In this document: positions 1 to 64,000 of the stretch, piece after piece
How positions within the stretch are numbered: position 1 is the stretch's first letter
Layout of the letters: the number at the start of each line of letters is the position of its first letter
Assembly: GCA_036517475.1 (NCBI GenBank)
Contig: DATDVZ010000006.1
Coordinates: forward strand, 8,226-72,225
DNA length: 64,000 nt
Origin: Minisyncoccota bacterium
GTDB taxonomy: Bacteria > Patescibacteriota > Minisyncoccia > Phycocordibacterales > Zambryskibacteraceae
Reading direction: 5' to 3'
Notes under the pieces: model-generated
The model's database searches: none
The model's input: the letters and a program-made list of their open reading frames with translations, nothing else
What the model was told of the DNA's origin: nothing
Position numbers and translations under genes: made by a program

Positions 1-202
1 TGCCCTTGTAACTTTTATTAACCAAACCCGCCTGCACTAGACTCTTTGTATGTTGTGAAATGGTCTTTATATTTGTTCTTAATATCTCAGAGATATCCTC
101 AACTGAAATATCTTCGTTCTTTTCAATTAAAAGTAAGATATCTATTCTTCTGTGATTAGCAATTCCTTTAAAATGTCTTTCGAGTTGTTTTGAGTTTTTC
201 AT
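1..202 (-). CDS. ArsR/SmtB-family HTH transcriptional regulator, N-terminal part; the gene runs off the window start
   Basis: Minus-strand ATG at 202 with AGGGA 7 nt upstream. Translation MKNSKQLERHFKGIANHRRIDILLLIEKNEDISVEDISEILRTNIKTISQHTKSLVQAGLV is a winged-HTH ArsR-like pattern. It is not in the ORF track because it is truncated. Confidence 0.45.
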   Translation of the reverse strand, partial: MKNSKQLERHFKGIANHRRIDILLLIEKNEDISVEDISEILRTNIKTISQHTKSLVQAGLVNKSYKG

Positions 203-218
203 TTTTCCCTGCATATAT

Positions 219-252
219 CACATTCTAACATTCTGCAGAATGTTAGAATGTG
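219..252. promoter_or_regulatory. 34-bp perfect palindrome cacattctaacattctg|cagaatgttagaatgtg (copy 1 of 2). Candidate operator for the adjacent ArsR-like gene, or a hairpin terminator of tktC
   Basis: Perfect 17+17 inverted repeat seen directly. It lies between the tktC stop (277) and the ArsR-like start (202). A near-identical copy is at 42794-42827. Confidence 0.5.
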
Positions 253-276
253 CTTATTGTGGATAATTGTGGATAA

Positions 277-1284
277 TTATTTGCGGGTCAGGACTTTTTT
301 GACCGCTTCTATTATCCCCTTTTCACCCATATTATAGTGTTCAATAAGTTCTTCAGGAGTTCCACTTTGTCCGAACTGATCGTGTACTCCAATAAATTCT
401 TGGGGAACTGGGAAATTTTGAGACAGAAATTCTGCGACCGCTGAACCCATTCCCCCATTCACTTGATGTTCTTCTACTGTCACCACGTTGGGTGCGCGTT
501 TGACTGCTTCTAAAATTGTTTCTTCATCAAGAGGTTTTATGGTTGAAAGATTTATTACAATTGACCCAATCCCTTCTCCGCCAGCTGGCGGATTCTCGAG
601 TTGTTGTGCAGCAAGCAGGGCTTTGTAAACAAGTGCTCCACTCGCAATAATAGTTACTTGAGGATTTCCGCCAGCTGGAGGATCCCAAAATATTTGGGCC
701 TTGCCAATTTCAAATGGAGTTTCGGTTGTTGTCATTACTGGAGTTTTTTCTCGAGCGAGGCGGATGTAAACAGGAGTGTTGGTTTTTGCCGCTGCTATTG
801 TAGCCTTTTTGGCTTCAATCGCATCACAGGGTGAAATTACAACCATACGCGGAATAACACGCATTATAGCTATATCTTCAATGGCTTGGTGTGTCCCTCC
901 ATCAGGCCCAACTGATATGCCAGCGTGAGAGCCGGCAATTTTTACTGGCCTGTCGTTGTAGCAAATTGTTGTTCTAATCTGCTCCCAGTTTCTTCCAGGA
1001 GAAAACATTGCATATGATGATATGAAAGGAATTTTACCCATTGCTGCCATGCCACTTGCAACTCCGGCAAGGTTCTGCTCCGCCACACCAATCTGTACAA
1101 AGCGCTCTGGAAACTTCTTTGCAAAAAAATGCATTTGGGTGGACTCCGTGAGATCAGCGCAGAGTCCCACAACATTCTTATCTGCTTCCGCAGCAGCCAA
1201 AAGTCCTTCTCCAAAACCTTTTCTGATAGGAATTTGTTCGACATCTTTGTCAAAAACCTTTTGATTTAAGCTAAAATTTAACAT
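277..1284 (-). CDS. tkt: Transketolase, C-terminal (pyrimidine-binding) subunit of a split enzyme
   Basis: 335 aa. Motifs typical of the transketolase C-terminal half (FQRFPERF-like FAKKFPERF, GIAEQ-like VAEQN, GPDGGTHQ). The N-terminal half is a separate ORF at 2875-3792. Confidence 0.85.
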   Translation of the reverse strand: MLNFSLNQKVFDKDVEQIPIRKGFGEGLLAAAEADKNVVGLCADLTESTQMHFFAKKFPERFVQIGVAEQNLAGVASGMAAMGKIPFISSYAMFSPGRNWEQIRTTICYNDRPVKIAGSHAGISVGPDGGTHQAIEDIAIMRVIPRMVVISPCDAIEAKKATIAAAKTNTPVYIRLAREKTPVMTTTETPFEIGKAQIFWDPPAGGNPQVTIIASGALVYKALLAAQQLENPPAGGEGIGSIVINLSTIKPLDEETILEAVKRAPNVVTVEEHQVNGGMGSAVAEFLSQNFPVPQEFIGVHDQFGQSGTPEELIEHYNMGEKGIIEAVKKVLTRK

Positions 1285-1292
1285 ACTAGATT

Positions 1293-2177
1293 TTATGTTA
1301 TTTGGTTTAAAGTTATTTCTACTCTTTTTAACGTTTCAATATATTTAGACAGTGGATCAATTAGCTGATCTAAATCAATTTCATTGCTCGTAAGAGTGTA
1401 TAACAAGAATTCAACTTTTTTCTTCAATCCAGTAACTAGATGCTTAAGAAAGTTTGCTGCCCTTGGATTATTTCTCACCAACTGAACAATCTCTTCAAGA
1501 GCTGAGAGACGCTGATCCCATCTTTTGTAGAAATCATTGCTTTCATATGAAAGATACTGACCACTCTCTGTATCTTCATTGTTATTATTAACATAATCCA
1601 AAATATAATTGTTTTGAGCTATCAAGTACTCTCTTACATATCCACCCTGAAGAGGTTCCATCAACAAAGAACCACTTAGAGATCCACCTGTGAGCCTTGT
1701 GAAATGCTCATTGAGGTCCTTAAGGTTACCTAACAAATTAATAACATGATTACTTTGTAAATCCACCGAATCCACTTGAAGCGGCTCCACGAGATTGAAT
1801 CCTAGACACCAATGCAACCTTTCTTTATCTGCTTTCTTAATTTTTTTGGGATCAAGTAATGCCAAATAAGATAGAAATGCATGAGGGTTTTCAAGTCGGA
1901 ATACAATTCGAGGTACATACCCTTTACCACCAAAAGTGGGTGTAGTAGCAATTTCTACGGCAAGTCCAATCCTCTCAAGATCGTTTGTGTATTTAGCCAC
2001 AAGTTCGTGGGCTTCAAGTGTTTCCTGAGATTCGATAATAACTTTTTCTGTATCGTCTGAAATCACTGGTGTTACTTGCGTAGCAACATGCAACTTAACG
2101 TAATTATCATTAAATTCTTTGATCATATCAAAAAAAACTGCGGGAGGAATGGTTTCTTTGAGAGTTTCTATTGACAT
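1293..2177 (-). CDS. Hypothetical protein (294 aa), first of three genes inserted between the two transketolase halves
   Basis: Long ORF with no recognisable motif. Co-directional and tightly packed with its neighbours. Confidence 0.5.
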   Translation of the reverse strand: MSIETLKETIPPAVFFDMIKEFNDNYVKLHVATQVTPVISDDTEKVIIESQETLEAHELVAKYTNDLERIGLAVEIATTPTFGGKGYVPRIVFRLENPHAFLSYLALLDPKKIKKADKERLHWCLGFNLVEPLQVDSVDLQSNHVINLLGNLKDLNEHFTRLTGGSLSGSLLMEPLQGGYVREYLIAQNNYILDYVNNNNEDTESGQYLSYESNDFYKRWDQRLSALEEIVQLVRNNPRAANFLKHLVTGLKKKVEFLLYTLTSNEIDLDQLIDPLSKYIETLKRVEITLNQIT

Positions 2178-2188
2178 ATTTATTGATT

Positions 2189-2542
2189 TTAACTTCTTAC
2201 CTTATTTTGAACCAAATAAGCAAAGCCCATGAAATATTCTTCCAAAGCAGATAATGAATCATTGTATTCCCTCCCACCAAGAATAGTGTCACAAAATACT
2301 TCCTTAGCTAACCCAATCTCGTGAAGACGGCTTCCCAATTTTGAATTTGAAAGCGTAAAATCAAAAAGCTCCAGTGCTCGCTCTACGGCGCTCCAAAAAT
2401 TTTGTTCATCTTTACCCTGCCACTTTGCCGCTCTGCCAACTTCAGAACCAATATTCGCCATTTGTTCAGGAACTGAAAACTTACCCCATCTCTTTTTTAA
2501 AATTTCTGAATGGTTCATATTATTTAATAATAAGTCTATCAA
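2189..2542 (-). CDS. Hypothetical small protein (117 aa)
   Basis: ORF overlaps the next gene by 23 nt. All-alpha-like composition, no secure motif. Confidence 0.4.
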   Translation of the reverse strand: MIDLLLNNMNHSEILKKRWGKFSVPEQMANIGSEVGRAAKWQGKDEQNFWSAVERALELFDFTLSNSKLGSRLHEIGLAKEVFCDTILGGREYNDSLSALEEYFMGFAYLVQNKVRS

Positions 2543-2873
2543 CTATTTTTCTGATTTTTTCTTGAACTTTTGAATCTTCAACATTTCTCGAGCGGTTGCC
2601 GGAGGCTGGTTTAAGGTTAATCATTGAGTCAAACTCAATGAATTCCTCTCCTAATCTATTTAAATAAAGATTAATCCCCCAAGTATTTTGCCCGCTAGAA
2701 TTTTCGACTTCCGATAGGAGAGTCTGCATATCTACATGGAATTCTCCGCCAACAGCCATTAAATTTTTCTCCACATCAGCTACTGCTTTGATCATATTAC
2801 CGAACTGTTTTGCGGCAATTTCTTTAAGTTCGGCTATTGTTATCGGTTCTTTAAGAATTTTGATTTCTTGCAT
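2520..2873 (-). CDS. Hypothetical small protein (117 aa)
   Basis: ORF overlaps the 2189-2542 gene, giving a compact two-gene module between the tkt halves. Confidence 0.4.
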   Translation of the reverse strand: MQEIKILKEPITIAELKEIAAKQFGNMIKAVADVEKNLMAVGGEFHVDMQTLLSEVENSSGQNTWGINLYLNRLGEEFIEFDSMINLKPASGNRSRNVEDSKVQEKIRKIVDRLIIK

Positions 2874-2874
2874 G

Positions 2875-3792
2875 TTATTGATGTTCGCTTTGGATCTTTC
2901 CTCCTAGAGTTCGCAATTCATTAAGCGCGATCTTACCCTGCTCGGCTTTCGCCGGCTCGCCCTCAATATCTTGAATTCCCGGCGGAGTGCCATGCCATTT
3001 AAAGTCGCGCTCCATGTAAGAAACTCCTTTTCCCGGAATGGTGTGAGCAATAATTACACTTGGGTTTTCAAAAACAGCTTTTGCTTCATTAATTCCTCGG
3101 TGAATATCTTCAAAATTATGGCCGTCAATTTCTACAACATGCCAGTTTCTTGCACGCCATTTCTCTGCTAATGGTTCCAATGGCAACACATCCTCAGTAA
3201 AACCATCAATCTGGATATTGTTGCGGTCAATTATTCCAATTAAGTTTCGCAGATTAAGTTTCCCTGCTAAAAGTGCTGCCTCATATGTATTACCCGCTTC
3301 TTGTTCGGCATCACTCATAAGGCAATAAATTGTGCGGCTAGTATCAATACCATTATCCATTACATCAGCTATTGCCATGCCAACAGCCTGCGAAAGACCG
3401 GCACCAAGCGGTCCCGAGCTCGTCTCGAGCGAGGGAAGAAAATCTCGATGGGGATGACCTTGTAAGCGAGTGCCGAATTTGCGCAAAGTTTTTAACTCAT
3501 CAACCGGAAAATATCCAGCGTGTGCCATAGTGGAATAAAGCACAGGGCAGATGTGACCGTTGGAAAGTACTAGCCGATCACGCTCTGGCCAATCAGGATT
3601 TTCAGGGTCATGTTTAAGAGCTTCAAAATATAGATATGTAAAAATATCAGCCATTCCCAGAGGTCCGGCAGAATGGCCAGATTTTGCCTCAAGGAGCATT
3701 TCAATAATACTAACTCTTATATCATTTGCTTTTAGTTCTAGCTCTTTTATGCGAGTGTCGGAGAGTGAATCCATATATAAATAATATACCAA
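2875..3792 (-). CDS. tkt: Transketolase, N-terminal (thiamine-diphosphate-binding) subunit
   Basis: GHSAGPLGMADIF (GH..G) and GHPHRD-containing TPP-binding motifs. 305 aa, typical of split transketolases. The true start may be the internal MDSLSD. Confidence 0.85.
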   Translation of the reverse strand: MVYYLYMDSLSDTRIKELELKANDIRVSIIEMLLEAKSGHSAGPLGMADIFTYLYFEALKHDPENPDWPERDRLVLSNGHICPVLYSTMAHAGYFPVDELKTLRKFGTRLQGHPHRDFLPSLETSSGPLGAGLSQAVGMAIADVMDNGIDTSRTIYCLMSDAEQEAGNTYEAALLAGKLNLRNLIGIIDRNNIQIDGFTEDVLPLEPLAEKWRARNWHVVEIDGHNFEDIHRGINEAKAVFENPSVIIAHTIPGKGVSYMERDFKWHGTPPGIQDIEGEPAKAEQGKIALNELRTLGGKIQSEHQ

Positions 3793-3824
3793 TCTACGAA
3801 TATAGGAATGAATACGAATAAGTA

Positions 3825-4574
3825 TTAAATTACTAACTCCTTAAACTCAGAAATAGTTTTGCGGATATTTTCACTCTGGAATATTGCTCCACCGATTATG
3901 AGGCGATTTGCACCAGCATCAATCACAGATTTTGCGTTTCCCAAATTTATGCCACCGTCAACGGAAATTATTAGATCATGAAACATAGAATGTAGAGCAT
4001 TTATTTTATCCAAAACCTCCAGTTCAAATGGGATACCTATTCCCTGAAAACCAATTTTGGAAATTGACATTAGCTGAATAAAATTTATATGAGTAATTAG
4101 AGGTTCTAAAACTTTAGTGTCAGTTTCCAAATTCAGTGCAATTCCCAACTCAATATTTATGTAACCAACGGCATATTTTTCTTTAAAATTTTTACAAAAA
4201 TTCAAAACTTTTTCTGGCCCATCAAAAGATTCGTAGTGAACAAGAACTCTTTTAGCGCCAGCAGAAATCCATTTTTGAATTTCCGCTTCTGGATTTTCAA
4301 CCATTAAATGGGTTTCAAACTCCAAATCCTGCCAAAACGGGAAACCTTCTTCCTCTTTTATAATTTTTATAAAATCCGGATCTAAATTCGTAACTTGGAC
4401 ATTCGATGTCCAAGTGGACATCGGATGTCCCTTAAATGGCCAGGTCAAATTCTTTGTAAACTTACCATCAGAAATATCAATTTGAACAAGAGGCGCTAAA
4501 CCAGAAACAAGTGAAAGCTTCTCTTTTAGATCAGAAAAACTTTTTGGAATTATTGCTGGAATAATTTCAACCAC
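3825..4574 (-). CDS. rpe: Ribulose-phosphate 3-epimerase
   Basis: HLMVENP and DGGIN motifs of the RPE TIM barrel. 249 aa with an insertion. Confidence 0.7.
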   Translation of the reverse strand: MVEIIPAIIPKSFSDLKEKLSLVSGLAPLVQIDISDGKFTKNLTWPFKGHPMSTWTSNVQVTNLDPDFIKIIKEEEGFPFWQDLEFETHLMVENPEAEIQKWISAGAKRVLVHYESFDGPEKVLNFCKNFKEKYAVGYINIELGIALNLETDTKVLEPLITHINFIQLMSISKIGFQGIGIPFELEVLDKINALHSMFHDLIISVDGGINLGNAKSVIDAGANRLIIGGAIFQSENIRKTISEFKELVI

Positions 4575-4974
4575 GAGATTTTGAAAATAATTTTGAACTT
4601 ATATATAAGAAAAGGAGTGCTAACAAAAAGTAAAAACGGGGAATAAAGGGAGAAGATCCGGTTTCGCCTGAATGCCAGCCTGCCAGAGCAGCTAACAATA
4701 AAAAAACACCAGAAAAAATTAAAATAACAATTGCAAGGAGTATATTAACTGGCTTCCATTTTTTTTTAATGCCTATAGAAAGATTATTGTTGCTCTGCTC
4801 GGCATTCATAACCTTTTTTACCTGGTAATTAAGAAAATATGATACCAAACCACCAACTATAGAAACATGTAGAAATAAAATATTTAGACCGAAAATTATA
4901 TACGAGACAAAAATAATAACACTAATAACGTTAATAAATTTTGCAATATTTTTTTTACTCATGCGCTCGTTCAA
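4567..4974 (-). CDS. Hypothetical integral membrane protein
   Basis: 135 aa with several hydrophobic helices. Confidence 0.4.
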   Translation of the reverse strand: MNERMSKKNIAKFINVISVIIFVSYIIFGLNILFLHVSIVGGLVSYFLNYQVKKVMNAEQSNNNLSIGIKKKWKPVNILLAIVILIFSGVFLLLAALAGWHSGETGSSPFIPRFYFLLALLFLYISSKLFSKSRG

Positions 4975-5425
4975 TTTTATTTATTCTTCTTTTATGCCGC
5001 TCGACTTCTGAAAAAGGGGTATCGAGCCACTGTCTAACTGCTTCTACTGCTTGATCGTTGCTAACAAAACGAGAACCAATTGCTAGAACATTTGCGTCAT
5101 TATGTTCTCGGCTAAGTTCAAGATTGGTAACGTTGCTGGAAAGAGACTGGGCATCAGCGTAATATAGCGCCGCCCTTACATGAGTAAAGCGATTTGCACA
5201 CATTGCCTCTCCTTGACCTGAACCACCGAGTATTATTCCTTTGACATTTTGAGGATTGCGGGAAACTTCTCTTGCAACCGGTATTACAAAATCCGGAAAG
5301 TCATCCCCTTCGTCATAATCAAATGCTCCCTTGTCCTCGACTTCATATCCACCCTCCTTTAGAAACTCAATGATTTGAGCTTTCTGAGATAAACCAGCGT
5401 GGTCTGACCCGATAAAAATCTTCAT
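4955..5425 (-). CDS. rpiB: Ribose-5-phosphate isomerase B
   Basis: N-terminal IGSDHAG motif and the conserved RpiB/LacAB fold pattern. 156 aa. Confidence 0.8.
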   Translation of the reverse strand: MKIFIGSDHAGLSQKAQIIEFLKEGGYEVEDKGAFDYDEGDDFPDFVIPVAREVSRNPQNVKGIILGGSGQGEAMCANRFTHVRAALYYADAQSLSSNVTNLELSREHNDANVLAIGSRFVSNDQAVEAVRQWLDTPFSEVERHKRRINKIERAHE

Positions 5426-5434
5426 TGTCTTATT

Positions 5435-6490
5435 TTACACCTGTCCTGTTTTTATAACATGTTCTACTAGCGTATAAGTGTACCCCATTTCATTATCATA
5501 CCAGGCGCAGACTTTGACGAGATTGCCACCGACTACACGCGTTAGGTTAAGATCAGCAATTGATCCGAACTTGCTTCCAATAATGTCAGAGGAAACTAGT
5601 TCTTCTTCTGTAACAGAAAATACATTCTGCCAACGCGGATCTTCTGCGGCATTTTTTAAAAATTGATTTATTTCTTCTACAGACGTATCACGTTTGGCAA
5701 TAAAAGTAATATCAACTAAGGAACCAGCTATCACTGGAACACGCATTGCTACACCATCAAATAAACCATTTAATTTTGTAAAAGCTTTAGTAACAGCAAT
5801 TGCGGCACCTGTGGAGGTCGGCACAATATTATGTCCTCCGGCTCTGCCTTCTCTAATATTGTGCTTGTTCGGGCTATCAACTGTCGGCTGGCTATTTGTG
5901 AGAGCATGAGCTGTGTTTAAGAGAGCTTTTTCAATCCCGATTGCCTCGTCAAGTATTGCAATAAGTGGGCTTGCTGCATTGGTGGTGCAAGAGGCATTGG
6001 AAGAAATATTACAAGTTGAAAGTTCACTCTCGTTTACTCCCATCAAAACTGTTGCTCCTGGAATTTCTGGAGATGGGTCATCCTTCATTGGCGCTGTAAC
6101 GACTACTTTTTTGGCCCCGGCATCTAAATGAGCTTTTGCAGTTTCATATGTTATAAAAAAACCAGTTGACTCCACCACTACATCAATATTCAAATCTTTC
6201 CACGGTAGGTTAGCAGGATCCTTTTCACTCAAATAGAGAATTTCCTTCTTTGCCTCGCCGGAGCTTTGCGAAGGCGGGTCCGTAATAATAATTTTTTTCT
6301 TATCATCACTAACTCTTACCTCAAATGGGGCGGTGCCGTACACAGTGTCGTGTTTAATTAAATATGCAATATTATCTGCATCCCCCAAATCATTCATCGC
6401 AACAAGTTCAATTTCACTGCGATCCTTTGCAATTTTTATAAAAGATCTTCCGATACGACCAGCACCATTTACAGCTACTCTGATTGCCAT
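5435..6490 (-). CDS. gap: Glyceraldehyde-3-phosphate dehydrogenase
   Basis: AVNGAGRIGR NAD-binding motif and the active-site SNASCTTN motif. 351 aa. Confidence 0.9.
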   Translation of the reverse strand: MAIRVAVNGAGRIGRSFIKIAKDRSEIELVAMNDLGDADNIAYLIKHDTVYGTAPFEVRVSDDKKKIIITDPPSQSSGEAKKEILYLSEKDPANLPWKDLNIDVVVESTGFFITYETAKAHLDAGAKKVVVTAPMKDDPSPEIPGATVLMGVNESELSTCNISSNASCTTNAASPLIAILDEAIGIEKALLNTAHALTNSQPTVDSPNKHNIREGRAGGHNIVPTSTGAAIAVTKAFTKLNGLFDGVAMRVPVIAGSLVDITFIAKRDTSVEEINQFLKNAAEDPRWQNVFSVTEEELVSSDIIGSKFGSIADLNLTRVVGGNLVKVCAWYDNEMGYTYTLVEHVIKTGQV

Positions 6491-6542
6491 ACTATTTAAA
6501 AGTAAAATTTGTAATGAATATATTATAACAAAAAAACCGCCC

Positions 6543-6740
6543 TCAACTATTAGGAGGACGGTTCTGACATGATGGACATGGAATCAATTTCCATTTTCTT
6601 TCCAGTAATGCCTTGCAACCAACTTTCCGATTCGGCGGGTAATCGCTATAACTGCGACAACATCCTTTAGTACATAAAACCTCAACCACTTTCCTTATTT
6701 CCCTTTTGCCATTACATTCAGAACATACTCTTTCTGACAT
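6543..6740 (-). CDS. Small Cys-rich protein (65 aa), putative zinc-ribbon
   Basis: CSECNG...CxxGCC...CPSC cysteine pattern. It is the third gene of a run of Cys-rich small genes. Confidence 0.4.
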   Translation of the reverse strand: MSERVCSECNGKREIRKVVEVLCTKGCCRSYSDYPPNRKVGCKALLERKWKLIPCPSCQNRPPNS

Positions 6741-6892
6741 AACTTAATTCTCCTTTTCTAAGGCGGGATGAAAGAGTAATATCTTTTTATAATATATCAT
6801 AACTAATAAAAAAGTCAATATATGCAATAAACTCTTTCATTTAGACATTATTAGTAATTTAAGATGTTTCTATCAAGTAAAAAAATACTATT

Positions 6893-6917
6893 AGTAAAAA
6901 ACGAGCTTTCGCTCGTT
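6893..6917 (-). terminator. Intrinsic terminator after the Cys-rich gene 6918-7274
   Basis: On the minus strand, stem aacgagc/gctcgtt with loop gaaa, followed by UUUUUU. Seen directly. Confidence 0.55.
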
Positions 6918-7274
6918 TTAAGTCCTCGGCTCCATATTACCGCAACTCTCACATTTCCAGATATTTTCATGAGAGATCATAACTCCAGCAGGCTTAGTTG
7001 GATGCTGAAATCCTTTGATCGACTTCCCCATTGTCTCGCCACACTTCGGGCATTTCTTTGTTTCTTCTGGTGTTACTACTTGCTCGGGGGAAATTACCCC
7101 AGGATCGTAGAGCAGGCCGCATTTTTCGCATGCATGCAGTGATAAAAAAGCTCCTTGTGGTATCGGAAGTACTGAAAAAATTGCTATTTCAACAATTCTA
7201 ATCCTACCCCCACACAAACAGGTTTCTTTCATACATCTCTCCTTGTAAAATCTAGTTTTGATACTACTGACCAA
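6918..7274 (-). CDS. Cys-rich double zinc-ribbon protein (118 aa; the true start may be the internal MKETC)
   Basis: Two CxxCG...CxxCG units. The C-terminal unit is KCPKCGETMGKSIKGF...NIWKCESCG, homologous to the 7387-7623 product. Confidence 0.45.
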   Translation of the reverse strand: MVSSIKTRFYKERCMKETCLCGGRIRIVEIAIFSVLPIPQGAFLSLHACEKCGLLYDPGVISPEQVVTPEETKKCPKCGETMGKSIKGFQHPTKPAGVMISHENIWKCESCGNMEPRT

Positions 7275-7342
7275 TTTTGTATTGTCAACAATAAAACTAA
7301 AACATTACTTGGCGACCGGATCACCAAGTTGTTGGCTTTATA

Positions 7343-7365
7343 CAAAAAAACGAGCTAGTGCTCGC
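7343..7365 (-). terminator. Intrinsic terminator after the Cys-rich gene 7387-7623
   Basis: Stem cgagc/gctcg preceded on the plus strand by AAAAAAA (U-tract on the minus strand). Paralogous to the 6893-6917 terminator (aaaacgagcNNNNgctcg). Confidence 0.5.
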
Positions 7366-7386
7366 TTTATCTTTCCTCACCTGATG

Positions 7387-7623
7387 TCAACTTGTAAGTG
7401 CATCAAGCTCGTTTTTGGTAAAACACTTGCCACACCCTTCGCATTGACGCTTCCAAGCTATGTTGTCCGGCCGCCTCATCATGAAGCCAAACATTCCCCT
7501 CATGGGAGGCTCAGTGGATGGAGTCCGTTCGATGAATTTGCTAACCTGGCCACCACAAACATTACATTTTTTGCCTGTAGGGCTGGGAACTTCTGCAAGC
7601 CGTGAGAGTACCTCGAATAGCAT
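7387..7623 (-). CDS. Cys-rich zinc-ribbon protein (78 aa), paralog of the 6918-7274 C-terminal unit
   Basis: KCNVCGGQVSKFIE...NIAWKRQCEGCGKCF, the same CxxCG...W+CxxCG spacing as its neighbour. Confidence 0.45.
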   Translation of the reverse strand: MLFEVLSRLAEVPSPTGKKCNVCGGQVSKFIERTPSTEPPMRGMFGFMMRRPDNIAWKRQCEGCGKCFTKNELDALTS

Positions 7624-7683
7624 AAGAAATCCTTTATTTGGGTCCTAACCAATAACATCATATCTTATTAGAAAATGCAATCT

Positions 7684-7721
7684 CCAAAAACATAATGGCC
7701 GCGCCCTTCGGGACACGGCCA
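7684..7721 (-). terminator. Intrinsic terminator downstream of nrdB
   Basis: Minus-strand GC-rich hairpin GGCCGUGUCCC-GAA-GGGCGCGGCC followed by AUUAUGUUUUUGG. Confidence 0.55.
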
Positions 7722-7774
7722 TTTCGCGGACGCTGATCCTCATTCACTATTCGGTATTCCTTATTCCCTATTCG

Positions 7775-8791
7775 TTATTCTTTCTTTTCTTCCTTCTCTT
7801 CTTTTTTTTGTTCAGAAGCGCGTACATCCACTTCATAACTCGTATTTTGCGCTTCAAAGAAGTTTACCAGCTCAAATACATCAGTAGCGGCAGACATCCA
7901 TTTTGCAGGGTTTGTCGCCCCATAATGTTTAGAGAGGCCTAATTCCTCAAGCCGTCTGTCAGCAACGTATTGGACATATTGATTTACATACTCGCTGTTA
8001 AGACCAAGGATCCCATTTGGGAAAAGATCTTTATTGTAAGCAACTTCCAAGTCCACCCCCTCAGTTACAATATCTCTTATTTCTTTGGCAAAATCCTCAG
8101 TCACCAACTCTGAACTTTCTTCAAGAATATTATGAATTAAATTCATGCCAAACTTTAAATGCAGTGATTCATCGCGCAGGACCCAGTTAATCATTGAGCC
8201 GAAATTACGCAAAACATTTCTCTGCCTGAAAGAAAGAGCGACCATGAAACCGGAATAAAACCAGATACCCTCCATGACAATGTTGGTTGCCACTAAATTG
8301 CGGATAAAATCTCTTTTACCTTCCGGAGTTTCAACATCAAGAGTAACTTCAGTCATTCTTTTCATGTAGCGGTTAATGTAGTTTTCTTTAGCAAGCATAC
8401 TTGGCACATCAAGGTGAAGGTTGAAAATTTTATCTCTGTCAAAAAAAGGAAATGTTTCAAGTACGTATTCAAATGCCACGCAATGATTGGCTTCCTCCCA
8501 CATCTGCTTTGCAAGATATAAATGGCACTCCGGAGATTTTAAATATGGATAAATGCCAAGAGAAATTGAGCGGTTAACGATAAGCTCTGCAGGATTGAAA
8601 AATGCCATTAGGAATTTTACAGCATGGCGTTCATCATCAGTCATCTTCTCCCAGTCACCAATATCTTCTTTCAGAGCAATTTCATGAGGAAACCAAGTAT
8701 TGCGGACGGCCTGATTATATAAATCATAGGCCCACTGATATTTAATAGGGTGTAGAGATGTATCTTCGGGAGATGCTTTGCCGATGAGCAT
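7775..8791 (-). CDS. nrdB: Ribonucleotide reductase class I beta (R2) subunit
   Basis: Diiron/tyrosyl-radical R2 signature (EEANH, FFNPAELIVN context). 338 aa with a Glu/Lys-rich tail. Adjacent to nrdA. Confidence 0.85.
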   Translation of the reverse strand: MLIGKASPEDTSLHPIKYQWAYDLYNQAVRNTWFPHEIALKEDIGDWEKMTDDERHAVKFLMAFFNPAELIVNRSISLGIYPYLKSPECHLYLAKQMWEEANHCVAFEYVLETFPFFDRDKIFNLHLDVPSMLAKENYINRYMKRMTEVTLDVETPEGKRDFIRNLVATNIVMEGIWFYSGFMVALSFRQRNVLRNFGSMINWVLRDESLHLKFGMNLIHNILEESSELVTEDFAKEIRDIVTEGVDLEVAYNKDLFPNGILGLNSEYVNQYVQYVADRRLEELGLSKHYGATNPAKWMSAATDVFELVNFFEAQNTSYEVDVRASEQKKEEKEEKKE

Positions 8792-8848
8792 AATTAGAAA
8801 GAATTAAGAATAATGAATGATACGAATAATAAAACGTACTATAACACT

Positions 8849-8887
8849 AAAAACTAAAACTAAAAATAAAAATAAAAATAAAAATTA
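8849..8887. repeat. A-rich simple tandem repeat (AAAAAT/AAAACT)n in the nrdA-nrdB intergenic region
   Basis: ctaaaaactaaaactaaaaataaaaataaaaataaaaatt, seen directly. Confidence 0.7.
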
Positions 8888-11395
8888 TTTATTGTTTTTT
8901 GTTTCTTGTTTGTTGTTAGTTATTTCTATTTTTTCTTCTGAAACAACAGTTATAACTTCTCCAGATTTGATCGGTTCGCTAACCTTACTGAAAGGAATAG
9001 CACCTTGAAGGGAACCGAGAACTGCAAAACCTTTTTTACCCATAGCTTCAGCTTTGTTTACTCTAACAGTTGACTGCTCGGCGGTGTGGCGCGGCTTCAT
9101 ATGAAGATAATAAGTGCTCTTAAGCCCCTTCTGCCATGCACTCTCATAGATTTTCATAGTTTCATCAATGTCGCGCGTTTCCAGATACATATTGCGCGAA
9201 ATCGCCTGATCCACCCATTTCTGCGCCCTTGCTGCCACTTCTATAAATGCGTGTGGAGATGTAGTAAATGATGTCTTATAAATATTTTTAACGTGATCGG
9301 GAATTCCGGCAATGTTTCCAATATCTCCCTGACGTTCAATAATTTCACCTTTAACAGCTTCCCAGATTCCCATATTCTTGAGATCCATCACCAGATTATG
9401 ATTGATATCAAGATATTTGCCGGAAATTTTATTGCGAGAAAAAACCTGAGAAAAACGGGGGTCCATCCCCGGCACGGTGCCGGCAACAAGACCAATGTTT
9501 GCGTTTGGTGCAACTGCCATAAGTGTTGCATTGCGCATTCCTTTTTTGACTTTTTCTCGCAGAAGTTCCCAATCAAGGCCTTTGTGATGAGAATTTTTAT
9601 CAACTGAAAGTTGCATACCGCGGTCTTCTTCCAAAGATTTTAGAGTATCAATCGGCACCATTCCCTTTGACCATCCGGAGCCTTCAAAATTCTGATATGA
9701 TCCTCGTTCAACTGCAAGTTTGGCGCTTTCATCTATTGCCATATAAGAAATGAATTCAAAAATCCTGTCGGTAAAGTTATAAGCATGATCACTGTCATAG
9801 GCAAGACCGAGTTTTTCAAAAATATCAGTAAGCCCCATTACACCTAAACCAACCGCTCTGTTTTCCTGATCGGATTTTCTTGCCTCCGGCAACGGCAGTT
9901 GATTAATATCAACTAAGTTGTCCAAAAATCTTACAACAACTCGTACAGTTTCCTCAAGTTTCTGCCAGTTAACTTCTTTATTAATTACATGTGCAGAGAG
10001 ATTTATTGAAGCCAGATTACAAACGGCAATATTTTCTCTATTATGTGGCAGGGTTATTTCCGTGCAAAGATTTGAAGAAGGAATTGTACCGGTGTTGTTG
10101 TTGAGTGCTCGAAGATTAATAGAGTCTTTCCAAACAAGCCATGGATGGGAAGTAGTCTGGAGAGCAATAAGCATTTTTCGATAAAGTTCTGTTGCGGGCA
10201 CCTTTTTAAAGGTTCTCATTTTACCTGCTTCCGCCATATCAACATATTCTCTGTACCTTCTTGAAAACCCCTTACCGTAAAGTTCTACCAAATCAGGAGT
10301 TTCTTTGGGATCAAACATATACCAATCCATACCCTTCTTTACCCTAAGCATAAACTCATCGCTAATATAAGCCGCAGTATTGGCTGTTCTCATTCTTATG
10401 TAATCATCGCCGGCATTATGTTTCCATTCCAGAAAATCCTGGAAATCCAGATGCCAGTTTTCCATATAAAAGCAGAGAGCTCCCTTTTTCTTGCCTCCGC
10501 GCTGGATTGCCCTTATTGCAGTATCAATAATTTTTGCAAATGAGACCGGACCGGTGGAGGCGCCTCTACCAGCAGAAACTAAAGGAGATCCAGAAGAGCG
10601 CAGTTTTGTAATTGATGCTCCGATTCCCCCCGATGCCTTAGAAAGCAGCATCGTGTCTGATACAGATTTGGCAATATGTTCCAGATCGTCCTGAATTTCC
10701 AAAAGAAAACAATTTGAGAGAGCGGGACGAGTCGTGCCGGCACCTAGATTACAGGATCCACCGGCAATGTACTCCATTTTTGACATCTTGTCATAAAAAA
10801 TTTTAGCTGATGCTGTTGGGTTCTTCTCATTGTAGGAGAGTCCCATGGCAATACGCATAAAAGTGTATTGCGGGACCTCAATTGGATTGTCTTTTTCATC
10901 CTTGAGCATGTAACGATCAACAAGAGATGAGATTCCGGCATAGAAAAATAATTCATCGCGCTCTGCCACCAAAGCAGACGAGATTTCATCTAAATTAAAT
11001 TTTTCTTTCATGCGAGGATCGATTTTTTTATTATCAATCCCATCCTGGATATATTTTGGAAAAATTTCTTTGTGTTTAAGCTGAAGATCATTTGGGTCGT
11101 CTTTATCATATTCTCCCAAAACCTTACGATAGACCGTCTTTAAAAGCAGTCTAACAGCCGCCCTATCATATTCAGGGTCATCTTTTACATTCTGAAGAGC
11201 GGCGCTTATCGTAGCTTTATCGAGCTCTTCTGTGGTTATGCCGCTATATAAAGTAAGATTTGTTTCCGTGGCAATCTGAGTAACCTTTGCAATCGGATCA
11301 GAGAGTCCTTTGCAGGCGCGTTCAATTGACTCATTTATTTTATTGGCATTAAAAGCTTCTTTACTGCCATCCCTTTTTGTTACGAAAAGTGCCAT
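8885..11395 (-). CDS. nrdA: Ribonucleotide reductase class Ia alpha (R1) subunit with N-terminal ATP-cone
   Basis: N-terminal ATP-cone (VTKRDGSKEAFNANKI), catalytic Cys/Glu region (CNLGS..., PNANI). 836 aa. The partner nrdB is immediately downstream. Confidence 0.9.
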   Translation of the reverse strand: MALFVTKRDGSKEAFNANKINESIERACKGLSDPIAKVTQIATETNLTLYSGITTEELDKATISAALQNVKDDPEYDRAAVRLLLKTVYRKVLGEYDKDDPNDLQLKHKEIFPKYIQDGIDNKKIDPRMKEKFNLDEISSALVAERDELFFYAGISSLVDRYMLKDEKDNPIEVPQYTFMRIAMGLSYNEKNPTASAKIFYDKMSKMEYIAGGSCNLGAGTTRPALSNCFLLEIQDDLEHIAKSVSDTMLLSKASGGIGASITKLRSSGSPLVSAGRGASTGPVSFAKIIDTAIRAIQRGGKKKGALCFYMENWHLDFQDFLEWKHNAGDDYIRMRTANTAAYISDEFMLRVKKGMDWYMFDPKETPDLVELYGKGFSRRYREYVDMAEAGKMRTFKKVPATELYRKMLIALQTTSHPWLVWKDSINLRALNNNTGTIPSSNLCTEITLPHNRENIAVCNLASINLSAHVINKEVNWQKLEETVRVVVRFLDNLVDINQLPLPEARKSDQENRAVGLGVMGLTDIFEKLGLAYDSDHAYNFTDRIFEFISYMAIDESAKLAVERGSYQNFEGSGWSKGMVPIDTLKSLEEDRGMQLSVDKNSHHKGLDWELLREKVKKGMRNATLMAVAPNANIGLVAGTVPGMDPRFSQVFSRNKISGKYLDINHNLVMDLKNMGIWEAVKGEIIERQGDIGNIAGIPDHVKNIYKTSFTTSPHAFIEVAARAQKWVDQAISRNMYLETRDIDETMKIYESAWQKGLKSTYYLHMKPRHTAEQSTVRVNKAEAMGKKGFAVLGSLQGAIPFSKVSEPIKSGEVITVVSEEKIEITNNKQETKNNK

Positions 11396-11581
11396 GATTT
11401 AAGTTAAAAGTTGAAAGTTAAAAATTGAAAGTTCATGCTTAAACAGGGAAGTTAATCACTGCTAATTTTACAGAAAATTTTGAATCAATTTTGTGTGGAT
11501 ATAGCCTCAGAGAATAAAAATGAGAGACTGTAAAGGACTCTTGTTAAACTGTGGCTAAAACAAAAAATTTCCTAAAGATTT

Positions 11582-12037
11582 TTAGATGAGTTTAAGTCTG
11601 TCGCCAATTTTCATTTCCAAGTTTTGCGCCGATCCGGATCTAATTTCCAAAACATAGCGTGATTTTCTTTGAGGATGTACCACCTCGGGAAAAGATTGCG
11701 GCAAAAAATTTGTTTTTAAATCAGTGATAACAAAATCCTGATCCAACCAGATTACATCAATAGGAAAATTCATATCTTTCATCCAGATACCGTGGTAATC
11801 ATCCTTTTCAAAAAAGAAAAGCAGACCCGCATCGGATTTAAGTTCTTTCTGAAACGATAATCCGGTAGTTTTTTCTACCTCCGTCAAGGCAAAAGCAAGT
11901 TTTATCTGGTATCCGTTTATCAAGGCTTCGTGAGAAAAATCCAGTTTATTGGCTGTATTTTGAGTTTTAGAGCTATAAAGGTAAAAAATTGCAACTGCAA
12001 TTAAAATAACCGCAATTAATAAGAAATTTTTTTTCAT
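11582..12037 (-). CDS. DUF192-family protein (COG1430), secreted/membrane-anchored
   Basis: FPIDVIWLD motif of DUF192. The track ORF begins at 12082 but overlaps the hairpin at 12068-12096, so the probable start is MKKNF at 12037. Confidence 0.55.
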   Translation of the reverse strand: MKKNFLLIAVILIAVAIFYLYSSKTQNTANKLDFSHEALINGYQIKLAFALTEVEKTTGLSFQKELKSDAGLLFFFEKDDYHGIWMKDMNFPIDVIWLDQDFVITDLKTNFLPQSFPEVVHPQRKSRYVLEIRSGSAQNLEMKIGDRLKLI

Positions 12038-12065
12038 TTCTGTAAGTACATTATATAAATTTAAA

Positions 12066-12106
12066 ACTAAAACACCTATCATTACTGATAGGTGTTTTAG
12101 TTTTAT
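12066..12106. terminator. Bidirectional hairpin terminator between the RRM gene and the DUF192 gene
   Basis: 12-bp stem aaacacctatca/tgataggtgttt with loop ttac, an A-run 5' and a T-run 3' on the plus strand. It works on either strand. Confidence 0.6.
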
Positions 12107-12118
12107 CTATTAACTACT

Positions 12119-12406
12119 TTACCAATTGCCCCCTCTGCTGCGATTGTTATCGCGTGGTTGCATTGGACGTGCTTCATTAACAGTGAGCTTGCGGCCCTGG
12201 AAATCCTTTCCATTCCACATCTCAATTGCTTTGGCTGCTGTATCATCATCTGCCACTTCAACAAAGCCGAAGCCTTTTGAACGGCCGCTCATGCGATCCA
12301 TAATAATAGTTGCCGAAACAACTTCGCCTGCTTGCGCAAATAAATCACGCAGCTCAGCGTCGGTTGTGGAATAAGGAATTCCGCCGACATATAACTTCTT
12401 TGCCAT
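12119..12406 (-). CDS. RRM-type RNA-binding protein (glycine/arginine-rich tail)
   Basis: RNP-2 LYVGGI and RNP-1 KGFGFVEV motifs. The start was taken at MAKKLY; the track ORF extends to 12415. Confidence 0.7.
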   Translation of the reverse strand: MAKKLYVGGIPYSTTDAELRDLFAQAGEVVSATIIMDRMSGRSKGFGFVEVADDDTAAKAIEMWNGKDFQGRKLTVNEARPMQPRDNNRSRGGNW

Positions 12407-12552
12407 TATAAACAAATTTCCCGTCTTAAAAATTAAATGTTAGGCGACGGGTCAATCTTCCATCTTCACTGTTAGCTTCACGCAAACAAAAAAATCTGGG
12501 AGAAAACCTATACGTTTGCATTATACACCAATTTGTAAAATTAATCAAATAT

Positions 12553-13188
12553 TTATTGAGAATTCCTTAAAATAGTGAATGTTTTGGCCACTTTTTCAAT
12601 CAGATTTTTGTCTCCTTCCTCAACTGTTTTATCAAAAGGATTGCTTATCAATATAAAGCTCATGCGATTGGGAGTATTCAATGAATTGTTGAATGTATAA
12701 ATTGGTCCCCGTCTGATTGTGGAAGTTTTGCCCGTCAATTTATTCACTTCTTCCCCCTTCAGGTAGAAAACCTGCCCCGAAACTCCTGAGTCAGATTTGA
12801 AAGGAGAAATTTTTACTACATCATCAATTCTTAAACAGGTGCGGATGATTTCAGCAGTTTCTTTTCCGCAGGCAACACGCGACATATCCAAAACAAATTC
12901 TTCAAAACTCTGGATTTCAATTTCTTCGGAACTTTTTAATATTTGAATGTTAACTCTTGAATCAGATTTATTAAAAGATTTTTTGCTTAAAATAATCTGA
13001 TCTTCCAATAAATTAATTTCTAAATTTTCAGGATATGAAAAGGAAAAATTGTATTTTGGGTCTGTATAAGTTCTATCATCCAATTCAATACTGGGATTTG
13101 TTGGTGTTGAGGAGTTTTTCTGTTTAAGGAAGTAAACTGCGCCAATTACCACCACCAAAACCAATAAGAATATAAAGAATTTTTTCAT
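12553..13188 (-). CDS. Hypothetical secreted/membrane-anchored protein
   Basis: N-terminal signal/TM helix MKKFFIFLLVLVVVIGAVYF. 211 aa. Confidence 0.5.
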   Translation of the reverse strand: MKKFFIFLLVLVVVIGAVYFLKQKNSSTPTNPSIELDDRTYTDPKYNFSFSYPENLEINLLEDQIILSKKSFNKSDSRVNIQILKSSEEIEIQSFEEFVLDMSRVACGKETAEIIRTCLRIDDVVKISPFKSDSGVSGQVFYLKGEEVNKLTGKTSTIRRGPIYTFNNSLNTPNRMSFILISNPFDKTVEEGDKNLIEKVAKTFTILRNSQ

Positions 13189-13249
13189 GTCATTAGAAAG
13201 TTGTCATAATAAGTAATAATCTTCTCCCCAGCATCAATTTTGCACTATC

Positions 13250-13460
13250 TAACACAACATCACATGTGCAACCGAATAAGTTCCTCCAATATGAGGCGAA
13301 GCGCTCCCCATAAGAAAATTCTTCGAATTTCTTACGGGGCAAGGCGCGACCCGGTACATATGTGGGTACTTGCCCGTTCGATGCGAAGCATCGTTTCGGG
13401 TTCGCCACTCGCGCTTCGCTTATGGCTAGTCTGCAAAATTGATGCGGGATTAAGTAAATC
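13250..13460. ncRNA. Candidate structured RNA (unclassified): a GC-rich multi-hairpin region in an AT-rich context
   Basis: Nested complementarities seen directly: ggcgaagcgc (13294) pairs with gcgcttcgc (13401); hairpin cgatgc-gaa-gcatcg; gggcaag/cttgccc; long stem CCCCGUAAGAAAUUC/GAAUUUUCUUAUGGGG on the minus strand. The strand is uncertain. It overlaps the doubtful track ORF 13193-13501. Confidence 0.35.
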
Positions 13461-13473
13461 ATATTCTCTTCGC

Positions 13474-13899
13474 TCATTGATTTTCTAAAAATTCTAAACA
13501 AACTGAATTAATACAATAATGCTTGCCTGTACTTGAATGCTCATCATCAAATATATGTCCCAGATGAGAGCCGCAGTTCGCGCATGATACTTCAGTGCGG
13601 CGCATTCCGAAACTATTATCTTCCTTAAATTTTACAGCTCCCGGAATTGCATCTGCAAATGACGGCCAGCCTTGTAGCCCCGCTGGCCCTTTTGAAGAAT
13701 CAAGTTTAACATCCGATGAAAAAAGTTCTCTGCCACATACAGCGCATTTATACATTCCCTTCTCATTTTCAAAAACATATTTTCCAGAATACGGCGGCTC
13801 TGTCCCACCAAGACGGGCAACACTATACGCGTCTTCTGAAAGTTTTTCCTTGAACTCATCGTCATTTTTAGGAATTTTTTGTTTTTGGTTATTGTTCAT
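13474..13899 (-). CDS. msrB: Peptide-methionine (R)-S-oxide reductase MsrB
   Basis: Two CxxC zinc pairs, GWPSF, and the catalytic RxEVxCxxCxxHLGHVF-type motif (CANCGSHLGHIF). Confidence 0.85.
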   Translation of the reverse strand: MNNNQKQKIPKNDDEFKEKLSEDAYSVARLGGTEPPYSGKYVFENEKGMYKCAVCGRELFSSDVKLDSSKGPAGLQGWPSFADAIPGAVKFKEDNSFGMRRTEVSCANCGSHLGHIFDDEHSSTGKHYCINSVCLEFLENQ

Positions 13900-13986
13900 T
13901 GTGTATTGTGTATTGTTTCTTATTTCATTATACCAAAACTGTCAAATGAAATTAAAAAATCGCCCTAAAAAAGGACGATCACATAC

Positions 13987-14697
13987 TTACACATCTCTTC
14001 TCATTAAGAATTCCGCACCTTTACCTACTCCCGTATTGATTGGAATACCTTGTGAGCATGGACCATTACGAGCGCATTCCTCCTCTTCCCATATCGGAGC
14101 AGGAAAATTAAGCAATGGAACGAGTTTTGGAACAGACAGATCATTTTCTGTTGCGTGCCCATTAGTCATAATTGTTCCAACTCCGATAACTTCTCCACCT
14201 ATTGATCGCGTTCTCTCAATAACTTTCCTAATCGTGTTTCCGGTGGTAATAATATTGTCTACAATAAGCACTCTTTTGCCGGCAACATGTCTTTCCAATT
14301 CTCTCGGGATTCGTAAATCTTCTGGAACTTTTATCCAATCCTTTAATTTTCTCTCAAGATCCTCAACATTCATTGGCCTGAATTTTTCTGCAAAAACTGC
14401 CAGCACATCCTGCGCGTTGTAATTTTCCAAGTGATAAGCAATCCACTGCGCAATTACTATACCTCCAAGAGCAGGACCCAATACAACTTCTACTCCATCG
14501 TCTCGGAAGTATTTAGCAAGTTCACCGCAGAAATTTGAGGTATGAATTGTGTTTGCATAAAGAGCATGTTTGTCAAAATAGTGAGTACTATGCTGTCCAG
14601 TAGTGTAAACAAAATGTCCTCCAATTTTGATTGCACCAAGGCCCCCCAAAATCCCAAAAGCCGCCTCATTACTTAACGCTCGAAGAACTTTCATCAT
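13987..14697 (-). CDS. pyrE: Orotate phosphoribosyltransferase (type I PRTase)
   Basis: PRPP-binding motif VLIVDNIITTGNT. Adjacent to pyrF. Confidence 0.65.
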   Translation of the reverse strand: MMKVLRALSNEAAFGILGGLGAIKIGGHFVYTTGQHSTHYFDKHALYANTIHTSNFCGELAKYFRDDGVEVVLGPALGGIVIAQWIAYHLENYNAQDVLAVFAEKFRPMNVEDLERKLKDWIKVPEDLRIPRELERHVAGKRVLIVDNIITTGNTIRKVIERTRSIGGEVIGVGTIMTNGHATENDLSVPKLVPLLNFPAPIWEEEECARNGPCSQGIPINTGVGKGAEFLMRRDV

Positions 14698-14770
14698 TTC
14701 TGCTCCAGGTGCAAGTATTGTTCCAAAATCAGATTACCTTTAAATAAAAATAAATCAATGTTTATTCTTA

Positions 14771-14796
14771 AATAAAAAACCACAAAGTTATTGTGG
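14771..14796 (-). terminator. Intrinsic terminator after the small ORF 14809-14988
   Basis: Minus strand: stem ccacaa/ttgtgg followed by UUUUUUAUU. Confidence 0.5.
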
Positions 14797-14808
14797 TCGT
14801 TAGAAACA

Positions 14809-14988
14809 TTAGCCATCGGAATTCTGGATTCTTAAGAATTCCTTTTCAGCAAGCTGTAGTGCCATTGCAAGTTGAGAAGCTGTTATACCAGCTTTTCTTT
14901 CAAGGTGCGTTTGAAATCCTCGTAGTTCTCCAGCCGCCTGCGGCCAGAGCTGGAGAATTTCCTCTCTTGTCCAAATTTTCTGGGCCAT
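14809..14988 (-). CDS. Unannotated small ORF (59 aa), possible HTH DNA-binding protein
   Basis: ATG at 14988 with AGGAGA 6 nt upstream. Translation MAQKIWTREEILQLWPQAAGELRGFQTHLERKAGITASQLAMALQLAEKEFLRIQNSDG. Ends before the 14771-14796 terminator. Below the 60-aa cut-off of the ORF track. Confidence 0.35.
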   Translation of the reverse strand: MAQKIWTREEILQLWPQAAGELRGFQTHLERKAGITASQLAMALQLAEKEFLRIQNSDG

Positions 14989-14997
14989 TCTGTTCTC

Positions 14998-15903
14998 CTA
15001 TCGGTATTGGTTGATTGCGTCGTGAAGTTTTTGGGTCTCGCGGCGAGCTGCTTCAGCGAAATCTTCTCCACTTGATGCGAAAATGATTCCACGAGAGGAG
15101 TTAATTATCATCCCCTGCCCGCGGCTGTTTTTTCCAGCTCTTACGGTTGCCTCAAGATCACCACCCTGAGCGCCAATGCCAGGAATGAGAATCGGCATGT
15201 CGCCAACGATCTGACGAACATCCTGGAGCTCATATGGATAAGTCGCGCCTACTACAAGAGCACAATTATTATTCTTATTCCAGCTGCGAGAAACTTGATA
15301 TGCAATATGAGTATACAGTGGCGCCTGACCCTCAGATGAAGAGACCCAACCGCTAACTATTCCTCCATGATCCAAAGTGTCTGCTTCTTCACCATGAACA
15401 CTAATGAGTAAATCTTGAAGCTCCCCCGCACCCGGATTTGAAGTTCGGCAAAGAACAATAATGCCTTTGTCGGCGCGATCAAGAAATGGCTGGAGTGCTT
15501 CTTGTCCCAGATACGGATGAACAGTGATTGCATCCACCCCTAAATAATCAAATGCCATTTGTACATAACCGGCATTGGTATTACCAATGTCAGCACGCTT
15601 GGCATCGAGAATCACTGGAACGTATGGCGCTTTGCTGTGAATGTCTACTATGGTTCCCCGTAGAGCCTCTATACCTTCTACGCCATGCGCCTCGTAGAAT
15701 GCAATGTTTATCTTGTAGGCACAGACTAAATCTTTCGTTTGAGATACAATGCTAGCATTGAAACCATAAATTGTAGTCCTCACATCGTCATTCATTCGAA
15801 CTGATTTTGGGATCTTACCAAGCTCACTATCAAGTCCCACGCAGACAAATTTTCCTTCATCCCACCTAGCTTGAAGAAGCTCTCGGAAATCGCGTTGAGA
15901 CAT
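14998..15903 (-). CDS. pyrF: Orotidine-5'-phosphate decarboxylase (long, type-2 form)
   Basis: LDAKRADIGNT (DxKxxDIxnT OMPdecase active-site motif). 301 aa, consistent with the type-2 family. Confidence 0.8.
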   Translation of the reverse strand: MSQRDFRELLQARWDEGKFVCVGLDSELGKIPKSVRMNDDVRTTIYGFNASIVSQTKDLVCAYKINIAFYEAHGVEGIEALRGTIVDIHSKAPYVPVILDAKRADIGNTNAGYVQMAFDYLGVDAITVHPYLGQEALQPFLDRADKGIIVLCRTSNPGAGELQDLLISVHGEEADTLDHGGIVSGWVSSSEGQAPLYTHIAYQVSRSWNKNNNCALVVGATYPYELQDVRQIVGDMPILIPGIGAQGGDLEATVRAGKNSRGQGMIINSSRGIIFASSGEDFAEAARRETQKLHDAINQYR

Positions 15904-15949
15904 ATTTCCTCCTGTTAAAGGTCAATTCCAAACTTAGACTACTCGTATA

Positions 15950-15988
15950 AAACAAAAAGTCAAAAGGAAACCTTTTGACTTTTTTGCG
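15950..15988. terminator. Bidirectional hairpin terminator downstream of the small Cys/His ORF
   Basis: 9-bp stem gtcaaaagg/ccttttgac with loop aaa and T-runs on both strands. Confidence 0.55.
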
Positions 15989-16006
15989 GTTCTGCTATGG
16001 AACTAA

Positions 16007-16177
16007 TTAACAGGTACAGTGAACTTCTGCCTGACTACAACTTGCACACTTTGGCATGCAGTGTCTGTGAGAAGCAGGATCTCCATGAACATGACTTTCA
16101 TCATGATTTTCAGATTCAGCTCCGCAAATTGCACATTTATATCCTTTTGCTTCACCCTGACATTTGGCGCATTTCAT
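16007..16177 (-). CDS. Unannotated small Cys/His-rich protein (56 aa), putative metal-binding
   Basis: Verified translation MKCAKCQGEAKGYKCAICGAESENHDESHVHGDPASHRHCMPKCASCSQAEVHCTC. Five CxxC-type pairs plus His. Its ATG (16175-16177) is the last triplet of hairpin element copy 1. A terminator lies downstream. Confidence 0.45.
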   Translation of the reverse strand: MKCAKCQGEAKGYKCAICGAESENHDESHVHGDPASHRHCMPKCASCSQAEVHCTC

Positions 16178-16305
16178 CCCGTTAGAAGCAGGTCGCGGTC
16201 AACGAACTCTGCTTAATAATTTTTTTTGTAATTTTTCGACTTATTTTAAAATTGATTATTATATTTCCCATTTAAACCGTGACCGCGGCTTCTAACGGGA
16301 TTCAT
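16175..16305 (-). repeat. Long-hairpin repeat element, copy 1 (minus orientation). The 3' arm ends on the ATG of the small Cys/His ORF
   Basis: On the minus strand: 5' arm AUGAAUCCCGUUAGAAGCCGCGGUC, an AT-rich core of about 75 nt, 3' arm GACCGCGACCUGCUUCUAACGGGAUG. The arms pair over 21 bp with a 4-nt bulge (ACCU). The 27 nt at 16178-16204 are identical to the reverse complement of the copy 2 3' arm. Confidence 0.75.
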
Positions 16306-16632
16306 AATTTAAAATTATATATTTATAAGACAGACCTCATTATACAAAAATTTTAAATTAGGGACAAATCAGAGTTTGCGATGTTTGAAATATTCAATCT
16401 GACGCAATCTGTTTTGAGCTTCTGCTTTTGTTCTATAAGATCCCATATTGCGACCTTTTTCATAAACTACTTTATAACCACCCTTAATTTTTTTAATCAT
16501 TAGTTTTTAAAATAAACGAAAGATATGAACTATCAGTGAACTCTGTTCTACCATTCGGTCGAGGGTTCCATAAAATTTATTAAAAAATTCTATAAGCGCT
16601 ATTTTGTTTTTTTGTATTAAAATGGGCAAGCT

Positions 16633-17286
16633 TTATGCTTGCCCCCTCCAATCAGTTCTTTTCCAGCCGTGACGCACCAGAACTGCTGGTTTTTTAGGAA
16701 GCTTGCCTTGTTTTGCAAGTTTCTTTTTTTGTCTATCGCGTCTACGCCGGACATCTCTTACCCAAAGCAGTGCCTGAGCCGAGAGCCCGTAATCCCAGCC
16801 ATATCTTTGAATTCTTTTGTTTTCATGAAATTGTCTACGCAGACATGCCCAATATCGTGACTTGATTGCCGGACCTCTTACAATACTCATGAACTGCCTG
16901 CATTCTGGGCAAAGCGGCCTGCTTAACACCCGAAGTTGGGCAACTCTAGCATTCAAAAGGAGATTCCATAGAAAATTTTTAGTTCTCCGAATTTCATGGC
17001 TGAAATAGAGAGGCGCTCCTGTCTCCTTGATCAGAACCCAGCCAGAATCACTCTCCCGAGCCTCTTGCATTTCTTTAAGCCATGTTGTCCAAGCAACAAT
17101 ATCAAGTCCATTTGCGCTAAATATGAATCCCACTTCTCTGCCTCTGCGCGGATGGGGGGCCACAGCTGCAAATCTCACGATGTCTTTCCTTACTTCACTG
17201 CTTTCAAGCGGCCGGAAACCCATTTGCCTGAATTTTTTTTCAAGCCAGCTGAATCCGGCAGCATCAGGCAAAACTTGTCTAGGCAA
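16633..17286 (-). CDS. Hypothetical basic Trp/Arg-rich protein (217 aa) with a CxxC...C zinc-ribbon-like motif and a poly-basic tail; possible nuclease-like
   Basis: CPECRQF...YWAC and the C-terminal RRRRDRQKKKLAKQGK tail. GC content is noticeably higher than surrounding genes. No secure family assignment. Confidence 0.45.
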   Translation of the reverse strand: MPRQVLPDAAGFSWLEKKFRQMGFRPLESSEVRKDIVRFAAVAPHPRRGREVGFIFSANGLDIVAWTTWLKEMQEARESDSGWVLIKETGAPLYFSHEIRRTKNFLWNLLLNARVAQLRVLSRPLCPECRQFMSIVRGPAIKSRYWACLRRQFHENKRIQRYGWDYGLSAQALLWVRDVRRRRDRQKKKLAKQGKLPKKPAVLVRHGWKRTDWRGQA

Positions 17287-17354
17287 CTTAGAGCTCCTAA
17301 GGAACTTTCTACTTATTTTATAGATTATTTAAAGCAATAAATCAATCCTCAAAA

Positions 17355-17657
17355 CTATTTTTTTTCACGTAAGATAATTCTAGAAATTACAATTACAATA
17401 AGGGTAAGAACTATAGCGTATATGAATTTTGCAGTTATACCTTTACCCTCTGCCGGATAAATATAATCAATGAAAGCCTTAATTGCATCATTCCATGAAA
17501 GAGCAACAATGAGTCCTATGCCTGTCATAATATATCCGCGGACTTGTGATTGGAGTTCGCCTCTCATTTCTTTTTCTTTTTCAATTGCTTTATCAAAAAT
17601 TGGTGGCATGTAAACAATTCTAAAATTAAAATCCAAAAAAGTAAAAAGCTCCAGCAA
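17355..17657 (-). CDS. Small membrane protein (the probable start is the internal MPPIF at 17609)
   Basis: Two hydrophobic helices, about 84-100 aa. Confidence 0.45.
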   Translation of the reverse strand: MLELFTFLDFNFRIVYMPPIFDKAIEKEKEMRGELQSQVRGYIMTGIGLIVALSWNDAIKAFIDYIYPAEGKGITAKFIYAIVLTLIVIVISRIILREKK

Positions 17658-17667
17658 TGCCGGAGCT

Positions 17668-19464
17668 TTAATTTAAATACGAATCTTCTCTGTGTTCGTG
17701 ATACTGACGCCACAATTCCTGAAACTCTGGACAGTTGGTAAGTAATTCCTGAAGCGACCCTGAAGCAATAATCCTACCTTCACGGAACATATAAATAGTC
17801 CGGAATAACGGCAGTAGGTGTAGCCTGTGGACCGAAGAGATAATGGTCTTGTTCCGAAATTCGCGAAAGATGTTTCGGTAGACTCTCATCTCTGTCGCCG
17901 TATCGAGGCTCGATGTAGGCTCATCAAGAAGCACTATATCCTTATCGTGACAAGCAAGAAGCCCTCGAGCTAGCGCCAGACGCTGTTGCTGGCCCCCAGA
18001 GAGGTTAACTCCTTTTTCCTTAATTGATGAATGAAACTTTTTTGGCAATGCTTCCGCAACATCAGTGAAGCATGCCATATCGGTGAAATGGCGCACGAAA
18101 TCGATTTCATGATCTGCTCCCAAAGTAATATTTTCCAATATCGTGGTAGCAAAAATTTCCGGATTCTGAGGTATTAGCGCAATTGCTCTACTGATCCCCT
18201 TAAAACCATCAGTAATAATTTGACCGTCTACACTGAGACTAATAGTTCGTGGATGATAGATATCTCTAACGATGTTGAATAATGTAGATTTACCGCCTCC
18301 CGATTCACCGACGAGAGCTATCCGAGCGCCGCGTTCCATCAACATTGATACGTTCTCGAGGTGGAGATTGTTTCTTCCATCGTTTTGATACGAGAAGTTA
18401 AGGCCTCCTACCTCCAAACGCTGCCAATTCTCGGGCAATACATGGTTAGTAAAGTTTTCTGTCCTAAAGTCCTTGGTGAGTTTCTCGGAATTTGTGATCA
18501 GTGTTTTACGTTTGAGTACTTCACTATACATTTGTGTGAACTGGAAAAAAATCTCACTAATACGATCAAGGTATTTAATGAGTAGAAATACACTTCCTAT
18601 CAAGACACCTTGAGCTGTACCGATGTTTTGCCAGAAATACACTGACATAACTACGATTACCATCACCGAGCAGCAAATGCTTGTAAGAAACCATTTCGTT
18701 TCACCCAAGCGTTGATTGTGCTTAAAGAGTTCAAACGGCTTCTCAACTTTCTTCATAATCGCACTGAAGACCAGTTTCTCAACACGCAGAATAATTACAG
18801 TCGTAATATTACTTACGGCGTCAAACACGCTCTCCGAGATCTGATTCTCTGCACGATTAAGCTCTTCGTATTGGCTGACCATTACTTTGTCGAAGCGAAT
18901 TGTTATCCATGCTGAGATGAGAATCATCACTAGAACAATAAATGCTGCCGGCGGAGAAAAGTATGCAAGTATAAAGTAACTTACGACAAGTTGGACGATA
19001 GCGTAAATTATCTCGAAAGAGTCTCCAGAGAATGAGAATATCGCATTTGTCCCCTTTTCAATTTTGTCAATCGTATCCCCAGAATGATGATCCACATGCC
19101 ACTCCATCGGGAGTGTCATAACACCCTTCAGAAGAAATCGTCTGTAATTGAGCCGCACCTTGAAAGCATTGTAGCGTTCAATACAGCGCGCAGGTCCATG
19201 GAAAGACCAGAAGACAAGCTCAAAAAGAAGAGTCAACGAGAGGAGTCCGATCAGTACTCGAATGTTGCCAGTTGTTACTCCCTCTTTTTGGATTATGTTC
19301 ATAATCTTGGCTAATGCCAATGGGGGGCCAATAAGGTTGACGGTATTGGCCACAATAAACATGATCCAATACCACACCACCTTGCCCCGATTTCCCTCTG
19401 AATACCGCCAAGTTTTGCCAAACAGATAGAGAAGCGGATTGCGCCTCTCGCTTTGAGCCTTCAT
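17668..19464 (-). CDS. ABC transporter, fused permease/ATP-binding exporter (MsbA/MdlB type)
   Basis: Six-TM N-terminal half, then Walker A GESGGGKST, signature LSGGQQQRLALARGLL and Walker B ILLDEPTSSLD. Confidence 0.85.
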   Translation of the reverse strand: MKAQSERRNPLLYLFGKTWRYSEGNRGKVVWYWIMFIVANTVNLIGPPLALAKIMNIIQKEGVTTGNIRVLIGLLSLTLLFELVFWSFHGPARCIERYNAFKVRLNYRRFLLKGVMTLPMEWHVDHHSGDTIDKIEKGTNAIFSFSGDSFEIIYAIVQLVVSYFILAYFSPPAAFIVLVMILISAWITIRFDKVMVSQYEELNRAENQISESVFDAVSNITTVIILRVEKLVFSAIMKKVEKPFELFKHNQRLGETKWFLTSICCSVMVIVVMSVYFWQNIGTAQGVLIGSVFLLIKYLDRISEIFFQFTQMYSEVLKRKTLITNSEKLTKDFRTENFTNHVLPENWQRLEVGGLNFSYQNDGRNNLHLENVSMLMERGARIALVGESGGGKSTLFNIVRDIYHPRTISLSVDGQIITDGFKGISRAIALIPQNPEIFATTILENITLGADHEIDFVRHFTDMACFTDVAEALPKKFHSSIKEKGVNLSGGQQQRLALARGLLACHDKDIVLLDEPTSSLDTATEMRVYRNIFREFRNKTIISSVHRLHLLPLFRTIYMFREGRIIASGSLQELLTNCPEFQELWRQYHEHREDSYLN

Positions 19465-19856
19465 CAGTTTCTCCTTGTCTGTGAGTTTATGAGTTTGTGT
19501 GAAAGAACATTAAAGAACTATACAGCGTGCCTCGGCACGCTGTTTCAAAAACTCGATTAAGTAGAGATAATCAAATACTTAAAACAAAATGCCACTCTGA
19601 TATATAAGATACACCAAGAGTAACCGCTCTGCTGGGCGCGGTTTTGAATATATTTTTTTGTGACATGATTAGATTCATGTATTGAAACGATACCATGTAT
19701 TAGAAAATATTGCAAGTACTGTAAATCCCATATCAAAATTTTTGAAATTTTAAAAAATATAGTGTTATATTATTGAAATTAATGGAGGGGTGGCCCAAAA
19801 AACTTTACTGTCGTAAAGTTAATGGGTAAACAGAGTGATCTCGTGATAATTGCGGA

Positions 19857-19946
19857 GGAGGAGTGCGAGAGTGGTTGAATCGGCGTCCCTGGAAAGGACG
19901 TATACCGGAAACGGTATCAAGGGTTCGAATCCCTTCTCCTCCGCCA
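19857..19946 (+). tRNA. tRNA-Ser (anticodon GGA) with long variable arm and encoded CCA
   Basis: Manually folded. Acceptor GGAGGAG/CUCCUCC, D-stem CGA/UCG (3 bp, Ser-type), anticodon stem CGUCC/GGACG with loop CUGGAAA, variable hairpin AUACCG-GAAA-CGGUAU, T arm AAGGG-UUCGAAU-CCCUU, discriminator G, CCA. Confidence 0.8.
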
Positions 19947-20095
19947 TGTTCGGGAGAATCCATGCCCGTTCATCCCGCTAAGCGGGATATTTCGGGTCTC
20001 ACCCCCCAGCATGTTTCGGGACGAATCTTTCACCCTCCGCCATGAACATGAGAATCGTTGCCCGTTCATTTCGTATCGCGAAATGTTTCAGGTTT
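19938..20095 (+). repeat. Tandem duplication of the tRNA-Ser 3' end plus downstream flank (two roughly 95-bp units, about 70% identical); att-like remnant
   Basis: Unit 1 at 19938-20030 starts cctccgccatgttcgggagaatccatgcccgttcat. Unit 2 at 20034-20095 starts cctccgccatgaacatgagaatcgttgcccgttcat. A third cctccgccatg lies at 23048-23058, downstream of the 942-aa gene. Confidence 0.6.
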
Positions 20096-20190
20096 TACTA
20101 TTGCAAGCTAGAAATTTACAAATGCGGATAGTTTATCTCGTTAAAAATTAATAATGTTAAAATATTGCATATATCTAACTAATTCTATTT

Positions 20191-23019
20191 ATGGAAAGTG
20201 GATATTTTTATTCAAAATCAACCGGACTCTATGTAGCGCGAGGCCCACTGCGAATTGACGCCAGAGTTATTGCGGCAGCATCTCAGTGCGGAGTTAAACT
20301 TCATTGGGATGATGAGGGAAGAATTAATAATCTTGACTTCCTAGAGTCTGTACAATTACTCAAAAGTTTTGGCGCAACAATGATGAGTGTAAAAGAGTAC
20401 TGGCTTATAATGGCCGAAGTCCGAGCCGCTAATGAAGTTGAACTCTTAACTCAATTGCAATCTGACCGTTATGCCGAATGGCTTAACAGTGTTTTTGAAA
20501 ATAAAGAGTCAGTTATTGAGGATATTGAGGTAATAAATAAAGAAGGAAAAAATACTTATAGCGGAAAAAGAAAATGGGTTCAAATGCCTTACGGACATCC
20601 CGGCTGGTTCAATACAGATGAAATTGATTTAGATACCGGACTTCCGAAAAGAGTGGAGTTAAACAGGGAAAAACACGCTACAACATGGAAATATTGGTCG
20701 TTTTGCGATTACGATTATGTAGCGGCAGGCGTCAGAGGATGGGTTACTTCTGTCGGCAAACCTTCTTTGGACTTAGGCATTCCGATAGACGCCCGCCAGC
20801 CGAATTTATTAATAAGAGAATGCCGGAAAGCGCCGCTTGAAGAGAGTATTGATCCCGATATAACAAAAAAGGCAGAGATATTGATCTCGCGATTTAAAAA
20901 TATCGTAGAGACCGGAGAGTATGAATCTTTTTATAAGTCGCGTTCAGAATTTTTGCTTTTTATAAAGAATTACGGATATTTATTTTCCAGATCACAGGAA
21001 ACTAAAATATATAAAATAAGGGAGAAACTGGTTGAAATTGCCGGGCTAATCACACTCCTTGCCAGAAAAGAGGATAAAAGTGAAGAGTTTTTGGAAATAC
21101 AGGACATTGCCAGAAAAAGCTGGGGGATTGATTCAGATATTACTTATGAGGATTTTGCCACATTTGTAATGACGAGCAGGCAGAGGTTGGAGGAGGCCTT
21201 GTGCAAGACTTATCCGATTGTCTTTGTTATCGGACATAAAAATCCTGATACGGACGCGGTAGTAAGTTGTCTTTTTGAAGCATATAGGAATCATATCGCT
21301 GACGGAAAAAGAGTTGTCTTTGTGCCGGTTGTAGAGGGATATAAAATGCCATTAGAAATTTCAAGACTTCTGGGCGAGAAGTTGACCGCGAGAATAGTTT
21401 TTACCGGAGAAAAACTCTATCAAAATATTTTGCATTTAGGTCAGGCCAGATGGATAATGACTGACCATAGTTTGAATCCATTGATACAAAAATTTGTTAT
21501 TTCAATAGTTGATCACCATATCCCCTCGGCTATTGCTCTGAGACAAGAGATACCGAAAACAATTGAATTTATTGGCTCAACGTCAGCTTTGATTGTGGAG
21601 CGTATCTATGGCCTTGGCCTCACTATCCCAGGCGATTTAGCCAGAATACTCTACGGGGCAACACTAATGGACACGGAGAACCGCTCCCCATATAAAATGA
21701 CACAAAGGGACGTCTTAATCATGGATGATCTGAAAAATATCGCGGAGGTTCAAAGCGACGGAGAATTTTTCCACGATTTGATGAGCAAATTACTTAATAG
21801 TGACGACGCTGAAGATTTGTTTGCGCGTGATTACAAAGAAGATTGGCAATTTTTCGGCTTCGCCGTCGCAAAAGTCAAACACTTTTTTGACAGCAGAGGG
21901 TCTGTTCTTAAACCAGAACTTGCGGATAATCTTGTCAAACTTGCTCATAGAAATAATGCGGACAAGAACTTGCCTCTGACGCTCATTAAACTTGTTGATT
22001 ATCTTGATGATAACAGCACTATAAACCGCGAGAGAGTATATCTCATATTCAATGAAAACATTTTCAGAGAATTCAATGAAACGATGTTTACTTTACTCAA
22101 AACTATCATTCACAGCACTTTCAAAGGAAAGGAATCCATGTCAGTAACGAGGGAGTATATTGAGTTTTGGGGAGTAGGCGATCAGTTGTCACGAAAGCGC
22201 GTTGTCCCGCTTTTTGATCCTGTGGCTACGGCTTTCAACAGATTTTTCTTCTCACCCGCGTCCGGCTTATACGCAAAGAGAGAGTTTTTAAAAAATACCA
22301 AAAGAGTAAGAGATGCTGCGCTATCACTTGGGATCAAACTATCATCGGATAACCAGGAAAGAATAAACCATGTTACCTATGGAGAGGCTATTAGACTTCT
22401 TGATGAGCTCGGATTTGAAGCGATGAGTCTGCCGGAATATTGGAATGTCTACAATGACGCAAAAAGTGTTTCCGACAACCAGATGCTCGGCCAACTCAAA
22501 AGTGACGGGTTTGTTGAGTTTCTTCACACAATAATTGAGGAGAATAATTCACTGACCCACAAGCCTGAAATTATTCGCGGCAAAACAAGTTTTGTTTATG
22601 AAGACTCTGTTGTTGAAATTGAATACAATTATCAAGGGGAGAAAAGCGAGGTCAAAATCCCAGAGGGCAAACCGGGCCTTTTTTCTCCAAGCGATGTTTA
22701 CCCGGAGACAGGACTACCTGCAAATGTAAAGTCGCCAAACATTTATAATGACCCGACACTTTGGCGTTACTGGTCGCCAGACGCGTCAATAAATGTTGCA
22801 ACTCGGGGGTATATATTTCTGCTCGGTCAACCAGCACTGGATCTAAAAGTGCATTTGTCAGAGGCTTTTCAGTGTCTTGGGATAAGACCGTGCTGTAAAA
22901 AAGTTGAGTTGCCAGAAGTAGAAATATCCGCTAACAGTAGCGGGGTATCGCTAACTATTTGGGAGGAGGGAGAAAAATTTAGTATCCGTGAGGCTGATCT
23001 TTTTAAAAACCTTGGTTAA
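20191..23019 (+). CDS. Large multidomain protein (942 aa): a central DHH-family phosphoesterase domain flanked by two copies of an uncharacterised roughly 200-aa domain
   Basis: DHH motifs I (GHKNPDTDAVVS), III (IVDHH) and IV (GSTSALIV). The N-terminal region (about 10-210) and the C-terminal region (about 690-900) are clearly homologous (GHPGWFNTDEIDLDTGLPKRVE vs GKPGLFSPSDVYPETGLPANVK; TWKYWS vs LWRYWS; PSLDLGI vs PALDLKV). Confidence 0.7.
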   Translation: MESGYFYSKSTGLYVARGPLRIDARVIAAASQCGVKLHWDDEGRINNLDFLESVQLLKSFGATMMSVKEYWLIMAEVRAANEVELLTQLQSDRYAEWLNSVFENKESVIEDIEVINKEGKNTYSGKRKWVQMPYGHPGWFNTDEIDLDTGLPKRVELNREKHATTWKYWSFCDYDYVAAGVRGWVTSVGKPSLDLGIPIDARQPNLLIRECRKAPLEESIDPDITKKAEILISRFKNIVETGEYESFYKSRSEFLLFIKNYGYLFSRSQETKIYKIREKLVEIAGLITLLARKEDKSEEFLEIQDIARKSWGIDSDITYEDFATFVMTSRQRLEEALCKTYPIVFVIGHKNPDTDAVVSCLFEAYRNHIADGKRVVFVPVVEGYKMPLEISRLLGEKLTARIVFTGEKLYQNILHLGQARWIMTDHSLNPLIQKFVISIVDHHIPSAIALRQEIPKTIEFIGSTSALIVERIYGLGLTIPGDLARILYGATLMDTENRSPYKMTQRDVLIMDDLKNIAEVQSDGEFFHDLMSKLLNSDDAEDLFARDYKEDWQFFGFAVAKVKHFFDSRGSVLKPELADNLVKLAHRNNADKNLPLTLIKLVDYLDDNSTINRERVYLIFNENIFREFNETMFTLLKTIIHSTFKGKESMSVTREYIEFWGVGDQLSRKRVVPLFDPVATAFNRFFFSPASGLYAKREFLKNTKRVRDAALSLGIKLSSDNQERINHVTYGEAIRLLDELGFEAMSLPEYWNVYNDAKSVSDNQMLGQLKSDGFVEFLHTIIEENNSLTHKPEIIRGKTSFVYEDSVVEIEYNYQGEKSEVKIPEGKPGLFSPSDVYPETGLPANVKSPNIYNDPTLWRYWSPDASINVATRGYIFLLGQPALDLKVHLSEAFQCLGIRPCCKKVELPEVEISANSSGVSLTIWEEGEKFSIREADLFKNLG

Positions 23020-23121
23020 GTATTTTTAATTAAATATTTCGGGTCCCCCTCCGCCATGTTTCCTGTCTCACACTTCTCCACAAAAAATGTGGAAGTAACC
23101 AGAATACTTTATTAAAAACTT

Positions 23122-23478
23122 ATGACTTATAAACAAAAAGCTGGTCTTGTAGCATGGATGCATCTTTTCTATATTTTGATTGTAATAGTCAGCCTGCCTC
23201 TGCTTTTTTTAATTTCTTGGTGGTATAAAGTTGCTCTTGTGCTCGCAATTTCAACTTTTTTGTCATGGATCCCTTTTAAGGGGTATTGCTGGATAACTAG
23301 GCTGGAAAATAAATTCCTCAAACAATATAATCCAGATTCTTCATACAATAATGGTTTTATAGAACATTATTCAAAAAAGTTTTTTAATACAAATTTTTCA
23401 CCAGTTACACTTATAGTAATACTTGATTCGTATTTACTTTCTCTTTTCATATTATCCTTACTTAATTTTCTGTATTAG
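23122..23478 (+). CDS. Hypothetical small membrane protein
   Basis: 118 aa, 3-4 predicted TM helices. Confidence 0.45.
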   Translation: MTYKQKAGLVAWMHLFYILIVIVSLPLLFLISWWYKVALVLAISTFLSWIPFKGYCWITRLENKFLKQYNPDSSYNNGFIEHYSKKFFNTNFSPVTLIVILDSYLLSLFILSLLNFLY

Positions 23479-23489
23479 CTCATAAAATT

Positions 23490-24857
23490 TTAGACCTGAT
23501 TGTTTGCATTTTTGTTTCCCCCATCAAGTGCCGCCCTTGCGACTTCTTTATACCTCTGTTCAAGCCCACCATCATCAGCAATGCTTTTTAAAGTTTGATT
23601 ACTTACATTTCGGTTGCGAGCAATGATTCTTAATAAATAACCATAACCTCTTTCTTTTGCTTGGCCTGTGCCAAAATTATGTAAAGTTTTGGGACTACAA
23701 AGAGGACTGCAAACTATTGAGCCTATTGTTGCCCAATCAGTTGAGTTTTTATATTTTTTTTCAAAATTTTCAAATAATTCTTTTTGTTTAGACTCACTTG
23801 CACCCCAAATTAAAGCGATGTTAATCAATGGGTCATCTGAAATAAGTTTTGATCTGACAGATTTAGAAGTATTACTATCATAGGCACTTATAAACTTATT
23901 TATCCAATTACCACCCTTAACTTGGTTTGTACGTTCAATAAAATCCAACCACACAAGTTCTATAATTTTTTTTATTGCATCTCTGTGCATTTCAAAATTT
24001 TCTCTTGTTACCAACGGGCTTGGGTATCCTATTTTAGTTAACCTGTGTAATGTTTTATCATCTAAAAAAGTTAACCCATTATCAGAAGTTCCGTCGTTTA
24101 TCTTTAAGACATCAGATCTAAAATTTATATAAAAATTTATCGCTTTTATAACTCTTTCTAATTCTTTTTTTGTAATTATTCCCTTACCTTCTAATTTTTT
24201 TAAACCAGTTTTAACCCGCGGTTCATATTTAATAGAATCATTATTCCTATCAAGCATTTTAATATATCTCTCATACCAAGATACAAACAACAAATCTCTG
24301 GTCCCCCCATGACAGTATTTTATATTTAGGGCATTATCCCGTACCCTTTGTCTAAAATACTGGTTCAAATAGAATCTGTTAAATATAAAATTTTTTTGTT
24401 CTCTCTCAATAGAGTTGAATTTAATTTTCTGCAACTCAAACTTTTTATGTACATTTTTATTGCCAATAATAAATCTTGTTTCTAAGATCTGATTTCCTTC
24501 AATTAGACTCTTCTTGAGGTACGTCTCTACTTCGTCAAAAGTGCCCCATGGAGGCAAATCTACTTTAGAAAAATTGAACTTATCTAACTTCCTTGTAAGT
24601 AACTCTCTAAATTTTTCTGATTCAACTGATCTTCTCTTCTCAACTAAAAAAATATCTGCATCGGATTCTCTTCCAACCAATTCGATTCTACCTGGTGAAC
24701 CATACGTATAAAGAGCGAGACCTGATGGATTTTGCTTGTTAAAAATCTCTTTTGCAGTTGTCTTGTAGGCATTTTTAACTAGGATATCAAATTTTTGAGT
24801 ATCTTTGAGTGCCCTTTCTAGACCATTAAACTTGTTGAGATTAATACTTTTTTTCAT
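23490..24857 (-). CDS. GlnD/DUF294-type nucleotidyltransferase (pol-beta superfamily) with a C-terminal helical substrate-binding-like region
   Basis: YGSPGRIELVGRESDADIFLV matches the GS-x9-13-SDxD nucleotidyltransferase motif of the GlnD/GlnE/DUF294 group. 455 aa. Its start is separated by one base from the stop of the kinase gene upstream (operon). Confidence 0.55.
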   Translation of the reverse strand: MKKSINLNKFNGLERALKDTQKFDILVKNAYKTTAKEIFNKQNPSGLALYTYGSPGRIELVGRESDADIFLVEKRRSVESEKFRELLTRKLDKFNFSKVDLPPWGTFDEVETYLKKSLIEGNQILETRFIIGNKNVHKKFELQKIKFNSIEREQKNFIFNRFYLNQYFRQRVRDNALNIKYCHGGTRDLLFVSWYERYIKMLDRNNDSIKYEPRVKTGLKKLEGKGIITKKELERVIKAINFYINFRSDVLKINDGTSDNGLTFLDDKTLHRLTKIGYPSPLVTRENFEMHRDAIKKIIELVWLDFIERTNQVKGGNWINKFISAYDSNTSKSVRSKLISDDPLINIALIWGASESKQKELFENFEKKYKNSTDWATIGSIVCSPLCSPKTLHNFGTGQAKERGYGYLLRIIARNRNVSNQTLKSIADDGGLEQRYKEVARAALDGGNKNANNQV

Positions 24858-24858
24858 T

Positions 24859-25500
24859 CTAAAGTCCTAGTTTGTTTTTGGCAATCTCAAACATCTCGTC
24901 TTCAGTACCCTCGTGGTCAATTAGATAAAGTTCGGGATGTTTTTGCGCTAACTCAATATATAATTTTCTTCGTCTCTCGATTTTCGCCAAAATTTCATCT
25001 ATCGTATAATTATTATAATATTTTTTATCATCTCTAACTTTTGCTCTACAAAGAACGGTTTCTGCCGAGCACAATAAGATTACTCCAAAATTCGGCTTTA
25101 TCGCTCCACTAGCTAAGTTAATATTAATAATATTATCAACAGAAAAATTTTTATTTGCCTGATATATTGCTGAGGTGTAAAAACATCTATCAAAAATTAA
25201 ATAATCTATCTTACCGATTAAAGGTAATAAATATTTTTCATGAACCTCACCTCTTGCTTTGGCTACATCTAATATAAATTCTTTAGAAAATTGTTCGTTA
25301 CGCCCCTCATTACTCCATTTGGAAATTATTTGCTTAAAAGACTCATAAGCTTTCTCATAAACAATCAGGTTAGTTTTATTTTTTTTATTAAGGAATTCTG
25401 AAATTTTGGCGACCAGAGTAGTTTTACCAGTGCTAGTCATTCCCTCAATACATATGACTTTTGTCATCATAATTGGACAGATACTATCAAAAAAGTTCAA
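24859..25500 (-). CDS. P-loop NMP kinase, thymidylate-kinase-like
   Basis: Walker A ICIEGMTSTGKTT and DRCFYTSAIYQ (the TMK DRY..S.AYQ motif). Co-operonic with the nucleotidyltransferase. Confidence 0.55.
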   Translation of the reverse strand: MNFFDSICPIMMTKVICIEGMTSTGKTTLVAKISEFLNKKNKTNLIVYEKAYESFKQIISKWSNEGRNEQFSKEFILDVAKARGEVHEKYLLPLIGKIDYLIFDRCFYTSAIYQANKNFSVDNIININLASGAIKPNFGVILLCSAETVLCRAKVRDDKKYYNNYTIDEILAKIERRRKLYIELAQKHPELYLIDHEGTEDEMFEIAKNKLGL

Positions 25501-25537
25501 ATAGAAAAGAGAGCGCTTATGCTATATTTTAAAGACT

Positions 25538-26125
25538 GTGATTAAAAAAATTGAAAATGTTGCTAAAAAATATTACAGCAAACTACCCTATCATAACTGG
25601 AATCATGCAAAAAAGGTCAGGAGTAATGCATTGGAATTAGTAGAAAGATGCAGAAAGTATAAAGTTCCTGTCGATTCTGAAGTCGTTGAAATAGCAGCTT
25701 TATTTCATGACGCGGGTTATGCTGACGTAAAAGAAAACAAGGAAGAACACAGTGCAAAAATCGCTAGAAAAGCGCTCAAAAAATATAAATATCCGGATTC
25801 AAAAATCAAAGCTGTAATAAATACAATTTTAGCAACCAAAAAAAACGGCCAATTAAAAACAAATGAACAAAAAATAATGCGCGCAGCAGATTTAAGATCT
25901 TTTACTTCAAGTTTTAAGGAATTTAAAAAAGCCAGTGATAAGATCCGTAGAGAATATAAAATACTTTATGGTAATAGTGATTTTCCGCTAAAGGGCTGGA
26001 CTGAGCTTGTCGACGCATATCTAAAACCGAAAATTAAACTCACTCCGGAATATTCTTCTGATAAATTTCACACCAAAGCCAAAAATAATATTAAAAGAAT
26101 TTTAAGAGAATATAAAAAGACCTGA
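25538..26125 (+). CDS. HD-domain metal-dependent phosphohydrolase
   Basis: HNWNH...LFHDAGY (H...HD motif). 195 aa. Divergent from the kinase gene with a 37-bp gap. Confidence 0.7.
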   Translation: MIKKIENVAKKYYSKLPYHNWNHAKKVRSNALELVERCRKYKVPVDSEVVEIAALFHDAGYADVKENKEEHSAKIARKALKKYKYPDSKIKAVINTILATKKNGQLKTNEQKIMRAADLRSFTSSFKEFKKASDKIRREYKILYGNSDFPLKGWTELVDAYLKPKIKLTPEYSSDKFHTKAKNNIKRILREYKKT

Positions 26126-26128
26126 TAA

Positions 26129-26722
26129 TTATTCAAGTTCAGAATATTTCACAAGTCTATTTCTTCCGGTTTCTTTTGCTCTGTACAATGCCTTATCAGC
26201 GCAGGCAACTATACCCTGGCAATTCATACCCGAAGTTGCTGTGGCTACCCCGATACTGGCCGTTACAGCTAAGTCAGACGAACTAAACTTTAAATTTTGA
26301 ATCTCCTGAAGCAATTCTTGCCCCTTCTTTGCTGCATCATCTTCATTGGCACCCAAGAGAGAAACTACAATCTCTTCTCCTCCCCATCTAGCTGCTGTGT
26401 CTCCACCTCGTAGGGAAATCATTATTGTCTCTGATACTTTTTTTAAAATCTCGTCTCCAACAGCATGTCCGAATTGATCATTAATTTTTTTAAAATGATC
26501 TAAATCAAAAAATAAAATGCTTAAATTTCTGAAACCAAACCACTCTTTTCGATTACTTTTATCTAAATTTGCAATAGCATCTAAATAAGTATCTATCTCC
26601 TCTTCAAAAAATTTTCGAGTTTTTAGTCCGGTGAGAGAATCGTGAATTAAATCTTTTTCCAGATTTTTAACTTGCTTTTCAAGTTCAGTAATTTTATTTT
26701 TTAATTCATCAACGTCAGACAT
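26129..26722 (-). CDS. GGDEF-domain diguanylate cyclase with an N-terminal coiled coil
   Basis: DSLTGLKTR, DLDHFKKINDQFGH, RWGGEEI (GGEEF active-site variant) and the KALYRAK motifs. 197 aa. Confidence 0.85.
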   Translation of the reverse strand: MSDVDELKNKITELEKQVKNLEKDLIHDSLTGLKTRKFFEEEIDTYLDAIANLDKSNRKEWFGFRNLSILFFDLDHFKKINDQFGHAVGDEILKKVSETIMISLRGGDTAARWGGEEIVVSLLGANEDDAAKKGQELLQEIQNLKFSSSDLAVTASIGVATATSGMNCQGIVACADKALYRAKETGRNRLVKYSELE

Positions 26723-26769
26723 CTCTTTTTATAAATTATACCATCATTTAATATGAATCTCTTTCTTAT

Positions 26770-26791
26770 CATCTACGCCATGGCGTAGATG
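26770..26791. promoter_or_regulatory. 22-bp perfect palindrome catctacgccatggcgtagatg (downstream copy), 3' of the Cas2-like gene
   Basis: Perfect inverted repeat with a central CCATGG. Identical to the copy at 27219-27240. Lies 25 nt after the stop of the 26817-27221 gene and about 48 nt before the GGDEF start. Confidence 0.6.
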
Positions 26792-26816
26792 AAGAACCAT
26801 ATATAATCAAACATGA

Positions 26817-27221
26817 TTACTTTATTTTCAATTTATAAGTCTTGAATGATTTTCCTAAACCAATTCTTTTCACATAATCAGTAAAATCTAGCGGCAAAGA
26901 TGGACCAACCCAGACACTCTTCTGAATCATGACAAAATCAAAGCTCTTAAGTTGACGGCGAAACCAATCTCGCTCTTTTTTCATTGTGTGAGGAACATCG
27001 TAAATAACTAATAAGTTTTTTGTAGAACCCTTCACATTATAATTTGTAAAAGAACGCAGATAATGCCGTCTTGAAATACTCTCGAGAACTCGCTTCCTTT
27101 TTTTAACCAAACTGAAAATATTTGGATCAGGTAGGTTAAAATTACCAAGGGGCACACCTTTGTAAGATTTTTTCCCTTTTTTCATAAATTTATTCTGTCC
27201 ATAAAATAATACTACTACCAT
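26817..27221 (-). CDS. Solo Cas2/VapD-fold endoribonuclease-like protein with a roughly 60-aa basic N-terminal extension
   Basis: LLVIYDVPHTMKKERDWFRRQLKSFDFVMIQKSVWV aligns well with the type II Cas2 core (e.g. [37 protein letters not shown]). No cas1 and no CRISPR array in the window. The start codon is the terminal triplet of the upstream palindrome. Confidence 0.45.
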   Translation of the reverse strand: MVVVLFYGQNKFMKKGKKSYKGVPLGNFNLPDPNIFSLVKKRKRVLESISRRHYLRSFTNYNVKGSTKNLLVIYDVPHTMKKERDWFRRQLKSFDFVMIQKSVWVGPSLPLDFTDYVKRIGLGKSFKTYKLKIK

Positions 27222-27240
27222 CTACGCCATGGCGTAGATG
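27219..27240. promoter_or_regulatory. 22-bp perfect palindrome catctacgccatggcgtagatg (upstream copy), overlapping the start codon of the Cas2-like gene
   Basis: Identical to 26770-26791. On the minus strand it is preceded by a TATAAT-like box about 7 nt upstream. Confidence 0.6.
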
Positions 27241-27255
27241 GTAAAATTATATTAT

Positions 27256-27295
27256 ATCAGTTATCAAGTTGATCAGTTATATGCAGATCAGTTAT
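27256..27295. promoter_or_regulatory. Three direct iterons ATCAGTTAT (spacing 16 and 15 bp) in the promoter region of the Cas2-like gene
   Basis: atcagttat at 27256, 27272 and 27287, immediately upstream (minus-strand sense) of the -10-like box and palindrome. Confidence 0.5.
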
Positions 27296-27388
27296 CAGCA
27301 GGTGGATTGATAAAATTTCTTATTGGTATCTATCTCAAATTAAGGCTGAAACCTTTCCTCAACCCCACACCACAAAGCTTCGCTTTGG

Positions 27389-28303
27389 CTACGAGGCAAG
27401 CGGGCTTGAATTATCATCTTGACCTCCAATTAATGCACGTATTCTTTCATTTACTGGTGGGTGGGTAGAAAATAAACCTCTAGTTTTGTTGGCACCAAAA
27501 GGATTGGAGATAAAAAGATGGGCCGTTGCATGATTGGCGGTTTTCATTTTTATTCCGACTTTTGAAATTTTACGCAAGGCGTTAGCAAGCCCTTCAGGGT
27601 AACGAGTAAGGAGTGCGCCGCTTGCATCGGCAAGAAATTCTCTTTTACGCGAGATCGCAAGCTGAATCAAAGTTGCAATAAAAGGAGAAAGAATGGCAAG
27701 AATAATTCCCGCCACAAAAAGAATTGCCTGAATTTGGTTTCCTTTACTGCTTCTGCCACCACCAAAACTAGCTGTCCTCAAAAAAAAGTCTGAAACTAGT
27801 GTTATAAATCCGACAAGAACAACAACTACAGTGGAAAGTAAGATATCGCGATTACCAATATGGGAGAGTTCATGAGCAACCACACCTTCAAGTTCCTGCT
27901 TATTTAATATTTCAAGAATCCCCGTTGTCACAGCAACAACAGCGTGTTCCTTGTTTCTTCCTGTTGCAAAAGCGTTGGGCGCAGGGTCATCTATTACATA
28001 AATTTTTGGCATCGGCAGTCCTGCAGTAATTGAAAGATTCTCAACTGCATTCCATAGATCAAAATATTCCTCTCTTGTCGCCTCTTTTGCCTTATGAAGT
28101 TTGAGGACAATTTTGTCGGAGTACCAGTAACTTATTACATTTAAAAGAACTGAAAAAATAACAAAGAAAAAAAGAATTGATAGATTACCATAAACACGGC
28201 TAAAAACCCAGCCGATTAAAATAAGTAGAATAAAAAAGAATGACATGAATATCCAAGTCTTGCGGATGTTTTTGTCCTGATTTGTGTAAATATTTACTGA
28301 CAT
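27389..28303 (-). CDS. htpX: Zinc metalloprotease HtpX (M48 family)
   Basis: HELSHIGNRD (HExxH) and a four-TM topology. 304 aa. Confidence 0.85.
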   Translation of the reverse strand: MSVNIYTNQDKNIRKTWIFMSFFFILLILIGWVFSRVYGNLSILFFFVIFSVLLNVISYWYSDKIVLKLHKAKEATREEYFDLWNAVENLSITAGLPMPKIYVIDDPAPNAFATGRNKEHAVVAVTTGILEILNKQELEGVVAHELSHIGNRDILLSTVVVVLVGFITLVSDFFLRTASFGGGRSSKGNQIQAILFVAGIILAILSPFIATLIQLAISRKREFLADASGALLTRYPEGLANALRKISKVGIKMKTANHATAHLFISNPFGANKTRGLFSTHPPVNERIRALIGGQDDNSSPLAS

Positions 28304-28313
28304 ATCAAATTAA

Positions 28314-29201
28314 TCAAGCCATTATTGCGGACCTGTCCCCTATCTGTTGCCATCTTACTTTTTCGAGCTTGGGTTTAAGTAAATTAACAACCTTTTCTAT
28401 GCTATTAAATTCCTTCTCTAAAATATCTAAACCTCTAAATATATCGTTAACACTCCACAAGCCTTCCAAAAAGAAAATGATTTCATTACCTACTATCTCT
28501 ATATCGCTTACTATCGACAATCTTAAAATTTCTTCCAGGACATCCGGTGTAAAAACCTGTAGTGCCTCAATATGATAACCACGGGGTATGCTTAATGTAA
28601 ACTTTTTTTCAAATTCTGTAGGCAAAGACAGTTTTTCGCCAATATTAAGCTCATATTTATTATTTTTATAATTAAGATATAAATGGGGAAAATTGCTTGC
28701 AAAGCTTATTGAGTAGATTAAATAATTATATGTTCTTTTGTTCTTTCCATAATTTTTTTCAAAACTGTAAAAGAAAAGTCTGATTGTTTCCCCACTGTTT
28801 TTTGTAAACGTAATTTTGTTTTTTGCAGTCCTACTATGTCCCTGCTTAAACATAGCAGCATTTTCATTTTCAAAATTAAAAAATATTTTTGGGTCATAAG
28901 TGCCGTGGTTTTCATTTGCTATAATTTTCATCAAATTTTCGCCACCCTCTCTCCAAGGGCGATTATATCCGAAAAAATATATAACCACAGGAAAAATAAA
29001 AAACAATGAAAAGGCTGTGAACGGCGTTTGTTCTGCTAGGTCTTTAAGGAAATCTATATTTGCTAAAAAAGCTAATAAAATCAAAATTGCTACTAAAAAA
29101 TACCAGACTTTCAGATACGGTAAATACTTTCTTTTAAATTTTTCTTTTCTCCTGATATTCTCTTCACGAATTTCGCTAATTTTTGCACTATTGAAATTCA
29201 T
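28314..29201 (-). CDS. Hypothetical membrane protein (295 aa), lemA/htpX neighbourhood
   Basis: N-terminal TM helices. Conserved position between htpX and lemA. Confidence 0.45.
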   Translation of the reverse strand: MNFNSAKISEIREENIRRKEKFKRKYLPYLKVWYFLVAILILLAFLANIDFLKDLAEQTPFTAFSLFFIFPVVIYFFGYNRPWREGGENLMKIIANENHGTYDPKIFFNFENENAAMFKQGHSRTAKNKITFTKNSGETIRLFFYSFEKNYGKNKRTYNYLIYSISFASNFPHLYLNYKNNKYELNIGEKLSLPTEFEKKFTLSIPRGYHIEALQVFTPDVLEEILRLSIVSDIEIVGNEIIFFLEGLWSVNDIFRGLDILEKEFNSIEKVVNLLKPKLEKVRWQQIGDRSAIMA

Positions 29202-29215
29202 TATTTAATTTATAG

Positions 29216-29767
29216 CTAAAATTTTACAGCAACTGGTTCGCGGGCTGCGGCTTCAGTTTCTGAAAGCTCGAAAAATTCCTTTTTTCCGAAACGGAAAAGA
29301 TTGGCAATCAAATTTGACGGAAAACTTTCAACTTTAGTATTGAGGTCGCGGACATTGGTATTGTAAAAGCGGCGCGCTGCCTGAATTTTATTTTCCGTAT
29401 CAGATAATTCATTCTGAAGCTGAAGAAAATTCTGATTGGCTTTTAATTCCGGATAAGCTTCGGCAATCGCAAATATAGATTTCAGCGCCCCTGTCAGCAT
29501 ATTTTCCGCAGCGCCCTTTTCCGCAGGTCCCTGAGCGCCCATAGCGGCAGAGCGCGCACGGGTTACATTTTCAAATGCAGTCTTTTCGTGTGTGGCATAA
29601 CCTTTTACTGATTCAACTAAATTAGGGATAAGATCATATCTGCGTTTGAGCTGTACATCAATATCAGCCCACGCCTCTTTTGCCCTGTTGATCAAAGAGA
29701 CGAAACGGTTATAAGCAAATATAGCCCAAAGTACAATTACAGCAAGAATTATTAAAATAATTATCAT
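29216..29767 (-). CDS. lemA: LemA-family protein
   Basis: N-terminal TM plus the LemA core (RYDLIPNLVE...AYPELKANQNFLQLQ). Confidence 0.8.
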   Translation of the reverse strand: MIIILIILAVIVLWAIFAYNRFVSLINRAKEAWADIDVQLKRRYDLIPNLVESVKGYATHEKTAFENVTRARSAAMGAQGPAEKGAAENMLTGALKSIFAIAEAYPELKANQNFLQLQNELSDTENKIQAARRFYNTNVRDLNTKVESFPSNLIANLFRFGKKEFFELSETEAAAREPVAVKF

Positions 29768-30019
29768 TTGTTTTATTAATAATAAATAATATTAATTATA
29801 CCATTTCTTCCCGGACTTTTTTTCATTTTCAGTTTATGATTAGATTAGAAAAGATCGATCCGGGGGGCGCAATGGCAGATAAAATTGAAAGAATCTTTTT
29901 ACTCAAAGGAATATTCCTTCTTTTGTTTGCAATCTTTCTTTTGCTTATGCTTTTTAGCCTTACTAGAAAGCCGGATAATGAGTCCAGTCCAAAGGGTAGT
30001 GTCTCATTTACCCATTTAA

Positions 30020-30041
30020 CCACACCCCGTTAGGGGTGTTT

Positions 30042-30044
<3 letters not shown>
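30020..30044 (+). terminator. Plus-strand hairpin with T-tract; it would terminate a possible small plus-strand gene 29836-30033
   Basis: Stem acacccc/ggggtgt with loop gtta, followed by TTTTT. Overlaps the groEL stop. Confidence 0.4.
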
Positions 30045-31709
<1,665 letters not shown>

Positions 31710-31736
31710 TTAAAAGGAAAAAAGGTAAAAAATAAA

Positions 31737-32048
31737 TTATTTTAATAAAGCGATTATTTCGCTTTCTCGTACAATTACATATTCTTCACCCTTGTAACTT
31801 ACATTATCTCCCCATTGATATAAAACTTTGTCCCCGACTTTTAATTTGACTGGTATAAGTTTGCCACCCTCAAAACGTCCCTCACCTACCGCTATTACCT
31901 CTCCTTGTTTTGTGCTTTTGTCTTCCTTTACGTTTTCTGGAATATAAATTCCTGAAGTACTTTTTTCTTTTTCTTTAATCTCCTTAAGAATCACTTTATC
32001 ACCCAAAGGTTTAAGACCGATAGATTTCTTTTTATTTTCCTTAGCCAT
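31737..32048 (-). CDS. groS: Co-chaperonin GroES (Cpn10)
   Basis: LKPLGDKVILK...GIYIP...GEVIAVG pattern. Immediately upstream of groEL. Confidence 0.9.
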   Translation of the reverse strand: MAKENKKKSIGLKPLGDKVILKEIKEKEKSTSGIYIPENVKEDKSTKQGEVIAVGEGRFEGGKLIPVKLKVGDKVLYQWGDNVSYKGEEYVIVRESEIIALLK

Positions 32049-32117
32049 ATTTATAAAAGTTATTTTATGAGGGTTATATTATAGAGAGAGCCCACTTGCT
32101 GTCAAATTTTAATTTTT

Positions 32118-32153
32118 ACAAAACAAAAAGGGCCCACAACTTCGTGAGCCCTT
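32118..32153 (-). terminator. Intrinsic terminator downstream of the GC-rich gene
   Basis: Minus strand: stem aagggc/gccctt followed by UUUUUGUUUUG. Confidence 0.5.
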
Positions 32154-32173
32154 GTTACTACCACCTTCGTCGA

Positions 32174-32797
32174 TCAGAGATCGGCGAAAGCGTCCTCCAC
32201 CGCCTGGCCGGCGCGCGAGTGCTTCTTCGCACGCTTGGCGTCCTTCACCTCCTCGTCCGCCGCTCCTTGGAGACGGGCGATTTCCTCGCCCATCTGCCGG
32301 TAGAGCTCGACGAGGGTCCCTTCGGAGGCACGAACCTTGTCGGCCTCGCGGGGTCCTTCGCGAGACTCCAGCGCTTCGCGAAGCTCATCGAGCTTCGCTA
32401 CCGCCGCGTCTGCGTAGTCCGCCCACGCCTCGGGGGCATGACGCTGGATGTAATCCAGCCGCCCAGCGAAGAACTTGGGTGACCCCCCGATGAAGGCCAG
32501 GAGCACCTTGCGCATATCATCGCGCAAGACCTTTCCGGCACCGATAACCTTGCGGAAATCGGATTCGGGAGGATTCATCCCGGCTTCGTCCCGCCCCTTG
32601 AGGTCTTTGGCCCCATCGCGGAAGTCATGGAACCGCCCCACAAGGTCGTCCGAGAGGTGAAAACCCGCGAGCCCGAACTCATTCCGAGTCCCCTCGCCGA
32701 GCTTGTAGAACCACACCACCTCCTTGGCGATCGCCGCGAGGCCGAGGAGATTGGGTGCGAACTCCAACCTCTTCTCCTGCTTTTGACTCTGGGCCAT
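32174..32797 (-). CDS. Hypothetical protein (207 aa) encoded by a roughly 65% GC island; probable horizontally acquired or chimeric segment
   Basis: Long ORF whose DNA is strikingly GC-rich compared with all flanking sequence. Ala/Arg/Glu-rich product, no recognisable motif. The track ORFs on the opposite strand (32096-32890) are high-GC frame artefacts. Confidence 0.5.
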   Translation of the reverse strand: MAQSQKQEKRLEFAPNLLGLAAIAKEVVWFYKLGEGTRNEFGLAGFHLSDDLVGRFHDFRDGAKDLKGRDEAGMNPPESDFRKVIGAGKVLRDDMRKVLLAFIGGSPKFFAGRLDYIQRHAPEAWADYADAAVAKLDELREALESREGPREADKVRASEGTLVELYRQMGEEIARLQGAADEEVKDAKRAKKHSRAGQAVEDAFADL

Positions 32798-32979
32798 GGG
32801 CCCCTTGCCTTTCCTCCCCGTGGGGAAATATTGCGTTATGCTTCGAAAACTTCAGAAAGCTACTATAGAACTGTTACAGTAGCATTATAGCATACTCAAT
32901 TTATATGTCAAGCAGAAGAACATAAAATATAGAACATGAAACATAGAACATCAAATAAATGGCTTAAAATAGCCATAAT

Positions 32980-33255
32980 TTGCGGAATGGTTGCAATATA
33001 TTTTTATTAAAATATAATGTTGCCATGAGTATATCTGCAGTTCTGCCCTATTTTCAGATACTCCTTTCAGTTCTCCTAATTGGAGGCATTCTTTTACAGA
33101 GATCTGAAGCATCACTTGGCTCGGCATTCGGAGGAAGTGACCTTGGAGGAGCTAATTTTGAAAGAAGAGGAGCTGAAAAATTTATCTTCAGGCTTACGAT
33201 AATAGTAGGAATACTTTTTGCTATATCTGCGCTGGCAGGTTTATTTTTGCAGTAG
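32980..33255 (+). CDS. secG: Preprotein translocase subunit SecG (the probable start is MSISAV at 33016)
   Basis: Two TM helices with the SecG-like LLQ...GSAFGGS loop. Confidence 0.5.
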   Translation: MRNGCNIFLLKYNVAMSISAVLPYFQILLSVLLIGGILLQRSEASLGSAFGGSDLGGANFERRGAEKFIFRLTIIVGILFAISALAGLFLQ

Positions 33256-33353
33256 AATTAATAAGCAACTAAGAACTTACCCTCAAAAAATTTTTAGAGA
33301 AAGTTGGGGGGCAAGCAATTCTCAACCTATAACAGATCTCTTGATTAAAGACT

Positions 33354-33480
33354 ATGAATCCCGTTAGAAGCCGCGGTCGCAGTTTATAAAATTTACTAAA
33401 TTTTTAAAATGAGTACATCGATAGATTATCAAAATAACTTTATTCAGGAAGCGTTGACCGCGACCTGCTTCTAACGGGAT
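33354..33480 (+). repeat. Long-hairpin repeat element, copy 2 (plus orientation). The 3' arm ends on the ATG of the solute-binding protein gene
   Basis: 5' arm ATGAATCCCGTTAGAAGCCGCGGTC at 33354-33378. 3' arm GACCGCGACCTGCTTCTAACGGGAT at 33456-33480. The ATG is at 33479-33481. Flanked on both sides by ATGAAT. Confidence 0.75.
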
Positions 33481-35200
33481 GAATTTGTTTTCTCAATTTA
33501 AATTTCCAAAAGAAGAATCATTTCAGAGAGCTTTTTCTTCGTTCTCACTAACTGAAAAAGTTGTTTTTTGGATTCTTGTATTTCTTTTTTCTGTTTCAAC
33601 ATTTCTACTTTTATATAAAGTCAGTGCATCTTTTTCTTTTGAAGTTCCCACTGAGGGAGGAAAAATCAAAGAGGGAGTTGTTGGAAGTGCTCGATTTATT
33701 AACCCACTTCTTTCAATAAGTGAGGCTGATAAAGATCTGACTTCATTAATTTATTCTGGACTACTTAAAGCAACACCCGAAGGAAACTTAGTCCCTGACT
33801 TGGTGGAAAATTATAGTATTTCAGAAGATGGGCTCGTTTACGATTTCAAACTCAAAGAAAACCTAAAATTTCACGACGGATCAAAAGTTACAACAGATGA
33901 TATTGAATTTACAATTACTAAAGCTCAGGATCCAACTCTCAAAAGTCCAAGAAGAGCTAGTTGGGATGGGGTGAGTATTGAAAAAATAAATGAAAGAGAA
34001 ATCAGATTAGTACTAAAGCAACCTTATGGACCGTTCCTCTCAAATGCAACACTTGGAATCCTGCCAAAAAAACTTTGGAAAAATGTCAGCGCCGATGAAT
34101 TCGCTTTCAGTGATCTCAATATTAATCCGGTTGGTTCCGGCCCCTATAAAGTTGGAAGTGTCAAAAAAAATTCTTCTGGATTACCTAGTGAATATAGTCT
34201 GAAATCTTTCAGAAATTATGCAGTTAGGAAGCCCTACATTCCTACTGTCAACATAAAATTTTATTCAAATGAGAATGATTTAATTGATGCGTTAAGAAGT
34301 GGTGAGATAAATAGTGCAAATATTTCCTCACAGGCAGCCAAAGATCTCAAAAAGAATTTCAGAGTTGAAAGAACGCTACAACCTCGTATATTTGCAGTTT
34401 TTTTCAATCAGAATCAAGCAAATATTTTTGCTGAAAAGGCCCTGCGTCAAGCGCTCGATATTTCAGCGGATAAAAGTTCAATTGTTAACGAGGTGCTTAA
34501 AGGTTACGGCCAAGAAATTTCATCACCTATTCCAAATACATCAATAAAAAATGGTTTTGTGGGAGATAGGACTGAAAAAGCAAAAGAAATTCTAACAAAG
34601 GCGGGTTGGAAACTTTCTTCAACAACGGGGATCATGGAAAAAAAGACAAAATCGGCAACATTGAAACTTTCTTTTACCATCTCAACTAGCGAAGCGCCGG
34701 AACTTAAGGCCACAGCAGAAAAACTCATTTCAGACTGGCAAAAAATTGGAGCTGAAGTTACACTGGCCATTTATGAAACGGGGGATCTCAACCAAAATAT
34801 CATAAGACCAAGAAAATATGATGCACTATTTTTTGGCGAGATAATCGGACGCGATAGGGATATTTACCCATTCTGGCACTCCTCCCAACGTAATGACCCG
34901 GGATTAAACGTAGCAATGTATGTAAATAACAGGGCTGATAAACTTCTGGAGGAAGCAAGAGCGGCATCGAATATAGAGATACGTGATGCAAAGTATGAAA
35001 TGTTTCTCAAAGAGATAGAAGCTGACGTTCCCGCCGTCTTTGTTTACTCACCACAGTTCCTCTATGTTGTTCCGGAAAAAATCAAGGGAATAAAACTTGG
35101 CACTGTTACAACAGCGTCCGAAAGATTTACAGATATTGAAAATTGGTATATGCAAACAACAAGGGTATGGAAAATATTTAGTACGAATGTTACGAATTAG
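33479..35200 (+). CDS. ABC transporter substrate-binding protein, family 5 (oligopeptide/dipeptide/nickel type), membrane-anchored
   Basis: 573 aa, N-terminal TM helix, SBP family 5 core. The start codon is embedded in hairpin element copy 2. Confidence 0.75.
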   Translation: MNLFSQFKFPKEESFQRAFSSFSLTEKVVFWILVFLFSVSTFLLLYKVSASFSFEVPTEGGKIKEGVVGSARFINPLLSISEADKDLTSLIYSGLLKATPEGNLVPDLVENYSISEDGLVYDFKLKENLKFHDGSKVTTDDIEFTITKAQDPTLKSPRRASWDGVSIEKINEREIRLVLKQPYGPFLSNATLGILPKKLWKNVSADEFAFSDLNINPVGSGPYKVGSVKKNSSGLPSEYSLKSFRNYAVRKPYIPTVNIKFYSNENDLIDALRSGEINSANISSQAAKDLKKNFRVERTLQPRIFAVFFNQNQANIFAEKALRQALDISADKSSIVNEVLKGYGQEISSPIPNTSIKNGFVGDRTEKAKEILTKAGWKLSSTTGIMEKKTKSATLKLSFTISTSEAPELKATAEKLISDWQKIGAEVTLAIYETGDLNQNIIRPRKYDALFFGEIIGRDRDIYPFWHSSQRNDPGLNVAMYVNNRADKLLEEARAASNIEIRDAKYEMFLKEIEADVPAVFVYSPQFLYVVPEKIKGIKLGTVTTASERFTDIENWYMQTTRVWKIFSTNVTN

Positions 35201-35246
35201 ATCGAATGATACGAATTATAGCTAATAATAATTATTATTAATAAAA

Positions 35247-37088
35247 ATGGAACCAAATATAAATCCAAATAGATCATCATCTTACAGCAGAAGAGGAAGT
35301 TTCTCTTCATCAAGAGGAATGTCTCCAAGAAGATTCGGCAGACGCCCAAGCCCGTCAATGAGGCATAGACAAACAAATTCGGTCACTGATAAAGAGACGG
35401 TAGTCATACCGCCGGCAGGAAATAATATAAGAATTATTCCTCTTGGTGGGGTAGAGGAAATCGGACAGAATATGACCGCTGTTGAGTATAAAGACAATAT
35501 AATTGTTGTTGATTGCGGATTCCAGTTTAGAGAAGAAGAGACCCCAGGTATTGATTTTATTCTTCCGAATGCCAAATATCTCGAGGAAAGAAAAGAAAAA
35601 ATCAAAGCTGTATTTATTACTCACGGCCACCTTGACCACATCGGCGGAATTCCCTACATAATGCCAAATATCGGAAATCCTCCCATATATTCGCGCCAAT
35701 TCGGAGCAATAATGATTTTGAAGCGGCAGGAGGAATTTCCCCATTTGCCAAAACTTGATATGAAAATAATTGAAGGTAGTGAAACTATTACAATCTCGCC
35801 TGAATTCAAAGTGGAGACTTTCCCCATTTCTCACACAATTCCTGATTCAATGGGGCTTATTATAAAGACTCCGATCGGAGATATCGTATTTATTGAGGAC
35901 GTCAGGGTGGATAACATTGAAGGCATACCGACAGAGGAAGAAGTGGAACAATATAAAAGGTTCAAAAATATGAATGTTCTGCTTCTGACTATGGACTCAA
36001 CTTCAATTGAAAAACCCGGATTTTCTATCTCCGAATCTGTTGTCATAAAAAATATTGAAAAAATCATCCGTGCAGTCCCATCGCGCCTTATAATCTCCAC
36101 TTTCGCCTCCCAAGTGGAGCGCATTATTGCAATTCTAAACATCTGCCGGAAACTCAATAAAAAAGTTGTCGTGGACGGAAGATCCATGAAGACGAATGTT
36201 GAAATAATCAGACAGCTTAAAATGGTTGACTTGGAAGGAATCGTAATTCCTCTTGAGGAAGTTGAAAACTACCCGCCGGATAGGATTGTGATGGTAGTAA
36301 CTGGGGCACAAGGAGAAGAGTTTGCCGCACTTATGAGAATTGCAAACAAGACACATAAATACCTACGATTGCGTCCTACCGATACAATTTTACTTTCGTC
36401 TTCAATAATTCCTACCAACTACAATGCAATTGTAAAGTTAAAGGACAATCTTTACCGTTCTGAAGCAAAAATCATTACTTACCTTGATTCCGATGTTCAT
36501 GCTTCCGGACACGGTAACCGCGAGGAACTACGTTGGATTCACAATCAGATGGACTATAAATTTTTCATGCCGGTTCATGGTAACCACTATATGTTGCGCC
36601 AGCATGCCGAACTTGCCTACAGCAGAGGTGTAACAAAAGAAAATGTTGTGGTGCCGGACAACGGATCAGTTGTTGAGATTTCTGAAGATGGCAAAAGTAT
36701 TTCAATGCTCCCCGTTAAGGCGCCCAGTTACCCAGTTCTTGTAGACGGATTATCTATCGGAGGCGGACAAGAAATTGTCATGCGGGATCGAAAAATGCTT
36801 GCTGAAGAAGGCTTTGTTGTCATCATTGCAAGTGTAAATGTTAAAACCGGCAGACTAAAAAAATCTCCGGACATAATTTCTCGCGGATTTATCTATTTGA
36901 GAGAATCACAAGACCTTCTTTCAAATACGAGAATCCTTATAAAAAGAACAATTGAAAATACAACTGTCGGCATGAATCCGGTTGATTTTGACACTGTCAA
37001 AAGAGTTCTAAATGAAGCGGTGGAAAGATACCTTTATCAAAAGACTGCAAAGAGACCGATTATTATTCCAGTGGTATTGGGAGTGTAA
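35247..37088 (+). CDS. rnj: Ribonuclease J (metallo-beta-lactamase/beta-CASP) with an unusual Arg/Ser-rich N-terminal extension of about 60 aa
   Basis: HGHLDHIGG and HASGHGNREELRWIH beta-CASP motifs. 613 aa. Confidence 0.85.
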   Translation: MEPNINPNRSSSYSRRGSFSSSRGMSPRRFGRRPSPSMRHRQTNSVTDKETVVIPPAGNNIRIIPLGGVEEIGQNMTAVEYKDNIIVVDCGFQFREEETPGIDFILPNAKYLEERKEKIKAVFITHGHLDHIGGIPYIMPNIGNPPIYSRQFGAIMILKRQEEFPHLPKLDMKIIEGSETITISPEFKVETFPISHTIPDSMGLIIKTPIGDIVFIEDVRVDNIEGIPTEEEVEQYKRFKNMNVLLLTMDSTSIEKPGFSISESVVIKNIEKIIRAVPSRLIISTFASQVERIIAILNICRKLNKKVVVDGRSMKTNVEIIRQLKMVDLEGIVIPLEEVENYPPDRIVMVVTGAQGEEFAALMRIANKTHKYLRLRPTDTILLSSSIIPTNYNAIVKLKDNLYRSEAKIITYLDSDVHASGHGNREELRWIHNQMDYKFFMPVHGNHYMLRQHAELAYSRGVTKENVVVPDNGSVVEISEDGKSISMLPVKAPSYPVLVDGLSIGGGQEIVMRDRKMLAEEGFVVIIASVNVKTGRLKKSPDIISRGFIYLRESQDLLSNTRILIKRTIENTTVGMNPVDFDTVKRVLNEAVERYLYQKTAKRPIIIPVVLGV

Positions 37089-37143
37089 GAAAAAATTCAT
37101 ATTTCTTGTTTATTGTTTATCGTTTCTTGTTATTATTATTTAA

Positions 37144-38316
37144 ATGCATTTCTTCTTCAGCACTAAGCGAAATAAAGTCGTTCCTTATATTTACCTTGCT
37201 AATCTGCTTTTAGCTTTCCACTATTATTTAGTAATCTACATTAACTCCACGTTTCTTGAGGGATTCTTCAGTAAATCCGGCGTAGGAAATCTTTATATTT
37301 TAGGTGCAGCCATAAGCCTTTTGATGTTTTTGGAAGCTCCAAGATTCCTTCGCAGATTCGGTAATGCTCACTACTTGCTTGCCGCAATAGTTCTTGAATT
37401 CTTGGCTACTCTTGGCATGGCTTTTGCTGATAGCCCGACAACAGCGGGATTATTTTTTGTCCTGCATACCGGTTTAATTACAATGATTGCGTTCTCTCTG
37501 GATATTTTTCTTGAGGGGGCAATGCTGGGGGAAGAAGACACTGGAGAAACAAGAGCAATATTTCTAACTTTAGGAAATACCATTCTTGTTATTGCCCCCC
37601 TCATTGTCGGCCTTCTGGCATTTGAGGGCAACTTCACTCTAGTTTATATAACCTCGGCAATTTTTTGTATTCCTCTTCTTAGTGTTGTCTTCAAGGACCT
37701 CAGAGTGCCAGACCAAGGTGTTGACCATATTGGACTCAAAGATTCTATTGCGGAAGTTGGGGGGGATAAAAATTTACGCAATGTCAGCTGGGTTCAACTT
37801 TTTCTGCAGATCTTTTACGCTTGGATGGTTATCTACATGCCGATTTACCTCCATGAGTATGTGGGCTTCAGCTGGCAGCAGTTGGGAATGATGTTTGCCA
37901 TTATGCTTTTACCCTTTATTCTCTTTGAAATTCCTGTCGGATACTTAGCGGACAAAAAATGGGGGGAAAAGGAATTTATGTTTGCTGGATTTGCAATAAT
38001 TGCTCTAGCTATGTTTTTGGTGCCTTTTATTGCAACAAAAAGTTTTATTTTATGGACTGCTCTTCTTTTCTTATCCCGCACTGGTGCAAGCTTTATTGAA
38101 ATTACAGCTGAGTCATTCTTTTTCAAACACGTTAGAGCGCGCAATGTGAGCATTATCAGCCTTTTCAGGATGACAAGACCGATTGCTTATATTTTAGTTC
38201 CTTTAATTCTTGGAGTTTTCCTAAAATTAGTTAACTTTAGCGTATCTTTTTTCATTCTTGCCGTTATAATTTTATTCGGAATAAATTTTGTCAGAAGAAT
38301 TGTAGATACTAAATAA
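37144..38316 (+). CDS. MFS-type transporter
   Basis: 390 aa, about 12 TM helices. Confidence 0.55.
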   Translation: MHFFFSTKRNKVVPYIYLANLLLAFHYYLVIYINSTFLEGFFSKSGVGNLYILGAAISLLMFLEAPRFLRRFGNAHYLLAAIVLEFLATLGMAFADSPTTAGLFFVLHTGLITMIAFSLDIFLEGAMLGEEDTGETRAIFLTLGNTILVIAPLIVGLLAFEGNFTLVYITSAIFCIPLLSVVFKDLRVPDQGVDHIGLKDSIAEVGGDKNLRNVSWVQLFLQIFYAWMVIYMPIYLHEYVGFSWQQLGMMFAIMLLPFILFEIPVGYLADKKWGEKEFMFAGFAIIALAMFLVPFIATKSFILWTALLFLSRTGASFIEITAESFFFKHVRARNVSIISLFRMTRPIAYILVPLILGVFLKLVNFSVSFFILAVIILFGINFVRRIVDTK

Positions 38317-38778
38317 AGGTATTAACCCCTATTTCGACGTCAGTTGGATAAAATGAATATCTAAGATTTTCATCTTACCTCCCGCTCGTCAAATAGAGAA
38401 TTCAACGTCAGAGGTTGTGAATATTTAACCTCAGATGTTTAATTTTATTAGCGACGTAGAGTGAAAAAGCGAAAACATGGAGCTTTTGCAAGGTCGGAGC
38501 ACAACGGTGCGAGACAGGATCGAAAGATTTTTCAGTAGAAAAATACTTTTGATAGTGAAATGAAAAAGTTTACTTTTTTACTTCCGAGCCGAGGTGAGGA
38601 AGTGAATACATGGAGCTTCCGCAAGACTTTGAGCTCCGATACTATCGGAGCGAAAAGTGTACAGTTCATGTAATGAAATAATATAGTCCGATACTGCGCG
38701 GTTTGCAGCGCGAAATAGATAAGCGAAGCGAGTTCCGTAATTACCTCGGGGTTTGCCCCAAGGGACTATATTTGTTGA

Positions 38779-39315
38779 TTATTTAAATCTAATTGGTAAT
38801 CGCAGACTGTCATCGTTTTCTGGGAGGCCAGATGGATTGTCTTTGTGCAAAATAAGAGTGCCGGTTGACGTAGTAGGAATAGAAAAAGTTAAAGTGCCGG
38901 AAAATGGGACAAATTCTGTTGTCATCCATTCGCCTTGCGCCTGAATAGGGAGAATAACTAATCTTGTTCCATTGGCATCTATTATTTCAGCAGGAAATGA
39001 TGCTTCAAAGTACCAATTACCCCGAGCTCTGCCAGTAATCCCCAAGGGACTTGCCACAATATCATTTGGCCGAGGAATATCAAGTTGGATCAAATTGCTT
39101 TTTTCAATAGCATTTCCAATATCTTCAGTAAAGGTCTTACCATCCTTTGTCCGGCATTGCCTTGGGTATGATTCCATAACAAGATTCCCAGCCAAAACAC
39201 ATTCTTCAAAATTTGAAACATCTTCAATTTTTTTTGAAGAACCAAAACCAATTATAAGAACAATAATAATAAAGCCAAGAACCAAAATTACATTTTTTAA
39301 TTGTTTATTTTCCAT
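38779..39315 (-). CDS. Hypothetical secreted protein (178 aa)
   Basis: N-terminal signal anchor. A heptanucleotide repeat tract lies directly upstream of its start. Confidence 0.5.
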   Translation of the reverse strand: MENKQLKNVILVLGFIIIVLIIGFGSSKKIEDVSNFEECVLAGNLVMESYPRQCRTKDGKTFTEDIGNAIEKSNLIQLDIPRPNDIVASPLGITGRARGNWYFEASFPAEIIDANGTRLVILPIQAQGEWMTTEFVPFSGTLTFSIPTTSTGTLILHKDNPSGLPENDDSLRLPIRFK

Positions 39316-39316
39316 A

Positions 39317-39378
39317 GTTGTTTGTAGTCAGTTGTTAGTTGTCAGTTGTTAGTTGTTAGTTGTTAGTTGTTAGTTATT
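39317..39378. repeat. Heptanucleotide tandem repeat (AGTTGTT)n, about 9 units with 4 perfect, in the 5' leader of gene 38779-39315
   Basis: agttgtt repeated perfectly from 39344 to 39371, with degenerate units on both sides. It ends 2 nt before the minus-strand start codon. Confidence 0.8.
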
Positions 39379-39380
39379 GC

Positions 39381-40520
39381 TTATCTCGTTTCTATGAATT
39401 TATCATAAAGAACTCTGTAGATTCCGCCGAGAGCCACAAGAAGCAACCCATATTTTAGAATTGGGCCAATATAAGGAATGTAGCTAAAAATAATTGTAAT
39501 AATTACTCCGATAATGATCGTTTTCCAGTTTACAACAATGGCCTCATCTATTTTAAATAAGTGGTACAAAAGAGAACCTGTAACCACGGGTGCGTAAACA
39601 TAGGCAAATACTAGAACTAGAGTATATAGAGCAATACCCAAAAGCCCAAACGGAATGCCAATAAAAGTCAAAAATACAAGAACTATTAGGATGGGAACAG
39701 CGATAACAAAAATAAATCCACGCAAAAGAGAATGCCAGAAATGATGAATTGATTGGGATACGAATCGTGTAGAAATATTTCGGAAGAACCCGTGCAAAAT
39801 AAGAGCAGAAAGAAGAAGTATTGCAAAGTGAATAAGTCCCCAAGTACCCCAGACTGTGGGAAGGATTTTTTCTAATCGCGATTGCGCTTTAATCGGTTTT
39901 ACTATTATCTCCCCTCCGATTTGGGCACCTTCTTGAATTTGCGGGCTATTGCGGGAAGAATAGGAAAAATTTCCACTAATTTGTGCCTGTGGCCCGAGCA
40001 CAATATTGTTTGCTGTTATATCCGCATCTTGACCGATTTCAGCGTTTATATAAACATGGCCGCCGCCGATTTTTACTTTACCCGAAACAGCGCCATTTAT
40101 TACAACTCTTCCAGACTGTGCAATAAAGTCTCTACCGATTTTTGCTTCCGGTAAAATCTGGATTTCCTGCGCAAGAACTACCAAGTCTTTCCCGGTCTCG
40201 CCGCCAAAATAAGTTTTAGCTCCGATCAAACGCAAATCGCCTTTAATTTTGCTAAAAACATTTGCGTTGGCTCCAATTATAAATGCATCCTCTGAAACAG
40301 ATCCTGATGAAAAAACATTCAAACCGAGAGTTATTAAATCTCCCATGACTTCTCCTGAGATTGCAGAGTTATTTCCAAATGCGTAAAAATCATCATTGAC
40401 AACAGTCTCTTTCTGTAAAGACACGTTCTTGGCCACACTGATTTCACCGGCAAATATAAAAGCCGGTGCCAAAAAAAACATAACTAAAAGCAAAAGTGGA
40501 GCTCTGTAAGACTTAATCAT
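39381..40520 (-). CDS. Bactofilin-like (polymer-forming, beta-helical) domain fused to a C-terminal multi-TM region
   Basis: Repetitive beta-helix segment (ISGEVMGDL...VINGAVSGKVKIGGGHVYINAEIGQDADI) followed by about 5 TM helices. 379 aa. Confidence 0.5.
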   Translation of the reverse strand: MIKSYRAPLLLLVMFFLAPAFIFAGEISVAKNVSLQKETVVNDDFYAFGNNSAISGEVMGDLITLGLNVFSSGSVSEDAFIIGANANVFSKIKGDLRLIGAKTYFGGETGKDLVVLAQEIQILPEAKIGRDFIAQSGRVVINGAVSGKVKIGGGHVYINAEIGQDADITANNIVLGPQAQISGNFSYSSRNSPQIQEGAQIGGEIIVKPIKAQSRLEKILPTVWGTWGLIHFAILLLSALILHGFFRNISTRFVSQSIHHFWHSLLRGFIFVIAVPILIVLVFLTFIGIPFGLLGIALYTLVLVFAYVYAPVVTGSLLYHLFKIDEAIVVNWKTIIIGVIITIIFSYIPYIGPILKYGLLLVALGGIYRVLYDKFIETR

Positions 40521-40568
40521 TTTTTTATATACTCATATAATACTTATATTATTAATTCAAACAATGAT

Positions 40569-40925
40569 ATGGAAATATTAGAAATTTTGGGCAGATTGAT
40601 CTTTGGCGGATTCTTTTTCTTCTCGGGGTTAGAGCATTTCAGAAATCTTGACGGCATGCAAGCGTATGCTAAATCAAAAGGAGTCCCATCTTCCAAGTGG
40701 GCAATCATTCTAACTGGTGCCTTGATAGTAATTGGGGGCTTGGGGGTTGCTTTCAATATTTATACAAGTTTATCAGCTAAACTCATAGCAATTTTTCTTG
40801 CTCTCATTACACCCCAAATGCATGCATACTGGAAAGAGAGTGATCCGCAAAGAAAAGCTTCTGAAAAAATAAACTTTTGGAAAAATATCGCCCTTTTGGG
40901 AGCCGCCCTTATAGTTTCTTTTTAA
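40569..40925 (+). CDS. DoxX-family membrane protein
   Basis: 118 aa, 3-4 TM helices, DoxX-like pattern. Confidence 0.6.
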   Translation: MEILEILGRLIFGGFFFFSGLEHFRNLDGMQAYAKSKGVPSSKWAIILTGALIVIGGLGVAFNIYTSLSAKLIAIFLALITPQMHAYWKESDPQRKASEKINFWKNIALLGAALIVSF

Positions 40926-41022
40926 ATTTACAAGGTATTGACAAATATTTATATTAGTATATACTATTAGCAAATAGTTACTCCCCTGCAAGACAAACTC
41001 CCGACCTGAAAGGTGGTGAAAA

Positions 41023-41178
41023 GTGAGTTTTTTGGCGAAGCGCGAGAAAGGCCTGCTCAAGCAGGTTGGCCTCATCATGTTCGGCGGCGGCCTCAATGCC
41101 CGCCACTGGATCGACGAGGCCAAGAAGGCTGGCTACTACGTCCTCATCTGCGACGGCCGAGCGGAGCTCTATCGTTAG
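41023..41178 (+). CDS. Small GC-rich ORF (51 aa, GTG start); possibly a fragment of a foreign gene
   Basis: GGTGGTG SD 4 nt before GTG. Translation VSFLAKREKGLLKQVGLIMFGGGLNARHWIDEAKKAGYYVLICDGRAELYR is protein-like. The overlapping track ORFs are Arg/Pro-rich wrong-frame artefacts. A strong terminator follows. Confidence 0.3.
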   Translation: MSFLAKREKGLLKQVGLIMFGGGLNARHWIDEAKKAGYYVLICDGRAELYR

Positions 41179-41244
41179 CCCGCTCCAAACTCTGAGGAGC
41201 CTGAAAGGAGACTGAAATGACTGGCTTCCTGTAACTACGTGTAA

Positions 41245-41291
41245 AAGACCGCCCATGTCCGTTGAAAACGGAATGGAGCGGTCTTTTTTTT
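41245..41291 (+). terminator. Strong intrinsic terminator
   Basis: Stem aagaccgc/gcggtctt enclosing an inner hairpin tccgtt-gaaa-aacgga, followed by TTTTTTTT. Confidence 0.65.
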
Positions 41292-41293
41292 AA

Positions 41294-41731
41294 CTATCTT
41301 CTGCCGTCTAAACCGAGGTAATTGCCGGCCTGGCCGGCAATCAATGTCAGCAGTGCTGTGATGTAGATAATGTGCTCGTCAATTATATAAGCATGCTCGC
41401 CTGCCAGAGGAAAATTAAGTGACGGAAAATAATATAGAGCCATAAAAACAATGCCGGCAATAGATGCGTATCGAACCCAAAAACCTAATATTAAAAGCAC
41501 GCCCACAACAAGAAGTCCCCATTCATTTATGAAATTGACCCAGCCAATATTGGCGGGCAGAGCAAACCATGCGTAAAGTGATTTGAAAGTTTGGGCTCCT
41601 TTGAGAAAACCTGCGGCAGTCCACTCTGGATTTAAAATTTTTGAAAGACCTGCGTAGGCAAAATAAAAACCGAGTGATAATCTAAGAAGTAAAAGTGAAT
41701 ATTTCATGGGGTTATTTTGATTGGCAACCAA
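41294..41731 (-). CDS. DoxX-family membrane protein
   Basis: 145 aa, 4 TM helices. Confidence 0.6.
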   Translation of the reverse strand: MVANQNNPMKYSLLLLRLSLGFYFAYAGLSKILNPEWTAAGFLKGAQTFKSLYAWFALPANIGWVNFINEWGLLVVGVLLILGFWVRYASIAGIVFMALYYFPSLNFPLAGEHAYIIDEHIIYITALLTLIAGQAGNYLGLDGRR

Positions 41732-41902
41732 TAATTATTAATTATAACTTTTATGCCATTCAACTTATCCACCTTTAAAATTGTTCTTAAAAACTTAAGT
41801 ATTTATAATTTTTCAGTGAATTTTTCAAACATGGATTTAACATGTTATTTACAAAGGGTGGATTTTATGATATTGAGTAAATAGAAAACTAAGGGGGTAT
41901 CT

Positions 41903-42739
41903 GTGACAAATTTACATCGCCTGCCGATAACTTGGCAATTTAAGGACAGTATACAAGGTAAACAAGCATTTGACAGAGCAATTAATGAAGAAATTGACGG
42001 TTTTGTCTTGAACAATGAAGATCCATCTGTAATCCGCAATCTTTTGGGATTAATCTTTAACAGCAGTAGCCGAAGTCTGCATTTCATTTCCAAGCCGGAA
42101 AAAGTACTTGCTATTGCAAGCGGAGGAGACTGCCTGCTTTTAGGGATTCTGCCCTATGTTGCCAATGTTGTGGCAGTTGATCTCGGTTACGCATCAATTG
42201 CCGCAACGGCAGTGAAAGCGGCTCTTCTTAGAAGATACCAGACAACTTACATCAAGCAGCAGATTCTCAAACTGTGGCAAGATTTCAGAGAAGCAGTTGA
42301 CGAAGAGCTCATTGAGGCAGTGCCTCAGGAAATCCGCGCTAGAGGATTTGACTCATACAACTCCATCTTCACTTCATATAGTGAAGAAAGAGTCTATAGC
42401 GACTTTGATGGGATAAAGATAGTTTGGTGCTCTACTCCCGACTGGGTGTATGAGAAAGCAAGGATGAATCTTGGAGGACTGCAACTTGAACATGGCTCTC
42501 TCAATAGCCAGAGAGTAGCTGTTGATCTAGTATATGCATCAAACATCTGCGATCTGCGATGGACGGGAAGATTGAGATTTCCTTTTATGCCTTTGCAGTT
42601 ATTGAGGAATCTGCGATATGGGGGATACCTTCTTGTTTCAAATCCCATCTCACCTATCCGACGATTTGGAACGGAATTAGTAGCCCAACTGCCGGACAAC
42701 GGCTGTTGGACTTACGCACTATATAAGAAAGTGAGATGA
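41903..42739 (+). CDS. Class I SAM-dependent methyltransferase-like protein (BtaA/DUF3419-like); paralog of 59510-60400
   Basis: VLAIASGGDCLLLG (motif I-like) and VVAVDLG (motif II-like). 278 aa, GTG start. Confidence 0.45.
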   Translation: MTNLHRLPITWQFKDSIQGKQAFDRAINEEIDGFVLNNEDPSVIRNLLGLIFNSSSRSLHFISKPEKVLAIASGGDCLLLGILPYVANVVAVDLGYASIAATAVKAALLRRYQTTYIKQQILKLWQDFREAVDEELIEAVPQEIRARGFDSYNSIFTSYSEERVYSDFDGIKIVWCSTPDWVYEKARMNLGGLQLEHGSLNSQRVAVDLVYASNICDLRWTGRLRFPFMPLQLLRNLRYGGYLLVSNPISPIRRFGTELVAQLPDNGCWTYALYKKVR

Positions 42740-42793
42740 GACGACAAAGGCTCCGAATATTGGAGCCTTTTAATTTAATAGACTATCTACACA

Positions 42794-42835
42794 AACATTC
42801 CAACATTCTGCAGAATGTTGGAATGTTTTTTCTTG
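42794..42835 (+). terminator. 34-bp perfect palindrome (copy 2) plus T-tract; terminator between convergent genes
   Basis: aacattccaacattctg|cagaatgttggaatgtt followed by TTTTTTCTTG. The core aacattctgcagaatgtt is identical to copy 1 at 219-252. Confidence 0.6.
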
Positions 42836-42856
42836 ATTTTGAAAAATTTTAAAAGA

Positions 42857-44179
42857 TTAAAGTGAAGAAGCTTGGAGAACTTTTTCAGGGTGCAACCCTG
42901 AAGGATCGGCATGACCGACACCAAGTGCTTCTCCTGCAGCCATCAGGCCGTCACGAATTGCGCTCCAAGTTGAGCCCGGATGAGATTTGATAAAGAGAGC
43001 GGCGGCACCGGCTACATGGGGTGTTGCCATACTTGTGCCGCTTATTGTTGCGAAGCCCCCACTTTTCCATGTTGAATAAATACTTACACCCGGAGCACCG
43101 ATATCTACTACAAAACCAAAGTTGCTGAACGTTGCAAATGTGTCATCTGGTCCGTAAGAAGTTGCGGGGCCACCGCCGCCCGCAATACCATTGGAATCAG
43201 CCAGAGCTGACACAGTAATCACAGCATCATCATATGCTGCCGGCACGAAACTAGATGCATTCGCTCCAGAATTTCCAGCCGCAACTACAAATGTAACTCC
43301 GGCATCGCGGGCTCGGCAGATTGCCTTGTGCAGGGCATCATTGTTGGAATTGCCACAATTGTTATCACTTAAACCTCCGCCACCCAAACTCATATTGGCA
43401 ACTTTGATTCCAAGGGTTGCGGCATTTGCGGTTACCCAATCAATTCCACAAATTACGCTTGACCATGTCCCCCCGCCGCTTTTATTTAAAACTTTAACTG
43501 CGAAAAGTTTTGCCTGCGGAGCAACTCCTACAACTCCTGAGCCATTATCCAAAGCTGCAATGGTACCGGCAACATGAGTCCCGTGACCATTGTCATCGTT
43601 TGCGTTTTTCTTTCCAAAAATACAGCTTTTATTCTGGCTTGCAATGTTTGTTTTGAGATCCGGATGAGTAAGATCAATACCTGTATCAATGACTGCAACT
43701 CCTACTCCTGCTCCCTTATTAGTTGTTGATTCTGCAAAAATTCTTGAAATCCCTGTGGGAGTTGTTTGTGATTGTATTATTATAGCTCCCCCTCCCCTTG
43801 CGTTGGATCTTGCATTTGACTCTGCTCTCGCTTCTTGCCTTGTCTCTCTGGCTTGGTCAATACTTACATAATGATCTTCGCTTATGAATTCAACTCTCGG
43901 GTCATTCTTGAGAGCTTCCAATTTGTCTTCACTCAATCTTGCTGAAAACCCCTTGATAGCTCTTGAGTACCTCATTTCAGCTTCAAAACCATGCCTTGAC
44001 CTCAATTCATCTGTAATGTTATCAGTATTTGTAACACTATTTTTAAAGACAATAATATACTGTTCGGGCACAATATCAGACCTACCTGATTGTGCATTTA
44101 CAGATGCGACTGCAAGCCCGCTAAACAATACCAAAAGCACAAAAGATATAATTTTTTTCATAAATGCACTATATCCCAA
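42857..44179 (-). CDS. Secreted subtilisin-like serine protease (S8) with an N-terminal I9 pro-peptide
   Basis: Catalytic triad motifs VAVIDTGID (Asp), HGTHVAGTIAA (His) and GTSMATPHVAGAAAL (Ser). Signal peptide present. 440 aa. Elevated GC. Confidence 0.85.
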   Translation of the reverse strand: MGYSAFMKKIISFVLLVLFSGLAVASVNAQSGRSDIVPEQYIIVFKNSVTNTDNITDELRSRHGFEAEMRYSRAIKGFSARLSEDKLEALKNDPRVEFISEDHYVSIDQARETRQEARAESNARSNARGGGAIIIQSQTTPTGISRIFAESTTNKGAGVGVAVIDTGIDLTHPDLKTNIASQNKSCIFGKKNANDDNGHGTHVAGTIAALDNGSGVVGVAPQAKLFAVKVLNKSGGGTWSSVICGIDWVTANAATLGIKVANMSLGGGGLSDNNCGNSNNDALHKAICRARDAGVTFVVAAGNSGANASSFVPAAYDDAVITVSALADSNGIAGGGGPATSYGPDDTFATFSNFGFVVDIGAPGVSIYSTWKSGGFATISGTSMATPHVAGAAALFIKSHPGSTWSAIRDGLMAAGEALGVGHADPSGLHPEKVLQASSL

Positions 44180-44198
44180 TGGTGTGTACTGTCAATAT

Positions 44199-44269
44199 CT
44201 GCGGAGCTTGGGATCGAACCAAGATTCACGCTTTCAGAGAGCGTTTGCCTACCATTAGCAGACTCCGCA
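44199..44269 (-). tRNA. tRNA-Gln (anticodon CUG), CCA not encoded
   Basis: Manually folded from the reverse complement. Acceptor UGCGGAG/CUCCGCA with the Gln-typical U1-A72, D-stem UGCU/GGCA, anticodon stem ACGCU/AGCGU with loop CUCUGAA, T arm CUUGG-UUCGAUC-CCAAG, discriminator G. Confidence 0.75.
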
Positions 44270-44429
44270 ATAACGGCAAAACTATACCAAATTGGCCATT
44301 CTTTTCAATTTTTTTTGAGCAAATATACATGGGAGGATAATTACCATGATTAAATAATTGACTTAAAATTTTATTTATGCAGGAATATAAAAAGATTGTT
44401 AATTAAAACTTGATAAAAAGGAGGAACGG

Positions 44430-46298
44430 ATGAAGACAAATTTTGGTTTTCTAACAGAAATGCGTTGGATTTTGTTTGAAAGAGTTCTGAAGACTATCGA
44501 AACTGCGCAAACAGGGCATATTGGAGCTTGTTGTTCAAGTCTTGATCTCATGACTGTTCTGTATTTCGGCGATATTCTACGTTATGACAGTGCCAACCCT
44601 CGTCATCCATTGCGTGATTATGTACTTAATCGCGGCCACCTTGGCCCCCTTAAGTACAACATCTTCAATCTGCTCGGCTGGATGGAACAAGAAGAAATGT
44701 CGCAATACCGCCAGTATGGATCACGTCTCGCTGGCCATGAGGACATGAAGCTTACTCCTGGAGTTGATATTACACCCAACGGCAGTCTTGGTATGACACT
44801 CTCGTATGCAGTCGGTGCAGCAATTGGCTGGCAAGATGCTGAAATGGAAAACAGGGTATTCTGTTTTCTGGGAGACGGAGAGGAACAAGAAGGAAATGTT
44901 TCGGAAGCTGCTAGACATGCAGCACATCTCGGTCTCAGAGGTATTATTGCAGTGATTGACCGTAATGGCGGTCAATTATCAACTCGTCTCCCAACAACAG
45001 ATAGCAGAGTGGATCTTCATAAACTTTGGGAGGGTTATGGCTGGCAAGTGATTGATTTGCAAGATGGTCATGACCTTATCCAAATACATGATGCATATAT
45101 CAGAGCATGTGAAGCTTGTGAAAATGGTCCGGTAGTTATCATAGCAAAAACAATCAAAGGAAATGGCATTCCTGGTTGCCAAGATGACTATTGCGGCTTC
45201 CATGTTTTTCATAATTCAGAACCTGGTGAAACAGTAAAAGTGATTGACTTAAATGGCGCTTTCAATTCAATCCCTCAAGAATACAAGGGTTTAGTAAATC
45301 CGGATCTGCCAGTAAAAAGGCTTCCGCCTTTTATTGGCGGAAGCAAAGATGCGACAATCAAGGTTAAAATAGCGAAAGACAAAGAAGTAACAATTCAATA
45401 TGATGTTGAACTCAATATTATATTGGAACTTGAACGACTGCTCGGAGATAGACTTTACGTTTTAACTTCAGACTATCCGCCCAGAGCTTTCGTCTATGGA
45501 AGCGGTAATGTGCTTCTGAAAACTTCTCATTATTACAATGTCGGGCTTCGAGAACAGCACATGACTGCAATGATCCAAGGTCTCTCTACTGTGAGAAACG
45601 ATGCTCTTGTCGTTGTCCTTTGTGGAGATGCTTTCATTTATCGTCACATGGACCAGATAAATATGCTCGCTCAAGCACATACGCGAGTAATATTCTATTC
45701 CGTCCAGGGTGGACTTTCTGGAGCAAAAAACGGTTCAACTCATGAATCTTCCGGTCAGTCAGGCGCTCTTGTCACTATGCCCGGAGTACTAGCTGAAGAA
45801 CCCTGTTCAGCCGAAGACCTCATAGAATCAACTAACCGAGCCTTGGCATTTCAAGGTCCAATATATATCCGCATGCAGAAACAGAATGTGCCTTGGAAAT
45901 TGGACGGCAGAAGGTGTGACGGTTTTGAAGTGTTGTCATATTCAAGTTCTGCTGTTGGTACGATCATCTCTGCGGGGATGATTACTCTTGAAACCATCAA
46001 GGCGCAAAGAATGTTGGTAAGAGAAGGTAAAATCTGGAATTTGATCAATGTAACCTGTCTTTCTAAGGTTTTATGGATCGGTGACCTGATACTTCCTGGG
46101 AAACCACTTCTTCTTTATTACAACGGTAACTCTAGGGTTCTTCTAGTTTCAATGGCTGAAGAACTTTTACGAGTAAATCCTCCTCCATCAAGTGTTGGGT
46201 GCCATGGTTTTGAATATGGAACCACTGGATCAATCCCTGAGCTCCTTAGACACTTCGAACTTGATGCGCTCTCTATAATGAGACGCTGTATCGCGTGA
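44430..46298 (+). CDS. Second, single-polypeptide transketolase-family enzyme (622 aa)
   Basis: TPP-binding GHIGACCSSLDLMTVLY and GDGEEQEGNVSEAARHAAHLGL...IAVIDRNG motifs, and a C-terminal transketolase-like domain. Strong AGGAGG SD. GC content is higher than that of the native split tkt. Confidence 0.65.
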   Translation: MKTNFGFLTEMRWILFERVLKTIETAQTGHIGACCSSLDLMTVLYFGDILRYDSANPRHPLRDYVLNRGHLGPLKYNIFNLLGWMEQEEMSQYRQYGSRLAGHEDMKLTPGVDITPNGSLGMTLSYAVGAAIGWQDAEMENRVFCFLGDGEEQEGNVSEAARHAAHLGLRGIIAVIDRNGGQLSTRLPTTDSRVDLHKLWEGYGWQVIDLQDGHDLIQIHDAYIRACEACENGPVVIIAKTIKGNGIPGCQDDYCGFHVFHNSEPGETVKVIDLNGAFNSIPQEYKGLVNPDLPVKRLPPFIGGSKDATIKVKIAKDKEVTIQYDVELNIILELERLLGDRLYVLTSDYPPRAFVYGSGNVLLKTSHYYNVGLREQHMTAMIQGLSTVRNDALVVVLCGDAFIYRHMDQINMLAQAHTRVIFYSVQGGLSGAKNGSTHESSGQSGALVTMPGVLAEEPCSAEDLIESTNRALAFQGPIYIRMQKQNVPWKLDGRRCDGFEVLSYSSSAVGTIISAGMITLETIKAQRMLVREGKIWNLINVTCLSKVLWIGDLILPGKPLLLYYNGNSRVLLVSMAEELLRVNPPPSSVGCHGFEYGTTGSIPELLRHFELDALSIMRRCIA

Positions 46299-46879
46299 GC
46301 AATCATCGCATTTGGGAAACCAAATGCGATTTTTTTAAAAGAAGTTATAATCATAAAATGAAATTACTACTCTTAAGCGGGAATTCGATTTCAAATAAAA
46401 AATGGATTGAAGAAGTTGGACAGATACTTAATCCACTATTTGATGAAATAAAGATTCATTACTATAAGCATTGGGAAACGGGTGAGGAGATTATTGATCT
46501 TGATTCGGAACTTTCAACCCTAACTGCAGAAATTAATGAATGGAAGGACTATATGATCTTCGCTAAGTCTGCCGGTTGTCTTTTAACATTAAAAGGAATT
46601 TATGAAAAAAAAATTCATCCACTGAAATGTGTGTTTGTCGGTGCAGCCATTGATTGGGGCAAAGAAAGGCAATTTTTAGTCGGAGATTGGTTAAAAAATT
46701 ATAATACTACGACTTTTTTTATTCAGAAGACCAATGATCCAGTTATTTCCTTTAAAAATTTAAAAAAAATACTGGAGGATTTAGATGTTAAAAATTATTC
46801 ACTGAAAGAAATTCCTGGAAACGACCACAATTATCTTGACCTTGAATTTTTACGGCAAGTCATAGAAAATTTTAAATAA
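46295..46879 (+). CDS. Alpha/beta-hydrolase-fold protein (the probable start is MKLLLL at 46358)
   Basis: Nucleophile-elbow-like AKSAG and overall alpha/beta-hydrolase pattern. About 174 aa. Confidence 0.45.
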   Translation: MSNHRIWETKCDFFKRSYNHKMKLLLLSGNSISNKKWIEEVGQILNPLFDEIKIHYYKHWETGEEIIDLDSELSTLTAEINEWKDYMIFAKSAGCLLTLKGIYEKKIHPLKCVFVGAAIDWGKERQFLVGDWLKNYNTTTFFIQKTNDPVISFKNLKKILEDLDVKNYSLKEIPGNDHNYLDLEFLRQVIENFK

Positions 46880-46911
46880 TTAATTCAATAATATTCACTT
46901 ATAATTAACTC

Positions 46912-47214
46912 ATGGAAAGCTACAACAAATTAGTAAGAGATGGAATTCCTCAAATTCTTGATGAAAAAGGTATTCCTTATGAGAGAAGAACCGCTACTCC
47001 TGAAGAATATCGACTGGAATTGATCAAAAAACTTCTTGAGGAAGCAGCCGAGTTAGCGACATCAGGAACACCAGAAGAACTAGCTGATGTTATTGAAGTA
47101 ATTGAGGCACTTAAGAAACTGCCGGAATTTGCTGAAGTGGAAGCGATAAGAGCAAGGAAGCTGCAAGAACGGGGCGGTTTTGAGGAAAGAATAATACTTA
47201 AGGGGGAAAAATGA
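46912..47214 (+). CDS. MazG-like all-alpha nucleoside-triphosphate pyrophosphohydrolase
   Basis: KLVRDGIPQI...EEAAELA...EELADVIEVIEAL matches the small MazG/HisE-type NTP-PPase pattern. 100 aa. Confidence 0.55.
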   Translation: MESYNKLVRDGIPQILDEKGIPYERRTATPEEYRLELIKKLLEEAAELATSGTPEELADVIEVIEALKKLPEFAEVEAIRARKLQERGGFEERIILKGEK

Positions 47215-47295
47215 TTAAAAAAAGATTGAAGAAAAATAGGTTTCATTCAATTTATATTAATCTTGTAGCTGAAACTACTTAGATATAATAGAGGG

Positions 47296-49947
47296 ATGGA
47301 AAAATTGTGGCATGCAGCATCTCTAGAAAAGGTTTTTGGCCTGCTTGAAAGCAAGAAAGAGGGTCTTTCGGAAATTGAGGCGCAAAAGAGAATTAAAAAA
47401 TATGGGCATAATACCTTACCGGAAGAAAAACCATACTCAAGATTAAGGCTATTTTTAAGCCAATTTGAAAGTCCGCTTGTTCTCATTCTCGCTGTTGCCG
47501 GCGGAGTATCTCTTTATTTAGGGCATTATTCTGACTCCATTTTCATAATTATTGTTTTGCTTATCAACACTACTGTTGGTTTTTACCAGGAAAATAAAGC
47601 CAATTCATCCCTTCTGGCGCTCAAAAAAATGGTTAAAATCAGCGCCAGAGTTTTCCGCGACGGAAACCTCAAAGAAATTGACAGCTCCGATCTCGTGCCC
47701 GGAGATATTGTAACTTTGAATGCCGGAGACAAGGTGCCTTGCGACGGAAGAATAATTGAAAGTAAAGATTTAAAAATTGATGAGTCAACTCTTACCGGAG
47801 AATGGCTCGCCGTCAAAAAATCAGCTGGAGAAACAGACGAGAAAACAGTGCTTGCGGATAGAAGCAATATGGTTTATCTCTCCACCATTGTTGAGAGTGG
47901 CGAGGCTCTGATTATCGTAACTCAAACAGGTAGACGTGCAGCAATAGGAAAAATAGTTTTGCTTTTGCGGGATACCAAAGAGAGAAAAACTCCCCTTCAG
48001 AAGCAAATCGCATTTCTGTCAAAAGTAGTCGGGCTTTTCATAATTATCATTGTCAGTTTTGTGGTTATTGTCGGCTCATTTGGCAATGAGACATTTGTTG
48101 ATATCTTCATTACCTCTCTTGCTCTAGCCGTATCAGCCACACCTGCGGGACTCTTGCCGGCGGTTACAGTAATTTTGGTTTTTGGCATGCGGCGAGTATT
48201 GGAACAAAACGGACTTGTTCGTAAACTTGCCGCCAATGAAACTCTTGGCGCCATAACAGTAATCTGCACTGATAAAACCGGCACACTTACAGAAGGTAAA
48301 ATGCAGGTAAGCCATATCATGACCGGAACACGCGAGCTTTTAAATGACAGCGGCTTATCAAAACATGTAAAAGACAGTAATGGTCTTGAGGCCCATATTA
48401 TTGCGCTTAAAATCGCCACTTTGGGGAGTGATGCGTTTGTTGAAAATCCGGAAGATGAATTCCATGAATGGATCGTCCGGGGCAAGCCGACAGACCGCGC
48501 CCTTTTGATTGCTGGAATGCATGCAGGGTTGAACAAAAAAGAGCTTGATCAAAATTATCGGTTATTGGAGAAAATTAATTTTAATTCCGATGCCAAATAT
48601 TCCGCTTCATTGCGCATGCATGATGGACAAAAACTCCTATTCGTTCTCGGGGCGCCGGAAGTTGTAATAGAGCGCTCACAAGAAATTTATCTTGACGGCA
48701 GACGAGAAAAACTTGATTCAAGAGAATTTATTGAGCTTAACGAAAAATTAATTACTTTAACATCACAGGGTCTAAGAGTTGTGGCAGCGGCAATGAAGGA
48801 AGTCAGAGAGGACGGCAATGAATTAAGTGAGATGGTAAATAAACTTACACTGGTCGGATTTATCGCGCTAAAAGATCCTCTGCGTAAAGATGCTAAGCAT
48901 TCAATTATTACCGCCAAAGAAGCCGGTATTAGAGTTGTGATTATTACCGGAGACCACGCACTAACGGCAAAATCAGTAGCAAACGAGATCGGAATCCCGG
49001 CTGATAAAGAAAATATTCTGGAAGGAAAAGAGTTGGAAGAGTTGTCGTCCGCAGAGTTAAGAGAAAAATGCAGGAATGTTTCAATTTTTGCCCGTGTTGC
49101 ACCGAATCACAAACTGCAGATCATTGATGCTTTGCAAAAAAACGGAGAGATTGTGGCAATGATAGGAGACGGCATCAATGACACTCCGGCGCTTAAAATG
49201 GCTGATGTCGGGGTCTGCCTCGGCTCGGGAAGCGATATTGCCAAGGAAGTGTCCGACGTCGTCCTTCTTGATGATAATTTCAAAACCGTTATCAAGGCAA
49301 TAGAGCAAGGCAGAGTTATTTTCCAAAATATCCGTAAAGTTTTTGTTTATCTTGTTGCTGATGATTTTTCAGAGCTTTTTTTATTTTTGATGGCAATGGT
49401 TCTGGGTTTGCCCTTGCCTTTGCTTGCAGCTCAAATTCTTTGGATAAATTTGGTAGAGGACGGTTTTCCAGCTGTAGCTCTCACCACAGAACAAGAAACG
49501 AAAGGAGTTATGGAAGAAAAACCAAGAAATCCAAAGGAAGGAATATTAAACAAACCGATGAAAAATTGGATGGCTTCTATTTTCTTCATCACTGGAATAG
49601 CCGCGTTTATGACATTTTTTATATTGTTGAAGTTAACTGGAGATTTGGAAAGAACCCGCTCTGTCGTTTTTGCTCTGATGGCTCTTGATTCGCTCGTATT
49701 CGCTTTCAGCGTCCGCTCACTCAAGCGTTCAATTTTCAGAACAGATATTTTTTCAAACACTCTGCTCGTGGGAGGCGCCTTTATTGGGTTAATTCTTCTT
49801 TTTGCCGCACTGTATTTACCAATGCTTCAGAAAATTCTTCATACGCATCCTCTAATCTGGAGCGAATGGGCGGTAATCGTCTCCGTAAGCTTAATTGAAA
49901 TTTTATTTATAGAGTGGTTTAAAAAAAGAAACTTTTCACCGCAGTAG
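47296..49947 (+). CDS. P-type cation-transporting ATPase (P2/P3-type, Ca2+/Mg2+-like)
   Basis: DKTGTLT phosphorylation site, TGES-like loop, GDGINDTPALKMADVGV hinge. 10 TM helices. 883 aa. Confidence 0.9.
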   Translation: MEKLWHAASLEKVFGLLESKKEGLSEIEAQKRIKKYGHNTLPEEKPYSRLRLFLSQFESPLVLILAVAGGVSLYLGHYSDSIFIIIVLLINTTVGFYQENKANSSLLALKKMVKISARVFRDGNLKEIDSSDLVPGDIVTLNAGDKVPCDGRIIESKDLKIDESTLTGEWLAVKKSAGETDEKTVLADRSNMVYLSTIVESGEALIIVTQTGRRAAIGKIVLLLRDTKERKTPLQKQIAFLSKVVGLFIIIIVSFVVIVGSFGNETFVDIFITSLALAVSATPAGLLPAVTVILVFGMRRVLEQNGLVRKLAANETLGAITVICTDKTGTLTEGKMQVSHIMTGTRELLNDSGLSKHVKDSNGLEAHIIALKIATLGSDAFVENPEDEFHEWIVRGKPTDRALLIAGMHAGLNKKELDQNYRLLEKINFNSDAKYSASLRMHDGQKLLFVLGAPEVVIERSQEIYLDGRREKLDSREFIELNEKLITLTSQGLRVVAAAMKEVREDGNELSEMVNKLTLVGFIALKDPLRKDAKHSIITAKEAGIRVVIITGDHALTAKSVANEIGIPADKENILEGKELEELSSAELREKCRNVSIFARVAPNHKLQIIDALQKNGEIVAMIGDGINDTPALKMADVGVCLGSGSDIAKEVSDVVLLDDNFKTVIKAIEQGRVIFQNIRKVFVYLVADDFSELFLFLMAMVLGLPLPLLAAQILWINLVEDGFPAVALTTEQETKGVMEEKPRNPKEGILNKPMKNWMASIFFITGIAAFMTFFILLKLTGDLERTRSVVFALMALDSLVFAFSVRSLKRSIFRTDIFSNTLLVGGAFIGLILLFAALYLPMLQKILHTHPLIWSEWAVIVSVSLIEILFIEWFKKRNFSPQ

Positions 49948-50028
49948 AAAATTTAAGTTGATTAAGCATATAGACTGTGATAGTACTGAAACAGAAACAT
50001 CAACAACTTTCCCCCTAAGGAGCATTAA

Positions 50029-50421
50029 GTGGACAAGACCGAGATATATACCAGCCTGGAAATCCTCTGTGTCTTCTTCTGGTTTGTTTTTGACGGCTTC
50101 TGGCTTCTGGAGTGGAAGGCCCTCACCTACATTTTCTGCGCCCTTTCTCTGTTAATGGCTGTAGCAATGTTTTTCTACATCAAGCGCGAGAAGGCGCTTG
50201 TGTTAATCGCCTTGGCCGACAGTTCGTGGCTTGCCTGCAATATCACTTGGGCTCTGGGTGATCTCTCACAAATTCAGACAGCAGTCTCGGCAGCAAAAGT
50301 ACTTTTTCTTCTCGGAATCATGTTTTTTCTCGGGGCATTCTATGTTGCCGAGGCAAGAAAAAGAATTTCCAACCTCGTCTTGAGCAGGTTGAGGATAATG
50401 AAGTTTTTTGAGAGAAAATAA
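50029..50421 (+). CDS. Hypothetical membrane protein (130 aa), compositionally GC-elevated
   Basis: Four hydrophobic helices. GC visibly higher than the neighbours. Confidence 0.4.
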   Translation: MDKTEIYTSLEILCVFFWFVFDGFWLLEWKALTYIFCALSLLMAVAMFFYIKREKALVLIALADSSWLACNITWALGDLSQIQTAVSAAKVLFLLGIMFFLGAFYVAEARKRISNLVLSRLRIMKFFERK

Positions 50422-50518
50422 ATTTCCTACAATATGAAGCTGTTCATTGACAATAATTAAGTAGTGAACAGTTTTTTTATATTAAAAAAGAGCGAGTTTT
50501 CCCGCTCTCAAAAGATAT

Positions 50519-51217
50519 TCAATCTGTTAAAACAAGTCTGGCCATATCATTAAAAGAGCACTCTCTATCTTCAGCAGATACCTGTGTTCCGTGATGGAGC
50601 GAATCACTCACTGTAAGAATACTGAGTGCTTTTACTCCATATCGTGCAGCAACTGTGTAGAGTTCCGCACTTTCCATCTCAACAGCAAGAACTCCGTACT
50701 GAGCCCAAAGTCTCCATTCTTCAGGATCAGGACCATAGAAAGTATCGGTTGCTAGGATGTTGCCAACCCGGACAGGAATGTTTAGTCTTTTAGACCTCAT
50801 TTGCGCAACTGCCAACAGTTCCCAGTCAGCAATCGGAGCAAAATCCATTCCCTTAAAACGCCTGCGGTTGATATTTGAATCAGAACAGGATCCTTGGGCT
50901 AAGATTATTTCGCGAAGCCCAATTTCTGGCTGAAGAGCGCCGCAACTTCCAAGACGAATGATATCCTTTACACCATAATCACGAATAAGCTCGTGAACGT
51001 AGATGCTTAAGGACGGCATACCCATTCCACTTCCCTGAATCGAAACTCTCACCCCTCTTCGGGTTGTTCCAGTAAATCCCAGCATATTGCGAGTGCGATT
51101 ATACTGAACAATATCAGTTAGCCAATTCTCGGCAATAAACTTCGCCCTCAATGGGTCGCCTGGTAAAAGCACTCTTGAGGCAATTTGACCGGGGTTAGCG
51201 CTAATATGAATACTCAC
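50519..51217 (-). CDS. deoD: Purine nucleoside phosphorylase, DeoD-type (PNP/UDP family 1)
   Basis: LLPGDPLRA and GMGMPSLSIYVHEL motifs. 232 aa. Confidence 0.8.
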   Translation of the reverse strand: MSIHISANPGQIASRVLLPGDPLRAKFIAENWLTDIVQYNRTRNMLGFTGTTRRGVRVSIQGSGMGMPSLSIYVHELIRDYGVKDIIRLGSCGALQPEIGLREIILAQGSCSDSNINRRRFKGMDFAPIADWELLAVAQMRSKRLNIPVRVGNILATDTFYGPDPEEWRLWAQYGVLAVEMESAELYTVAARYGVKALSILTVSDSLHHGTQVSAEDRECSFNDMARLVLTD

Positions 51218-51320
51218 AATCTCCTCCTGAGGAATTCCATAAGCTAAACTAGCAGATCAAAATATTAAGTCAATAATTATAATTTTGAATTAAAATTTGG
51301 TGCTATGCTTTAGTTACTTG

Positions 51321-51444
51321 TCCCGTTAGAAGCCGCGATGTAATTTAAAAAAAGTAAGTATACTTATTTAATATGATAAGGTTGAGTAATTATCAATATA
51401 ACTATTTTCAGAGAACGTCAATCGCGATCTGCTTCTAATGGGAT
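51321..51444 (+). repeat. Long-hairpin repeat element, copy 3 (plus orientation, diverged). The 3' arm ends on the ATG of pcm
   Basis: 5' arm TCCCGTTAGAAGCCGCGAT at 51321-51339. 3' arm ATCGCGATCTGCTTCTAATGGGAT at 51421-51444. Relative to copies 1 and 2, both arms carry the compensatory change GGTC/GACC to GATC/GATC, and a G-T (G-U) wobble sits opposite CTAATGGG. Confidence 0.7.
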
Positions 51445-52063
51445 GAGTAGCAACCAAGAACTAATTAAACATCTCAAGCAAACGGGGGTGCTTAAATCTG
51501 CAAATATTGAGGCGGCAGTTATGAAAGTTTTAAGAGAAGATTTTGTTCCTATGCAGTATAGTGCTGACGCATATGAAGATACAGCTTTACCAATTGGCGC
51601 AGGTCAGACAATCTCACAACCATATACAGTGGTATTTATGCTAGAACTTCTGCGAGTTGAGGAAGGAAATAATATTTTAGAAGTTGGTTTTGGCTCCGGC
51701 TGGCAAACAGCTCTCCTTTCACACATGGTCGGCAGAACTGGAAGAGTGAGAGCTTTTGAAGTTGTTAGGGAATTGTGTGAGTTTGGAAAACTAAATCTAC
51801 AAAAATACTCTGACCTTTACAACAGAGTTGAACTCCATTGCCAGAGCGCGCAGGATGGTTTGAAGGAAGCCTCTCCATTTGACTGCATAATTTGCGCGGC
51901 GGAAGTCAAAGATGTTCCAGATGCTTGGAAGCAGCAGCTTAAAGTTGGTGGAAAGATGGTTTACCCCCAGGAGAATTCTTTGGTATTGGAAATTAAAAAA
52001 AATGAGAATGAATTTGATAAGAAGAAATTTCACGGATTTGTTTTTGTACCGTATGTAAAATAA
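51443..52063 (+). CDS. pcm: Protein-L-isoaspartate O-methyltransferase
   Basis: GAGQTISQPYTVVFMLELL and ILEVGFGSGW (SAM motif I). 206 aa. Confidence 0.85.
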   Translation: MSSNQELIKHLKQTGVLKSANIEAAVMKVLREDFVPMQYSADAYEDTALPIGAGQTISQPYTVVFMLELLRVEEGNNILEVGFGSGWQTALLSHMVGRTGRVRAFEVVRELCEFGKLNLQKYSDLYNRVELHCQSAQDGLKEASPFDCIICAAEVKDVPDAWKQQLKVGGKMVYPQENSLVLEIKKNENEFDKKKFHGFVFVPYVK

Positions 52064-52255
52064 CAAATAATTAATAACATATAACTTATAACATTGATTT
52101 TGTTGAATTTACCAAGAAATTCAAGGAAGTTGAGAGAGCGATCATTTGAAAAAGGATGAGCGCATGGAAAATGACGCCGAGCACACTTATCAGCTGGCGC
52201 TTGTCGCTTGGTAGTAAATATGATTTCAGTGAAAATTCATCATTAAACTTCTATC

Positions 52256-52447
52256 TTGATTATTATGCCTAAGTACGGTAAAAAAGCTCAACAGAAGGTT
52301 AAAAAAGCAGTAAGCGAGTATAAAAGAGGCAAACTTCACAGCGGTAGGAGTGGAGCAAAAGTTAAGAATCGCAAGCAGGCAATTGCCATCGGTTTATCTC
52401 AAGCAAGAAAGGCCGGCGGCAAAGTGCCTCGCCAACGTAGGCGTTAA
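52256..52447 (+). CDS. Small basic protein (63 aa), Lys/Arg/Ala-rich
   Basis: MPKYGKKAQQKVKKAVSEYKRGKLHSG..., a conserved-looking small basic family. No TM. Confidence 0.4.
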   Translation: MIIMPKYGKKAQQKVKKAVSEYKRGKLHSGRSGAKVKNRKQAIAIGLSQARKAGGKVPRQRRR

Positions 52448-52484
52448 TTAAAAATTAGAAATTTTAAATTAAAAATTAAATAAA

Positions 52485-52637
52485 ATGCTTACAACAATTG
52501 CAATTATACTTTTGGTTTTATGGATTCTTGGAGTAATCGGAGTTTATACTATCGGTTCGTTTATTCATATCCTTCTTGTCATAGCCATAATAATGTTTCT
52601 TATCAGGATTATTAGAGGAGAAAATCCTATTAAATAA
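52485..52637 (+). CDS. Unannotated small membrane protein (50 aa), lmo0937-like family
   Basis: MLTTIAIILLVLWILGVIGVYTIGSFIHILLVIAIIMFLIRIIRGENPIK matches the lmo0937-type two-helix pattern. Below the ORF-track cut-off. Confidence 0.5.
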   Translation: MLTTIAIILLVLWILGVIGVYTIGSFIHILLVIAIIMFLIRIIRGENPIK

Positions 52638-52639
52638 AG

Positions 52640-53179
52640 TTGCTTGAAGCAAATTTAAAGAGAAGTTATCTAATAGTTTTGATTGTAATCGCGGCACTTC
52701 TTGTCCTATTCATTTCTCTTGTAAGCAAAAAATCTTACAGAAAAACTACCGATAACGGCGTGATCTACTGTGCCACAGATGTGCAAGCTTGCCCCGATGG
52801 CTCGTATGTATCGCGAATTCCGCCTGAATGCAACTTTGGGGATTGTGAAGTCAGCATTGTGAACGGAAAACTTGAAACAGAACTTCTAACAAAAATTGAT
52901 CAGGGAGCATCTGGCCTTGATGTCAAAGTAACACCCAATGAAGTTCTTGAGGATAGTCGTTGCCCAGTTGATGTTACTTGCATTCAGGCAGGAACCGTTA
53001 GATTAAGTGCGACTCTAGAAAGTGGTCTGGGCAGAACTCAACAAATTTTTAAACTGAACACTCCGATTACAACCGAGGCGGAAGAAGTTACATTGATCAA
53101 AGTTTTGCCAGAGAAATATTCAAACAAAGTTATTGAACTTAAAGATTATCAATTTATTTTTAAAGTGAGAAAAAGATAA
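52640..53179 (+). CDS. Hypothetical membrane-anchored/secreted protein with several Cys
   Basis: N-terminal TM, then a Cys-containing extracellular region. 179 aa, alternative start codon. Confidence 0.4.
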   Translation: MLEANLKRSYLIVLIVIAALLVLFISLVSKKSYRKTTDNGVIYCATDVQACPDGSYVSRIPPECNFGDCEVSIVNGKLETELLTKIDQGASGLDVKVTPNEVLEDSRCPVDVTCIQAGTVRLSATLESGLGRTQQIFKLNTPITTEAEEVTLIKVLPEKYSNKVIELKDYQFIFKVRKR

Positions 53180-54820
53180 TTACTTTTTTCCTTGTAAAGC
53201 TGCCTTTAAAAATGCTGTGAATAAAGGATGGGGCGAAAGGGGTCTTGCCTTAAATTCAGGATGAAACTGAGTTCCAAGAAAAAACGGATGTAAGTTTTTT
53301 GGCAGTTCAGCAATTTCCATGAGCTTCTTATCAGAAGAATACCCAGAGAAAACAAGTCCTGCCTTCTCAAGTTTTTCAACAAGTTTTGGATTAACTTCAT
53401 ATCTATGTCTATGCCTTTCGCTAATTTTATTTGTACCATAAGAATCGGCTGCAACAGAGCCATTTTTGAGGTTTGCCTTCCAAGAGCCCAATCTCATTGT
53501 CGCGCCATATTTACCTCTATTTAAATGAGATTTTTGGTTCTCCATTATGTCAATTACCGGATACTTAGTTTTTTTATTTATTTCTGATGTATGAGCATCC
53601 TTCCAACCCACTACATTTCTTGCAAATTCCACTACTGCAAGCTGCATACCATAACAAAGACCAAAAAAAGGAATTTTTTTCTCCCGGACATAATGAATTG
53701 CTGAAATTATCCCCTCCACCCCATTTGCACCAAAGCCCCCCGGAACAAGCACCCCATCAAAGGCAGAGAGAACATCCAGTTTAAGTTTCTTACTCTCAAA
53801 ATCTTTTGAGTTAATGTAAGTTAGTTTTGGTTTTACCTTGAGATAATACGAGGAAAATTTAATTGCTTCAAGCACGGAAATATAAACATCTGAAAGAATA
53901 AAATTTCCCGAATCAAAATATTTGCCGACTACCGCAATATTTACGTTTTTTTTACCGTTTTTTGTCTTTGAAACAAAACTCTTCCAGTCATTTAGATTTG
54001 CTTTGCGCTTTGGTAGGTCCAAAACTTCGCTCAAGATGTTTCCGAGGTTATCTTTTTCAAAATTTAAGGGAACATCATAAATACTTTCAACATCTGGTGC
54101 AGAAATAACATTCCTTGCAGGAAGATTACAGAAAATTGAAATCTTTTCTTTTCTTTTTTTATCCAGCGAATGCGTGCTTCTTGCAATAATTATATCTGCT
54201 TGTACTCCGGCGCTATTTAATGTTCGGGTAGCATACTGAGTTGGTTTTGTCTTCATCTCGCCCAATTTATCTGGGATGGGAAGATAAGAAACCATGACGA
54301 AAGTAACATCTTTAGGTAACTTTGTTTTGAGCATTCTTGCCGCCTCTAAAAAAAGAATGTTTTGATACTCCCCTACGGTTCCGCCGATTTCAATAACAGT
54401 AATATCTGCTTTGGCTAGCTTGGCTGCATTTTCAATCCTTTTTATTACCTCAAGAGGAATGTCGGGTACAACTTCAACACATTTGCCTTTATAATCTAAA
54501 TTTCTTTCTTTGCGAATAACTTCCAAATAGACTCTGCCAGTAGTCATGTAATTAACCCTTGAGAAATTTGAATTTAGGAATCTTTCATAATTTCCCATGT
54601 CCTGATCTGTCTCATCACCGTCATCTAAAACAAAAACCTCACCGTGTTCTGTTGGATTCATGGTGCCGGCATCAACATTAATATAAGGATCAATCTTAAG
54701 AGCAGTTACGCTAAATCCGCGAGCCTGCATAATCTTTGCAATTGAAGAGGAGGTTATACCCTTGCCGACTCCTGACATTACCCCGCCCACGACAAAGATG
54801 TATTTTTTCTTATGCATCAC
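53180..54820 (-). CDS. pyrG: CTP synthase
   Basis: N-terminal synthetase domain (GGVMSGVGKGI) plus a class I glutamine amidotransferase domain (GLCYGMQLAVVE, HPEF). 546 aa. Confidence 0.9.
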   Translation of the reverse strand: MMHKKKYIFVVGGVMSGVGKGITSSSIAKIMQARGFSVTALKIDPYINVDAGTMNPTEHGEVFVLDDGDETDQDMGNYERFLNSNFSRVNYMTTGRVYLEVIRKERNLDYKGKCVEVVPDIPLEVIKRIENAAKLAKADITVIEIGGTVGEYQNILFLEAARMLKTKLPKDVTFVMVSYLPIPDKLGEMKTKPTQYATRTLNSAGVQADIIIARSTHSLDKKRKEKISIFCNLPARNVISAPDVESIYDVPLNFEKDNLGNILSEVLDLPKRKANLNDWKSFVSKTKNGKKNVNIAVVGKYFDSGNFILSDVYISVLEAIKFSSYYLKVKPKLTYINSKDFESKKLKLDVLSAFDGVLVPGGFGANGVEGIISAIHYVREKKIPFFGLCYGMQLAVVEFARNVVGWKDAHTSEINKKTKYPVIDIMENQKSHLNRGKYGATMRLGSWKANLKNGSVAADSYGTNKISERHRHRYEVNPKLVEKLEKAGLVFSGYSSDKKLMEIAELPKNLHPFFLGTQFHPEFKARPLSPHPLFTAFLKAALQGKK

Positions 54821-54888
54821 TTTAAATAATTTCCAATTTTCATTGAATTTTTCAATGATTCATTGTTAAGTTTTTATAAAATTAAAAA

Positions 54889-55818
54889 TTATATCTTAAG
54901 GTATCTGCGCACAGCCAAGTAACTCGAGAATGCACCGATTAATAGTCCTGATAAAATAATTATAAGAAAAATCTGACCGAAATTGCGTGTATAGTATTCA
55001 AATACGTTAAAAGACAGGAATAGATTTGAGGTTTGTTCACCCAGCCAGTATGTCACCGGATAGAAGAGAATGAGTGTCAGTACGCCTGCCAAAGCTCCGT
55101 AAATTGCACCGACAACAACAAAAGGCCCGCGCACATAGAAACTTGTTGCCCCAACAAGACGCATTACTGAAATTTCCTCGCGAGAAATATAAATTGCAAG
55201 CCTGATTGTGTTGAAAGTAATAAGAACCGAAACTGCGATTAGGATGACAGCAATAATGCTTCCGAGCCGCTCTGTTGTGTTAATAATTTTACTTAGTTTT
55301 TCTATTGCAACTTTGTTCTGGTAGTAATTTACCTTATCTACAATTGAGGCTCCGTCTTGTGAAAGTGCCGGCTCGTTCTGCAGAAAATTTGCTATTCCTT
55401 CGTACTGCGAGGGGTTTTTTGCTTTTATATTGAGTGATGCCTGCAGGGGGTTCTCGCCCAATTCTTCAAGTGCTTGCAAGGTCAGTTCGTCATTTTCGTG
55501 TCTTTGTCTGAATTTAGAAAGTGCTTCGTCTCTAGAAGTGTATGTAATCGAGGCAACTTCAGGAAGGTTTTCCAGTTGTGATTTGAGGGAAAGTATTTCA
55601 GATTCGTCAGCTCTTGTAACGAAATAGACATTTATGTCAACTTTATCTTTTATCTCTTGCAAGGATGCATTCAAGGTTGCAGAAAGAAAAATTAGGCTCG
55701 CTATCACAGAAAGAGTGATTATCATTATTAATACTGAAGAGAGAGAAACAAAAGTGCTTCTGGAAAAGTTAAAAAACCCGCTTTTTACTATTCTTTTAAT
55801 GTTTACCCACATTGTCAT
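54889..55818 (-). CDS. ftsX: Cell-division ABC transporter permease FtsX
   Basis: FtsX topology (TM, large periplasmic loop, three C-terminal TM helices). Immediately downstream of ftsE. Confidence 0.7.
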   Translation of the reverse strand: MTMWVNIKRIVKSGFFNFSRSTFVSLSSVLIMIITLSVIASLIFLSATLNASLQEIKDKVDINVYFVTRADESEILSLKSQLENLPEVASITYTSRDEALSKFRQRHENDELTLQALEELGENPLQASLNIKAKNPSQYEGIANFLQNEPALSQDGASIVDKVNYYQNKVAIEKLSKIINTTERLGSIIAVILIAVSVLITFNTIRLAIYISREEISVMRLVGATSFYVRGPFVVVGAIYGALAGVLTLILFYPVTYWLGEQTSNLFLSFNVFEYYTRNFGQIFLIIILSGLLIGAFSSYLAVRRYLKI

Positions 55819-55898
55819 TGTTCATTATTCATTAAACATAGAACATTTTAATTCATTTTATCGCATTTTTATTTATATTCCATGTTTCATGCTCCATG

Positions 55899-56609
55899 TT
55901 AAATGATGTAGCGGCCCTTCTCGTCATCTCTTATAATTTTGCCTTGTTCCATGGTAATAACTCTTTTCCCAAGTGAATCAATAACTCCCTTATTGTGTGT
56001 GGCGAGAATAATTGTTGTGCCTAAATCATTGATTTTTTTGAGAATCTGTACAATATCGTATGTATTTACAGGATCAAGATTACCTGTCGGTTCATCTGCA
56101 AGGATAATGTCGGGTTGATTTATAATTGCTCTAGCAATAGCAACTCTCTGTATTTCCCCACCAGATAGTTCATGGGGAAAACTCCATATTTTTTTTGTTA
56201 AGTCCACCAACTCAAGTACGTGAGGTACATCTGCCTCAATCTCTTCATCGCTACGACCTGCGGCTTCCATACTGAAGGCAATATTTTCATATACATTTTT
56301 ATTTGGTATAAGTCGAAAATCTTGAAATATAACTCCTATCTTTCGCCTGTATTCAGGAATTTCCCTGCTTGGTATGGAGTCAATATCTCTTGAACCAAAG
56401 AAGATCTTACCAGAAGTTGGCTTTTCTTCAGTCAAGATTAGCTTCACCAGCGTAGTCTTGCCGGCACCAGAATGCCCTACGATTGAGACGAACTCTTTCG
56501 GCTCAATGGTAAATGTGACATTATCCAAAGCCACAGAATCACTGCTATATATTTTTGAGACTTTATCGAAATAGAGCATGCCAATTTTGTTTGTGAACGA
56601 AGTGAGCAA
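55899..56609 (-). CDS. ftsE: Cell-division ABC transporter ATP-binding protein FtsE
   Basis: Walker A GHSGAGKTTL, signature LSGGEIQRVAIARAI, Walker B ILADEPTGNLD. Confidence 0.85.
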   Translation of the reverse strand: MLTSFTNKIGMLYFDKVSKIYSSDSVALDNVTFTIEPKEFVSIVGHSGAGKTTLVKLILTEEKPTSGKIFFGSRDIDSIPSREIPEYRRKIGVIFQDFRLIPNKNVYENIAFSMEAAGRSDEEIEADVPHVLELVDLTKKIWSFPHELSGGEIQRVAIARAIINQPDIILADEPTGNLDPVNTYDIVQILKKINDLGTTIILATHNKGVIDSLGKRVITMEQGKIIRDDEKGRYII

Positions 56610-56619
56610 TTACAAAATT

Positions 56620-56790
56620 GAGCACCCCGCACTATTTTTGCCTCAGTTTAATAATAAAACACTAGATTTTTAGGCTAATTTTAGTTATTTTTTTGCGCGG
56701 CGCGTGTCCGAGTAGGACACCCTTTGCCGGGCAGTGCGCCGCGCAGCTATTTCAAATGTAAAAATACTGCGGGGTCGTGCCTATTATACC
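56620..56790 (-). promoter_or_regulatory. GC-rich structured leader upstream of ftsEX (nested hairpins); candidate cis-regulatory RNA
   Basis: Outer complementarity gcaccccgca (56623) with tgcggggt-c-gtgc (56771). Inner 10-bp stem tgcgcggcgc/gcgccgcgca capped by gtgtcc-gagta-ggacac. A TTGAAT-15-TATAAT promoter-like pair lies at 56815-56820 and 56794-56799 on the minus strand. Confidence 0.35.
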
Positions 56791-56814
56791 CGACTTCAGG
56801 CAGATTCAAAATTA

Positions 56815-57702
56815 TTAGAGATTCTTTTCAGCTTCAATAAATTCATCTATATCACCATTCAAAACTGCGTCAATATTTGAAGTCTCCATCCCCGTTCTGT
56901 GATCTTTAACCATTTTGTAAGGGTGCATAACGTAAGAGCGAATCTGATTCCCCCACTCAATCTGGGTTGTTTTTGAAATATACATGCCTTTTTCCTTAGC
57001 AATTCTTTCCTCCTCCGTTTTTTTATACAACTTTGCCTGCAGAATCTGCAAAGCTTTCTCCCGATTTTGAGCCTGGCTACGCTGCGACTCCACATGCACG
57101 GCAATGTTTGTCGGAATATGGATCAATCTCACTGCAGTCTCCCGTTTATTGACATTTTGCCCTCCCGGTCCGCTTGAGCGAGCAAATTCAACTTTCAGAT
57201 CATCTTCAGGAATAATCATTTCTTCTTTTTTTTCAAATTTAGGAATAACTTCTACCATGGAAAATGATGTGTGCCGTTTTTTATTTGCATTAAAAGGAGA
57301 AATTCTGACTAAGCGATGTACTCCAGATTCATTTTTCAAGGTCCCATAAACATTTTTTCCTTTAATTTCAATAGTCAGATTTCTGTAACCACCCTGATCA
57401 TTTTTATTTTCATGCAAGAAGGTTACGTCCCAGCCAATTTTGTTAAAGAATTTCAAATACATATTGAGTAAAATTGCAGAAAAATCTTCAGCATCGTCCC
57501 CTCCTGCACCGGAAAAAATTGTCATTATTGCATCTCCTTTATCATATTTGCCTACGCCCGCTCCGCCAGCTGGCGGACTCATCTTTAATTCCTTAATTTC
57601 TTTAATTATTCTGTGCGCCTTTTCCTTGTTAGTCCAAAAATCGGCTTCACCCATTTGAAGCTCTAACTCCTCTAGTTTCTTTTTTTTCTCTTCAATATTC
57701 AT
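56815..57702 (-). CDS. prfB: Peptide chain release factor 2, apparently without a programmed frameshift and with a short N-terminus
   Basis: SPF tripeptide (RISPFNANK) and the GGQ motif (SGPGGQNVNK). 295 aa. No upstream ORF0 ending in CUU-UGA was found in the 48 nt before the start. Confidence 0.8.
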   Translation of the reverse strand: MNIEEKKKKLEELELQMGEADFWTNKEKAHRIIKEIKELKMSPPAGGAGVGKYDKGDAIMTIFSGAGGDDAEDFSAILLNMYLKFFNKIGWDVTFLHENKNDQGGYRNLTIEIKGKNVYGTLKNESGVHRLVRISPFNANKKRHTSFSMVEVIPKFEKKEEMIIPEDDLKVEFARSSGPGGQNVNKRETAVRLIHIPTNIAVHVESQRSQAQNREKALQILQAKLYKKTEEERIAKEKGMYISKTTQIEWGNQIRSYVMHPYKMVKDHRTGMETSNIDAVLNGDIDEFIEAEKNL

Positions 57703-57750
57703 TAATTGATTATAACAATAAGGATTTCAGTGTGCCTAAGTTTAGATTGC

Positions 57751-59076
57751 TTACTTATGAAAATACTTCACGATGCCATGAGATAAGGAGAAAGCAATCG
57801 GCTTTGAGATAAATTTTTGAAGTACACCGCTTATTGGATACTTTCGATGGCGGTCAAATAAATTTCCTCCGAGGTTAATATCACTCTCCACTGCCTCAGC
57901 TATGAGATTTCCCAGGGCCGCTGCCCAAGGGAGCCCAGCTGAACCGGCTATGTAATAAGCGTTATTATATTGGCGATCACGGCCAGCAACCGGCAAAAAA
58001 TCTTTTGTGACGCCGATAAGACCTGACCAAATATATTCAAAATCAATTGTAATTCCAAGTTTTTTCTGTATATATTTCCTGAAATTCCTCAAAATCATTG
58101 GCGAATTTTGTCTTTCAAATGGTATATAGGTATACAAGAGACTTCCTCCGCCAAAAAGAAGTCGATCATCGCCTGTTAAGCGGTAGTATTTATAAATAAG
58201 ATCACTATCCCACACCATGAGTCGCTCTTTCGGAAAAATTGATTTTATTTTCTCGAGAGAAAGTGGAGATGAGACAGTAAGAAAGGTTTGCGCGCTGTAT
58301 ATTTCTTTTTTCAGTACACCCAAGCTCGGTGAAAAACGATCAAGACAGATGATGATTTTCTTTGCATATACAAAATTGTACCTCGTTTTTACCCCTTCGT
58401 TAGTCAAAGAGACAGCTTCTGTATCTTCATATAAATGGACTCCTTGTTTTTCTAAAATTTCTTTAAGTTTTTGGCAGTAAAGATAAGCGTTTATCCCAAA
58501 TGTCCCTCCATATTTTACCCCACCCTCATAATCTTGTGAGTTAATTAGGGTTTCAAGGTTTTCTTTCTCAGAAAGTGTGCTTTCATAACCAGATGATTGA
58601 CGACTATTATGTTCAGAGATTATTTTTTTAAAAGCCTGCTTAGTATTTGCGACAAAAAATGAATCTTGGATCTGGTAATCGCAGTCAATTTTATTATCAA
58701 GAATAGTTTTTCTAATGTGCTCAACCCCGCTTGTGACAAAATCCCACAATTCTTTTGCCCCTTTTGCGCCGAAACGTCTGATAAGATGCGAAAGTTCAAG
58801 TTCTGAATCTGGAGTTATGAAACCAGATGATTTTCCGCTCGCGCCAGATCCGCAAAAATCTTTTTCCAGTAGAACAATTCTATATCCTCTCCCAGATAAA
58901 GATTGAGCACAGGTAAGTCCGGCCATGCCACCACCAATTATTGCAATATCCGCCGATAAATCAGATGTAAGTTTTTTAATATTTGGCTTTTTTAGCGTGT
59001 ACCAATAGACTTCATTTTTATGATTCATTGAGCCGATTATATCAAAAAGATTATTTTTAATGCGAAACCCCAACAT
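57751..59076 (-). CDS. FAD-dependent oxidoreductase (DAO/glycine-oxidase-like family)
   Basis: DIAIIGGGMAGLTCA dinucleotide-binding motif. The start was taken at MLGFRIK because the longer track ORF (to 59157) runs into a terminator palindrome. Confidence 0.65.
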   Translation of the reverse strand: MLGFRIKNNLFDIIGSMNHKNEVYWYTLKKPNIKKLTSDLSADIAIIGGGMAGLTCAQSLSGRGYRIVLLEKDFCGSGASGKSSGFITPDSELELSHLIRRFGAKGAKELWDFVTSGVEHIRKTILDNKIDCDYQIQDSFFVANTKQAFKKIISEHNSRQSSGYESTLSEKENLETLINSQDYEGGVKYGGTFGINAYLYCQKLKEILEKQGVHLYEDTEAVSLTNEGVKTRYNFVYAKKIIICLDRFSPSLGVLKKEIYSAQTFLTVSSPLSLEKIKSIFPKERLMVWDSDLIYKYYRLTGDDRLLFGGGSLLYTYIPFERQNSPMILRNFRKYIQKKLGITIDFEYIWSGLIGVTKDFLPVAGRDRQYNNAYYIAGSAGLPWAAALGNLIAEAVESDINLGGNLFDRHRKYPISGVLQKFISKPIAFSLSHGIVKYFHK

Positions 59077-59118
59077 GTCAACCTGAGAGGTTGGTGAATC
59101 TGAGTATAAAATTGCGCA

Positions 59119-59155
59119 CAAAATAGAATGGGCGTCCCGACAAGTCGGGACGCCC
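59119..59155 (-). terminator. Strong intrinsic terminator ending the GC-rich non-coding region
   Basis: Minus strand: 12-bp stem GGGCGUCCCGAC/GUCGGGACGCCC followed by AUUCUAUUUUGUG. Confidence 0.6.
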
Positions 59156-59470
59156 AAACGGCCATTAACGATTGGCTTTATCTCGGGTATCTAATCCGAG
59201 ATCCGGAGGCGCTTCTCCGGAAAAGTCCCAATCATGACCGTAGTTGCTACGCGCGTCTAAGCTGGTGCCTAAGGGCAAACTCAACTTGGGGAACCAGTCC
59301 CCGCGACGTTGTATTTGCGGCGCAACCATTCCGCATTCGCGGCGTTGAATCTTTCGATCCTAGCCGCTCTGACCGGCAAAGCAGAGCATTGTGCCGTCGT
59401 CGCCATGGTGTGGCCATCACCCCACCATCTAGCTGCTGGCTGTTTCTTGAAAACTTGAAAAGATGATGCT
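59156..59470 (-). ncRNA. Unclassified GC-rich structured non-coding region of about 315 nt (candidate ncRNA or leader), terminated by the 59119-59155 hairpin
   Basis: No credible ORF; the track ORF 59128-59466 is a palindrome artefact. GC far above background. The minus strand contains GGATTAGATACCC, identical to the universal 16S rRNA 785-797 segment, with weaker flanking 16S-like matches, but the flanks do not continue as 16S. Confidence 0.3.
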
Positions 59471-59509
59471 CTTGCCGGTATGTTTATTTTATATAAATTA
59501 AAAATGAAA

Positions 59510-60400
59510 TCAAATTTGGGTTTTTTTCTTTAAAATAGTAACCCAATCATTTTCTTTCCCCTCTGTCCCCGTAAATTCTATTTTATTTATAAAAAATAAT
59601 CCCATCTCCTTGATTTTATCAATATTTTCTTGTCTGGAAGCTGGTGGTAAAACACCGTCTTGATAAATAGCAGGAGTATAAGAATAGAAAAAAATAATTC
59701 CCTCTTTAATTATTGCTCTCTCGAAAGATTGCAGAAGTTGAAGAAAAATCGTTATCCTTCTTTCATTTCGTCCAACAAAATAATTCGGTATGTTTGAAAG
59801 ATTTATTATGTCGTAAGTATTTGGTTGAAGATTTACAGCGATATTGACAATATCTCCAATCATAAACTCCGGTTCTGCTTTTAACATTATCTTTTTCATT
59901 TTTTTGTAGGAAGTTTCGTCTTCCAAGTAAGCATTTATTTTAAAAGGTGAGCAAGAAATAAAAGTACGGTTCCTAAAATATTCCAACTTTAAGGGGTTCC
60001 TACTCCCCGCCTCAGTATAAATCTGATTAAAAAACTTTGCGGTTTCGACTTGTAAATAGGGTTCAATCTTATCGTAAATGTTTTTATCAAGACTTCCATC
60101 GCTAAACGTTTTTCCGAAGAAAGAGAGAAATTCTTGGTATGTTAAATGTTTTATTGCGCAAAATTTTAGATCAACAAATAATAATGATCGCTGATTTATG
60201 TCAAAACCTGTTACCTTCTTTGCACCAAAAAAATATGCGTTGAGAATTTGGTCACCGGAACCAATAATTGTTAGAACTGTTTTTCCCTTTATGTCCAGTT
60301 TCGAATAATAGCTTGCAACCATTTCGGTTGCATAGATATATATCTTTGACTCAGAGGTCATCGAGTTTCTACCGTCCGCTTCAATAATATCTATAAACAT
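59510..60400 (-). CDS. Class I SAM-dependent methyltransferase-like protein (BtaA/DUF3419-like); paralog of 41903-42739
   Basis: VLTIIGSGDQILNAYFFGAKKVTGFDIN (motifs I and II). The start was taken at MFIDII (60400) because the track ORF start overlaps the tRNA-Thr. Confidence 0.45.
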   Translation of the reverse strand: MFIDIIEADGRNSMTSESKIYIYATEMVASYYSKLDIKGKTVLTIIGSGDQILNAYFFGAKKVTGFDINQRSLLFVDLKFCAIKHLTYQEFLSFFGKTFSDGSLDKNIYDKIEPYLQVETAKFFNQIYTEAGSRNPLKLEYFRNRTFISCSPFKINAYLEDETSYKKMKKIMLKAEPEFMIGDIVNIAVNLQPNTYDIINLSNIPNYFVGRNERRITIFLQLLQSFERAIIKEGIIFFYSYTPAIYQDGVLPPASRQENIDKIKEMGLFFINKIEFTGTEGKENDWVTILKKKTQI

Positions 60401-60410
60401 TTTGGAGCCA

Positions 60411-60486
60411 CCTCGCAGAATCGAACTGCGGACCCCATCTTTACGAAAGATGTGCTCTACCAACTGAGCTAAGGTGGCTTTGAGAT
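60411..60486 (-). tRNA. tRNA-Thr (anticodon CGU) with encoded CCA
   Basis: Manually folded. Acceptor GCCACCU/AGGUGGC, D arm GCUC-AGUUGGUAGAGC, anticodon stem CAUCU/AGAUG with loop UUCGUAA, T arm CGCAG-UUCGAUU-CUGCG, discriminator U, CCA. Confidence 0.8.
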
Positions 60487-60498
60487 AATTTTATCAAA

Positions 60499-61182
60499 TT
60501 AGGCGGCTTGCTTGAGATTGAGATTAAACCACCAAACACCGGCAAGTGCCAGCACAAACGTGACTAAGCCGACAAGCAAGAGCCCAAGGGAACCAGAAGA
60601 AACCACAAGATAACCAAAAAGAATCATTAAAGCTGAGGGAATTAAATGAATACTATTGTGCACAAGAATGAAAAACCAGACGGAAATTTTTGTAAAACCA
60701 GAAGCGTATGCGAAGAGCTCGGGAAATCCTGTAAAAAATATTCTTGTTTTGAAAAAAGTTTTTTTATCACTGCCCTTTTCAATAATTTTTTGCACTGTTG
60801 GAATATATTTTCTCGGAACAAAAAAGTTCAAAACCTTAATTCCAAATATTCTGCTTAAATAAAAACATGTAACTGATCCTAAAATATCTCCTATCAATGT
60901 AATAACGAGTGCCTTCCAAAATCCGAATACTGCTCCGGCAACAACATAAATAGGCCCGCCACCGAGAGGTACGATAATAAGAGTTGTTGCTTTGAGAAGT
61001 ATTATTATAAGAGGCCCAATGATCCCCGCTGCCTCCACAGTGCTCCTTAAATCATCTACGCCGATTTTAACAGTCACCCAGTAGGCAATAGCAATAGTCA
61101 CAAAAATAAAAAACAAATTCCTAAGAACCTGCCCCCATTCTGGTTTGGAGTCTAAGTCTGCAATTATTGTTTTATTTTCCAT
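60499..61182 (-). CDS. TVP38/TMEM64 (DedA-related) family membrane protein
   Basis: 227 aa, multi-TM with the conserved G-rich re-entrant motif (VPLGGGPIYVVAGAVFG). Confidence 0.65.
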   Translation of the reverse strand: MENKTIIADLDSKPEWGQVLRNLFFIFVTIAIAYWVTVKIGVDDLRSTVEAAGIIGPLIIILLKATTLIIVPLGGGPIYVVAGAVFGFWKALVITLIGDILGSVTCFYLSRIFGIKVLNFFVPRKYIPTVQKIIEKGSDKKTFFKTRIFFTGFPELFAYASGFTKISVWFFILVHNSIHLIPSALMILFGYLVVSSGSLGLLLVGLVTFVLALAGVWWFNLNLKQAA

Positions 61183-61242
61183 AAAACTTTTTGTACGAAG
61201 CTGAGCAAGTCAATGTTTTTGGCGTGATATTAACCCCGTTAG

Positions 61243-61315
61243 AGCCGATAATCAGATTTGCACTGATGACCTCATTCTTACCATGAATGTGCTCTACTAC
61301 CTGAGCTATATCGGC
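61243..61315 (-). tRNA. tRNA-Thr (anticodon GGU), CCA not encoded
   Basis: Manually folded. Acceptor GCCGAUA/UAUCGGC, D arm GCUC-AGGUAGUA-GAGC, anticodon stem CAUUC/GAAUG with loop AUGGUAA, T arm AUCAG-UGCAAAU-CUGAU, discriminator U. Confidence 0.7.
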
Positions 61316-61372
61316 TCTAATGGGGCCAACTGAACTATCCTGGCGTGCTCTACTAACTAAGCTACATTGGCA
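61316..61372 (-). pseudogene. tRNA 5'-half pseudogene (duplicated acceptor plus D-arm of the adjacent tRNA-Thr, no intact anticodon arm)
   Basis: GCCAAUGUAGCUUAGUUAGUAGAGCACGCC parallels GCCGAUAUAGCUCAGGUAGUAGAGCACAUUC of the downstream tRNA, but the remainder cannot be folded into a cloverleaf. Confidence 0.45.
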
Positions 61373-61533
61373 CAGCGAAATGATATTACATGGGCTCGAA
61401 ATTTTCAATTTGGCCCACAAGAATGTTTCTTAATTTTGTATTACAAAAGTGAACAATTAAAACTCCATATTTTTGATTTTTCTCTATATGTACCCAAAGA
61501 ATTAGAAGGAGTTATTGTTGCTTGAAATTAACT

Positions 61534-63747
61534 TTAAACTTTTCTGTAGCTTCTTCCCTTTCTTTTTTCAGCTAATGAATTAGCGAAAGATTCATTGAGC
61601 AATTCTTTGGTCCGGCCCTCAAGAATTTCTACATAGTCTAAGTTGGGAGCTGTTTTCTTTGCCTCAATCAAACTAAGAAGTGAGCGTGCATGGAGTCTTG
61701 CCCATTTAATCTGTTCTGGATTGTTTTCATAATCCAGACCTTCATTTATCGTTTCTTTGCTCCATCCTGCCTCTTGTCTGCCAATTAAGTCATGATCCCT
61801 CCATACCGAAAGTAGTGTGTAAGTTAAATAATCCTCGCGTTTTTTTGCTGGATTATCTCCCCCAAAATCATCATAACGTGCAATTATTCCGTCACAAATA
61901 GCCCTGTAATCCAGGCCTTTTCTTACAGCATCTTCATCATCAAAGAAAACCCAGAGGTCATTGGCATTAGCTTCAATCTGATTTTTTCTGAATTCTTCGC
62001 TATCCTCATCCCAAGTAAGCGTCTCTTCGACAAGCAGAGGTATTTTATCAGTTTCAATTACTTTAACGTTTATTTCTTCGGGTTCTTCAATTTTCTCAGG
62101 TTCTTCAATTACCTCCTCAATCTTTGGTGGTTTAATAGGAGTTCTAATTGGAGTAACAATAATGGGTTTAGGAGTTCTAATTGGAGAAAAAATTATCGGT
62201 TTAATCGGCTCAGGTTCCTTCGGAGTATCTCCTTTTCTTTTTTTAAGCCATGAAGGAATCCTCAATCTGGAAAGCGCGGGAAGCAATAGAAGAAAAAGGG
62301 GAATCGGAATTGCATAACGCGATGCGGACTCATTTTCATATTCAATTTCAAATGTCACTCTGCGCTTTGAACCGATTATTTCATCAAGTTTTGATTTAAC
62401 GGCAGCATCTTCAATTTTTCCGGCATTGTATTTTTTAACTAAATTAAGTATTTTTTCGTCATCTGCCGCACCTTCCTCATTCTGCGAAAGCCCCGATAAC
62501 TCAACCATTTCTTGATCGCTAAACTGATCTTCAACTGAACTCACAGCAACCAGTCTGTCAAATTCCTCATTGCTTACGCCTTTTTCTATGAGTATTTCTT
62601 TCAAGACATCCATTCCGCCGGAAGCTCTCGCCGCCGCAAGTTTTATATTTTCTGCGTCAACCACTCCCTGCCGTATCGTTACAGCCCCACTGGAATCCCT
62701 TCCTTCAGGTGAGGCATGGCCAGTAATTCTTATACTTTTTATCTTAAACTCATGCTCTTCCTCCGGGCCATGAATTCCGCGAACTCTCCTTTCAGCAATT
62801 CCTTCTTCACCCCAAAAGTTGCTGCTTAATCCACTGATCTGATCAACAAGCCGCCTTGAAAGATCATTCTTTACCGCCTCCTCCATTTTCTCGTAGTCTC
62901 CGGGATTTAGATTTTTTCTTGCTTCCGGACTTAAATCAAATTGTCTGGCGTATTCATATGGTATATCTGTGCTAGCAACCCCCTCTTCTGTTGTAAATCT
63001 TGTTACTTCAAAGCTGACGGGGAAAAGGGCGGCTTGCGGACTAATTTTAACTATTTCTTTACTGTCGGGATCTTTCTCCAGCATCGCATTAAAATGAAAC
63101 GCCCAGTTGGTAACATTAAAGGGTGATGTCTTTTTTTGCTCAAGACTACTTCCCATTCTTGCTGGAATATCTTCAGTTGTTGCTGTAACTTGCGCTTTCT
63201 CCACGCTAGATTGCGCTTGAACGGGTTTTGAACCCGAAAGACCTCCGAGTAGTGCCATTGCAATTACCGCTGCCTGACGCAATTTTCTGCTTGCTTTCTG
63301 TCTTAATTCAAGTACTGGAGAATGGCCTAATTTATCCAGATAAGCAACCAGTGCTCTGGGTGGGTTTCGTCTTACTAATTCATGCGTCTCATCTATTACA
63401 TCATCGGCGGCTTCCGCTCTCATTTGTGCCTGTAGCTCACTTAAAACAGGCTCGTCTTCTTTTGGCATCGCACTAAGTTGCGCAAGAAACATTGCTTTTT
63501 GCTTTTCAACTTCATAAATCTCCGCTTCAAGCTCAGCAACTCTTTTCTCATCTTCCTTTATTTCCGCATCTTTGATTTGCCCCAATAATTCTTTCCATGT
63601 GGTGTTGTATCCGTCTATAACCCTAGATGTTTCCTCATCTCCCGAAGCGCCTGCAAGAACTTCCACAAATTTTGAATTTATGTCTCTATCCAATTGTTCT
63701 TGAGGATGCTGTGCGGCCACACCAGATTCAAAAGACTCTTTTGACAT
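61534..63747 (-). CDS. Large hypothetical protein (737 aa) with a central TM helix and Pro/Ile/Lys/Glu-rich repeats
   Basis: Long uninterrupted ORF, coiled-coil-like N-terminus, TM segment (IPIPLFLLLLPAL), repeats PIIFSPIRTPKPIIVTPIRTPIKPP. No family assignment. Confidence 0.55.
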   Translation of the reverse strand: MSKESFESGVAAQHPQEQLDRDINSKFVEVLAGASGDEETSRVIDGYNTTWKELLGQIKDAEIKEDEKRVAELEAEIYEVEKQKAMFLAQLSAMPKEDEPVLSELQAQMRAEAADDVIDETHELVRRNPPRALVAYLDKLGHSPVLELRQKASRKLRQAAVIAMALLGGLSGSKPVQAQSSVEKAQVTATTEDIPARMGSSLEQKKTSPFNVTNWAFHFNAMLEKDPDSKEIVKISPQAALFPVSFEVTRFTTEEGVASTDIPYEYARQFDLSPEARKNLNPGDYEKMEEAVKNDLSRRLVDQISGLSSNFWGEEGIAERRVRGIHGPEEEHEFKIKSIRITGHASPEGRDSSGAVTIRQGVVDAENIKLAAARASGGMDVLKEILIEKGVSNEEFDRLVAVSSVEDQFSDQEMVELSGLSQNEEGAADDEKILNLVKKYNAGKIEDAAVKSKLDEIIGSKRRVTFEIEYENESASRYAIPIPLFLLLLPALSRLRIPSWLKKRKGDTPKEPEPIKPIIFSPIRTPKPIIVTPIRTPIKPPKIEEVIEEPEKIEEPEEINVKVIETDKIPLLVEETLTWDEDSEEFRKNQIEANANDLWVFFDDEDAVRKGLDYRAICDGIIARYDDFGGDNPAKKREDYLTYTLLSVWRDHDLIGRQEAGWSKETINEGLDYENNPEQIKWARLHARSLLSLIEAKKTAPNLDYVEILEGRTKELLNESFANSLAEKRKGRSYRKV

Positions 63748-63885
63748 TGTAGTTTATATTAATTTTAAGTATAAATTCATACTATACCTAAAAAAAATTT
63801 TTGCAAAAAAAATCCCGTTTCAAAAACTGAAGTGGGATGTGAAGTATATACTGTGCGCAACCACAGTTGCGCACAGTATATTTCC

Positions 63886-64000
63886 TAGAGATTACTAATT
63901 ACAGCATTAGTAAACTCTTTTGTTGAAAGAAAATCCTTTGAAACAACATCACGAGTGAATTTGCCGTCAGTTAAAGTAAGGTCAACCGCATTTCTTATTC
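63886..64000 (-). CDS. C-terminal end of a gene extending past the window end (product unknown)
   Basis: Stop-free minus-strand frame ending ...KFTRDVVSKDFLSTKEFTNAVISNL, stop at 63886. Confidence 0.3.

Follow-up and report, generated by a model that had tools for sequence, protein, structure and literature searches.

Start-codon hairpins in a Patescibacteria genome as probable miniature members of a mobile-element family encoding a GIY-YIG nuclease

Bacterial MITEs (Neisseria Correia/NEMIS, pneumococcal RUP, ERIC) are among the closest described counterparts of the repeats reported here, with which they share a size of 100-150 bp, long-hairpin inverted repeats, a short target duplication, a high copy number, transcription together with adjacent genes and a core that varies between conserved ends. 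In a 2024 review of MITEs in prokaryotes there is no mention of start-codon targeting, GIY-YIG or the CPR. REPIN/REP sequences with their RAYT gene also combine two conserved inverted arms of ~20 nt and a variable spacer in a hairpin of ~100 nt, and are numerous in compact genomes. GIY-YIG nucleases occur in homing endonucleases and in eukaryotic Penelope elements. Free-standing genes for GIY-YIG homing endonucleases, of the phage T4 seg/mobE type, are selfish nuclease genes lodged between those of the host, and their stop and start codons frequently overlap with the neighbours'. Homing endonucleases also have a DNA-binding domain and are directed to a single long site in a single gene; they are copied between alleles through repair, and to our knowledge they have no inverted-repeat ends, target duplications or miniature derivatives.

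The present analysis concerns three hairpins in the window, that is, the whole 64-kb stretch of DNA under study. With a probability of roughly 0.78, they are non-autonomous, MITE-like members of a CPR/Patescibacteria mobile-element family that encodes a GIY-YIG nuclease. A published description of such an element was not found in the literature, and it is apparently undescribed.

Hairpins at three gene starts

Three hairpin elements of 119-122 nt (3 in 64 kb) occur in the window where the earlier note had placed them, each ending on the ATG of an unrelated gene. In all of them the 3' arm reads ...GCTTCTAA(C/T)GGG and is followed directly by the ATG of the host ORF. The features, together with a fourth, shorter relative, are as follows.

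16319-16314, minus strand: TATAAT box of copy 1, 8 nt upstream of the upstream ATGAAT copy
16300..16305, minus strand: upstream target copy of copy 1, duplicated ATGAA plus T
16305-16246, minus strand: uORF of copy 1, 19 aa, MNPVRSRGHGLNGKYNNQF, initiating in the upstream ATGAA copy
16178..16299, minus strand: copy 1, 122 nt, probable non-autonomous hairpin element; 5' arm CCCGTTAGAAGCCGCGGTC, 3' arm GACCGCG-ACCT-GCTTCTAACGGG
16182..16271, minus strand: mini-ORF of copy 1, MGNIIINFKISRKITKKIIKQSSLTATCF, TAA 4 nt before the host ATG
16173..16177, minus strand: downstream ATGAA of copy 1, start of the host ORF
16007-16177, minus strand: 56-aa Cys-rich ORF, host of copy 1
33354..33359, plus strand: upstream target copy of copy 2, duplicated ATGAA plus T
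33354-33389, plus strand: uORF of copy 2, MNPVRSRGRSL, initiating in the upstream ATGAA copy
33360..33478, plus strand: copy 2, 119 nt, probable non-autonomous hairpin element
33409..33474, plus strand: mini-ORF of copy 2, MSTSIDYQNNFIQEALTATCF, TAA 4 nt before the host ATG
33479..33483, plus strand: downstream ATGAA of copy 2, start of the host gene
33479-35200, plus strand: family-5 solute-binding protein gene, 573 aa, host of copy 2
51316..51321, plus strand: left flank of copy 3, ACTTGT, replacing the ATGAA repeat; recurs at other loci and pairs with host AUGAGU
51322..51442, plus strand: copy 3, 121 nt, probable non-autonomous element of the CGCGAT/ATCGCG subtype, with a G-U pair in the outer stem
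51373..51438, plus strand: mini-ORF of copy 3, MIRLSNYQYNYFQRTSIAICF, TAA 4 nt before the pcm ATG
51443-52063, plus strand: pcm, host of copy 3
61235..61324, no strand assigned: fourth, shorter relative, 10-bp termini CCCGTTAGAG / CTCTAATGGG around a tRNA gene
61242-61315, minus strand: tRNA-Thr(GGT) gene inside the fourth relative

Several details described earlier were recovered unchanged: the 4-nt bulge in the arms, the GGTC/GACC to GATC/GATC change and the G-U pair of the outer stem in copy 3, the upstream MNPVRSRG ORF of copies 1 and 2, and the ATGAA(T) direct repeat that flanks these two copies and is missing at the third. The claim that the core is not conserved did not hold, since the three copies align at 76% mean column identity and in each core a mini-ORF of 21-29 codons opens with ATG and closes with the TAA of the 3' arm. 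The arm motif was counted five times in the window against 0.2 expected, and an nhmmer scan of the window returned no additional copy of the three-hairpin type. The nuclease gene is absent from the window, the window copies encode no GIY-YIG domain, and the only ORFs within them are uORFs and mini-ORFs of 11-29 codons. Folding energies of the three hairpins range from -40 to -48 kcal/mol as RNA (z -4.9 to -6.5) and from -22 to -27 kcal/mol as single-stranded DNA.

Insertion with target duplication

A genome scan yielded at least 120 loci, mostly in CPR MAGs and including about 100 complete elements, with invariant family termini (CCCGTTAGA...TCTAACGGG); the family as a whole numbers hundreds of copies over many CPR lineages. 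The search of related genomes proposed in the earlier note showed that adjacency to start codons is general: arm asymmetry gave the orientation of 84 elements, and an ORF of 50 aa or more that starts with ATG adjoins the bulged arm in 76 of them and the other arm in one. The flanks form a 5-bp target duplication covering the start codon, most often ATGAA, less often ATGGA, ATGAG or others. At the variable positions 4-5 the left and right flanks are identical in 54 of 59 copies (permutation mean 25.8, maximum 38), and the left copy matches the host in 19 of the 23 hosts whose second codon does not begin with AA. Insertion is seen directly in a filled/empty pair, in which the empty site (L299) reads ...GTGAGGTAGAT|ATGAACCTAACC and the filled site (L263) reads ...GTGAGGTAGAT|ATGAA-T[43 nt]ATGAACCTAACC. 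One ATGAAT is common to tandem copies at five loci (L039, L045, L073, L166, L168), a nested insertion carries a GCCTG duplication, the duplication measures 4 to 7 bp in some copies, and ACTTGT replaces the duplicated ATGAA in copy 3 and five other copies.

Comparison of these loci at the sequence level shows single-orientation insertion at 5'-ATGAA-3' with a 5-bp duplication, about 90% of it at the start codon of a host gene. ATGAA specificity combined with loss of intragenic insertions predicts a start-codon share of 24% from the window's own ATGAA sites, so the insertion model is still incomplete. Most of the MITE traits looked for were found: the elements are small and have no ORF long enough for a transposase, they end in inverted repeats, they duplicate their target, and they exist in many copies alongside a longer coding relative. 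A classical (DDE) insertion sequence as partner was not found in the fetched loci. The earlier suggestion of a MITE-like element inserting at ATGAAT is upheld by the hundreds of copies, the target duplication, the tandem and nested copies, the filled/empty pair and the coding relatives with the same termini.

The hairpin could instead be a host cis-regulatory RNA leader that sequesters the start codon until a signal or protein opens it, thereby controlling downstream translation, which we consider unlikely. The stable RNA hairpins do take in the A and U of the AUG, as had been claimed; in copy 3 the pairing runs over the first pcm codons by way of G-U pairs; and orientation relative to the gene is fixed. 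Covariation also persists among relatives, with 97.6% of cells paired across 74 copies in a stem of 19-21 paired positions and double changes at seven pairs, the apparent arm conservation being inflated because near-exact arms were demanded when copies were collected. The compensatory arm changes reported earlier are real, but they do not serve as a sign of RNA or cruciform selection, since they are equally expected of transposon ends, and G-U pairs are not clearly in excess of A-C pairs (26 v 17), which speaks against a selected RNA structure. As the identity of the element, a leader is further opposed by the diversity of the hosts (the Cys-rich peptide, the solute-binding protein, pcm, glycosyltransferases, YchF, Nramp and cation efflux proteins), by pcm homologues at 61-72% identity from which the element is absent, by flanks that are target duplications, by the tandem or nested copies, and by relatives that either encode a nuclease or lie in frame within ORFs. 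Among the latter, short GTNNAC-flanked relatives have a frame-compatible length in 9 of 17 cases, and several are within long ORFs (e.g. ribD in L077). Rfam at gathering thresholds gave only tRNAs, in line with the earlier statement that no known riboswitch family is involved, and the best sub-threshold match was WsnRNA46 (21.9 bits, gathering threshold 65.3).

Three candidate classes were considered separately and rejected. An integron attC site would have RYYYAAC on the 5' side and GTTRRRY on the 3' side, the opposite order to the GTTAGA and TCTAAC present here. IS200/IS605-derived PATEs have a subterminal hairpin at each end and insert 3' of a tetra- or pentanucleotide without duplication, whereas here the ends pair together and a piece of the host is duplicated, its left copy following the second codon of the host gene. 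An Rfam riboswitch or leader was set aside as no curated model matched and there is no tie to one gene family or pathway.

A full-length form and its translation

Longer members of the family (272-284 nt), presumably its autonomous form, consist of a single ORF that runs from the duplicated ATG through the 5' arm (MNPVRD...) to a TGA overlapping the host ATG (...CTA ACG GGA TGA). The product, of 93-95 aa, is a GIY-YIG nuclease of the UPF0213/YhbQ/SLX1-like branch reduced to the catalytic domain, and its gene sits between terminal inverted repeats of 10-12 bp, CCCGTTAGAG(A/G/C)(C/T) and the complement ending CTCTAACGGG. Three members (L067 2980-3264, L056, L131) match Pfam GIY-YIG (PF01541) with E ~1e-16 and 60-61 bits against a gathering threshold of 22.6, and the nearest solved structures are the UPF0213 proteins 1zg2 and 1ywl (BH0048, EF2693) and SLX1. 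At least 2295 homologue clusters exist; in the best 120 of these, about 100 start with MNPVR and about 110 end in L(S/A)LTG. Of the 75 different full-length elements collected from metagenomes, the duplication is perfect (5/5) in 49, the left flank is ATGAAT in 44, and the layout from the left ATG to a TGA overlapping the host ATG is kept in 39. Full-length and miniature copies occur together on one contig in L067 and L056, and the 3'-end homology of the two forms outreaches the repeat (..gCGtTTCCTaTCTCTAACGGG v ..CGCGAcCTGCTTCTAAcGGG). The conserved ACCU/AUCU 'bulge' would be a remnant of the nuclease's Phe-Leu codons, as we infer from this alignment of forms. The AGAAGC subtype termini that mark the window copies were not seen in identical form on any full-length member. 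The nuclease-encoding full form, the mini-ORF and the origin of the bulge in the last nuclease codons are absent from the earlier note, the interpretation of which is, overall, partly supported.

Terminal inverted repeats with a short target duplication are a hallmark of DDE transposition, and the duplications of 4 to 7 bp in some copies resemble those of some IS families; the hairpins might accordingly be ordinary MITEs that descend from a classical DDE-type insertion sequence, have its ends and are moved by it, the GIY-YIG ORF being cargo or a coincidental passenger. We rate this lower again than the leader, because the repeats themselves encode the first and last nuclease codons, the ORF is conserved in thousands of clusters, and the GIY, YIG, Arg, Glu and Asn motif-position residues are invariant in 30 aligned members. 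Fixed orientation and a specific ATGAA target are also unusual among DDE elements. In the fetched loci the only coding partner found was GIY-YIG: termini pairs 230-6000 nt apart with matching flanks comprised only 275-nt GIY-YIG elements, tandem copies and chance pairings. On the other side, we know of no route by which a 94-aa GIY-YIG domain produces inverted-repeat-bounded insertions with a 5-bp duplication.

About half of the miniature copies retain a mini-ORF of ~21 aa ending TAA-CGGG-ATG, with the TAA 4 nt before the host ATG. This frame is open for a median of 15 codons compared with 7 and 7 in the other frames, and 40 of 86 copies have an ATG 10 or more codons upstream, compared with 9 and 5. 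The uORF from the left ATG reaches the TAA in 9 of 72 copies and overlaps the mini-ORF ATG as ATGA in 7 of 34, while miniature members on viral contigs have GGAGG 11 nt before the host ATG. The mini-ORF peptide is poorly conserved, its start shows no consistent promoter or SD, and the host genes often look leaderless. The placement of the TAA suggests translational coupling, and the hairpin may influence host-gene translation, with secondary regulation by inserted copies. Removal or skipping at the RNA level, with the AUGAA repeats as splice or take-off/landing sites for intron-like excision or for ribosomes bypassing from the upstream to the downstream AUG, would suit a stable hairpin between matching direct repeats and an upstream AUG at the transcript 5' end of apparently leaderless hosts, but is very improbable given that no bulge-helix-bulge or ribozyme signature and nothing in Rfam was found, that DNA target duplication accounts for the repeats, that full-length members look like plainly translated ORFs, and that the mini-ORF and stop-start layouts point to ordinary coupling.

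In the mobile-element reading, the upstream ATG copy keeps the host promoter and initiation context and starts the nuclease, or a short uORF in miniatures, and the downstream copy stays the host start. For mobilisation and translation the following mechanism is proposed. The nuclease would recognise the invariant 9-10-bp termini, cut at or near ATGAA and mobilise full-length and miniature forms alike. Ribosomes on the element ORF(s) would unfold the hairpin and begin again at the host ATG, sparing the host gene from being silenced by the insertion. The hairpin would then be a mere pair of transposon ends, to which miniatures add a co-varying inner stem. A broader proposal, to which we give somewhat less than an even chance, is that of a new class of prokaryotic transposable element: its sole protein would be a bare SLX1/UPF0213-like GIY-YIG nuclease cutting at the inverted-repeat ends and at ATGAA, start codons would offer a safe landing site, the nuclease would be expressed from the duplicated ATG and host promoter, and translation of the host would be kept up by stop-start coupling or, in miniatures, by a built-in SD. 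Throughout the CPR radiation it would have given rise to large populations of miniatures, located at gene starts or embedded in frame within genes and in some cases carrying cargo such as a tRNA.

Significance and comparison with known systems

If this interpretation holds, it would provide a new enzymatic basis of bacterial transposition; we know of no bacterial element with terminal repeats and target duplication in which a GIY-YIG nuclease is the only gene. It would also provide a new persistence route for selfish DNA in gene-dense, reduced genomes, with an element that lands on the start codon, duplicates the ATG, takes over the host expression signals and delivers ribosomes to the gene that it precedes. 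In CPR MAGs the interpretation would account for thousands of genes annotated as 'GIY-YIG nuclease family protein' and for many unusual 5' regions; the annotated starts of genes beside elements could be corrected, and insertion polymorphisms could be used as strain markers. Patescibacteria genetics has become feasible only very recently (PMC10633639). A small nuclease with short defined ends may become a tool for these bacteria, and the element gives a direct handle on the translation of leaderless or SD-poor CPR genes.

With regard to the described systems, the target duplication runs against the REP/REPIN pattern, in agreement with the earlier view that no REP family is involved: REPINs do not duplicate their target, contain a GTAG motif and are associated with a HUH (Y1) RAYT gene present in single copy. 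No such feature was seen here, and an unsystematic look next to the copies showed no RAYT-like ORF. Rickettsia palindromic elements (RPE), as frame-preserving palindromes in coding sequence, resemble only the short GTNNAC-flanked relatives; sequences and host lineage are unrelated, a candidate mobilising gene is identifiable here, and the window copies, instead of sitting inside ORFs, precede the host ATG and are interrupted by stop codons. The full-length relatives share with free-standing GIY-YIG homing endonuclease genes the nature of a selfish gene that is essentially a GIY-YIG nuclease alone, but have a bare catalytic domain and copies before many unrelated genes. The element protein also shares the Pfam GIY-YIG match with UPF0213/YhbQ/SLX1 nucleases, from which its closest solved relatives come; SLX1 cuts DNA in a structure-specific manner, and a hairpin or cruciform substrate for the element nuclease is in keeping with this. 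Unlike the element protein, UPF0213/YhbQ/SLX1 proteins are regarded as single-copy cellular enzymes, and we know of no member of this branch described as belonging to a mobile element with terminal repeats that themselves code for the first and last residues of the protein. From the bacterial MITEs, finally, the elements differ in that the partner with the same ends is the gene of a 94-aa GIY-YIG nuclease and not of a DDE transposase, and in their start-codon target (ATGAA), their fixed orientation and their ORFs set for stop-start coupling.

Hairpin copies in the window and their wider family

Three hairpin elements of about 120 nt were located in the window, each abutting the ATG of an unrelated gene, which bears out their placement in the earlier note:

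Copy 1: 16178-16299, minus strand, hairpin element followed by the ATG of an ORF for a 56-aa Cys-rich protein
Copy 2: 33360-33478, plus strand, hairpin element followed by the ATG of an ORF for a 573-aa solute-binding protein
Copy 3: 51322-51442, plus strand, hairpin element followed by the ATG of pcm

The 5' arm of the three copies reads CCCGTTAGAAGCCGCG(G/A)T(C) and the 3' arm GA(C/T)CGCG-A(C/T)CT-GCTTCTAA(C/T)GGG, with the host ATG directly after. The arm motif has five matches in the window against 0.2 expected, and a profile search of the window returned no further copies of this type. In the folding check proposed earlier, the copies form stable hairpins as RNA (-40 to -48 kcal/mol; z-scores of about -5 to -6.5), and they are also stable as single-stranded DNA. 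Their cores, previously described as unconserved, proved partly conserved, with a mean column identity of 76% in the three-copy alignment. Rfam, searched at gathering and permissive thresholds, returned tRNAs only and no match to the hairpin element, so that the known family which the earlier note would have held against novelty did not appear.

A scan for the exact pattern, with one genome per species, yielded at least 120 loci; among the matches listed, nearly all were CPR MAGs, with Saccharibacteria, Paceibacteria and Nomura-, Kaiser-, Levyi-, Sungii-, Moran- and Liptonbacteria represented. About 100 complete elements taken from the listed loci share, within this exact-pattern collection, invariant outer 9-10 bp (CCCGTTAGA/TCTAACGGG), while the inner stem differs in a compensatory manner among subfamilies (GAAGC/GCTTC, GAAAT/ATTTC, GAGAC/GTCTC, and CGCGGTC/GACCGCG vs CGCGATC/GATCGCG). 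Across 74 aligned sequences, 97.6% of stem cells were paired and seven stem pairs had changed on both sides, a level reached by no shuffle. The compensatory changes once taken to favour selection on an RNA or cruciform structure are family-wide, but their reading is less decisive: selection at the RNA level should leave more G-U than A-C mismatches, and since G-U (26) does not clearly exceed A-C (17), the covariation cannot separate RNA, DNA, or one protein recognising both ends.

The window, with a GC content of about 38-39%, also contains a GC-rich island of about 53% (32096-32800), whose 207-aa ORF (32174-32797, minus strand) looks foreign in composition. A separate repeat family is represented by a 32-nt perfect palindrome, ACATTCTAACATTCTGCAGAATGTTAGAATGT, at 220-251 and 42795-42826 (94% identical), and a 26-nt inverted repeat, TTATCATCTACGCCATGGCGTAGATG, at 26766-26791 and 27219-27244 (96% complementary) brackets a 134-aa ORF (26817-27221, minus strand).

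Target duplication and insertion at start codons

When elements were oriented from arm asymmetry alone, an ORF of 50 aa or more beginning with ATG adjoined the bulged-arm side in 76 of 84 and the other side in one; the earlier note had asked of related genomes whether further copies abut start codons and whether the covariation persists. The direct repeat ATGAA(T) flanks copies 1 and 2 on both sides, and copy 3 lacks the upstream ATG, its left flank being ACTTGT, in agreement with the earlier description. Across the family, 72 of 87 copies have ATGNN(N)T on the left, and flank positions 4-5 are the same left and right in 54/59 (permutation mean 25.8, maximum 38); of 23 hosts not beginning with ATGAA, 19 have their second codon echoed by the left flank. 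Tandem copies at database loci fetched as relatives (L039, L045, L073) have one ATGAAT in common, and in a nested case, with one element inside another, GCCTG is duplicated. Judged from these sequences, the flanks are a 5-bp target duplication containing the start codon, plus one T carried by the element.

All-against-all comparison of host genes revealed a clean filled/empty pair on viral contigs. At the empty site (L299), GTGAGGTAGAT is followed directly by ATGAACCTAACC; in a homologue 78% identical (L263), the two are separated by ATGAA-T and a 43-nt element. Near the site at L131, a carrier locus, no empty counterpart was found, the 94%-identical neighbour having another downstream gene. 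The window pcm protein was matched on contigs of the Rifle aquifer metagenome, and pcm homologues belong nearly all to Patescibacteria, which places the window in a CPR bacterium; the element is present in all near-identical pcm contigs and absent from homologues at 61-72% identity.

The earlier proposal of a cis-regulatory leader, in the form of a gene-specific one, is ruled out by the functionally unrelated hosts, the element-less pcm homologues, the duplication, the filled/empty pair, the tandem and nested copies and the missing Rfam match. These observations and the start-codon association establish, as far as comparative sequence analysis reaches, that the hairpins belong to a mobile element; the duplication, the filled/empty pair and the tandem and nested copies likewise support the suggestion of a MITE-like element inserting at ATGAAT.

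The share of copies at gene starts, about 90%, exceeds the roughly 24% predicted from ATGAA specificity and loss of intragenic insertions, a figure based on the 259 ATGAA sites of the window (16 at starts, 50 intergenic, 193 intragenic). Full-length copies may be expressed solely when landed on a start codon, which is one possible reason; another is structure- or transcription-linked targeting.

Variant members are listed below. The ACTTGT flank, which replaces the upstream repeat in copy 3 and five others, is able to base-pair with the start-codon region of the host. Short relatives (45-99 nt) bounded by GTNNAC direct repeats are found within long ORFs, in frame with them, and GTNNAC-flanked members have a frame-compatible length in 9/17; that in ribD reads VD-PVRSR...ASNG-VD, in full VD-PVRSRPPTAVGVTTGTSGRLASNG-VD. 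The viral contig scan gave 107 matches, mostly chance 14-mers, with a partner terminus in nine only.

Loci of variant members
ACTTGT left flank: window 51316-51321; L004 6901; L010; L080; L095 5671; L111 4393
In-frame GTNNAC relatives: L077 1273-1356 (ribD); L053; L055; L013; L119
IMG/VR viral loci, with GGAGG mini-members and the filled/empty pair L263 vs L299/L285: L263; L237; L287; L285; L299; L300

At 61235-61324 of the window, a tRNA-Thr(GGT) gene (61242-61315, minus strand) is bracketed by 10-bp family termini (CCCGTTAGAG / CTCTAATGGG) whose innermost repeat pair makes up the first acceptor-stem pair; the gene is adjoined by a tRNA-5'-half-like fragment (61336-61371). Such bracketing occurs at 1 of 46 tRNAs across all fetched DNA, and may reflect either a tRNA carried as cargo by an element or a member derived from a tRNA. 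Elsewhere (19857-20098), a tRNA-Ser(GGA) is followed by 77-nt direct repeats of its 3' end (19926-20002, 20022-20098), an array that resembles an integration-site scar.

A full-length relative encoding a GIY-YIG nuclease

Fetched loci were searched for distant terminus pairs whose flanks match. Apart from chance pairings and copies in tandem, only 275-nt members with GIY-YIG ORFs were recovered, and among these loci no conventional transposase lay between distant termini. In L067, L056 and L131 a single ORF runs from the left ATG, the upstream copy of the duplicated target, through the 5' repeat (MNPVRD.../MSPVRE...) and codes for a GIY-YIG domain (PF01541, 60-61 bits vs a gathering threshold of 22.6, E about 1e-16); the frame ends ...CTA ACG GGA TGA, its TGA overlapping the host ATG. 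Among solved structures, the UPF0213 proteins 1zg2 and 1ywl come closest, along with SLX1. Homologues comprise at least 2295 protein clusters; in the best 120 of these, about 100 start with MNPVR and about 110 finish with L(S/A)LTG, indicating that the terminal repeats themselves are translated. Residues at the GIY, YIG, Arg, Glu and Asn motif positions are invariant in 30 aligned members. A metagenome scan added 75 distinct full-length elements of 272-284 nt, with a perfect 5/5 duplication in 49, left ATGAAT in 44, right ATGAA in 55 and intact architecture in 39.

The window contains no nuclease gene, and its copies are, on sequence grounds, probable internally deleted, non-autonomous derivatives of the nuclease form, the presumed autonomous one. 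This assignment is drawn from the common termini, the full-length relatives, and 3' ends that are homologous past the repeat in both forms, the conserved "bulge" (CCT) of miniatures being the counterpart of nuclease Phe-Leu codons; miniature cores have no homology to the nuclease gene outside the ends. L067 and L056 each carry a full-length and a miniature copy on one contig. Speculatively, if the non-palindromic ATGAA were cut with a stagger, both the duplication and the fixed orientation would follow. A related GIY-YIG gene at L027 (1200-1530), 46-49% identical, has variant termini (CCCTGTTAAAT...ATTTAACAGGG), which suggests sister families with different ends.

Proposed translation across the element and comparison with known systems

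Hexamers resembling a -10 box peak 12-13 nt upstream of the element, 6-7 nt before the left ATG, where 29-38% of element-bearing genes have one vs 16% of control ORFs, and motifs resembling a Shine-Dalgarno (SD) sequence are rare (7-8%); many hosts therefore look leaderless, including that of copy 1, with TATAAT 8 nt upstream. Bridging of an SD across the hairpin was considered, as some copies have a G-rich run next to the left ATG, yet it is disfavoured by the overall rarity of SD-like motifs. Viral-contig miniatures of 41-59 nt (IMG/VR) have GGAGG 11 nt ahead of the host ATG and thus bring their own SD sequence.

In miniatures, the frame that closes at the 3'-arm TAA (TAA-CGGG-ATG) has a median open length of 15 codons vs 7 in each other frame, and in 40/86 copies it contains an ATG 10 or more codons upstream (9 and 5 in the other frames); all three window copies contain such a mini-ORF. 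The upstream ORF from the left ATG reaches the mini-ORF TAA in 9/72 and otherwise often stops near the mini-ORF start, the two overlapping as ATGA in 7/34. An internal promoter for a leaderless mini-ORF was rejected: many cores have -10-like boxes, but their spacing to the ATG is inconsistent and a consensus scan was unconvincing. Because the peptides are weakly conserved, translation itself, rather than peptide sequence, is probably what counts. Ribosomes traversing a miniature would melt the hairpin and then begin again at the host ATG; in the full-length form, the ATGA overlap of the nuclease would serve the same re-initiation.

Among known systems, integron attC sites, bulge-helix-bulge introns and IS200/IS605 were rejected on sequence anatomy. 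Searches of 7.7 million open-access papers and bioRxiv, by topic and by literal DNA and protein strings, returned no prior description, and a 2024 review of prokaryotic MITEs does not describe the element. That the element stands for a new class of bacterial transposon is a substantial possibility. The GTNNAC-flanked short members, in frame inside ORFs, recall Rickettsia palindromic elements. The partner nuclease gene recalls a free-standing GIY-YIG homing endonuclease gene, but departs from that family in its defining features: such genes have a long specific site and a DNA-binding domain, and they are free of repeats and duplication. The window copies correspond to MITEs in every respect but the nature of their partner, a GIY-YIG gene.

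Follow-up and report, generated by a model that had tools for sequence, protein, structure and literature searches.

Copies of the 3' end of a tRNA-Ser(GGA) gene lie in direct orientation before and after the gene for a large DHH-family protein in the 64-kb stretch of CPR (ultra-small) bacterial DNA analysed here (the window), and these repeats are, on balance, probably decayed remnants of junctions left by recombination where a tRNA gene acts as an integration hot spot. The hot spot itself is supported by related genomes, in which the corresponding site is empty (L162), carries differing cargo, or is followed by the displaced half of another tRNA-Ser (L163).

Table 1 Features of the tRNA-Ser(GGA) locus (window coordinates) and domains of the DHH protein (residues)
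Feature	Position	Strand	Details
SelR	13477-13899	-	Backbone gene bounding block
Lineage-specific block	13900-26128	.	12.2 kb; collinearity with L162, L163, L164, L165 on both sides
Promoter-like site	19742-19771	+	TTGAAA-18-TATATT with TG, 5' of tRNA-Ser
tRNA-Ser(GGA)	19857-19946	+	CCA encoded; ARAGORN and Rfam (53.6 bits)
Copy A of 11-mer	19938-19948	+	Acceptor 3' strand, G, CCA, TG
Trailer of unit A	19947-20002	+	TGTTCGGGAGAA (common to relatives), hairpin, tail ATATTTCGGGTCTCAC
Hairpin of unit A	19972-19988	+	ATCCCGC-TAA-GCGGGAT
Copy A'	20003-20013	+	Degenerate core CCCCCAGCATG, then trailer-like TTTCGGGA; homologous to GGGTCTCACCCTCCGC in L163
Unit B	20022-20098	+	Pseudo tRNA 3' fragment from T-loop (CGAATCTTTCACCCTCCGCCA, 16/21 to tRNA) and trailer
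Exact 11-mer inside unit B	20034-20044	+
Hairpin of unit B	20067-20085	+
DHH-family protein gene	20191-23019	+	942 aa
Unit C	23034-23071	+	ATATTTCGGGTC, exact 11-mer (23048-23058), trailer-like TTTCCTGTCTCAC
Hairpin 3' of copy C	23072-23096	+	ACTTC-T-CCACA / TGTGG-AAGT; read from sequence
GGDEF	26129-26722	-	Backbone gene bounding block
N domain	aa 1-~215
Helical linker	aa ~222-340		~120 aa
Family-II-PPase-like core	aa ~341-683		DHH and DHHA2
C domain	aa ~684-905		Homologous to N domain; with small beta tail

Repeat copies of the tRNA 3' end

The repeat is built on the 11-mer CCTCCGCCATG, which comprises the final 5 nt of the acceptor 3' strand, the discriminator G, CCA and TG, so that the exact repeat spans only 11 nt, 9 of them tRNA-derived. 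As an earlier note on this DNA had observed, it occurs at the tRNA 3' end, again 96 bp later and once more after the DHH gene; all three copies are exact, and no other was found in the 64-kb window even with 1 mismatch allowed. Shuffles gave a mean of 0.42 copies and reached three in 0 of 100 cases, and the three exact 11-mers together with the extended similarity of their flanks lie far beyond chance. The duplicate of the flank, placed by the same note at 70% identity, was recovered as an ungapped alignment of 77 nt (19926-20002 against 20022-20098) which begins in the T-loop (CGAATC), and because copy B reaches back that far it is a tRNA fragment and more than a shared motif. The hairpins of units A and B stand in register and differ by two compensatory C-G to T-A changes, the base pairs being read from the sequence; such compensation would fit two diverged but functional arms better than the neutral decay of a local duplication.

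Copy C lies 29 nt downstream of the DHH stop codon, at a junction where GC drops from ~0.41 to ~0.30, and its flanks contribute ~20 more matching positions (12/12 across ATATTTCGGGTC upstream and 11/13 across TTTCNNGTCTCAC downstream). Its similarity extends to 19987-20020 (ATATTTCGGGTC...CCCCYCCRSCATGTTTC) and thereby reveals a fourth, degenerate copy, A', the ATATTTCGGGTC tail standing before both A' and C. Similar unit tails also bound the DHH segment, AAATGTTTCAGGTTTTAC at 20081 and AAATATTTCGGGTCCCCC at 23033. The hairpin that follows copy C may serve as the terminator of DHH or derive from an old tRNA trailer. Seven independent assemblies agree almost completely over the repeat regions, with 0-2 mismatches upstream of DHH and none downstream, so that the repeats are not an assembly artefact; no structural variation or excision variant was seen at the locus among these seven, and it behaves as an ordinary chromosomal locus.

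A variable site in a conserved backbone

The order GroES-GroEL-LemA-M48-GGDEF-tRNA-Ser-SelR-RRM-DUF192-RNR is conserved in L162-L165, relatives with which the window is collinear except for the 12.2-kb block, whose counterpart measures 159 nt in L162 and 1.0 kb in L163. Protein identity to the nearest relatives is ~60-80%, with best values of 70% for GGDEF, 65% for DHH and 76% for the ABC transporter. In L162 the tRNA stands alone in the 159-nt gap between GGDEF and SelR, which makes this an empty site and the whole 12.2-kb block lineage-specific. What is absent from the empty site is the entire block and not specifically 20.0-23.06 kb, and the 3-kb single-gene insert of the earlier note gives way to a lineage-specific segment of 12.2 kb (13.9-26.1 kb) extending on both sides of an inverted tRNA. 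By Pfam the block encodes a PRTase, an OMP decarboxylase, two hypotheticals, DUF5654 and an ABC transporter, followed by tRNA-Ser and DHH and then by DUF2784, a GlnD-like NTase, a dTMP-kinase-like protein and HD.

Cargo 3' of the tRNA differs between lineages. Two sister-species loci (L102 and L106) carry a 1013-aa PglX/type-IIG-like (restriction-modification-like) enzyme, L163 a GC-rich 174-aa lipoprotein-like gene, and L164 and L165 other genes; L102, L106 and the L087 group were among the matches listed in a metagenome scan with the tRNA 3' 26-mer, which came mostly from unrelated bacteria. In L163 a 38-nt stretch starting 14 nt after the tRNA matches positions 36-73 of the L162-type tRNA-Ser at 92% identity (E 2e-9). 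It is a displaced fragment of the classical kind, the 3' half of a tRNA-Ser from another allele, and after it stands GGGTCTCACCCTCCGC, a motif shared with window copies A' and B. In L041, L087 and L150 a copy of CTCCGCCA stands 3097 nt before the tRNA on its upstream side, and was rejected as a chance 8/9-mer at the end of a UvrD-like gene. A genome scan with the ABC transporter returned 30 loci (best 76% identity), none with tRNA-Ser(GGA) or another window gene nearby, so this gene is useless for synteny.

The earlier note had remarked that no integrase remains, and indeed Pfam detected neither integrase nor recombinase domains among the ORFs of 13.9-29.2 kb. Viral contigs were scanned for the tRNA 3' 21-mer and for the arm motif, the A/B-type arm being GAGAATC..TGCCCGTTCA plus hairpin, and the sole match was a chance one inside a coding region; the contig scans likewise revealed no phage, plasmid or other mobile element with the att-like sequence. 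The DHH gene (GC 0.408, GC3 0.387, against a window GC of 0.389) is native in composition and typical of the backbone, the DUF2784-HD genes beside it have a GC of 0.30-0.32, and the backbone gene GGDEF is likewise low in GC3; composition is not discriminating here as a sign of foreign origin. Relatives also conserve the ~12 nt that come right after CCA (TG..CGGGAGAA), and these pair with the leader; at copy A they are therefore native trailer and not element-derived. The tRNA-Ser of the window is inverted relative to its backbone orientation in L106, L162, L164 and L165, and part of the block DNA lies on its 5' side; simple 3'-end integration does not explain either feature. At the ends of the block or of the putative inversion the only inverted or direct repeats were AT-rich 8-mers, and no degenerate 11-mers were found at the block ends. 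The search for the latter also met a separate palindrome pair around a Cas2-like gene.

The course of events that we favour begins with tRNA-Ser(GGA) as a fixed backbone element between GGDEF and SelR in the clade, 3' of which DNA has been gained repeatedly. Repeated crossovers in the tRNA 3' end would have produced attL-type and attR-type duplications, copying this end and its trailer at least three times (A', B and C), and most of the incoming DNA would then have been deleted. Units B and C now flank a 3-kb segment with a single gene, DHH/family-II-pyrophosphatase-like, which has parted from its usual partner NDK and moved to the tRNA-Ser site, where it may be read through from the tRNA-Ser promoter. 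The recombinase would have been lost or act in trans. We infer that an integrase-type enzyme made the duplications and that DHH arrived in the event whose junctions are B and C. Of the integrase-mediated insertion proposed in the earlier note, the hot spot stands on the empty site and the varied cargo, while a discrete integrase-borne island is not demonstrated.

It is possible, if rather unlikely, that no site-specific recombinase took part and that replication slippage or unequal crossing-over duplicated the trailer where it stood, to give a small array of pseudo 3' ends inside which DHH landed, or which was split, by illegitimate or short-homology recombination during a larger rearrangement that inverted the tRNA. 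Copies A, A' and B do lie in tandem within 160 nt, the similar tails at 20081 and 23033 are what insertion into a repeat array would leave, and this account sits well with a block free of integrase, with the want of a mobile element bearing this att, with the native composition of DHH and with the wider rearrangement of the locus (the inversion and the genes 5' of the tRNA). However, TRF found no tandem array at the repeats, the copies being too diverged, and in units A and B, only 70% identical, compensatory changes have preserved the hairpins, which one would not expect of a neutrally decaying duplicate. Further against it, the tRNA half in L163 comes from a different allele and so requires incoming DNA with tRNA sequence rather than slippage, and several lineages have differing cargo exactly 3' of the tRNA.

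Selection on the transcript offers another reading, which we consider improbable, whereby the tRNA 3' end-like segment, the TTTCGGG trailer and the hairpin form a processing or termination module of a tRNA-DHH co-transcript and are maintained at both ends of the message. In L087 and L163 leader and trailer show a perfect 12-nt complementarity that lengthens the acceptor stem (CCCGCSCATGGC / GCCATGSGCGGG), which argues that the CCATG-CGGGA trailer is under selection. The compensated hairpins after A and B point the same way. In addition, no promoter-like site comparable to that 5' of the tRNA was found between tRNA-Ser and DHH, which makes co-transcription possible. Yet the predicted folds of the two repeat regions are not clearly better than those of shuffles (z -1.8 for 19830-20130 and +0.4 for 22940-23125), Rfam matched only tRNAs, and copy C has no partner 5' strand for a tRNA-like stem. 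The motif is also missing from other 3' ends and from the three other tRNAs of the 64-kb window, and L106, with a near-identical tRNA, wholly lacks both trailer and repeats.

As a long shot, tRNA-Ser(GGA) with its long leader-trailer inverted repeat might be a site of gene capture and inversion served by a recombinase elsewhere or since lost, flipping orientation in a fixed backbone slot and taking up single genes or short sets 3', with tRNA 3'-end copies on either side of each; if true, this would be a tRNA-centred analogue of the integron platform in genomes otherwise with few mobile elements. That the third 11-mer is a coincidence beside a genuine local duplication of the flank, DHH adjoining the tRNA by ordinary genome shuffling, is already very unlikely on statistics, for although synteny among CPR genomes is low at this divergence and C-rich partial tRNA-end words do arise by chance (15 nt at 93% identity at 26369, E 2.3), base composition leads us to expect ~0.008 exact copies per window and copy C follows the first gene downstream of the tRNA so closely, with its further matching flanks.

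The DHH protein and its usual context

In the five of five relatives examined NDK lies immediately upstream of DHH, and some members of the family are NDK fusions; the 64-kb window contains no NDK, and its DHH gene is out of the usual NDK-DHH context, having been relocated. The family is widespread and conserved in CPR bacteria and DPANN archaea, to which it is restricted, and DHH is a conserved family gene and not typical island cargo. A co-moving nucleotide-salvage cluster of block genes with DHH was considered and rejected, the DPANN locus L166 having no homology beyond DHH. The architecture which the earlier note called undescribed is real, and a search for literature on it in CPR/DPANN found nothing relevant; it belongs to this widespread family and is not peculiar to an island cargo.

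The two homologous domains that the same note had seen on either side of the core are borne out by an internal duplication (residues 5-213 against ~745-905, 32% identity, E 6e-37). These ~210-aa domains lack a Pfam model, and none of their matches to solved structures is confident. Structure prediction, suggested in that note, gave a model of the flanking domain with a pLDDT of 93, whose best matches, to the C-type-lectin / FGE-sulfatase fold, are weak (PDB E >= 0.09, TM <= 0.47; viral matches TMq ~0.5, one below E 1e-3), and this fold is a lead from the predicted model and not a family membership.

Metal-binding motifs of the core, H-x-N-P-D-x-D and D-H-H, align to PDB 9m0m, and H349, N351, P352, D353, D355, D441, H442 and H443 are invariant in 75 family members, as are the motifs GH-x-NPD-x-D, DHH, D-T-E-N and S-R-K. 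Q665, L666, S667, R668 and K669 are invariant in the same 75 and correspond to the substrate-binding S-R-K-K of a DHHA2-type second domain. Foldseek aligned the core with 1k20, 1wpp and 1i74 over ~350 columns at a TM of ~0.74-0.75 of target; the Pfam DHH match (E 1.5e-5) falls just under the gathering score, and with the curated PPase model NCBIfam NF003877, whose cut-off is 283 bits, the protein scored 58.2. The substrates hydrolysed by related DHH enzymes are nanoRNA, pAp, c-di-AMP or polyphosphate and not pyrophosphate.

Significance and comparison with known systems

tRNA genes are known integration hot spots, and the scar itself therefore adds little that is new. The empty site and the alternative cargoes do document that tRNA hot spots shape small symbiont-type CPR genomes too, and that a metabolic gene which is normally bound to an operon can move into one. 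The DHH protein is of more lasting value than the scar, representing a highly conserved and little-studied family of ~940-aa enzymes, and its confinement to CPR/DPANN, pyrophosphatase-type core, two domains without a Pfam model and tight link to NDK make it a candidate component of the nucleotide/phosphate economy of host-dependent cells.

A regenerated tRNA and a displaced fragment mark the ends of Islander-type tRNA islands (PMC4383910). The locus resembles these in having an intact (regenerated) tRNA-Ser(GGA) at one end of the putative island, followed by 3'-end copies in direct orientation (at 20034 and 23048) that are short against typical displaced fragments, and in its lineage-variable 3' cargo, the site being empty in L162 and followed in L163 by the displaced half of another allele. 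It differs in having no integrase and an exact repeat of only 11 nt, in a cargo consisting of one metabolic gene that is conserved in its family and native in composition, in lineage-specific DNA also 5' of a tRNA inverted against the backbone, and in showing no sign of excision in the seven assemblies of the window locus. Serial tDNA integration, as in SGI1 tandem arrays (PMC2297512) and the Klebsiella asn tDNA hot spots (PMC4891358), likewise leaves several same-orientation att-like copies downstream of one tRNA with homologous arms in neighbouring units (here A versus B at 70%, and ATATTTCGGGTC before A' and C), whereas in the window all but one of the 'islands' have shrunk to 30-100 nt and contig scans found no related element.

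For the protein, the flanking-domain model finds its best and thematically consistent matches in the C-type-lectin / FGE-sulfatase fold (EgtB C-domain, formylglycine-generating enzyme, DGR variable proteins and phage tail-fibre tips), although these are weak and come with no sequence similarity. By sequence and by structure alike, the core can be aligned to family II Mn-dependent DHH-DHHA2 PPases, including CBS-domain variants (PMC11210485; bioRxiv 10.1101/2020.04.07.028951). Unlike these, the window protein, PPase-like by sequence and structure, is three times longer, carries two ~210-aa flanking domains and a ~120-aa helical linker before the core, and belongs to a family limited to CPR/DPANN and linked or fused to NDK.

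Repeats of the tRNA-Ser 3' end

The 11-mer CCTCCGCCATG, made up of the five final acceptor bases of tRNA-Ser(GGA), the discriminator G, CCA and TG, occurs in three exact copies (A, B and C) and nowhere else in the window with one mismatch allowed. The earlier note had described these three copies together with a 70%-identical duplicate of the flank, and both were recovered on re-analysis. Three copies were reached in 0 of 100 shuffles, approximately 0.008 chance copies per window are estimated from base composition, and a chance origin is excluded for practical purposes. Copy C lies 29 nt past the stop codon of a DHH-family gene and its surroundings (ATATTTCGGGTC-CCCCTCCGCCATG-TTTCCTGTCTCAC) align with 19987-20020 (ATATTTCGGGTCTCA-CCCCCCAGCATG-TTTCGGG), which therefore holds a fourth, degenerate copy (A'). 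The hairpins 3' of A and B share the same register and, as read from the sequence, differ by two C-G to T-A double changes. No repeats of a comparable kind accompany the remaining three tRNAs of the window. Across the repeat regions, seven assemblies made independently from one population carried 0-2 mismatches upstream of the DHH gene and 0 downstream; this population is present in samples ERZ27254767, JGI 3300002502 and SRR2090153.

The window sequence right after CCA (TGTTCGGGAGAA) is similar to that of two relatives, L087 (TGCGCGGGAAA) and L163 (TGGGCGGGAGAA), in which trailer and 5' leader pair perfectly, lengthening the acceptor stem by 12 bp. Since the trailer pairs with the leader in these relatives, the dozen bases that open the trailer at copy A are native and under selection, and the other copies are copies of the tRNA end plus a native-type trailer. 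The pairing strands CCCGCSCATGGC and GCCATGSGCGGG form part of an inverted repeat around tRNA-Ser in the relatives, with degenerate complementarity only in the window, and this arrangement may represent either a processing helix or a feature linked to recombination.

Coordinates of the features discussed (window positions unless a related locus is named)
Feature	Position	Strand	Detail
tRNA-Ser(GGA)	19857-19946	+	ARAGORN and Rfam; CCA encoded
11-mer copies A, B, C	19938, 20034, 23048
Degenerate copy A'	20003-20013
Gapless duplicate, 77 nt	19926-20002 vs 20022-20098		70% identity; spacing 96 nt; start in T-loop
Hairpins 3' of A and B	19972-19988, 20067-20085
DHH-family gene	20191-23019	+	942 aa
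Leader-trailer complementarity	19839-19957		degenerate, 76% over 25 nt
Leader-trailer inverted repeat, relatives	L087:680-800, L163:11316-11430		19 bp
Block, 3' side of inverted tRNA			DHH, DUF2784, GlnD-like nucleotidyltransferase, dTMP-kinase-like, HD protein
Block, 5' side of inverted tRNA			ABC transporter, DUF5654, two hypotheticals, OMP decarboxylase, phosphoribosyltransferase
Displaced tRNA half split by hairpin	L163:11235-11320	-	hairpin 34 nt
PglX/type-IIG-like gene	L102:156-3197		1013 aa
GIY-YIG nuclease gene	L164:8655-8915		86 aa; between GGDEF and tRNA-Ser
Palindrome pair	26770-26791, 27219-27240		22 bp, perfect; 0 expected
Cas2-like/PaaX_M gene	26817-27221	-	134 aa
Membrane-like ORF	28314-29201		295 aa; weak DUF2207_C match; between M48 and LemA
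GC spike	32001-33000		0.53 vs window mean 0.39
Charged hypothetical protein	32174-32797	-	207 aa; upstream of GroES

A lineage-specific segment in a conserved backbone

As close strains show no variation at the locus, the search was widened to more distant relatives. The neighbouring ABC transporter, used as a query against genomes, led only to non-syntenic loci, and the informative loci came from homologues of the GGDEF gene and from metagenomes scanned with the 3' end of the tRNA. The nearest relatives include the species of contig Ga0154943_102 (L102-L106) and the organism of L161 (Logan SRR32799313). Four loci (L162, L163, L164 and L165) share the backbone (RNase J, SBP) GroES-GroEL-LemA-M48-GGDEF-[tRNA-Ser(GGA)]-(SelR)-RRM-DUF192-RNR/GAPDH, and the window is collinear with L163 from ~38 kb down to ~5 kb save for the interval from GGDEF (26129) to SelR (13899), a 12.2-kb lineage-specific insertion. 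In L162 this interval is 159 nt and contains the tRNA alone, on the same strand as GGDEF, and represents an empty site. L164 and L165 have the tRNA oriented as in L162 followed by unrelated genes. The sister species (L102/L106; tRNA 87/90 identical, LemA 80%, M48 74%) has GGDEF, tRNA-Ser and, after ~30 nt, a PglX/type-IIG-like methyltransferase-restriction gene. L163 shares the inverted tRNA of the window and has a lipoprotein-like gene, GC-rich and 174 aa long, 3' of it. The lineages thus differ in cargo.

L163 also carries, 3' of its tRNA, the trailer, a 38-nt tRNA-like stretch, a 34-nt palindromic hairpin and GGGTCTCACCCTCCGC in that order. The 38-nt stretch has 92% identity (E 2e-9) to positions 36-73 of the L162-type tRNA-Ser, from the anticodon loop to the T-loop, and is the displaced 3' half of a different tRNA-Ser allele, which classically marks an integration event in a tRNA gene (PMC4383910). 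The motif in the tail of this displaced half recurs in the window at copies A' (GGGTCTCACCCCCCAGC) and B (TTTCACCCTCCGCC). The hairpin (CCCGCCCGACTGAACAATTCAGTCGTTCGGGCGGG) splits the half, with the T-loop on one side and the T-stem/acceptor remnant on the other.

Several further features of these loci were observed. The one backbone slot is filled by either of two very different tRNA-Ser(GGA) sequences, one type in L162, L164 and L165 and the other in the window, L106 and L163. The second type is also found at an unrelated locus in a gyrB/UvrD-like neighbourhood (L041/L087), which points to replacement of the whole gene or to the tRNA having moved. Upstream of the tRNA the slot is variable too, given the GIY-YIG nuclease gene in L164 and NUDIX genes at similar positions in L161 and L165. 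Within the block the lineage-specific genes at 23122-26125 (DUF2784, a 455-aa GlnD-like nucleotidyltransferase, dTMP-kinase/AAA_28-like and HD(IG)) lie beside the stand-alone GGDEF cyclase and could be a nucleotide-signalling or defence-type module. Beyond GGDEF the palindrome CATCTACGCCATGGCGTAGATG brackets a Cas2-like/PaaX_M gene, one copy overlapping its start codon, and the arrangement is either a single-gene cassette or an autoregulatory operator pair. L106, L162, L163 and L164 lack this gene between GGDEF and M48. M48 and LemA are adjacent in the same four loci, so the membrane-like ORF between them in the window is another small lineage-specific backbone insertion. The GC spike covers the charged hypothetical protein, and this region matched no Pfam or Rfam family.

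The DHH protein and its displaced gene

The window derives from a CPR bacterium and the DHH protein is 100% identical to a 'Candidatus Paceibacterota' MAG protein. Sequence comparison matches its core (~341-683) to family II inorganic pyrophosphatases (PDB 9m0m, 6ll7, 1k23), and the structural match extends over the DHH and DHHA2 domains (TM 0.74-0.75 of target). The protein scores far under curated PPase cut-offs. Across 75 family members the metal- and substrate-binding motifs do not vary (H349, N351, P352, D353, D355, D425, D441-H442-H443, D494-T495-E496, K549 and S667-R668-K669). The core is flanked by an internal duplication (residues 5-213 vs ~745-905, 32% identity, E 6e-37), and AlphaFold models were confident (N domain pLDDT 93; full length pLDDT 91.9, pTM 0.86). 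For the flanking domain, Pfam gave no match and solved structures nothing convincing; its best PDB matches (E ~0.1, TM <=0.47) are weak and all of the C-type-lectin/FGE fold (EgtB, FGE, DGR variable proteins), and its viral matches are tail-fibre tips (TMq ~0.5). It forms only 110 clusters in 1.84 billion representative proteins, nearly all with the two-copy architecture, a few very long ORFs joining it to uridine-kinase/CYTH or pseudouridine-synthase/TPR modules. Residues kept in both copies (E96/E776, K167/R859, R182/R872, D194/D884, R209/R899 and the tryptophan of the WxYWS motif, with W169 invariant in the N copy) suggest a putative ligand site in each. The duplication was thus confirmed. 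The earlier note had called the architecture undescribed, fairly so given that no paper on it was found, but it belongs to a widespread CPR/DPANN family and is not a feature of island cargo. We consider this family a more worthwhile lead than the scar.

In 5/5 relatives examined (CPR proteins 56-65% identical and a DPANN protein 41% identical) the gene lies directly downstream of NDK, often overlapping it or with 3-nt spacing, and NDK fusions are present in the family. No NDK gene was found in the window, the DHH gene having left this context, and no promoter-like site lies between tRNA-Ser and DHH. Among the NDK-DHH loci and proteins (L008, L009, L010, L166, L167; P0088, P0092, P0105, P0111, P0241, P0245), the DPANN locus has two NDK genes flanking DHH with a UPRTase preceding, and a PRK+CYTH gene follows DHH in L009 and is fused with the module in ORF P0245 (2845 aa). 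GC (0.408) and GC3 (0.387) of the DHH gene equal backbone values, and GC falls to 0.30-0.32 in the genes past copy C; since GC3 is low in the backbone gene GGDEF as well, composition does not settle the matter.

Origin of the repeats

We somewhat favour a reading in which recombination occurred repeatedly at a tRNA hot spot and left the repeats behind as decayed junction scars, with B and C on either side of the event that brought the DHH gene to this position. An integrase-type enzyme would have made the duplications, and the 3.0-kb stretch from B to C would have been a single unit. The earlier note had proposed a tRNA-targeted island from which the integrase was lost. That proposal is supported in part: a hot spot at the tRNA is borne out by the empty L162 site, the varied cargo and the displaced half in L163, and no recombinase domain was found among the genes of the 12.2-kb interval, but a discrete island is opposed by block genes on the 5' side of the tRNA, the inversion of the tRNA together with an absence of boundary repeats, the native composition of DHH, the lack of a matching mobile element and the lack of population variants in the seven assemblies. 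The main rival, in which the trailer was duplicated locally before illegitimate insertion into the array or splitting of it, is a distinctly less probable account. That the repeats are a functional RNA motif is improbable, since although leader-trailer pairing is under selection and the hairpins are maintained, predicted folds are unremarkable and the motif is found neither elsewhere in the window nor in the sister species. As a genomic feature the locus, with its tRNA-associated integration scars and adjoining variable region, is a fresh example of a well-known kind.

Follow-up and report, generated by a model that had tools for sequence, protein, structure and literature searches.

The locus analyzed here lies in a 64,000-nucleotide stretch of DNA (the window) from a Candidatus Paceibacterota (CPR) MAG, and it raises the question of whether a nucleotidyltransferase (NTase) and a P-loop kinase encoded side by side form a functional unit and, if they do, on what kind of substrate that unit acts. 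A preliminary description had placed the two genes in a compact second-messenger neighborhood together with HD, GGDEF, and DHH genes; the open reading frames it listed are all present at their coordinates.

The NTase and kinase genes

The NTase gene (23490–24857, minus strand) encodes a 455-residue protein of the GlnE/GlnD type in the Pol-beta superfamily, as indicated by Pfam and NCBIfam matches; Pfam GlnD_UR_UTase matches it at E = 4e-7 and 30.5 bits (gathering score 21 bits), with weak matches to NTP_transf_2 and DUF294. The NTase core (residues ~40–135) is followed by the helical domain PF08335 (residues ~150–275), which carries the motif N-x-K-Y-x-x-G-G-x-R, and by a family-specific helical-repeat C-domain (residues ~280–455). 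Among 37 homologues the G53-S54...D66-x-D68...D100 motif does not vary, and 36 invariant columns are spread over the full length of the protein. The AF2 model (pLDDT 93.6) has GlnE 1v4a (E = 2.9e-5), DrrA 6yx5_B, and GlnE 3k7d as its top PDB folds. The protein is thus a full-length family with a GlnE/DrrA-like fold and its own conserved C-domain, which refutes the possibility, raised earlier, that it is an ordinary GlnE/GlnD fragment. Rare overall, with 78 representatives among 1.84 billion at E ≤ 1e-30, the family belongs almost wholly to DPANN archaea.

The preceding gene on the same strand (24859–25470) encodes a 203-residue kinase of the thymidylate-kinase fold, matched by Pfam Thymidylate_kin (PF02223) at E = 2e-13 and given 73.7 bits by TIGR00041, under the cut-off of 83.25. 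The ATG at 25470 is more likely to be its start than the TTG at 25500 to which the open frame reaches; the equivalent Met is the start in all kinase homologues, and a 99%-identical database protein is also 203 residues long. With this start the gap to the divergent HD gene is 67 bp and not 37 bp as first described. At 44–49% identity the kinase matches DPANN kinases only, and it is an orthologue of the NTase-linked kinases of these archaea. Invariant across the kinase family are the P-loop, D94-R95, T99, R146, and Y171, with R142 and Y98 nearly so, while a REPGGT-type motif is missing from the window kinase. The best 50 matches to its AF2 model are all dTMP kinases except for an adenylate kinase at rank 14, with TM of 0.75–0.8 for the best of them; the modeled structure is a dTMP-kinase fold in which the P-loop, DR motif, and LID arginines are kept.

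At the junction of the two genes (24855–24872, minus strand), read directly from the sequence as ...AGGACTTTAG-A-ATG, a single base separates the kinase stop from the NTase start (TAG-A-ATG), and a Shine-Dalgarno-like AGGA lies 8 nt upstream within the 3' end of the kinase gene. These features make translational coupling of kinase and NTase, which had been asserted outright, plausible.

Conservation of the cassette

Collection of 120 related loci, reduced to 76 non-redundant clusters at 90% NTase identity, showed that a TMK-like kinase adjoins the NTase in 58 clusters and that the genes occur in at least five orders (including KIN>NT>HP, HP>KIN>NT, <KIN|NT>EEP>, NT>HP>KIN, and NT>KIN><EEP), with gene order and the NTase tree in agreement. 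Recurrence in this many loci and in several orders places the adjacency far beyond chance expectation, and the suggestion that NTase and kinase form a module is borne out.

A third enzyme, a phosphoesterase, completes the cassette. It is of the His_Phos_1 family in 31 of the 76 clusters, Exo_endo_phos (EEP) in 20, and HAD in others, and distant NTase homologues are accompanied by MBL or 2H phosphoesterases. Unrelated folds have several times taken the place of this member. The kinase is likewise exchangeable: where the TMK-like kinase is absent another kinase fills its place, either PfkB (3 clusters) or APH together with His_Phos_1 fused to a different P-loop kinase (3 further clusters), and some loci carry two kinase copies. 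Frequent extras are NUDIX genes (10 of 227 neighboring ORFs) and SAM-methyltransferase genes (about 10). Nearly all hosts are DPANN archaea (Woese-, Pace-, and Nanoarchaeota). A literature search found no account of the NTase-kinase cassette in the searchable literature; the three-enzyme cassette is apparently undescribed, in line with what had been said of the pair.

Full-length but distant NTase homologues also occur within giant proteins. One (P0281) combines the homologue with an APH kinase and B12/radical-SAM domains, a second (P0290) with a methyltransferase, an MGS-type GT domain, and a HAD phosphatase, and a third, from an Omnitrophota bacterium (P0302), with HD and ARMT1 phosphatase domains, B12/radical SAM, Bac_transf, and GT4.

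Probable transfer into Paceibacterota and the resident neighbors

The window NTase is 52–55% identical to archaeal proteins and only 29% identical to the other Patescibacteria copies, and in an NJ tree it is nested within the archaeal KIN>NT>HP clade. Archaeal markers, among them aIF2-gamma, S6e, proteasome, and exosome genes, are present in the archaeal loci. The position of the window copy inside this clade indicates that the pair was most likely gained by cross-domain transfer into Paceibacterota. The GC content of the pair is 0.316 vs. 0.389 for the window; since neighboring resident genes are also low (HD 0.318, DUF2784 0.297), composition alone does not mark an insert.

No cassette-type His_Phos_1, EEP, or HAD gene lies within the window, and this copy of the cassette therefore lacks its phosphoesterase. 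The HD phosphohydrolase (195 residues; 25538–26125, plus strand; HD domain E = 8.6e-9), transcribed divergently from the kinase, can only be suggested as a stand-in. Its homologues at 55–60% identity lie in unrelated contexts in other Patescibacteria, none of them beside kinase, NTase, or GGDEF genes, and no other NTase-family locus contains a homologue of it; it is a resident Patescibacteria gene without a conserved link to the pair. The earlier notion of a separate hydrolase working with the NTase thus fits the cassette elsewhere, where a phosphoesterase is nearly always present, but not the HD gene here.

The cyclase gene, whose end is 3 bp from that of the HD gene as reported, has a clear GGDEF domain (E = 1.5e-38), with the motif GGEEI rather than GGEEF. 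Among NCBIfam models the 942-residue DHH protein comes closest to the family-II Mn-dependent inorganic pyrophosphatases (E ~1e-15, far under the cut-offs), and it matched none of the cyclic-dinucleotide or nanoRNA phosphodiesterase models. The domain calls of the preliminary description are mostly right. GGDEF and DHH genes recur with the pair in none of the 120 related loci. HD, GGDEF, and DHH are thus unrelated neighbors, and what had been taken for a compact second-messenger neighborhood has come together by chance around a gene pair gained by horizontal transfer.

Possible functions of the cassette

The most likely of the readings weighed, which we put forward tentatively, is a pathway in which kinase, NTase, and phosphatase serve a small molecule linked to a nucleotide. 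The cassette would handle a nucleotide-type small molecule; proteins and cyclic-dinucleotide signals are not its expected substrates. The precursor phosphorylated by the kinase may be nucleoside-monophosphate-like or a sugar/nucleoside, and by attaching NMP from an NTP to the kinase product the NTase would yield a metabolite that is NDP- or NMP-linked. The phosphoesterase could strip a leftover phosphate or recycle an intermediate, and the optional NUDIX enzyme might hydrolyze the NDP-linked product. Salvage routes to nucleotide sugars that combine a kinase, a nucleotidyltransferase, and a phosphatase include AmgK-MurU-MupP (UDP-MurNAc) and HldE-GmhB (ADP-heptose), and the cassette shares their logic but differs in its GlnE-type NTase, which in such a route would represent new chemistry for the GlnE clade. 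Consistent with this role are the conserved adjacency, the dTMP-kinase fold, the NUDIX and methyltransferase neighbors, the giant fusion proteins, a His_Phos_1 partner nearest (below threshold) to the alpha-ribazole-5'-phosphate phosphatase CobC, and the swaps among TMK-like, PfkB, and APH kinases, families that are overwhelmingly small-molecule kinases. Against it, the core cassette has no transferase to use an activated product, and the glycosyltransferase fusions are confined to remote homologues (E 1e-12 to 1e-15). Moreover, the three kinase types are not obviously isofunctional, since TMK-type kinases act on a phosphate (NMP to NDP) and the PfkB and APH kinases on hydroxyls.

A further observation pointing to RNA ends rather than metabolites is that RtcB RNA ligase, the sole housekeeping-type family recurring near the cassette, lies within 3 kb in 5 of the 76 clusters, spanning at least three separate NTase clades and differing gene orders; archease was found nearby once and seryl-tRNA synthetase twice. 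It favors an alternative that we regard as unlikely, in which the phosphoesterase would take the 3'-phosphate or 2',3'-cyclic phosphate off damaged RNA or tRNA, the NTase would extend the 3'-OH thus exposed by one or more nucleotides, a 5' end would be phosphorylated by the P-loop kinase, and methyltransferase and NUDIX enzymes would protect or trim ends, with the whole system acting together with RtcB. Such 3' ends are processed by T4 Pnkp, ANGEL2, HD-Pnk, and LigT, and HAD, EEP, HD, MBL, and 2H, although not His_Phos_1, have members of this kind. The combination of NTase, kinase, and phosphatase with or without a methylase, together with domain displacement and lateral transfer, also resembles the RNA-repair 'syntax' that Burroughs and Aravind reportedly set out in 2016. 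RlaP, a Pol-beta NTase of RtcB operons that adds 1–2 NMP to the 3'-OH of damaged RNA, is a precedent (PMC12776372). The kinase, however, keeps the NMP-site motifs and fold of dTMP kinases, unlike a polynucleotide kinase, Hen1 is absent from the methyltransferase's best 25 NCBIfam matches, and CCA-adding enzymes, poly(A) polymerases, and TUTases all gave E > 1 in the NTase fold comparison. The family pI (5.4–10) has a median equal to background, and the remote homologues are fused to glycosyltransferases rather than ligases. We know of no PfkB or APH kinase acting on RNA ends, and as RtcB is, to our knowledge, universal in archaea, the enrichment seen in 5 of 76 clusters is no more than modest.

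The nearest solved folds of the NTase, namely the GlnE AR and AT domains, DrrA, and MntA, all nucleotidylate proteins, and we know of no GlnE/GlnD-clade enzyme making an NDP-linked metabolite. Both points count against the small-molecule pathway and suggest instead a protein switch of the GlnE/GlnD/DrrA type, in which the NTase would AMPylate or UMPylate a tyrosine or other hydroxyl of a partner, possibly the co-translated kinase, bound through the helical-repeat C-domain, with the phosphoesterase reversing the mark or a linked phosphorylation. The signature helical domain PF08335, the weak resemblance of the C-domain to ARM/HEAT repeats (typical protein-binding scaffolds), the tight stop-start junction suggesting equimolar synthesis, and the conserved kinase tyrosines 171 and 98 agree with such a switch. 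We nevertheless consider it quite improbable. As phosphomonoesterases, His_Phos_1 and HAD enzymes would be ill adapted to take off an NMP diester, and replacement of the kinase by PfkB, a carbohydrate/nucleoside kinase family, is hard to square with a kinase target. The frequent NUDIX partners and the glycosyltransferase fusions speak for small molecules, and the families listed near the cassette include no recurring PII or glutamine-synthetase gene.

There is little likelihood of a nucleotide-signal or defense module, the reading offered in the preliminary description. The kinase would here supply an NDP from which the NTase makes a messenger, either linear or a dinucleoside polyphosphate, that is broken down by phosphoesterase and NUDIX enzymes, and cross-talk with GGDEF and HD in the window might occur. 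The rare, patchy distribution with cross-domain transfer, NUDIX partners that could hydrolyze dinucleoside polyphosphates, distant homologues beside MBL (Apyc1-like, weak) or EEP hydrolases and a second small NTase, and a weak kinase match to PADLOC VakA (E = 2.3e-6) would suit it. However, GGDEF, HD, and DHH are not conserved partners, and the NTase is strongly conserved, unlike fast-evolving conflict systems; PADLOC gave no meaningful NTase match, there are no viral copies, and neither an effector nor a receptor gene is a recurrent neighbor of the cassette. Nothing speaks for the suggested anti-phage role.

Least probable is an ordinary housekeeping dTMP kinase co-transcribed by chance with an unrelated NTase, since the two genes have stayed adjacent through five or more rearrangements and a transfer between domains, the kinase is doubled in some loci and substituted when absent, and the window kinase is under the dTMP-kinase cut-off and without the REPGGT-type motif, even though fold and motifs are those of dTMP kinases, the orthologue L024 passes the NCBIfam cut-off (89.4 vs. 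83.25 bits), and JGI labels some members thymidylate kinase. A search with the kinase also returned only 21 clusters, with a Nanoarchaeota MAG as the named source, all close to NTase-linked kinases and with context confirmed for only a few.

Organization of the locus and assignment of the nucleotidyltransferase

Six ORFs were recovered from the ORF list at the coordinates stated. The nucleotidyltransferase (NTase; 23490-24857, minus strand, 455 aa) adjoins a thymidylate kinase (TMK)-like P-loop kinase whose full open frame spans 24859-25500 (minus strand, 213 aa), and the remaining genes encode an HD-domain protein (25538-26125, plus strand, 195 aa), a GGDEF protein (26129-26722, minus strand, 197 aa), a Cas2-like/PaaX_M-like protein (26817-27221, minus strand, 134 aa) and a DHH protein (20191-23019, plus strand, 942 aa); family scans also identified the HD and DHH proteins, as well as a strong GGDEF domain in the GGDEF protein. 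Direct reading of the kinase/NTase junction gave TAG-A-ATG, with AGGA 8 nt upstream. Translation of the kinase probably starts at ATG 25470, since a database entry with 99% identity has 203 aa and every homologue aligns from that Met, so that the divergent gap between the kinase and HD genes would be 67 bp and not the 37 bp first described. A promoter scan of this divergent region returned 29 sites versus 17.8 expected, none of them in the 25471-25537 gap, and in DNA this AT-rich the scan is uninformative.

An exact-sequence look-up returned the NTase as a hypothetical protein. Its 37 homologues align end to end, with 36 invariant columns. The Pol-beta NTase catalytic motif hG[GS]...[DE]x[DE]...[DE] is present as Y52-G53-S54, D66-x-D68 and D100 and is invariant in the 37 sequences, as are E120-G-N-Q123, the GlnE/GlnD-type motif N178-x-K180-Y-x-x-G184-G185-x-R187 and a C-terminal block comprising Y407, L409, R410, R435 and Y436. 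The PF08335 helical domain C-terminal to the NTase core (residues 176-273) scored 30.5 bits against a Pfam gathering score of 21 bits, and family-scan matches to NTP_transf_2 and DUF294 were weak. The AlphaFold model is confident (pLDDT 93.6), and its best PDB fold matches by Foldseek were two GlnE NTase domains (1v4a, E=2.9e-5, TM 0.48-0.50; 3k7d, E=1e-3) and the DrrA AMPylation domain (6yx5_B), followed by MntA, with only weak ARM/HEAT-like matches for the C-terminal third. Against PDB chains, the single sequence reached E=0.82 at best, and the profile found a minimal NTase at E=0.0012 together with weak alphaRep/HEAT hints only. Because of the end-to-end alignment, the invariant C-terminal block, and the model and its fold matches, we assign the NTase to a full-length and distinct family within the GlnE/GlnD/DUF294 superfamily, rather than to a fragment of GlnD or GlnE.

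The NTase shares with GlnE, GlnD and the DrrA/SidM AMPylation domain a Pol-beta core (G-S...D-x-D...D) followed by PF08335 with a K-x-x-G-G-x-R-D-type motif, but has in addition a helical-repeat C-domain peculiar to the family, in which further residues are invariant. Furthermore, the family occurs in DPANN and CPR organisms, and it is partnered by a kinase and a phosphoesterase instead of PII or glutamine synthetase (GS), genes for neither of which were recurrent among the families listed near the cassette. GlnE/GlnD-type NCBIfam models scored 20-36 bits against cut-offs of 519 to 1010. An identity as GlnD ([protein-PII] uridylyltransferase) was rejected on a best NCBIfam score of 35.8 bits (cut-off 959) and on the length of 455 aa with no HD or ACT domains, compared with the ~850-900 aa NTase + HD + ACT architecture; the true GlnD-like proteins P0300 and P0305, both from our NTase profile search, match the profile through their N-terminal NTase only. 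GlnE (GS adenylyltransferase) was rejected as well, with 11.5 bits for NF008292 (cut-off 487) and a single NTase unit in place of the tandem AR/AT duplication of the ~950-aa enzyme. The Pfam DUF294 putative nucleotidyltransferases (CBS/cNMP-linked) belong to the same superfamily, with a match to the window NTase under the gathering score (E=0.041) and clearer matches in distant family members, but the NTase lacks CBS or cNMP-binding domains. No function for DUF294 was found in the searchable literature, where DUF294 papers deal with unrelated copper operons; this comparison therefore yields no mechanism.

The kinase belongs to the thymidylate kinase fold

The kinase matched thymidylate kinase PF02223 (E=2e-13) and shares with dTMP kinases the P-loop, the D-R-(Y/F) motif, the LID arginines and the overall fold; G10, G15, K16, D94, R95 and R146 are invariant across the kinase family and R142 is nearly so. 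Its model (pLDDT 81.5) gave best TM values of 0.75-0.8 to the Aquifex, Thermotoga, Sulfolobus and E. coli dTMP kinases, and the 50 Foldseek matches listed were thymidylate kinases, bar one adenylate kinase at rank 14. However, identity to solved dTMP kinases is only 17-23%, and a motif peculiar to the family, E-K-x-Y-E-P-F, stands in place of the REPGGT region. At 73.7 bits the window kinase did not reach the TIGR00041 equivalog cut-off of 83.25 bits; among orthologues at related loci, that of L024 passes (89.4 bits) and that of L037 fails (62.0 bits).

Conservation of the cassette

Database searches with the NTase yielded 73 clusters, none above 56% identity except near-identical copies, with Nano- and Woesearchaeota as the named sources of the clusters. 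The kinase search yielded 21 clusters, at 40-52% identity but for one 99%-identical copy; a Nanoarchaeota MAG was the sole named organism and two entries were annotated as thymidylate kinase. Looking up contigs and scanning genome and metagenome collections brought the number of related loci to 119. HMMs derived from the first of these were run against the ORFs of the whole set, and the ORFs were then clustered together. With the window added, the 120 loci collapse to 76 clusters at 90% NTase identity.

A TMK-like kinase was adjacent to the NTase in 58 of the 76 clusters, His_Phos_1 in 31 and Exo_endo_phos (EEP) in 20; truncation affects many of the other contigs. Where at least 900 bp were available on both sides (n=58), the kinase was present at 50 loci and His_Phos_1 or EEP at 53. 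With KIN, NT and HP denoting kinase, NTase and His_Phos_1, and > and < the gene direction, the gene orders KIN>NT>HP, HP>KIN>NT, <KIN|NT>EEP>, NT>HP>KIN and NT>KIN><EEP were found, and these track the NTase tree. A pair kept through rearrangement is a classic signature of functional linkage, and because adjacency is retained across differing gene orders we infer such a linkage for the NTase and kinase. The proposal that the two constitute a conserved module was thus borne out, and the locus comparison shows the predicted NTase, kinase and phosphoesterase as a conserved cassette to which NUDIX and methyltransferase genes are optional additions. No description of the cassette was found in the searchable literature, and the NTase-kinase module is apparently undescribed; its components are from known superfamilies, and its logic resembles known kinase/NTase/phosphatase pathways.

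The individual components are subject to displacement. Depending on the locus, the phosphoesterase belongs to the HAD, EEP or His_Phos_1 family, the last of which came nearest to the CobC alpha-ribazole phosphatase but stayed below threshold. In distant bacterial homologues, its place is taken by a hydrolase of the metallo-beta-lactamase fold, by EEP or by a 2H phosphoesterase. One NTase clade (3 clusters) has no TMK-like kinase; there, EEP and PfkB form an operon convergent with the NTase. A further clade, likewise of 3 clusters, pairs the NTase with an APH-family kinase and with an additional His_Phos_1 that carries a different P-loop kinase domain as a fusion. Among 227 neighboring ORFs, the commonest extra families were NUDIX (10) and class-I SAM methyltransferases (~10), and then RtcB (5) and small MNT-type NTases (4). 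A gene for the RNA ligase RtcB was located within 3 kb in 5 of the 76 clusters, ~2 kb or less from the NTase cassette, spanning at least 3 NTase clades with differing gene orders (L033 3102-4256; L045 2-1090; L060 3466-4590; L080 6425-7609; L087 5960-6442; L100 2102-3256; 5 non-redundant clusters).

The NTase family is rare: of 1.84 billion representatives searched with a profile, 331 proteins matched at E<=1e-3 and 78 at E<=1e-30, and many of these are fragments. A full-length remote copy is embedded in each of three giant proteins of 2924-4223 aa, namely P0281 (2924 aa; B12/radical-SAM, APH kinase, NTase), P0290 (3487 aa; methyltransferase, NTase, MGS-type GT, HAD) and P0302 (4223 aa, from an Omnitrophota MAG; HD, ARMT1 phosphatase, B12/radical SAM, NTase, Bac_transf, GT4). 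By their predicted domains, these fusions show the kinase/phosphatase/methyltransferase partnership again, now joined by glycosyltransferases. Large parts of these proteins are without annotation.

Possible functions of the cassette

DPANN archaea and CPR bacteria have tiny genomes and very incomplete nucleotide and cofactor metabolism, and a conserved nucleotide-handling cassette of three enzymes is therefore unlikely to be idle when shared between such lineages. We tentatively favor a small-molecule pathway, in which the kinase would phosphorylate a precursor, the phosphorylated precursor would be joined to an NMP, and the product would be dephosphorylated or recycled by the phosphoesterase. 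This reading is suggested because each of the three kinase families acts on small molecules, the TMK-like kinase keeps the NMP site of dTMP kinase, the His_Phos_1 partner is similar to a nucleotide phosphatase, NUDIX enzymes are hydrolases of NDP-X compounds, and remote NTase homologues are fused to glycosyltransferases. Against it, the core cassette has no transferase, the chemistry of TMK-type kinases differs from that of PfkB/APH kinases and, to our knowledge, protein modification is the only known activity of GlnE-clade enzymes. Salvage routes to nucleotide sugars that combine a kinase, a nucleotidyltransferase and a phosphatase include AmgK-MurU-MupP and HldE-GmhB. The cassette would follow the same logic with the same three enzyme kinds; two of its alternative kinases share families with theirs (APH like AmgK, PfkB like the HldE kinase domain), and a HAD phosphatase variant, as in GmhB and MupP, is found in it too. 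However, the salvage routes employ Rossmann-like sugar-1-phosphate NTases where the cassette has a Pol-beta/GlnE-type enzyme, and the commonest cassette kinase is of the dTMP-kinase type. If true, the small-molecule pathway would represent a new route to a nucleotide-linked metabolite and provide the first non-protein substrate for the GlnE/GlnD branch.

Healing and tailing of RNA ends is a more doubtful assignment. The recurrence of RtcB in at least 3 NTase clades, the RNA-repair 'syntax' of the cassette and the precedent of RlaP, which adds nucleotides to damaged RNA 3'-OH ends (PMC12776372), speak for it, and the TMK-type kinase and the glycosyltransferase fusions weaken it. As in Pnkp-Hen1, HD-Pnk and RtcB-RlaP, an NTase, a kinase and a phosphatase are combined, sometimes with a methyltransferase, and both the bacterial RNA-repair cassettes and the one described here exhibit domain displacement and lateral transfer, and RtcB is occasionally close to the latter. 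The differences are that the NTase is not of the RlaP family (no PF10127 match), the kinase is not of the Pnk/Clp1 type, the core contains no ligase, and the methyltransferase is not recognizably Hen1. Membership in the known RNA-repair cassettes (RlaP/RtcB, Pnkp-Hen1) was rejected on the missing PF10127 match, the TMK-type kinase and the presence of RtcB within 3 kb in so few clusters. The cassette could instead, though we think it rather unlikely, be an unrecognized RNA-end modification system common to DPANN archaea and CPR bacteria, both ultra-small symbionts: the phosphoesterase, whichever fold it has, would free an end blocked by a 3'-phosphate or 2',3'-cyclic phosphate, nucleotides would be added by the GlnE-type NTase, and the dTMP-kinase-type enzyme would phosphorylate the 5'-terminal nucleotide. 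In the boldest version, the kinase would convert a 5'-monophosphate into a 5'-diphosphate to which the NTase would add a cap-like NMP, the cap then being marked by the methyltransferase and removed by NUDIX. Such a function, if true, would constitute a new RNA-repair or RNA-marking system, with the first nucleic-acid substrate of the GlnE/GlnD clade and a new RtcB partner system. Isoelectric points failed to tell RNA-binding from metabolite enzymes. Under either the small-molecule or the RNA reading, a family annotated only as 'hypothetical protein' gains defined partners, and the function of the cassette is directly testable with three small soluble proteins.

Protein NMPylation is unlikely: the fold homology and the repeat C-domain would suit it, while the monoesterase partners and the replacement by PfkB would not.

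Nucleotide signaling or defense, a reading that the preliminary description had proposed when it grouped the NTase-kinase pair with the HD, GGDEF and DHH genes, is quite improbable. No GGDEF or DHH gene recurred with the cassette in the 120 related loci, and no homologue of the window HD protein was found at the other NTase loci among them; the supposed compact second-messenger neighborhood is therefore not a unit, and assignment of the pair to a c-di-GMP or other cyclic-dinucleotide signaling module was rejected. Homologues of the HD protein in other Patescibacteria (55-60% identical) occur beside a ribonucleotide reductase, an LRR protein or a CYTH protein, with no kinase, NTase or GGDEF gene near them, and these unrelated contexts ruled out the HD gene as a module member. 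Nor was an anti-phage module supported: in PADLOC-DB v2 the NTase had only a spurious REase_II match (E=0.0028), the kinase a weak VakA match (E=2.3e-6) and generic P-loop matches, and the HD protein none, and a scan of IMG/VR found no viral copy. A recurrent effector is likewise missing. Coincidental placement of a housekeeping tmk is very improbable. No second TMK-like ORF was found in the 64-kb window, and the cassette kinase differs from dTMP kinase in being co-inherited with the NTase and sometimes duplicated inside the cassette.

Origin of the copy in the window

The archaeal loci have archaeal neighbors, including aIF2-gamma, S6e, proteasome alpha, exosome subunits and diphthamide synthase, and the window carries the bacterial genes GroEL, GGDEF and LemA and is labeled Candidatus Paceibacterota (Patescibacteria/CPR). 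For both the NTase and the kinase of the window, the archaeal KIN>NT>HP clade is the closest, and an NJ tree nests them inside it. Only two further copies were found in Patescibacteria (L037 and L039); these are 29% identical and differ in gene order. A search across the 64-kb window for cassette-type His_Phos_1, EEP, HAD, NUDIX, methyltransferase, PfkB, APH and RtcB genes found none. Given the nesting in an archaeal clade, the bacterial window and the distance of the other Patescibacteria copies, archaea-to-bacterium transfer of the kinase-NTase pair is the most economical reading of the trees and gene content, and the lack of a cassette-type phosphatase gene in 64 kb suggests that the pair moved without its phosphatase. 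The GC content of the pair is 0.316, compared with 0.389 for the window, and adjacent resident genes are AT-rich too. As a conjecture, the HD protein might still stand in for the lost phosphoesterase, since HD domains are present in the P0302 fusion. The locus documents a clean archaea-to-bacteria transfer between episymbiont lineages, if this reading is correct.

Other features of the related loci and the window

RtcB was the only housekeeping-type family to recur this often near the cassette, and archease was nearby once. An ORF family recurrent near RtcB (f13), a single-pass Cys-rich membrane protein, was judged incidental and rejected as a cassette member. In 2 clusters, a myo-inositol-1-phosphate synthase abuts the NTase directly upstream (L116 422-1513, L098 3-443); both are short contigs of a divergent NTase clade that end before the downstream context. 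In one DPANN subclade (L003 3718-6004, L010 3705-5978, L012 3700-5986), the kinase and NTase are separated by a methyltransferase-NUDIX pair and by an extra kinase copy of greater divergence. The C-terminal ~40 residues of the two kinase copies of L003 are near-identical, pointing to recent recombination or to a partial duplication. Toxin-antitoxin genes (HTH-MNT-type NTase, ParE/YoeB-like, AbiEii, MazE) are frequent a few kb from the cassette in DPANN contigs (L060 2441-3372, L024 2317-2927, and others), and may mark variable or mobile genome regions. The locus L124 (GCA_964655935.1, CAZZNY010000003.1, 3464-7094) encodes a small KNTase-like NTase, the large NTase and EEP beside an nSTAND-type NTPase. 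Read with table 11, its genes contain in-frame stops and the translation does not give the product on record, which would fit an alternative genetic code.

Within the window, the GGDEF protein (26129-26722, minus strand) is small and stand-alone, with an N-terminal coiled coil, and its signature is GGEEI in place of GG(D/E)EF, not the GGEEF originally read; its cyclase activity is therefore uncertain. The DHH protein was nearest to family-II inorganic pyrophosphatases in family scans, with a pyrophosphatase-like DHH core (~residues 340-610) between two copies of a ~210-aa domain of no assigned function, the N- and C-terminal copies being 32% identical (E=4e-37). The Cas2-like/PaaX_M-like protein, a 122-aa version of which is called Cas2 by NCBI, stands alone, and a CRISPR context was ruled out by the absence of an array in the 64-kb window. 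A perfect palindrome with a 12-13-bp stem (TACCATCTACGCCATGGCGTAGATGGTA), at 27215-27244, overlaps the start codon of the Cas2-like gene and reaches just upstream of it.
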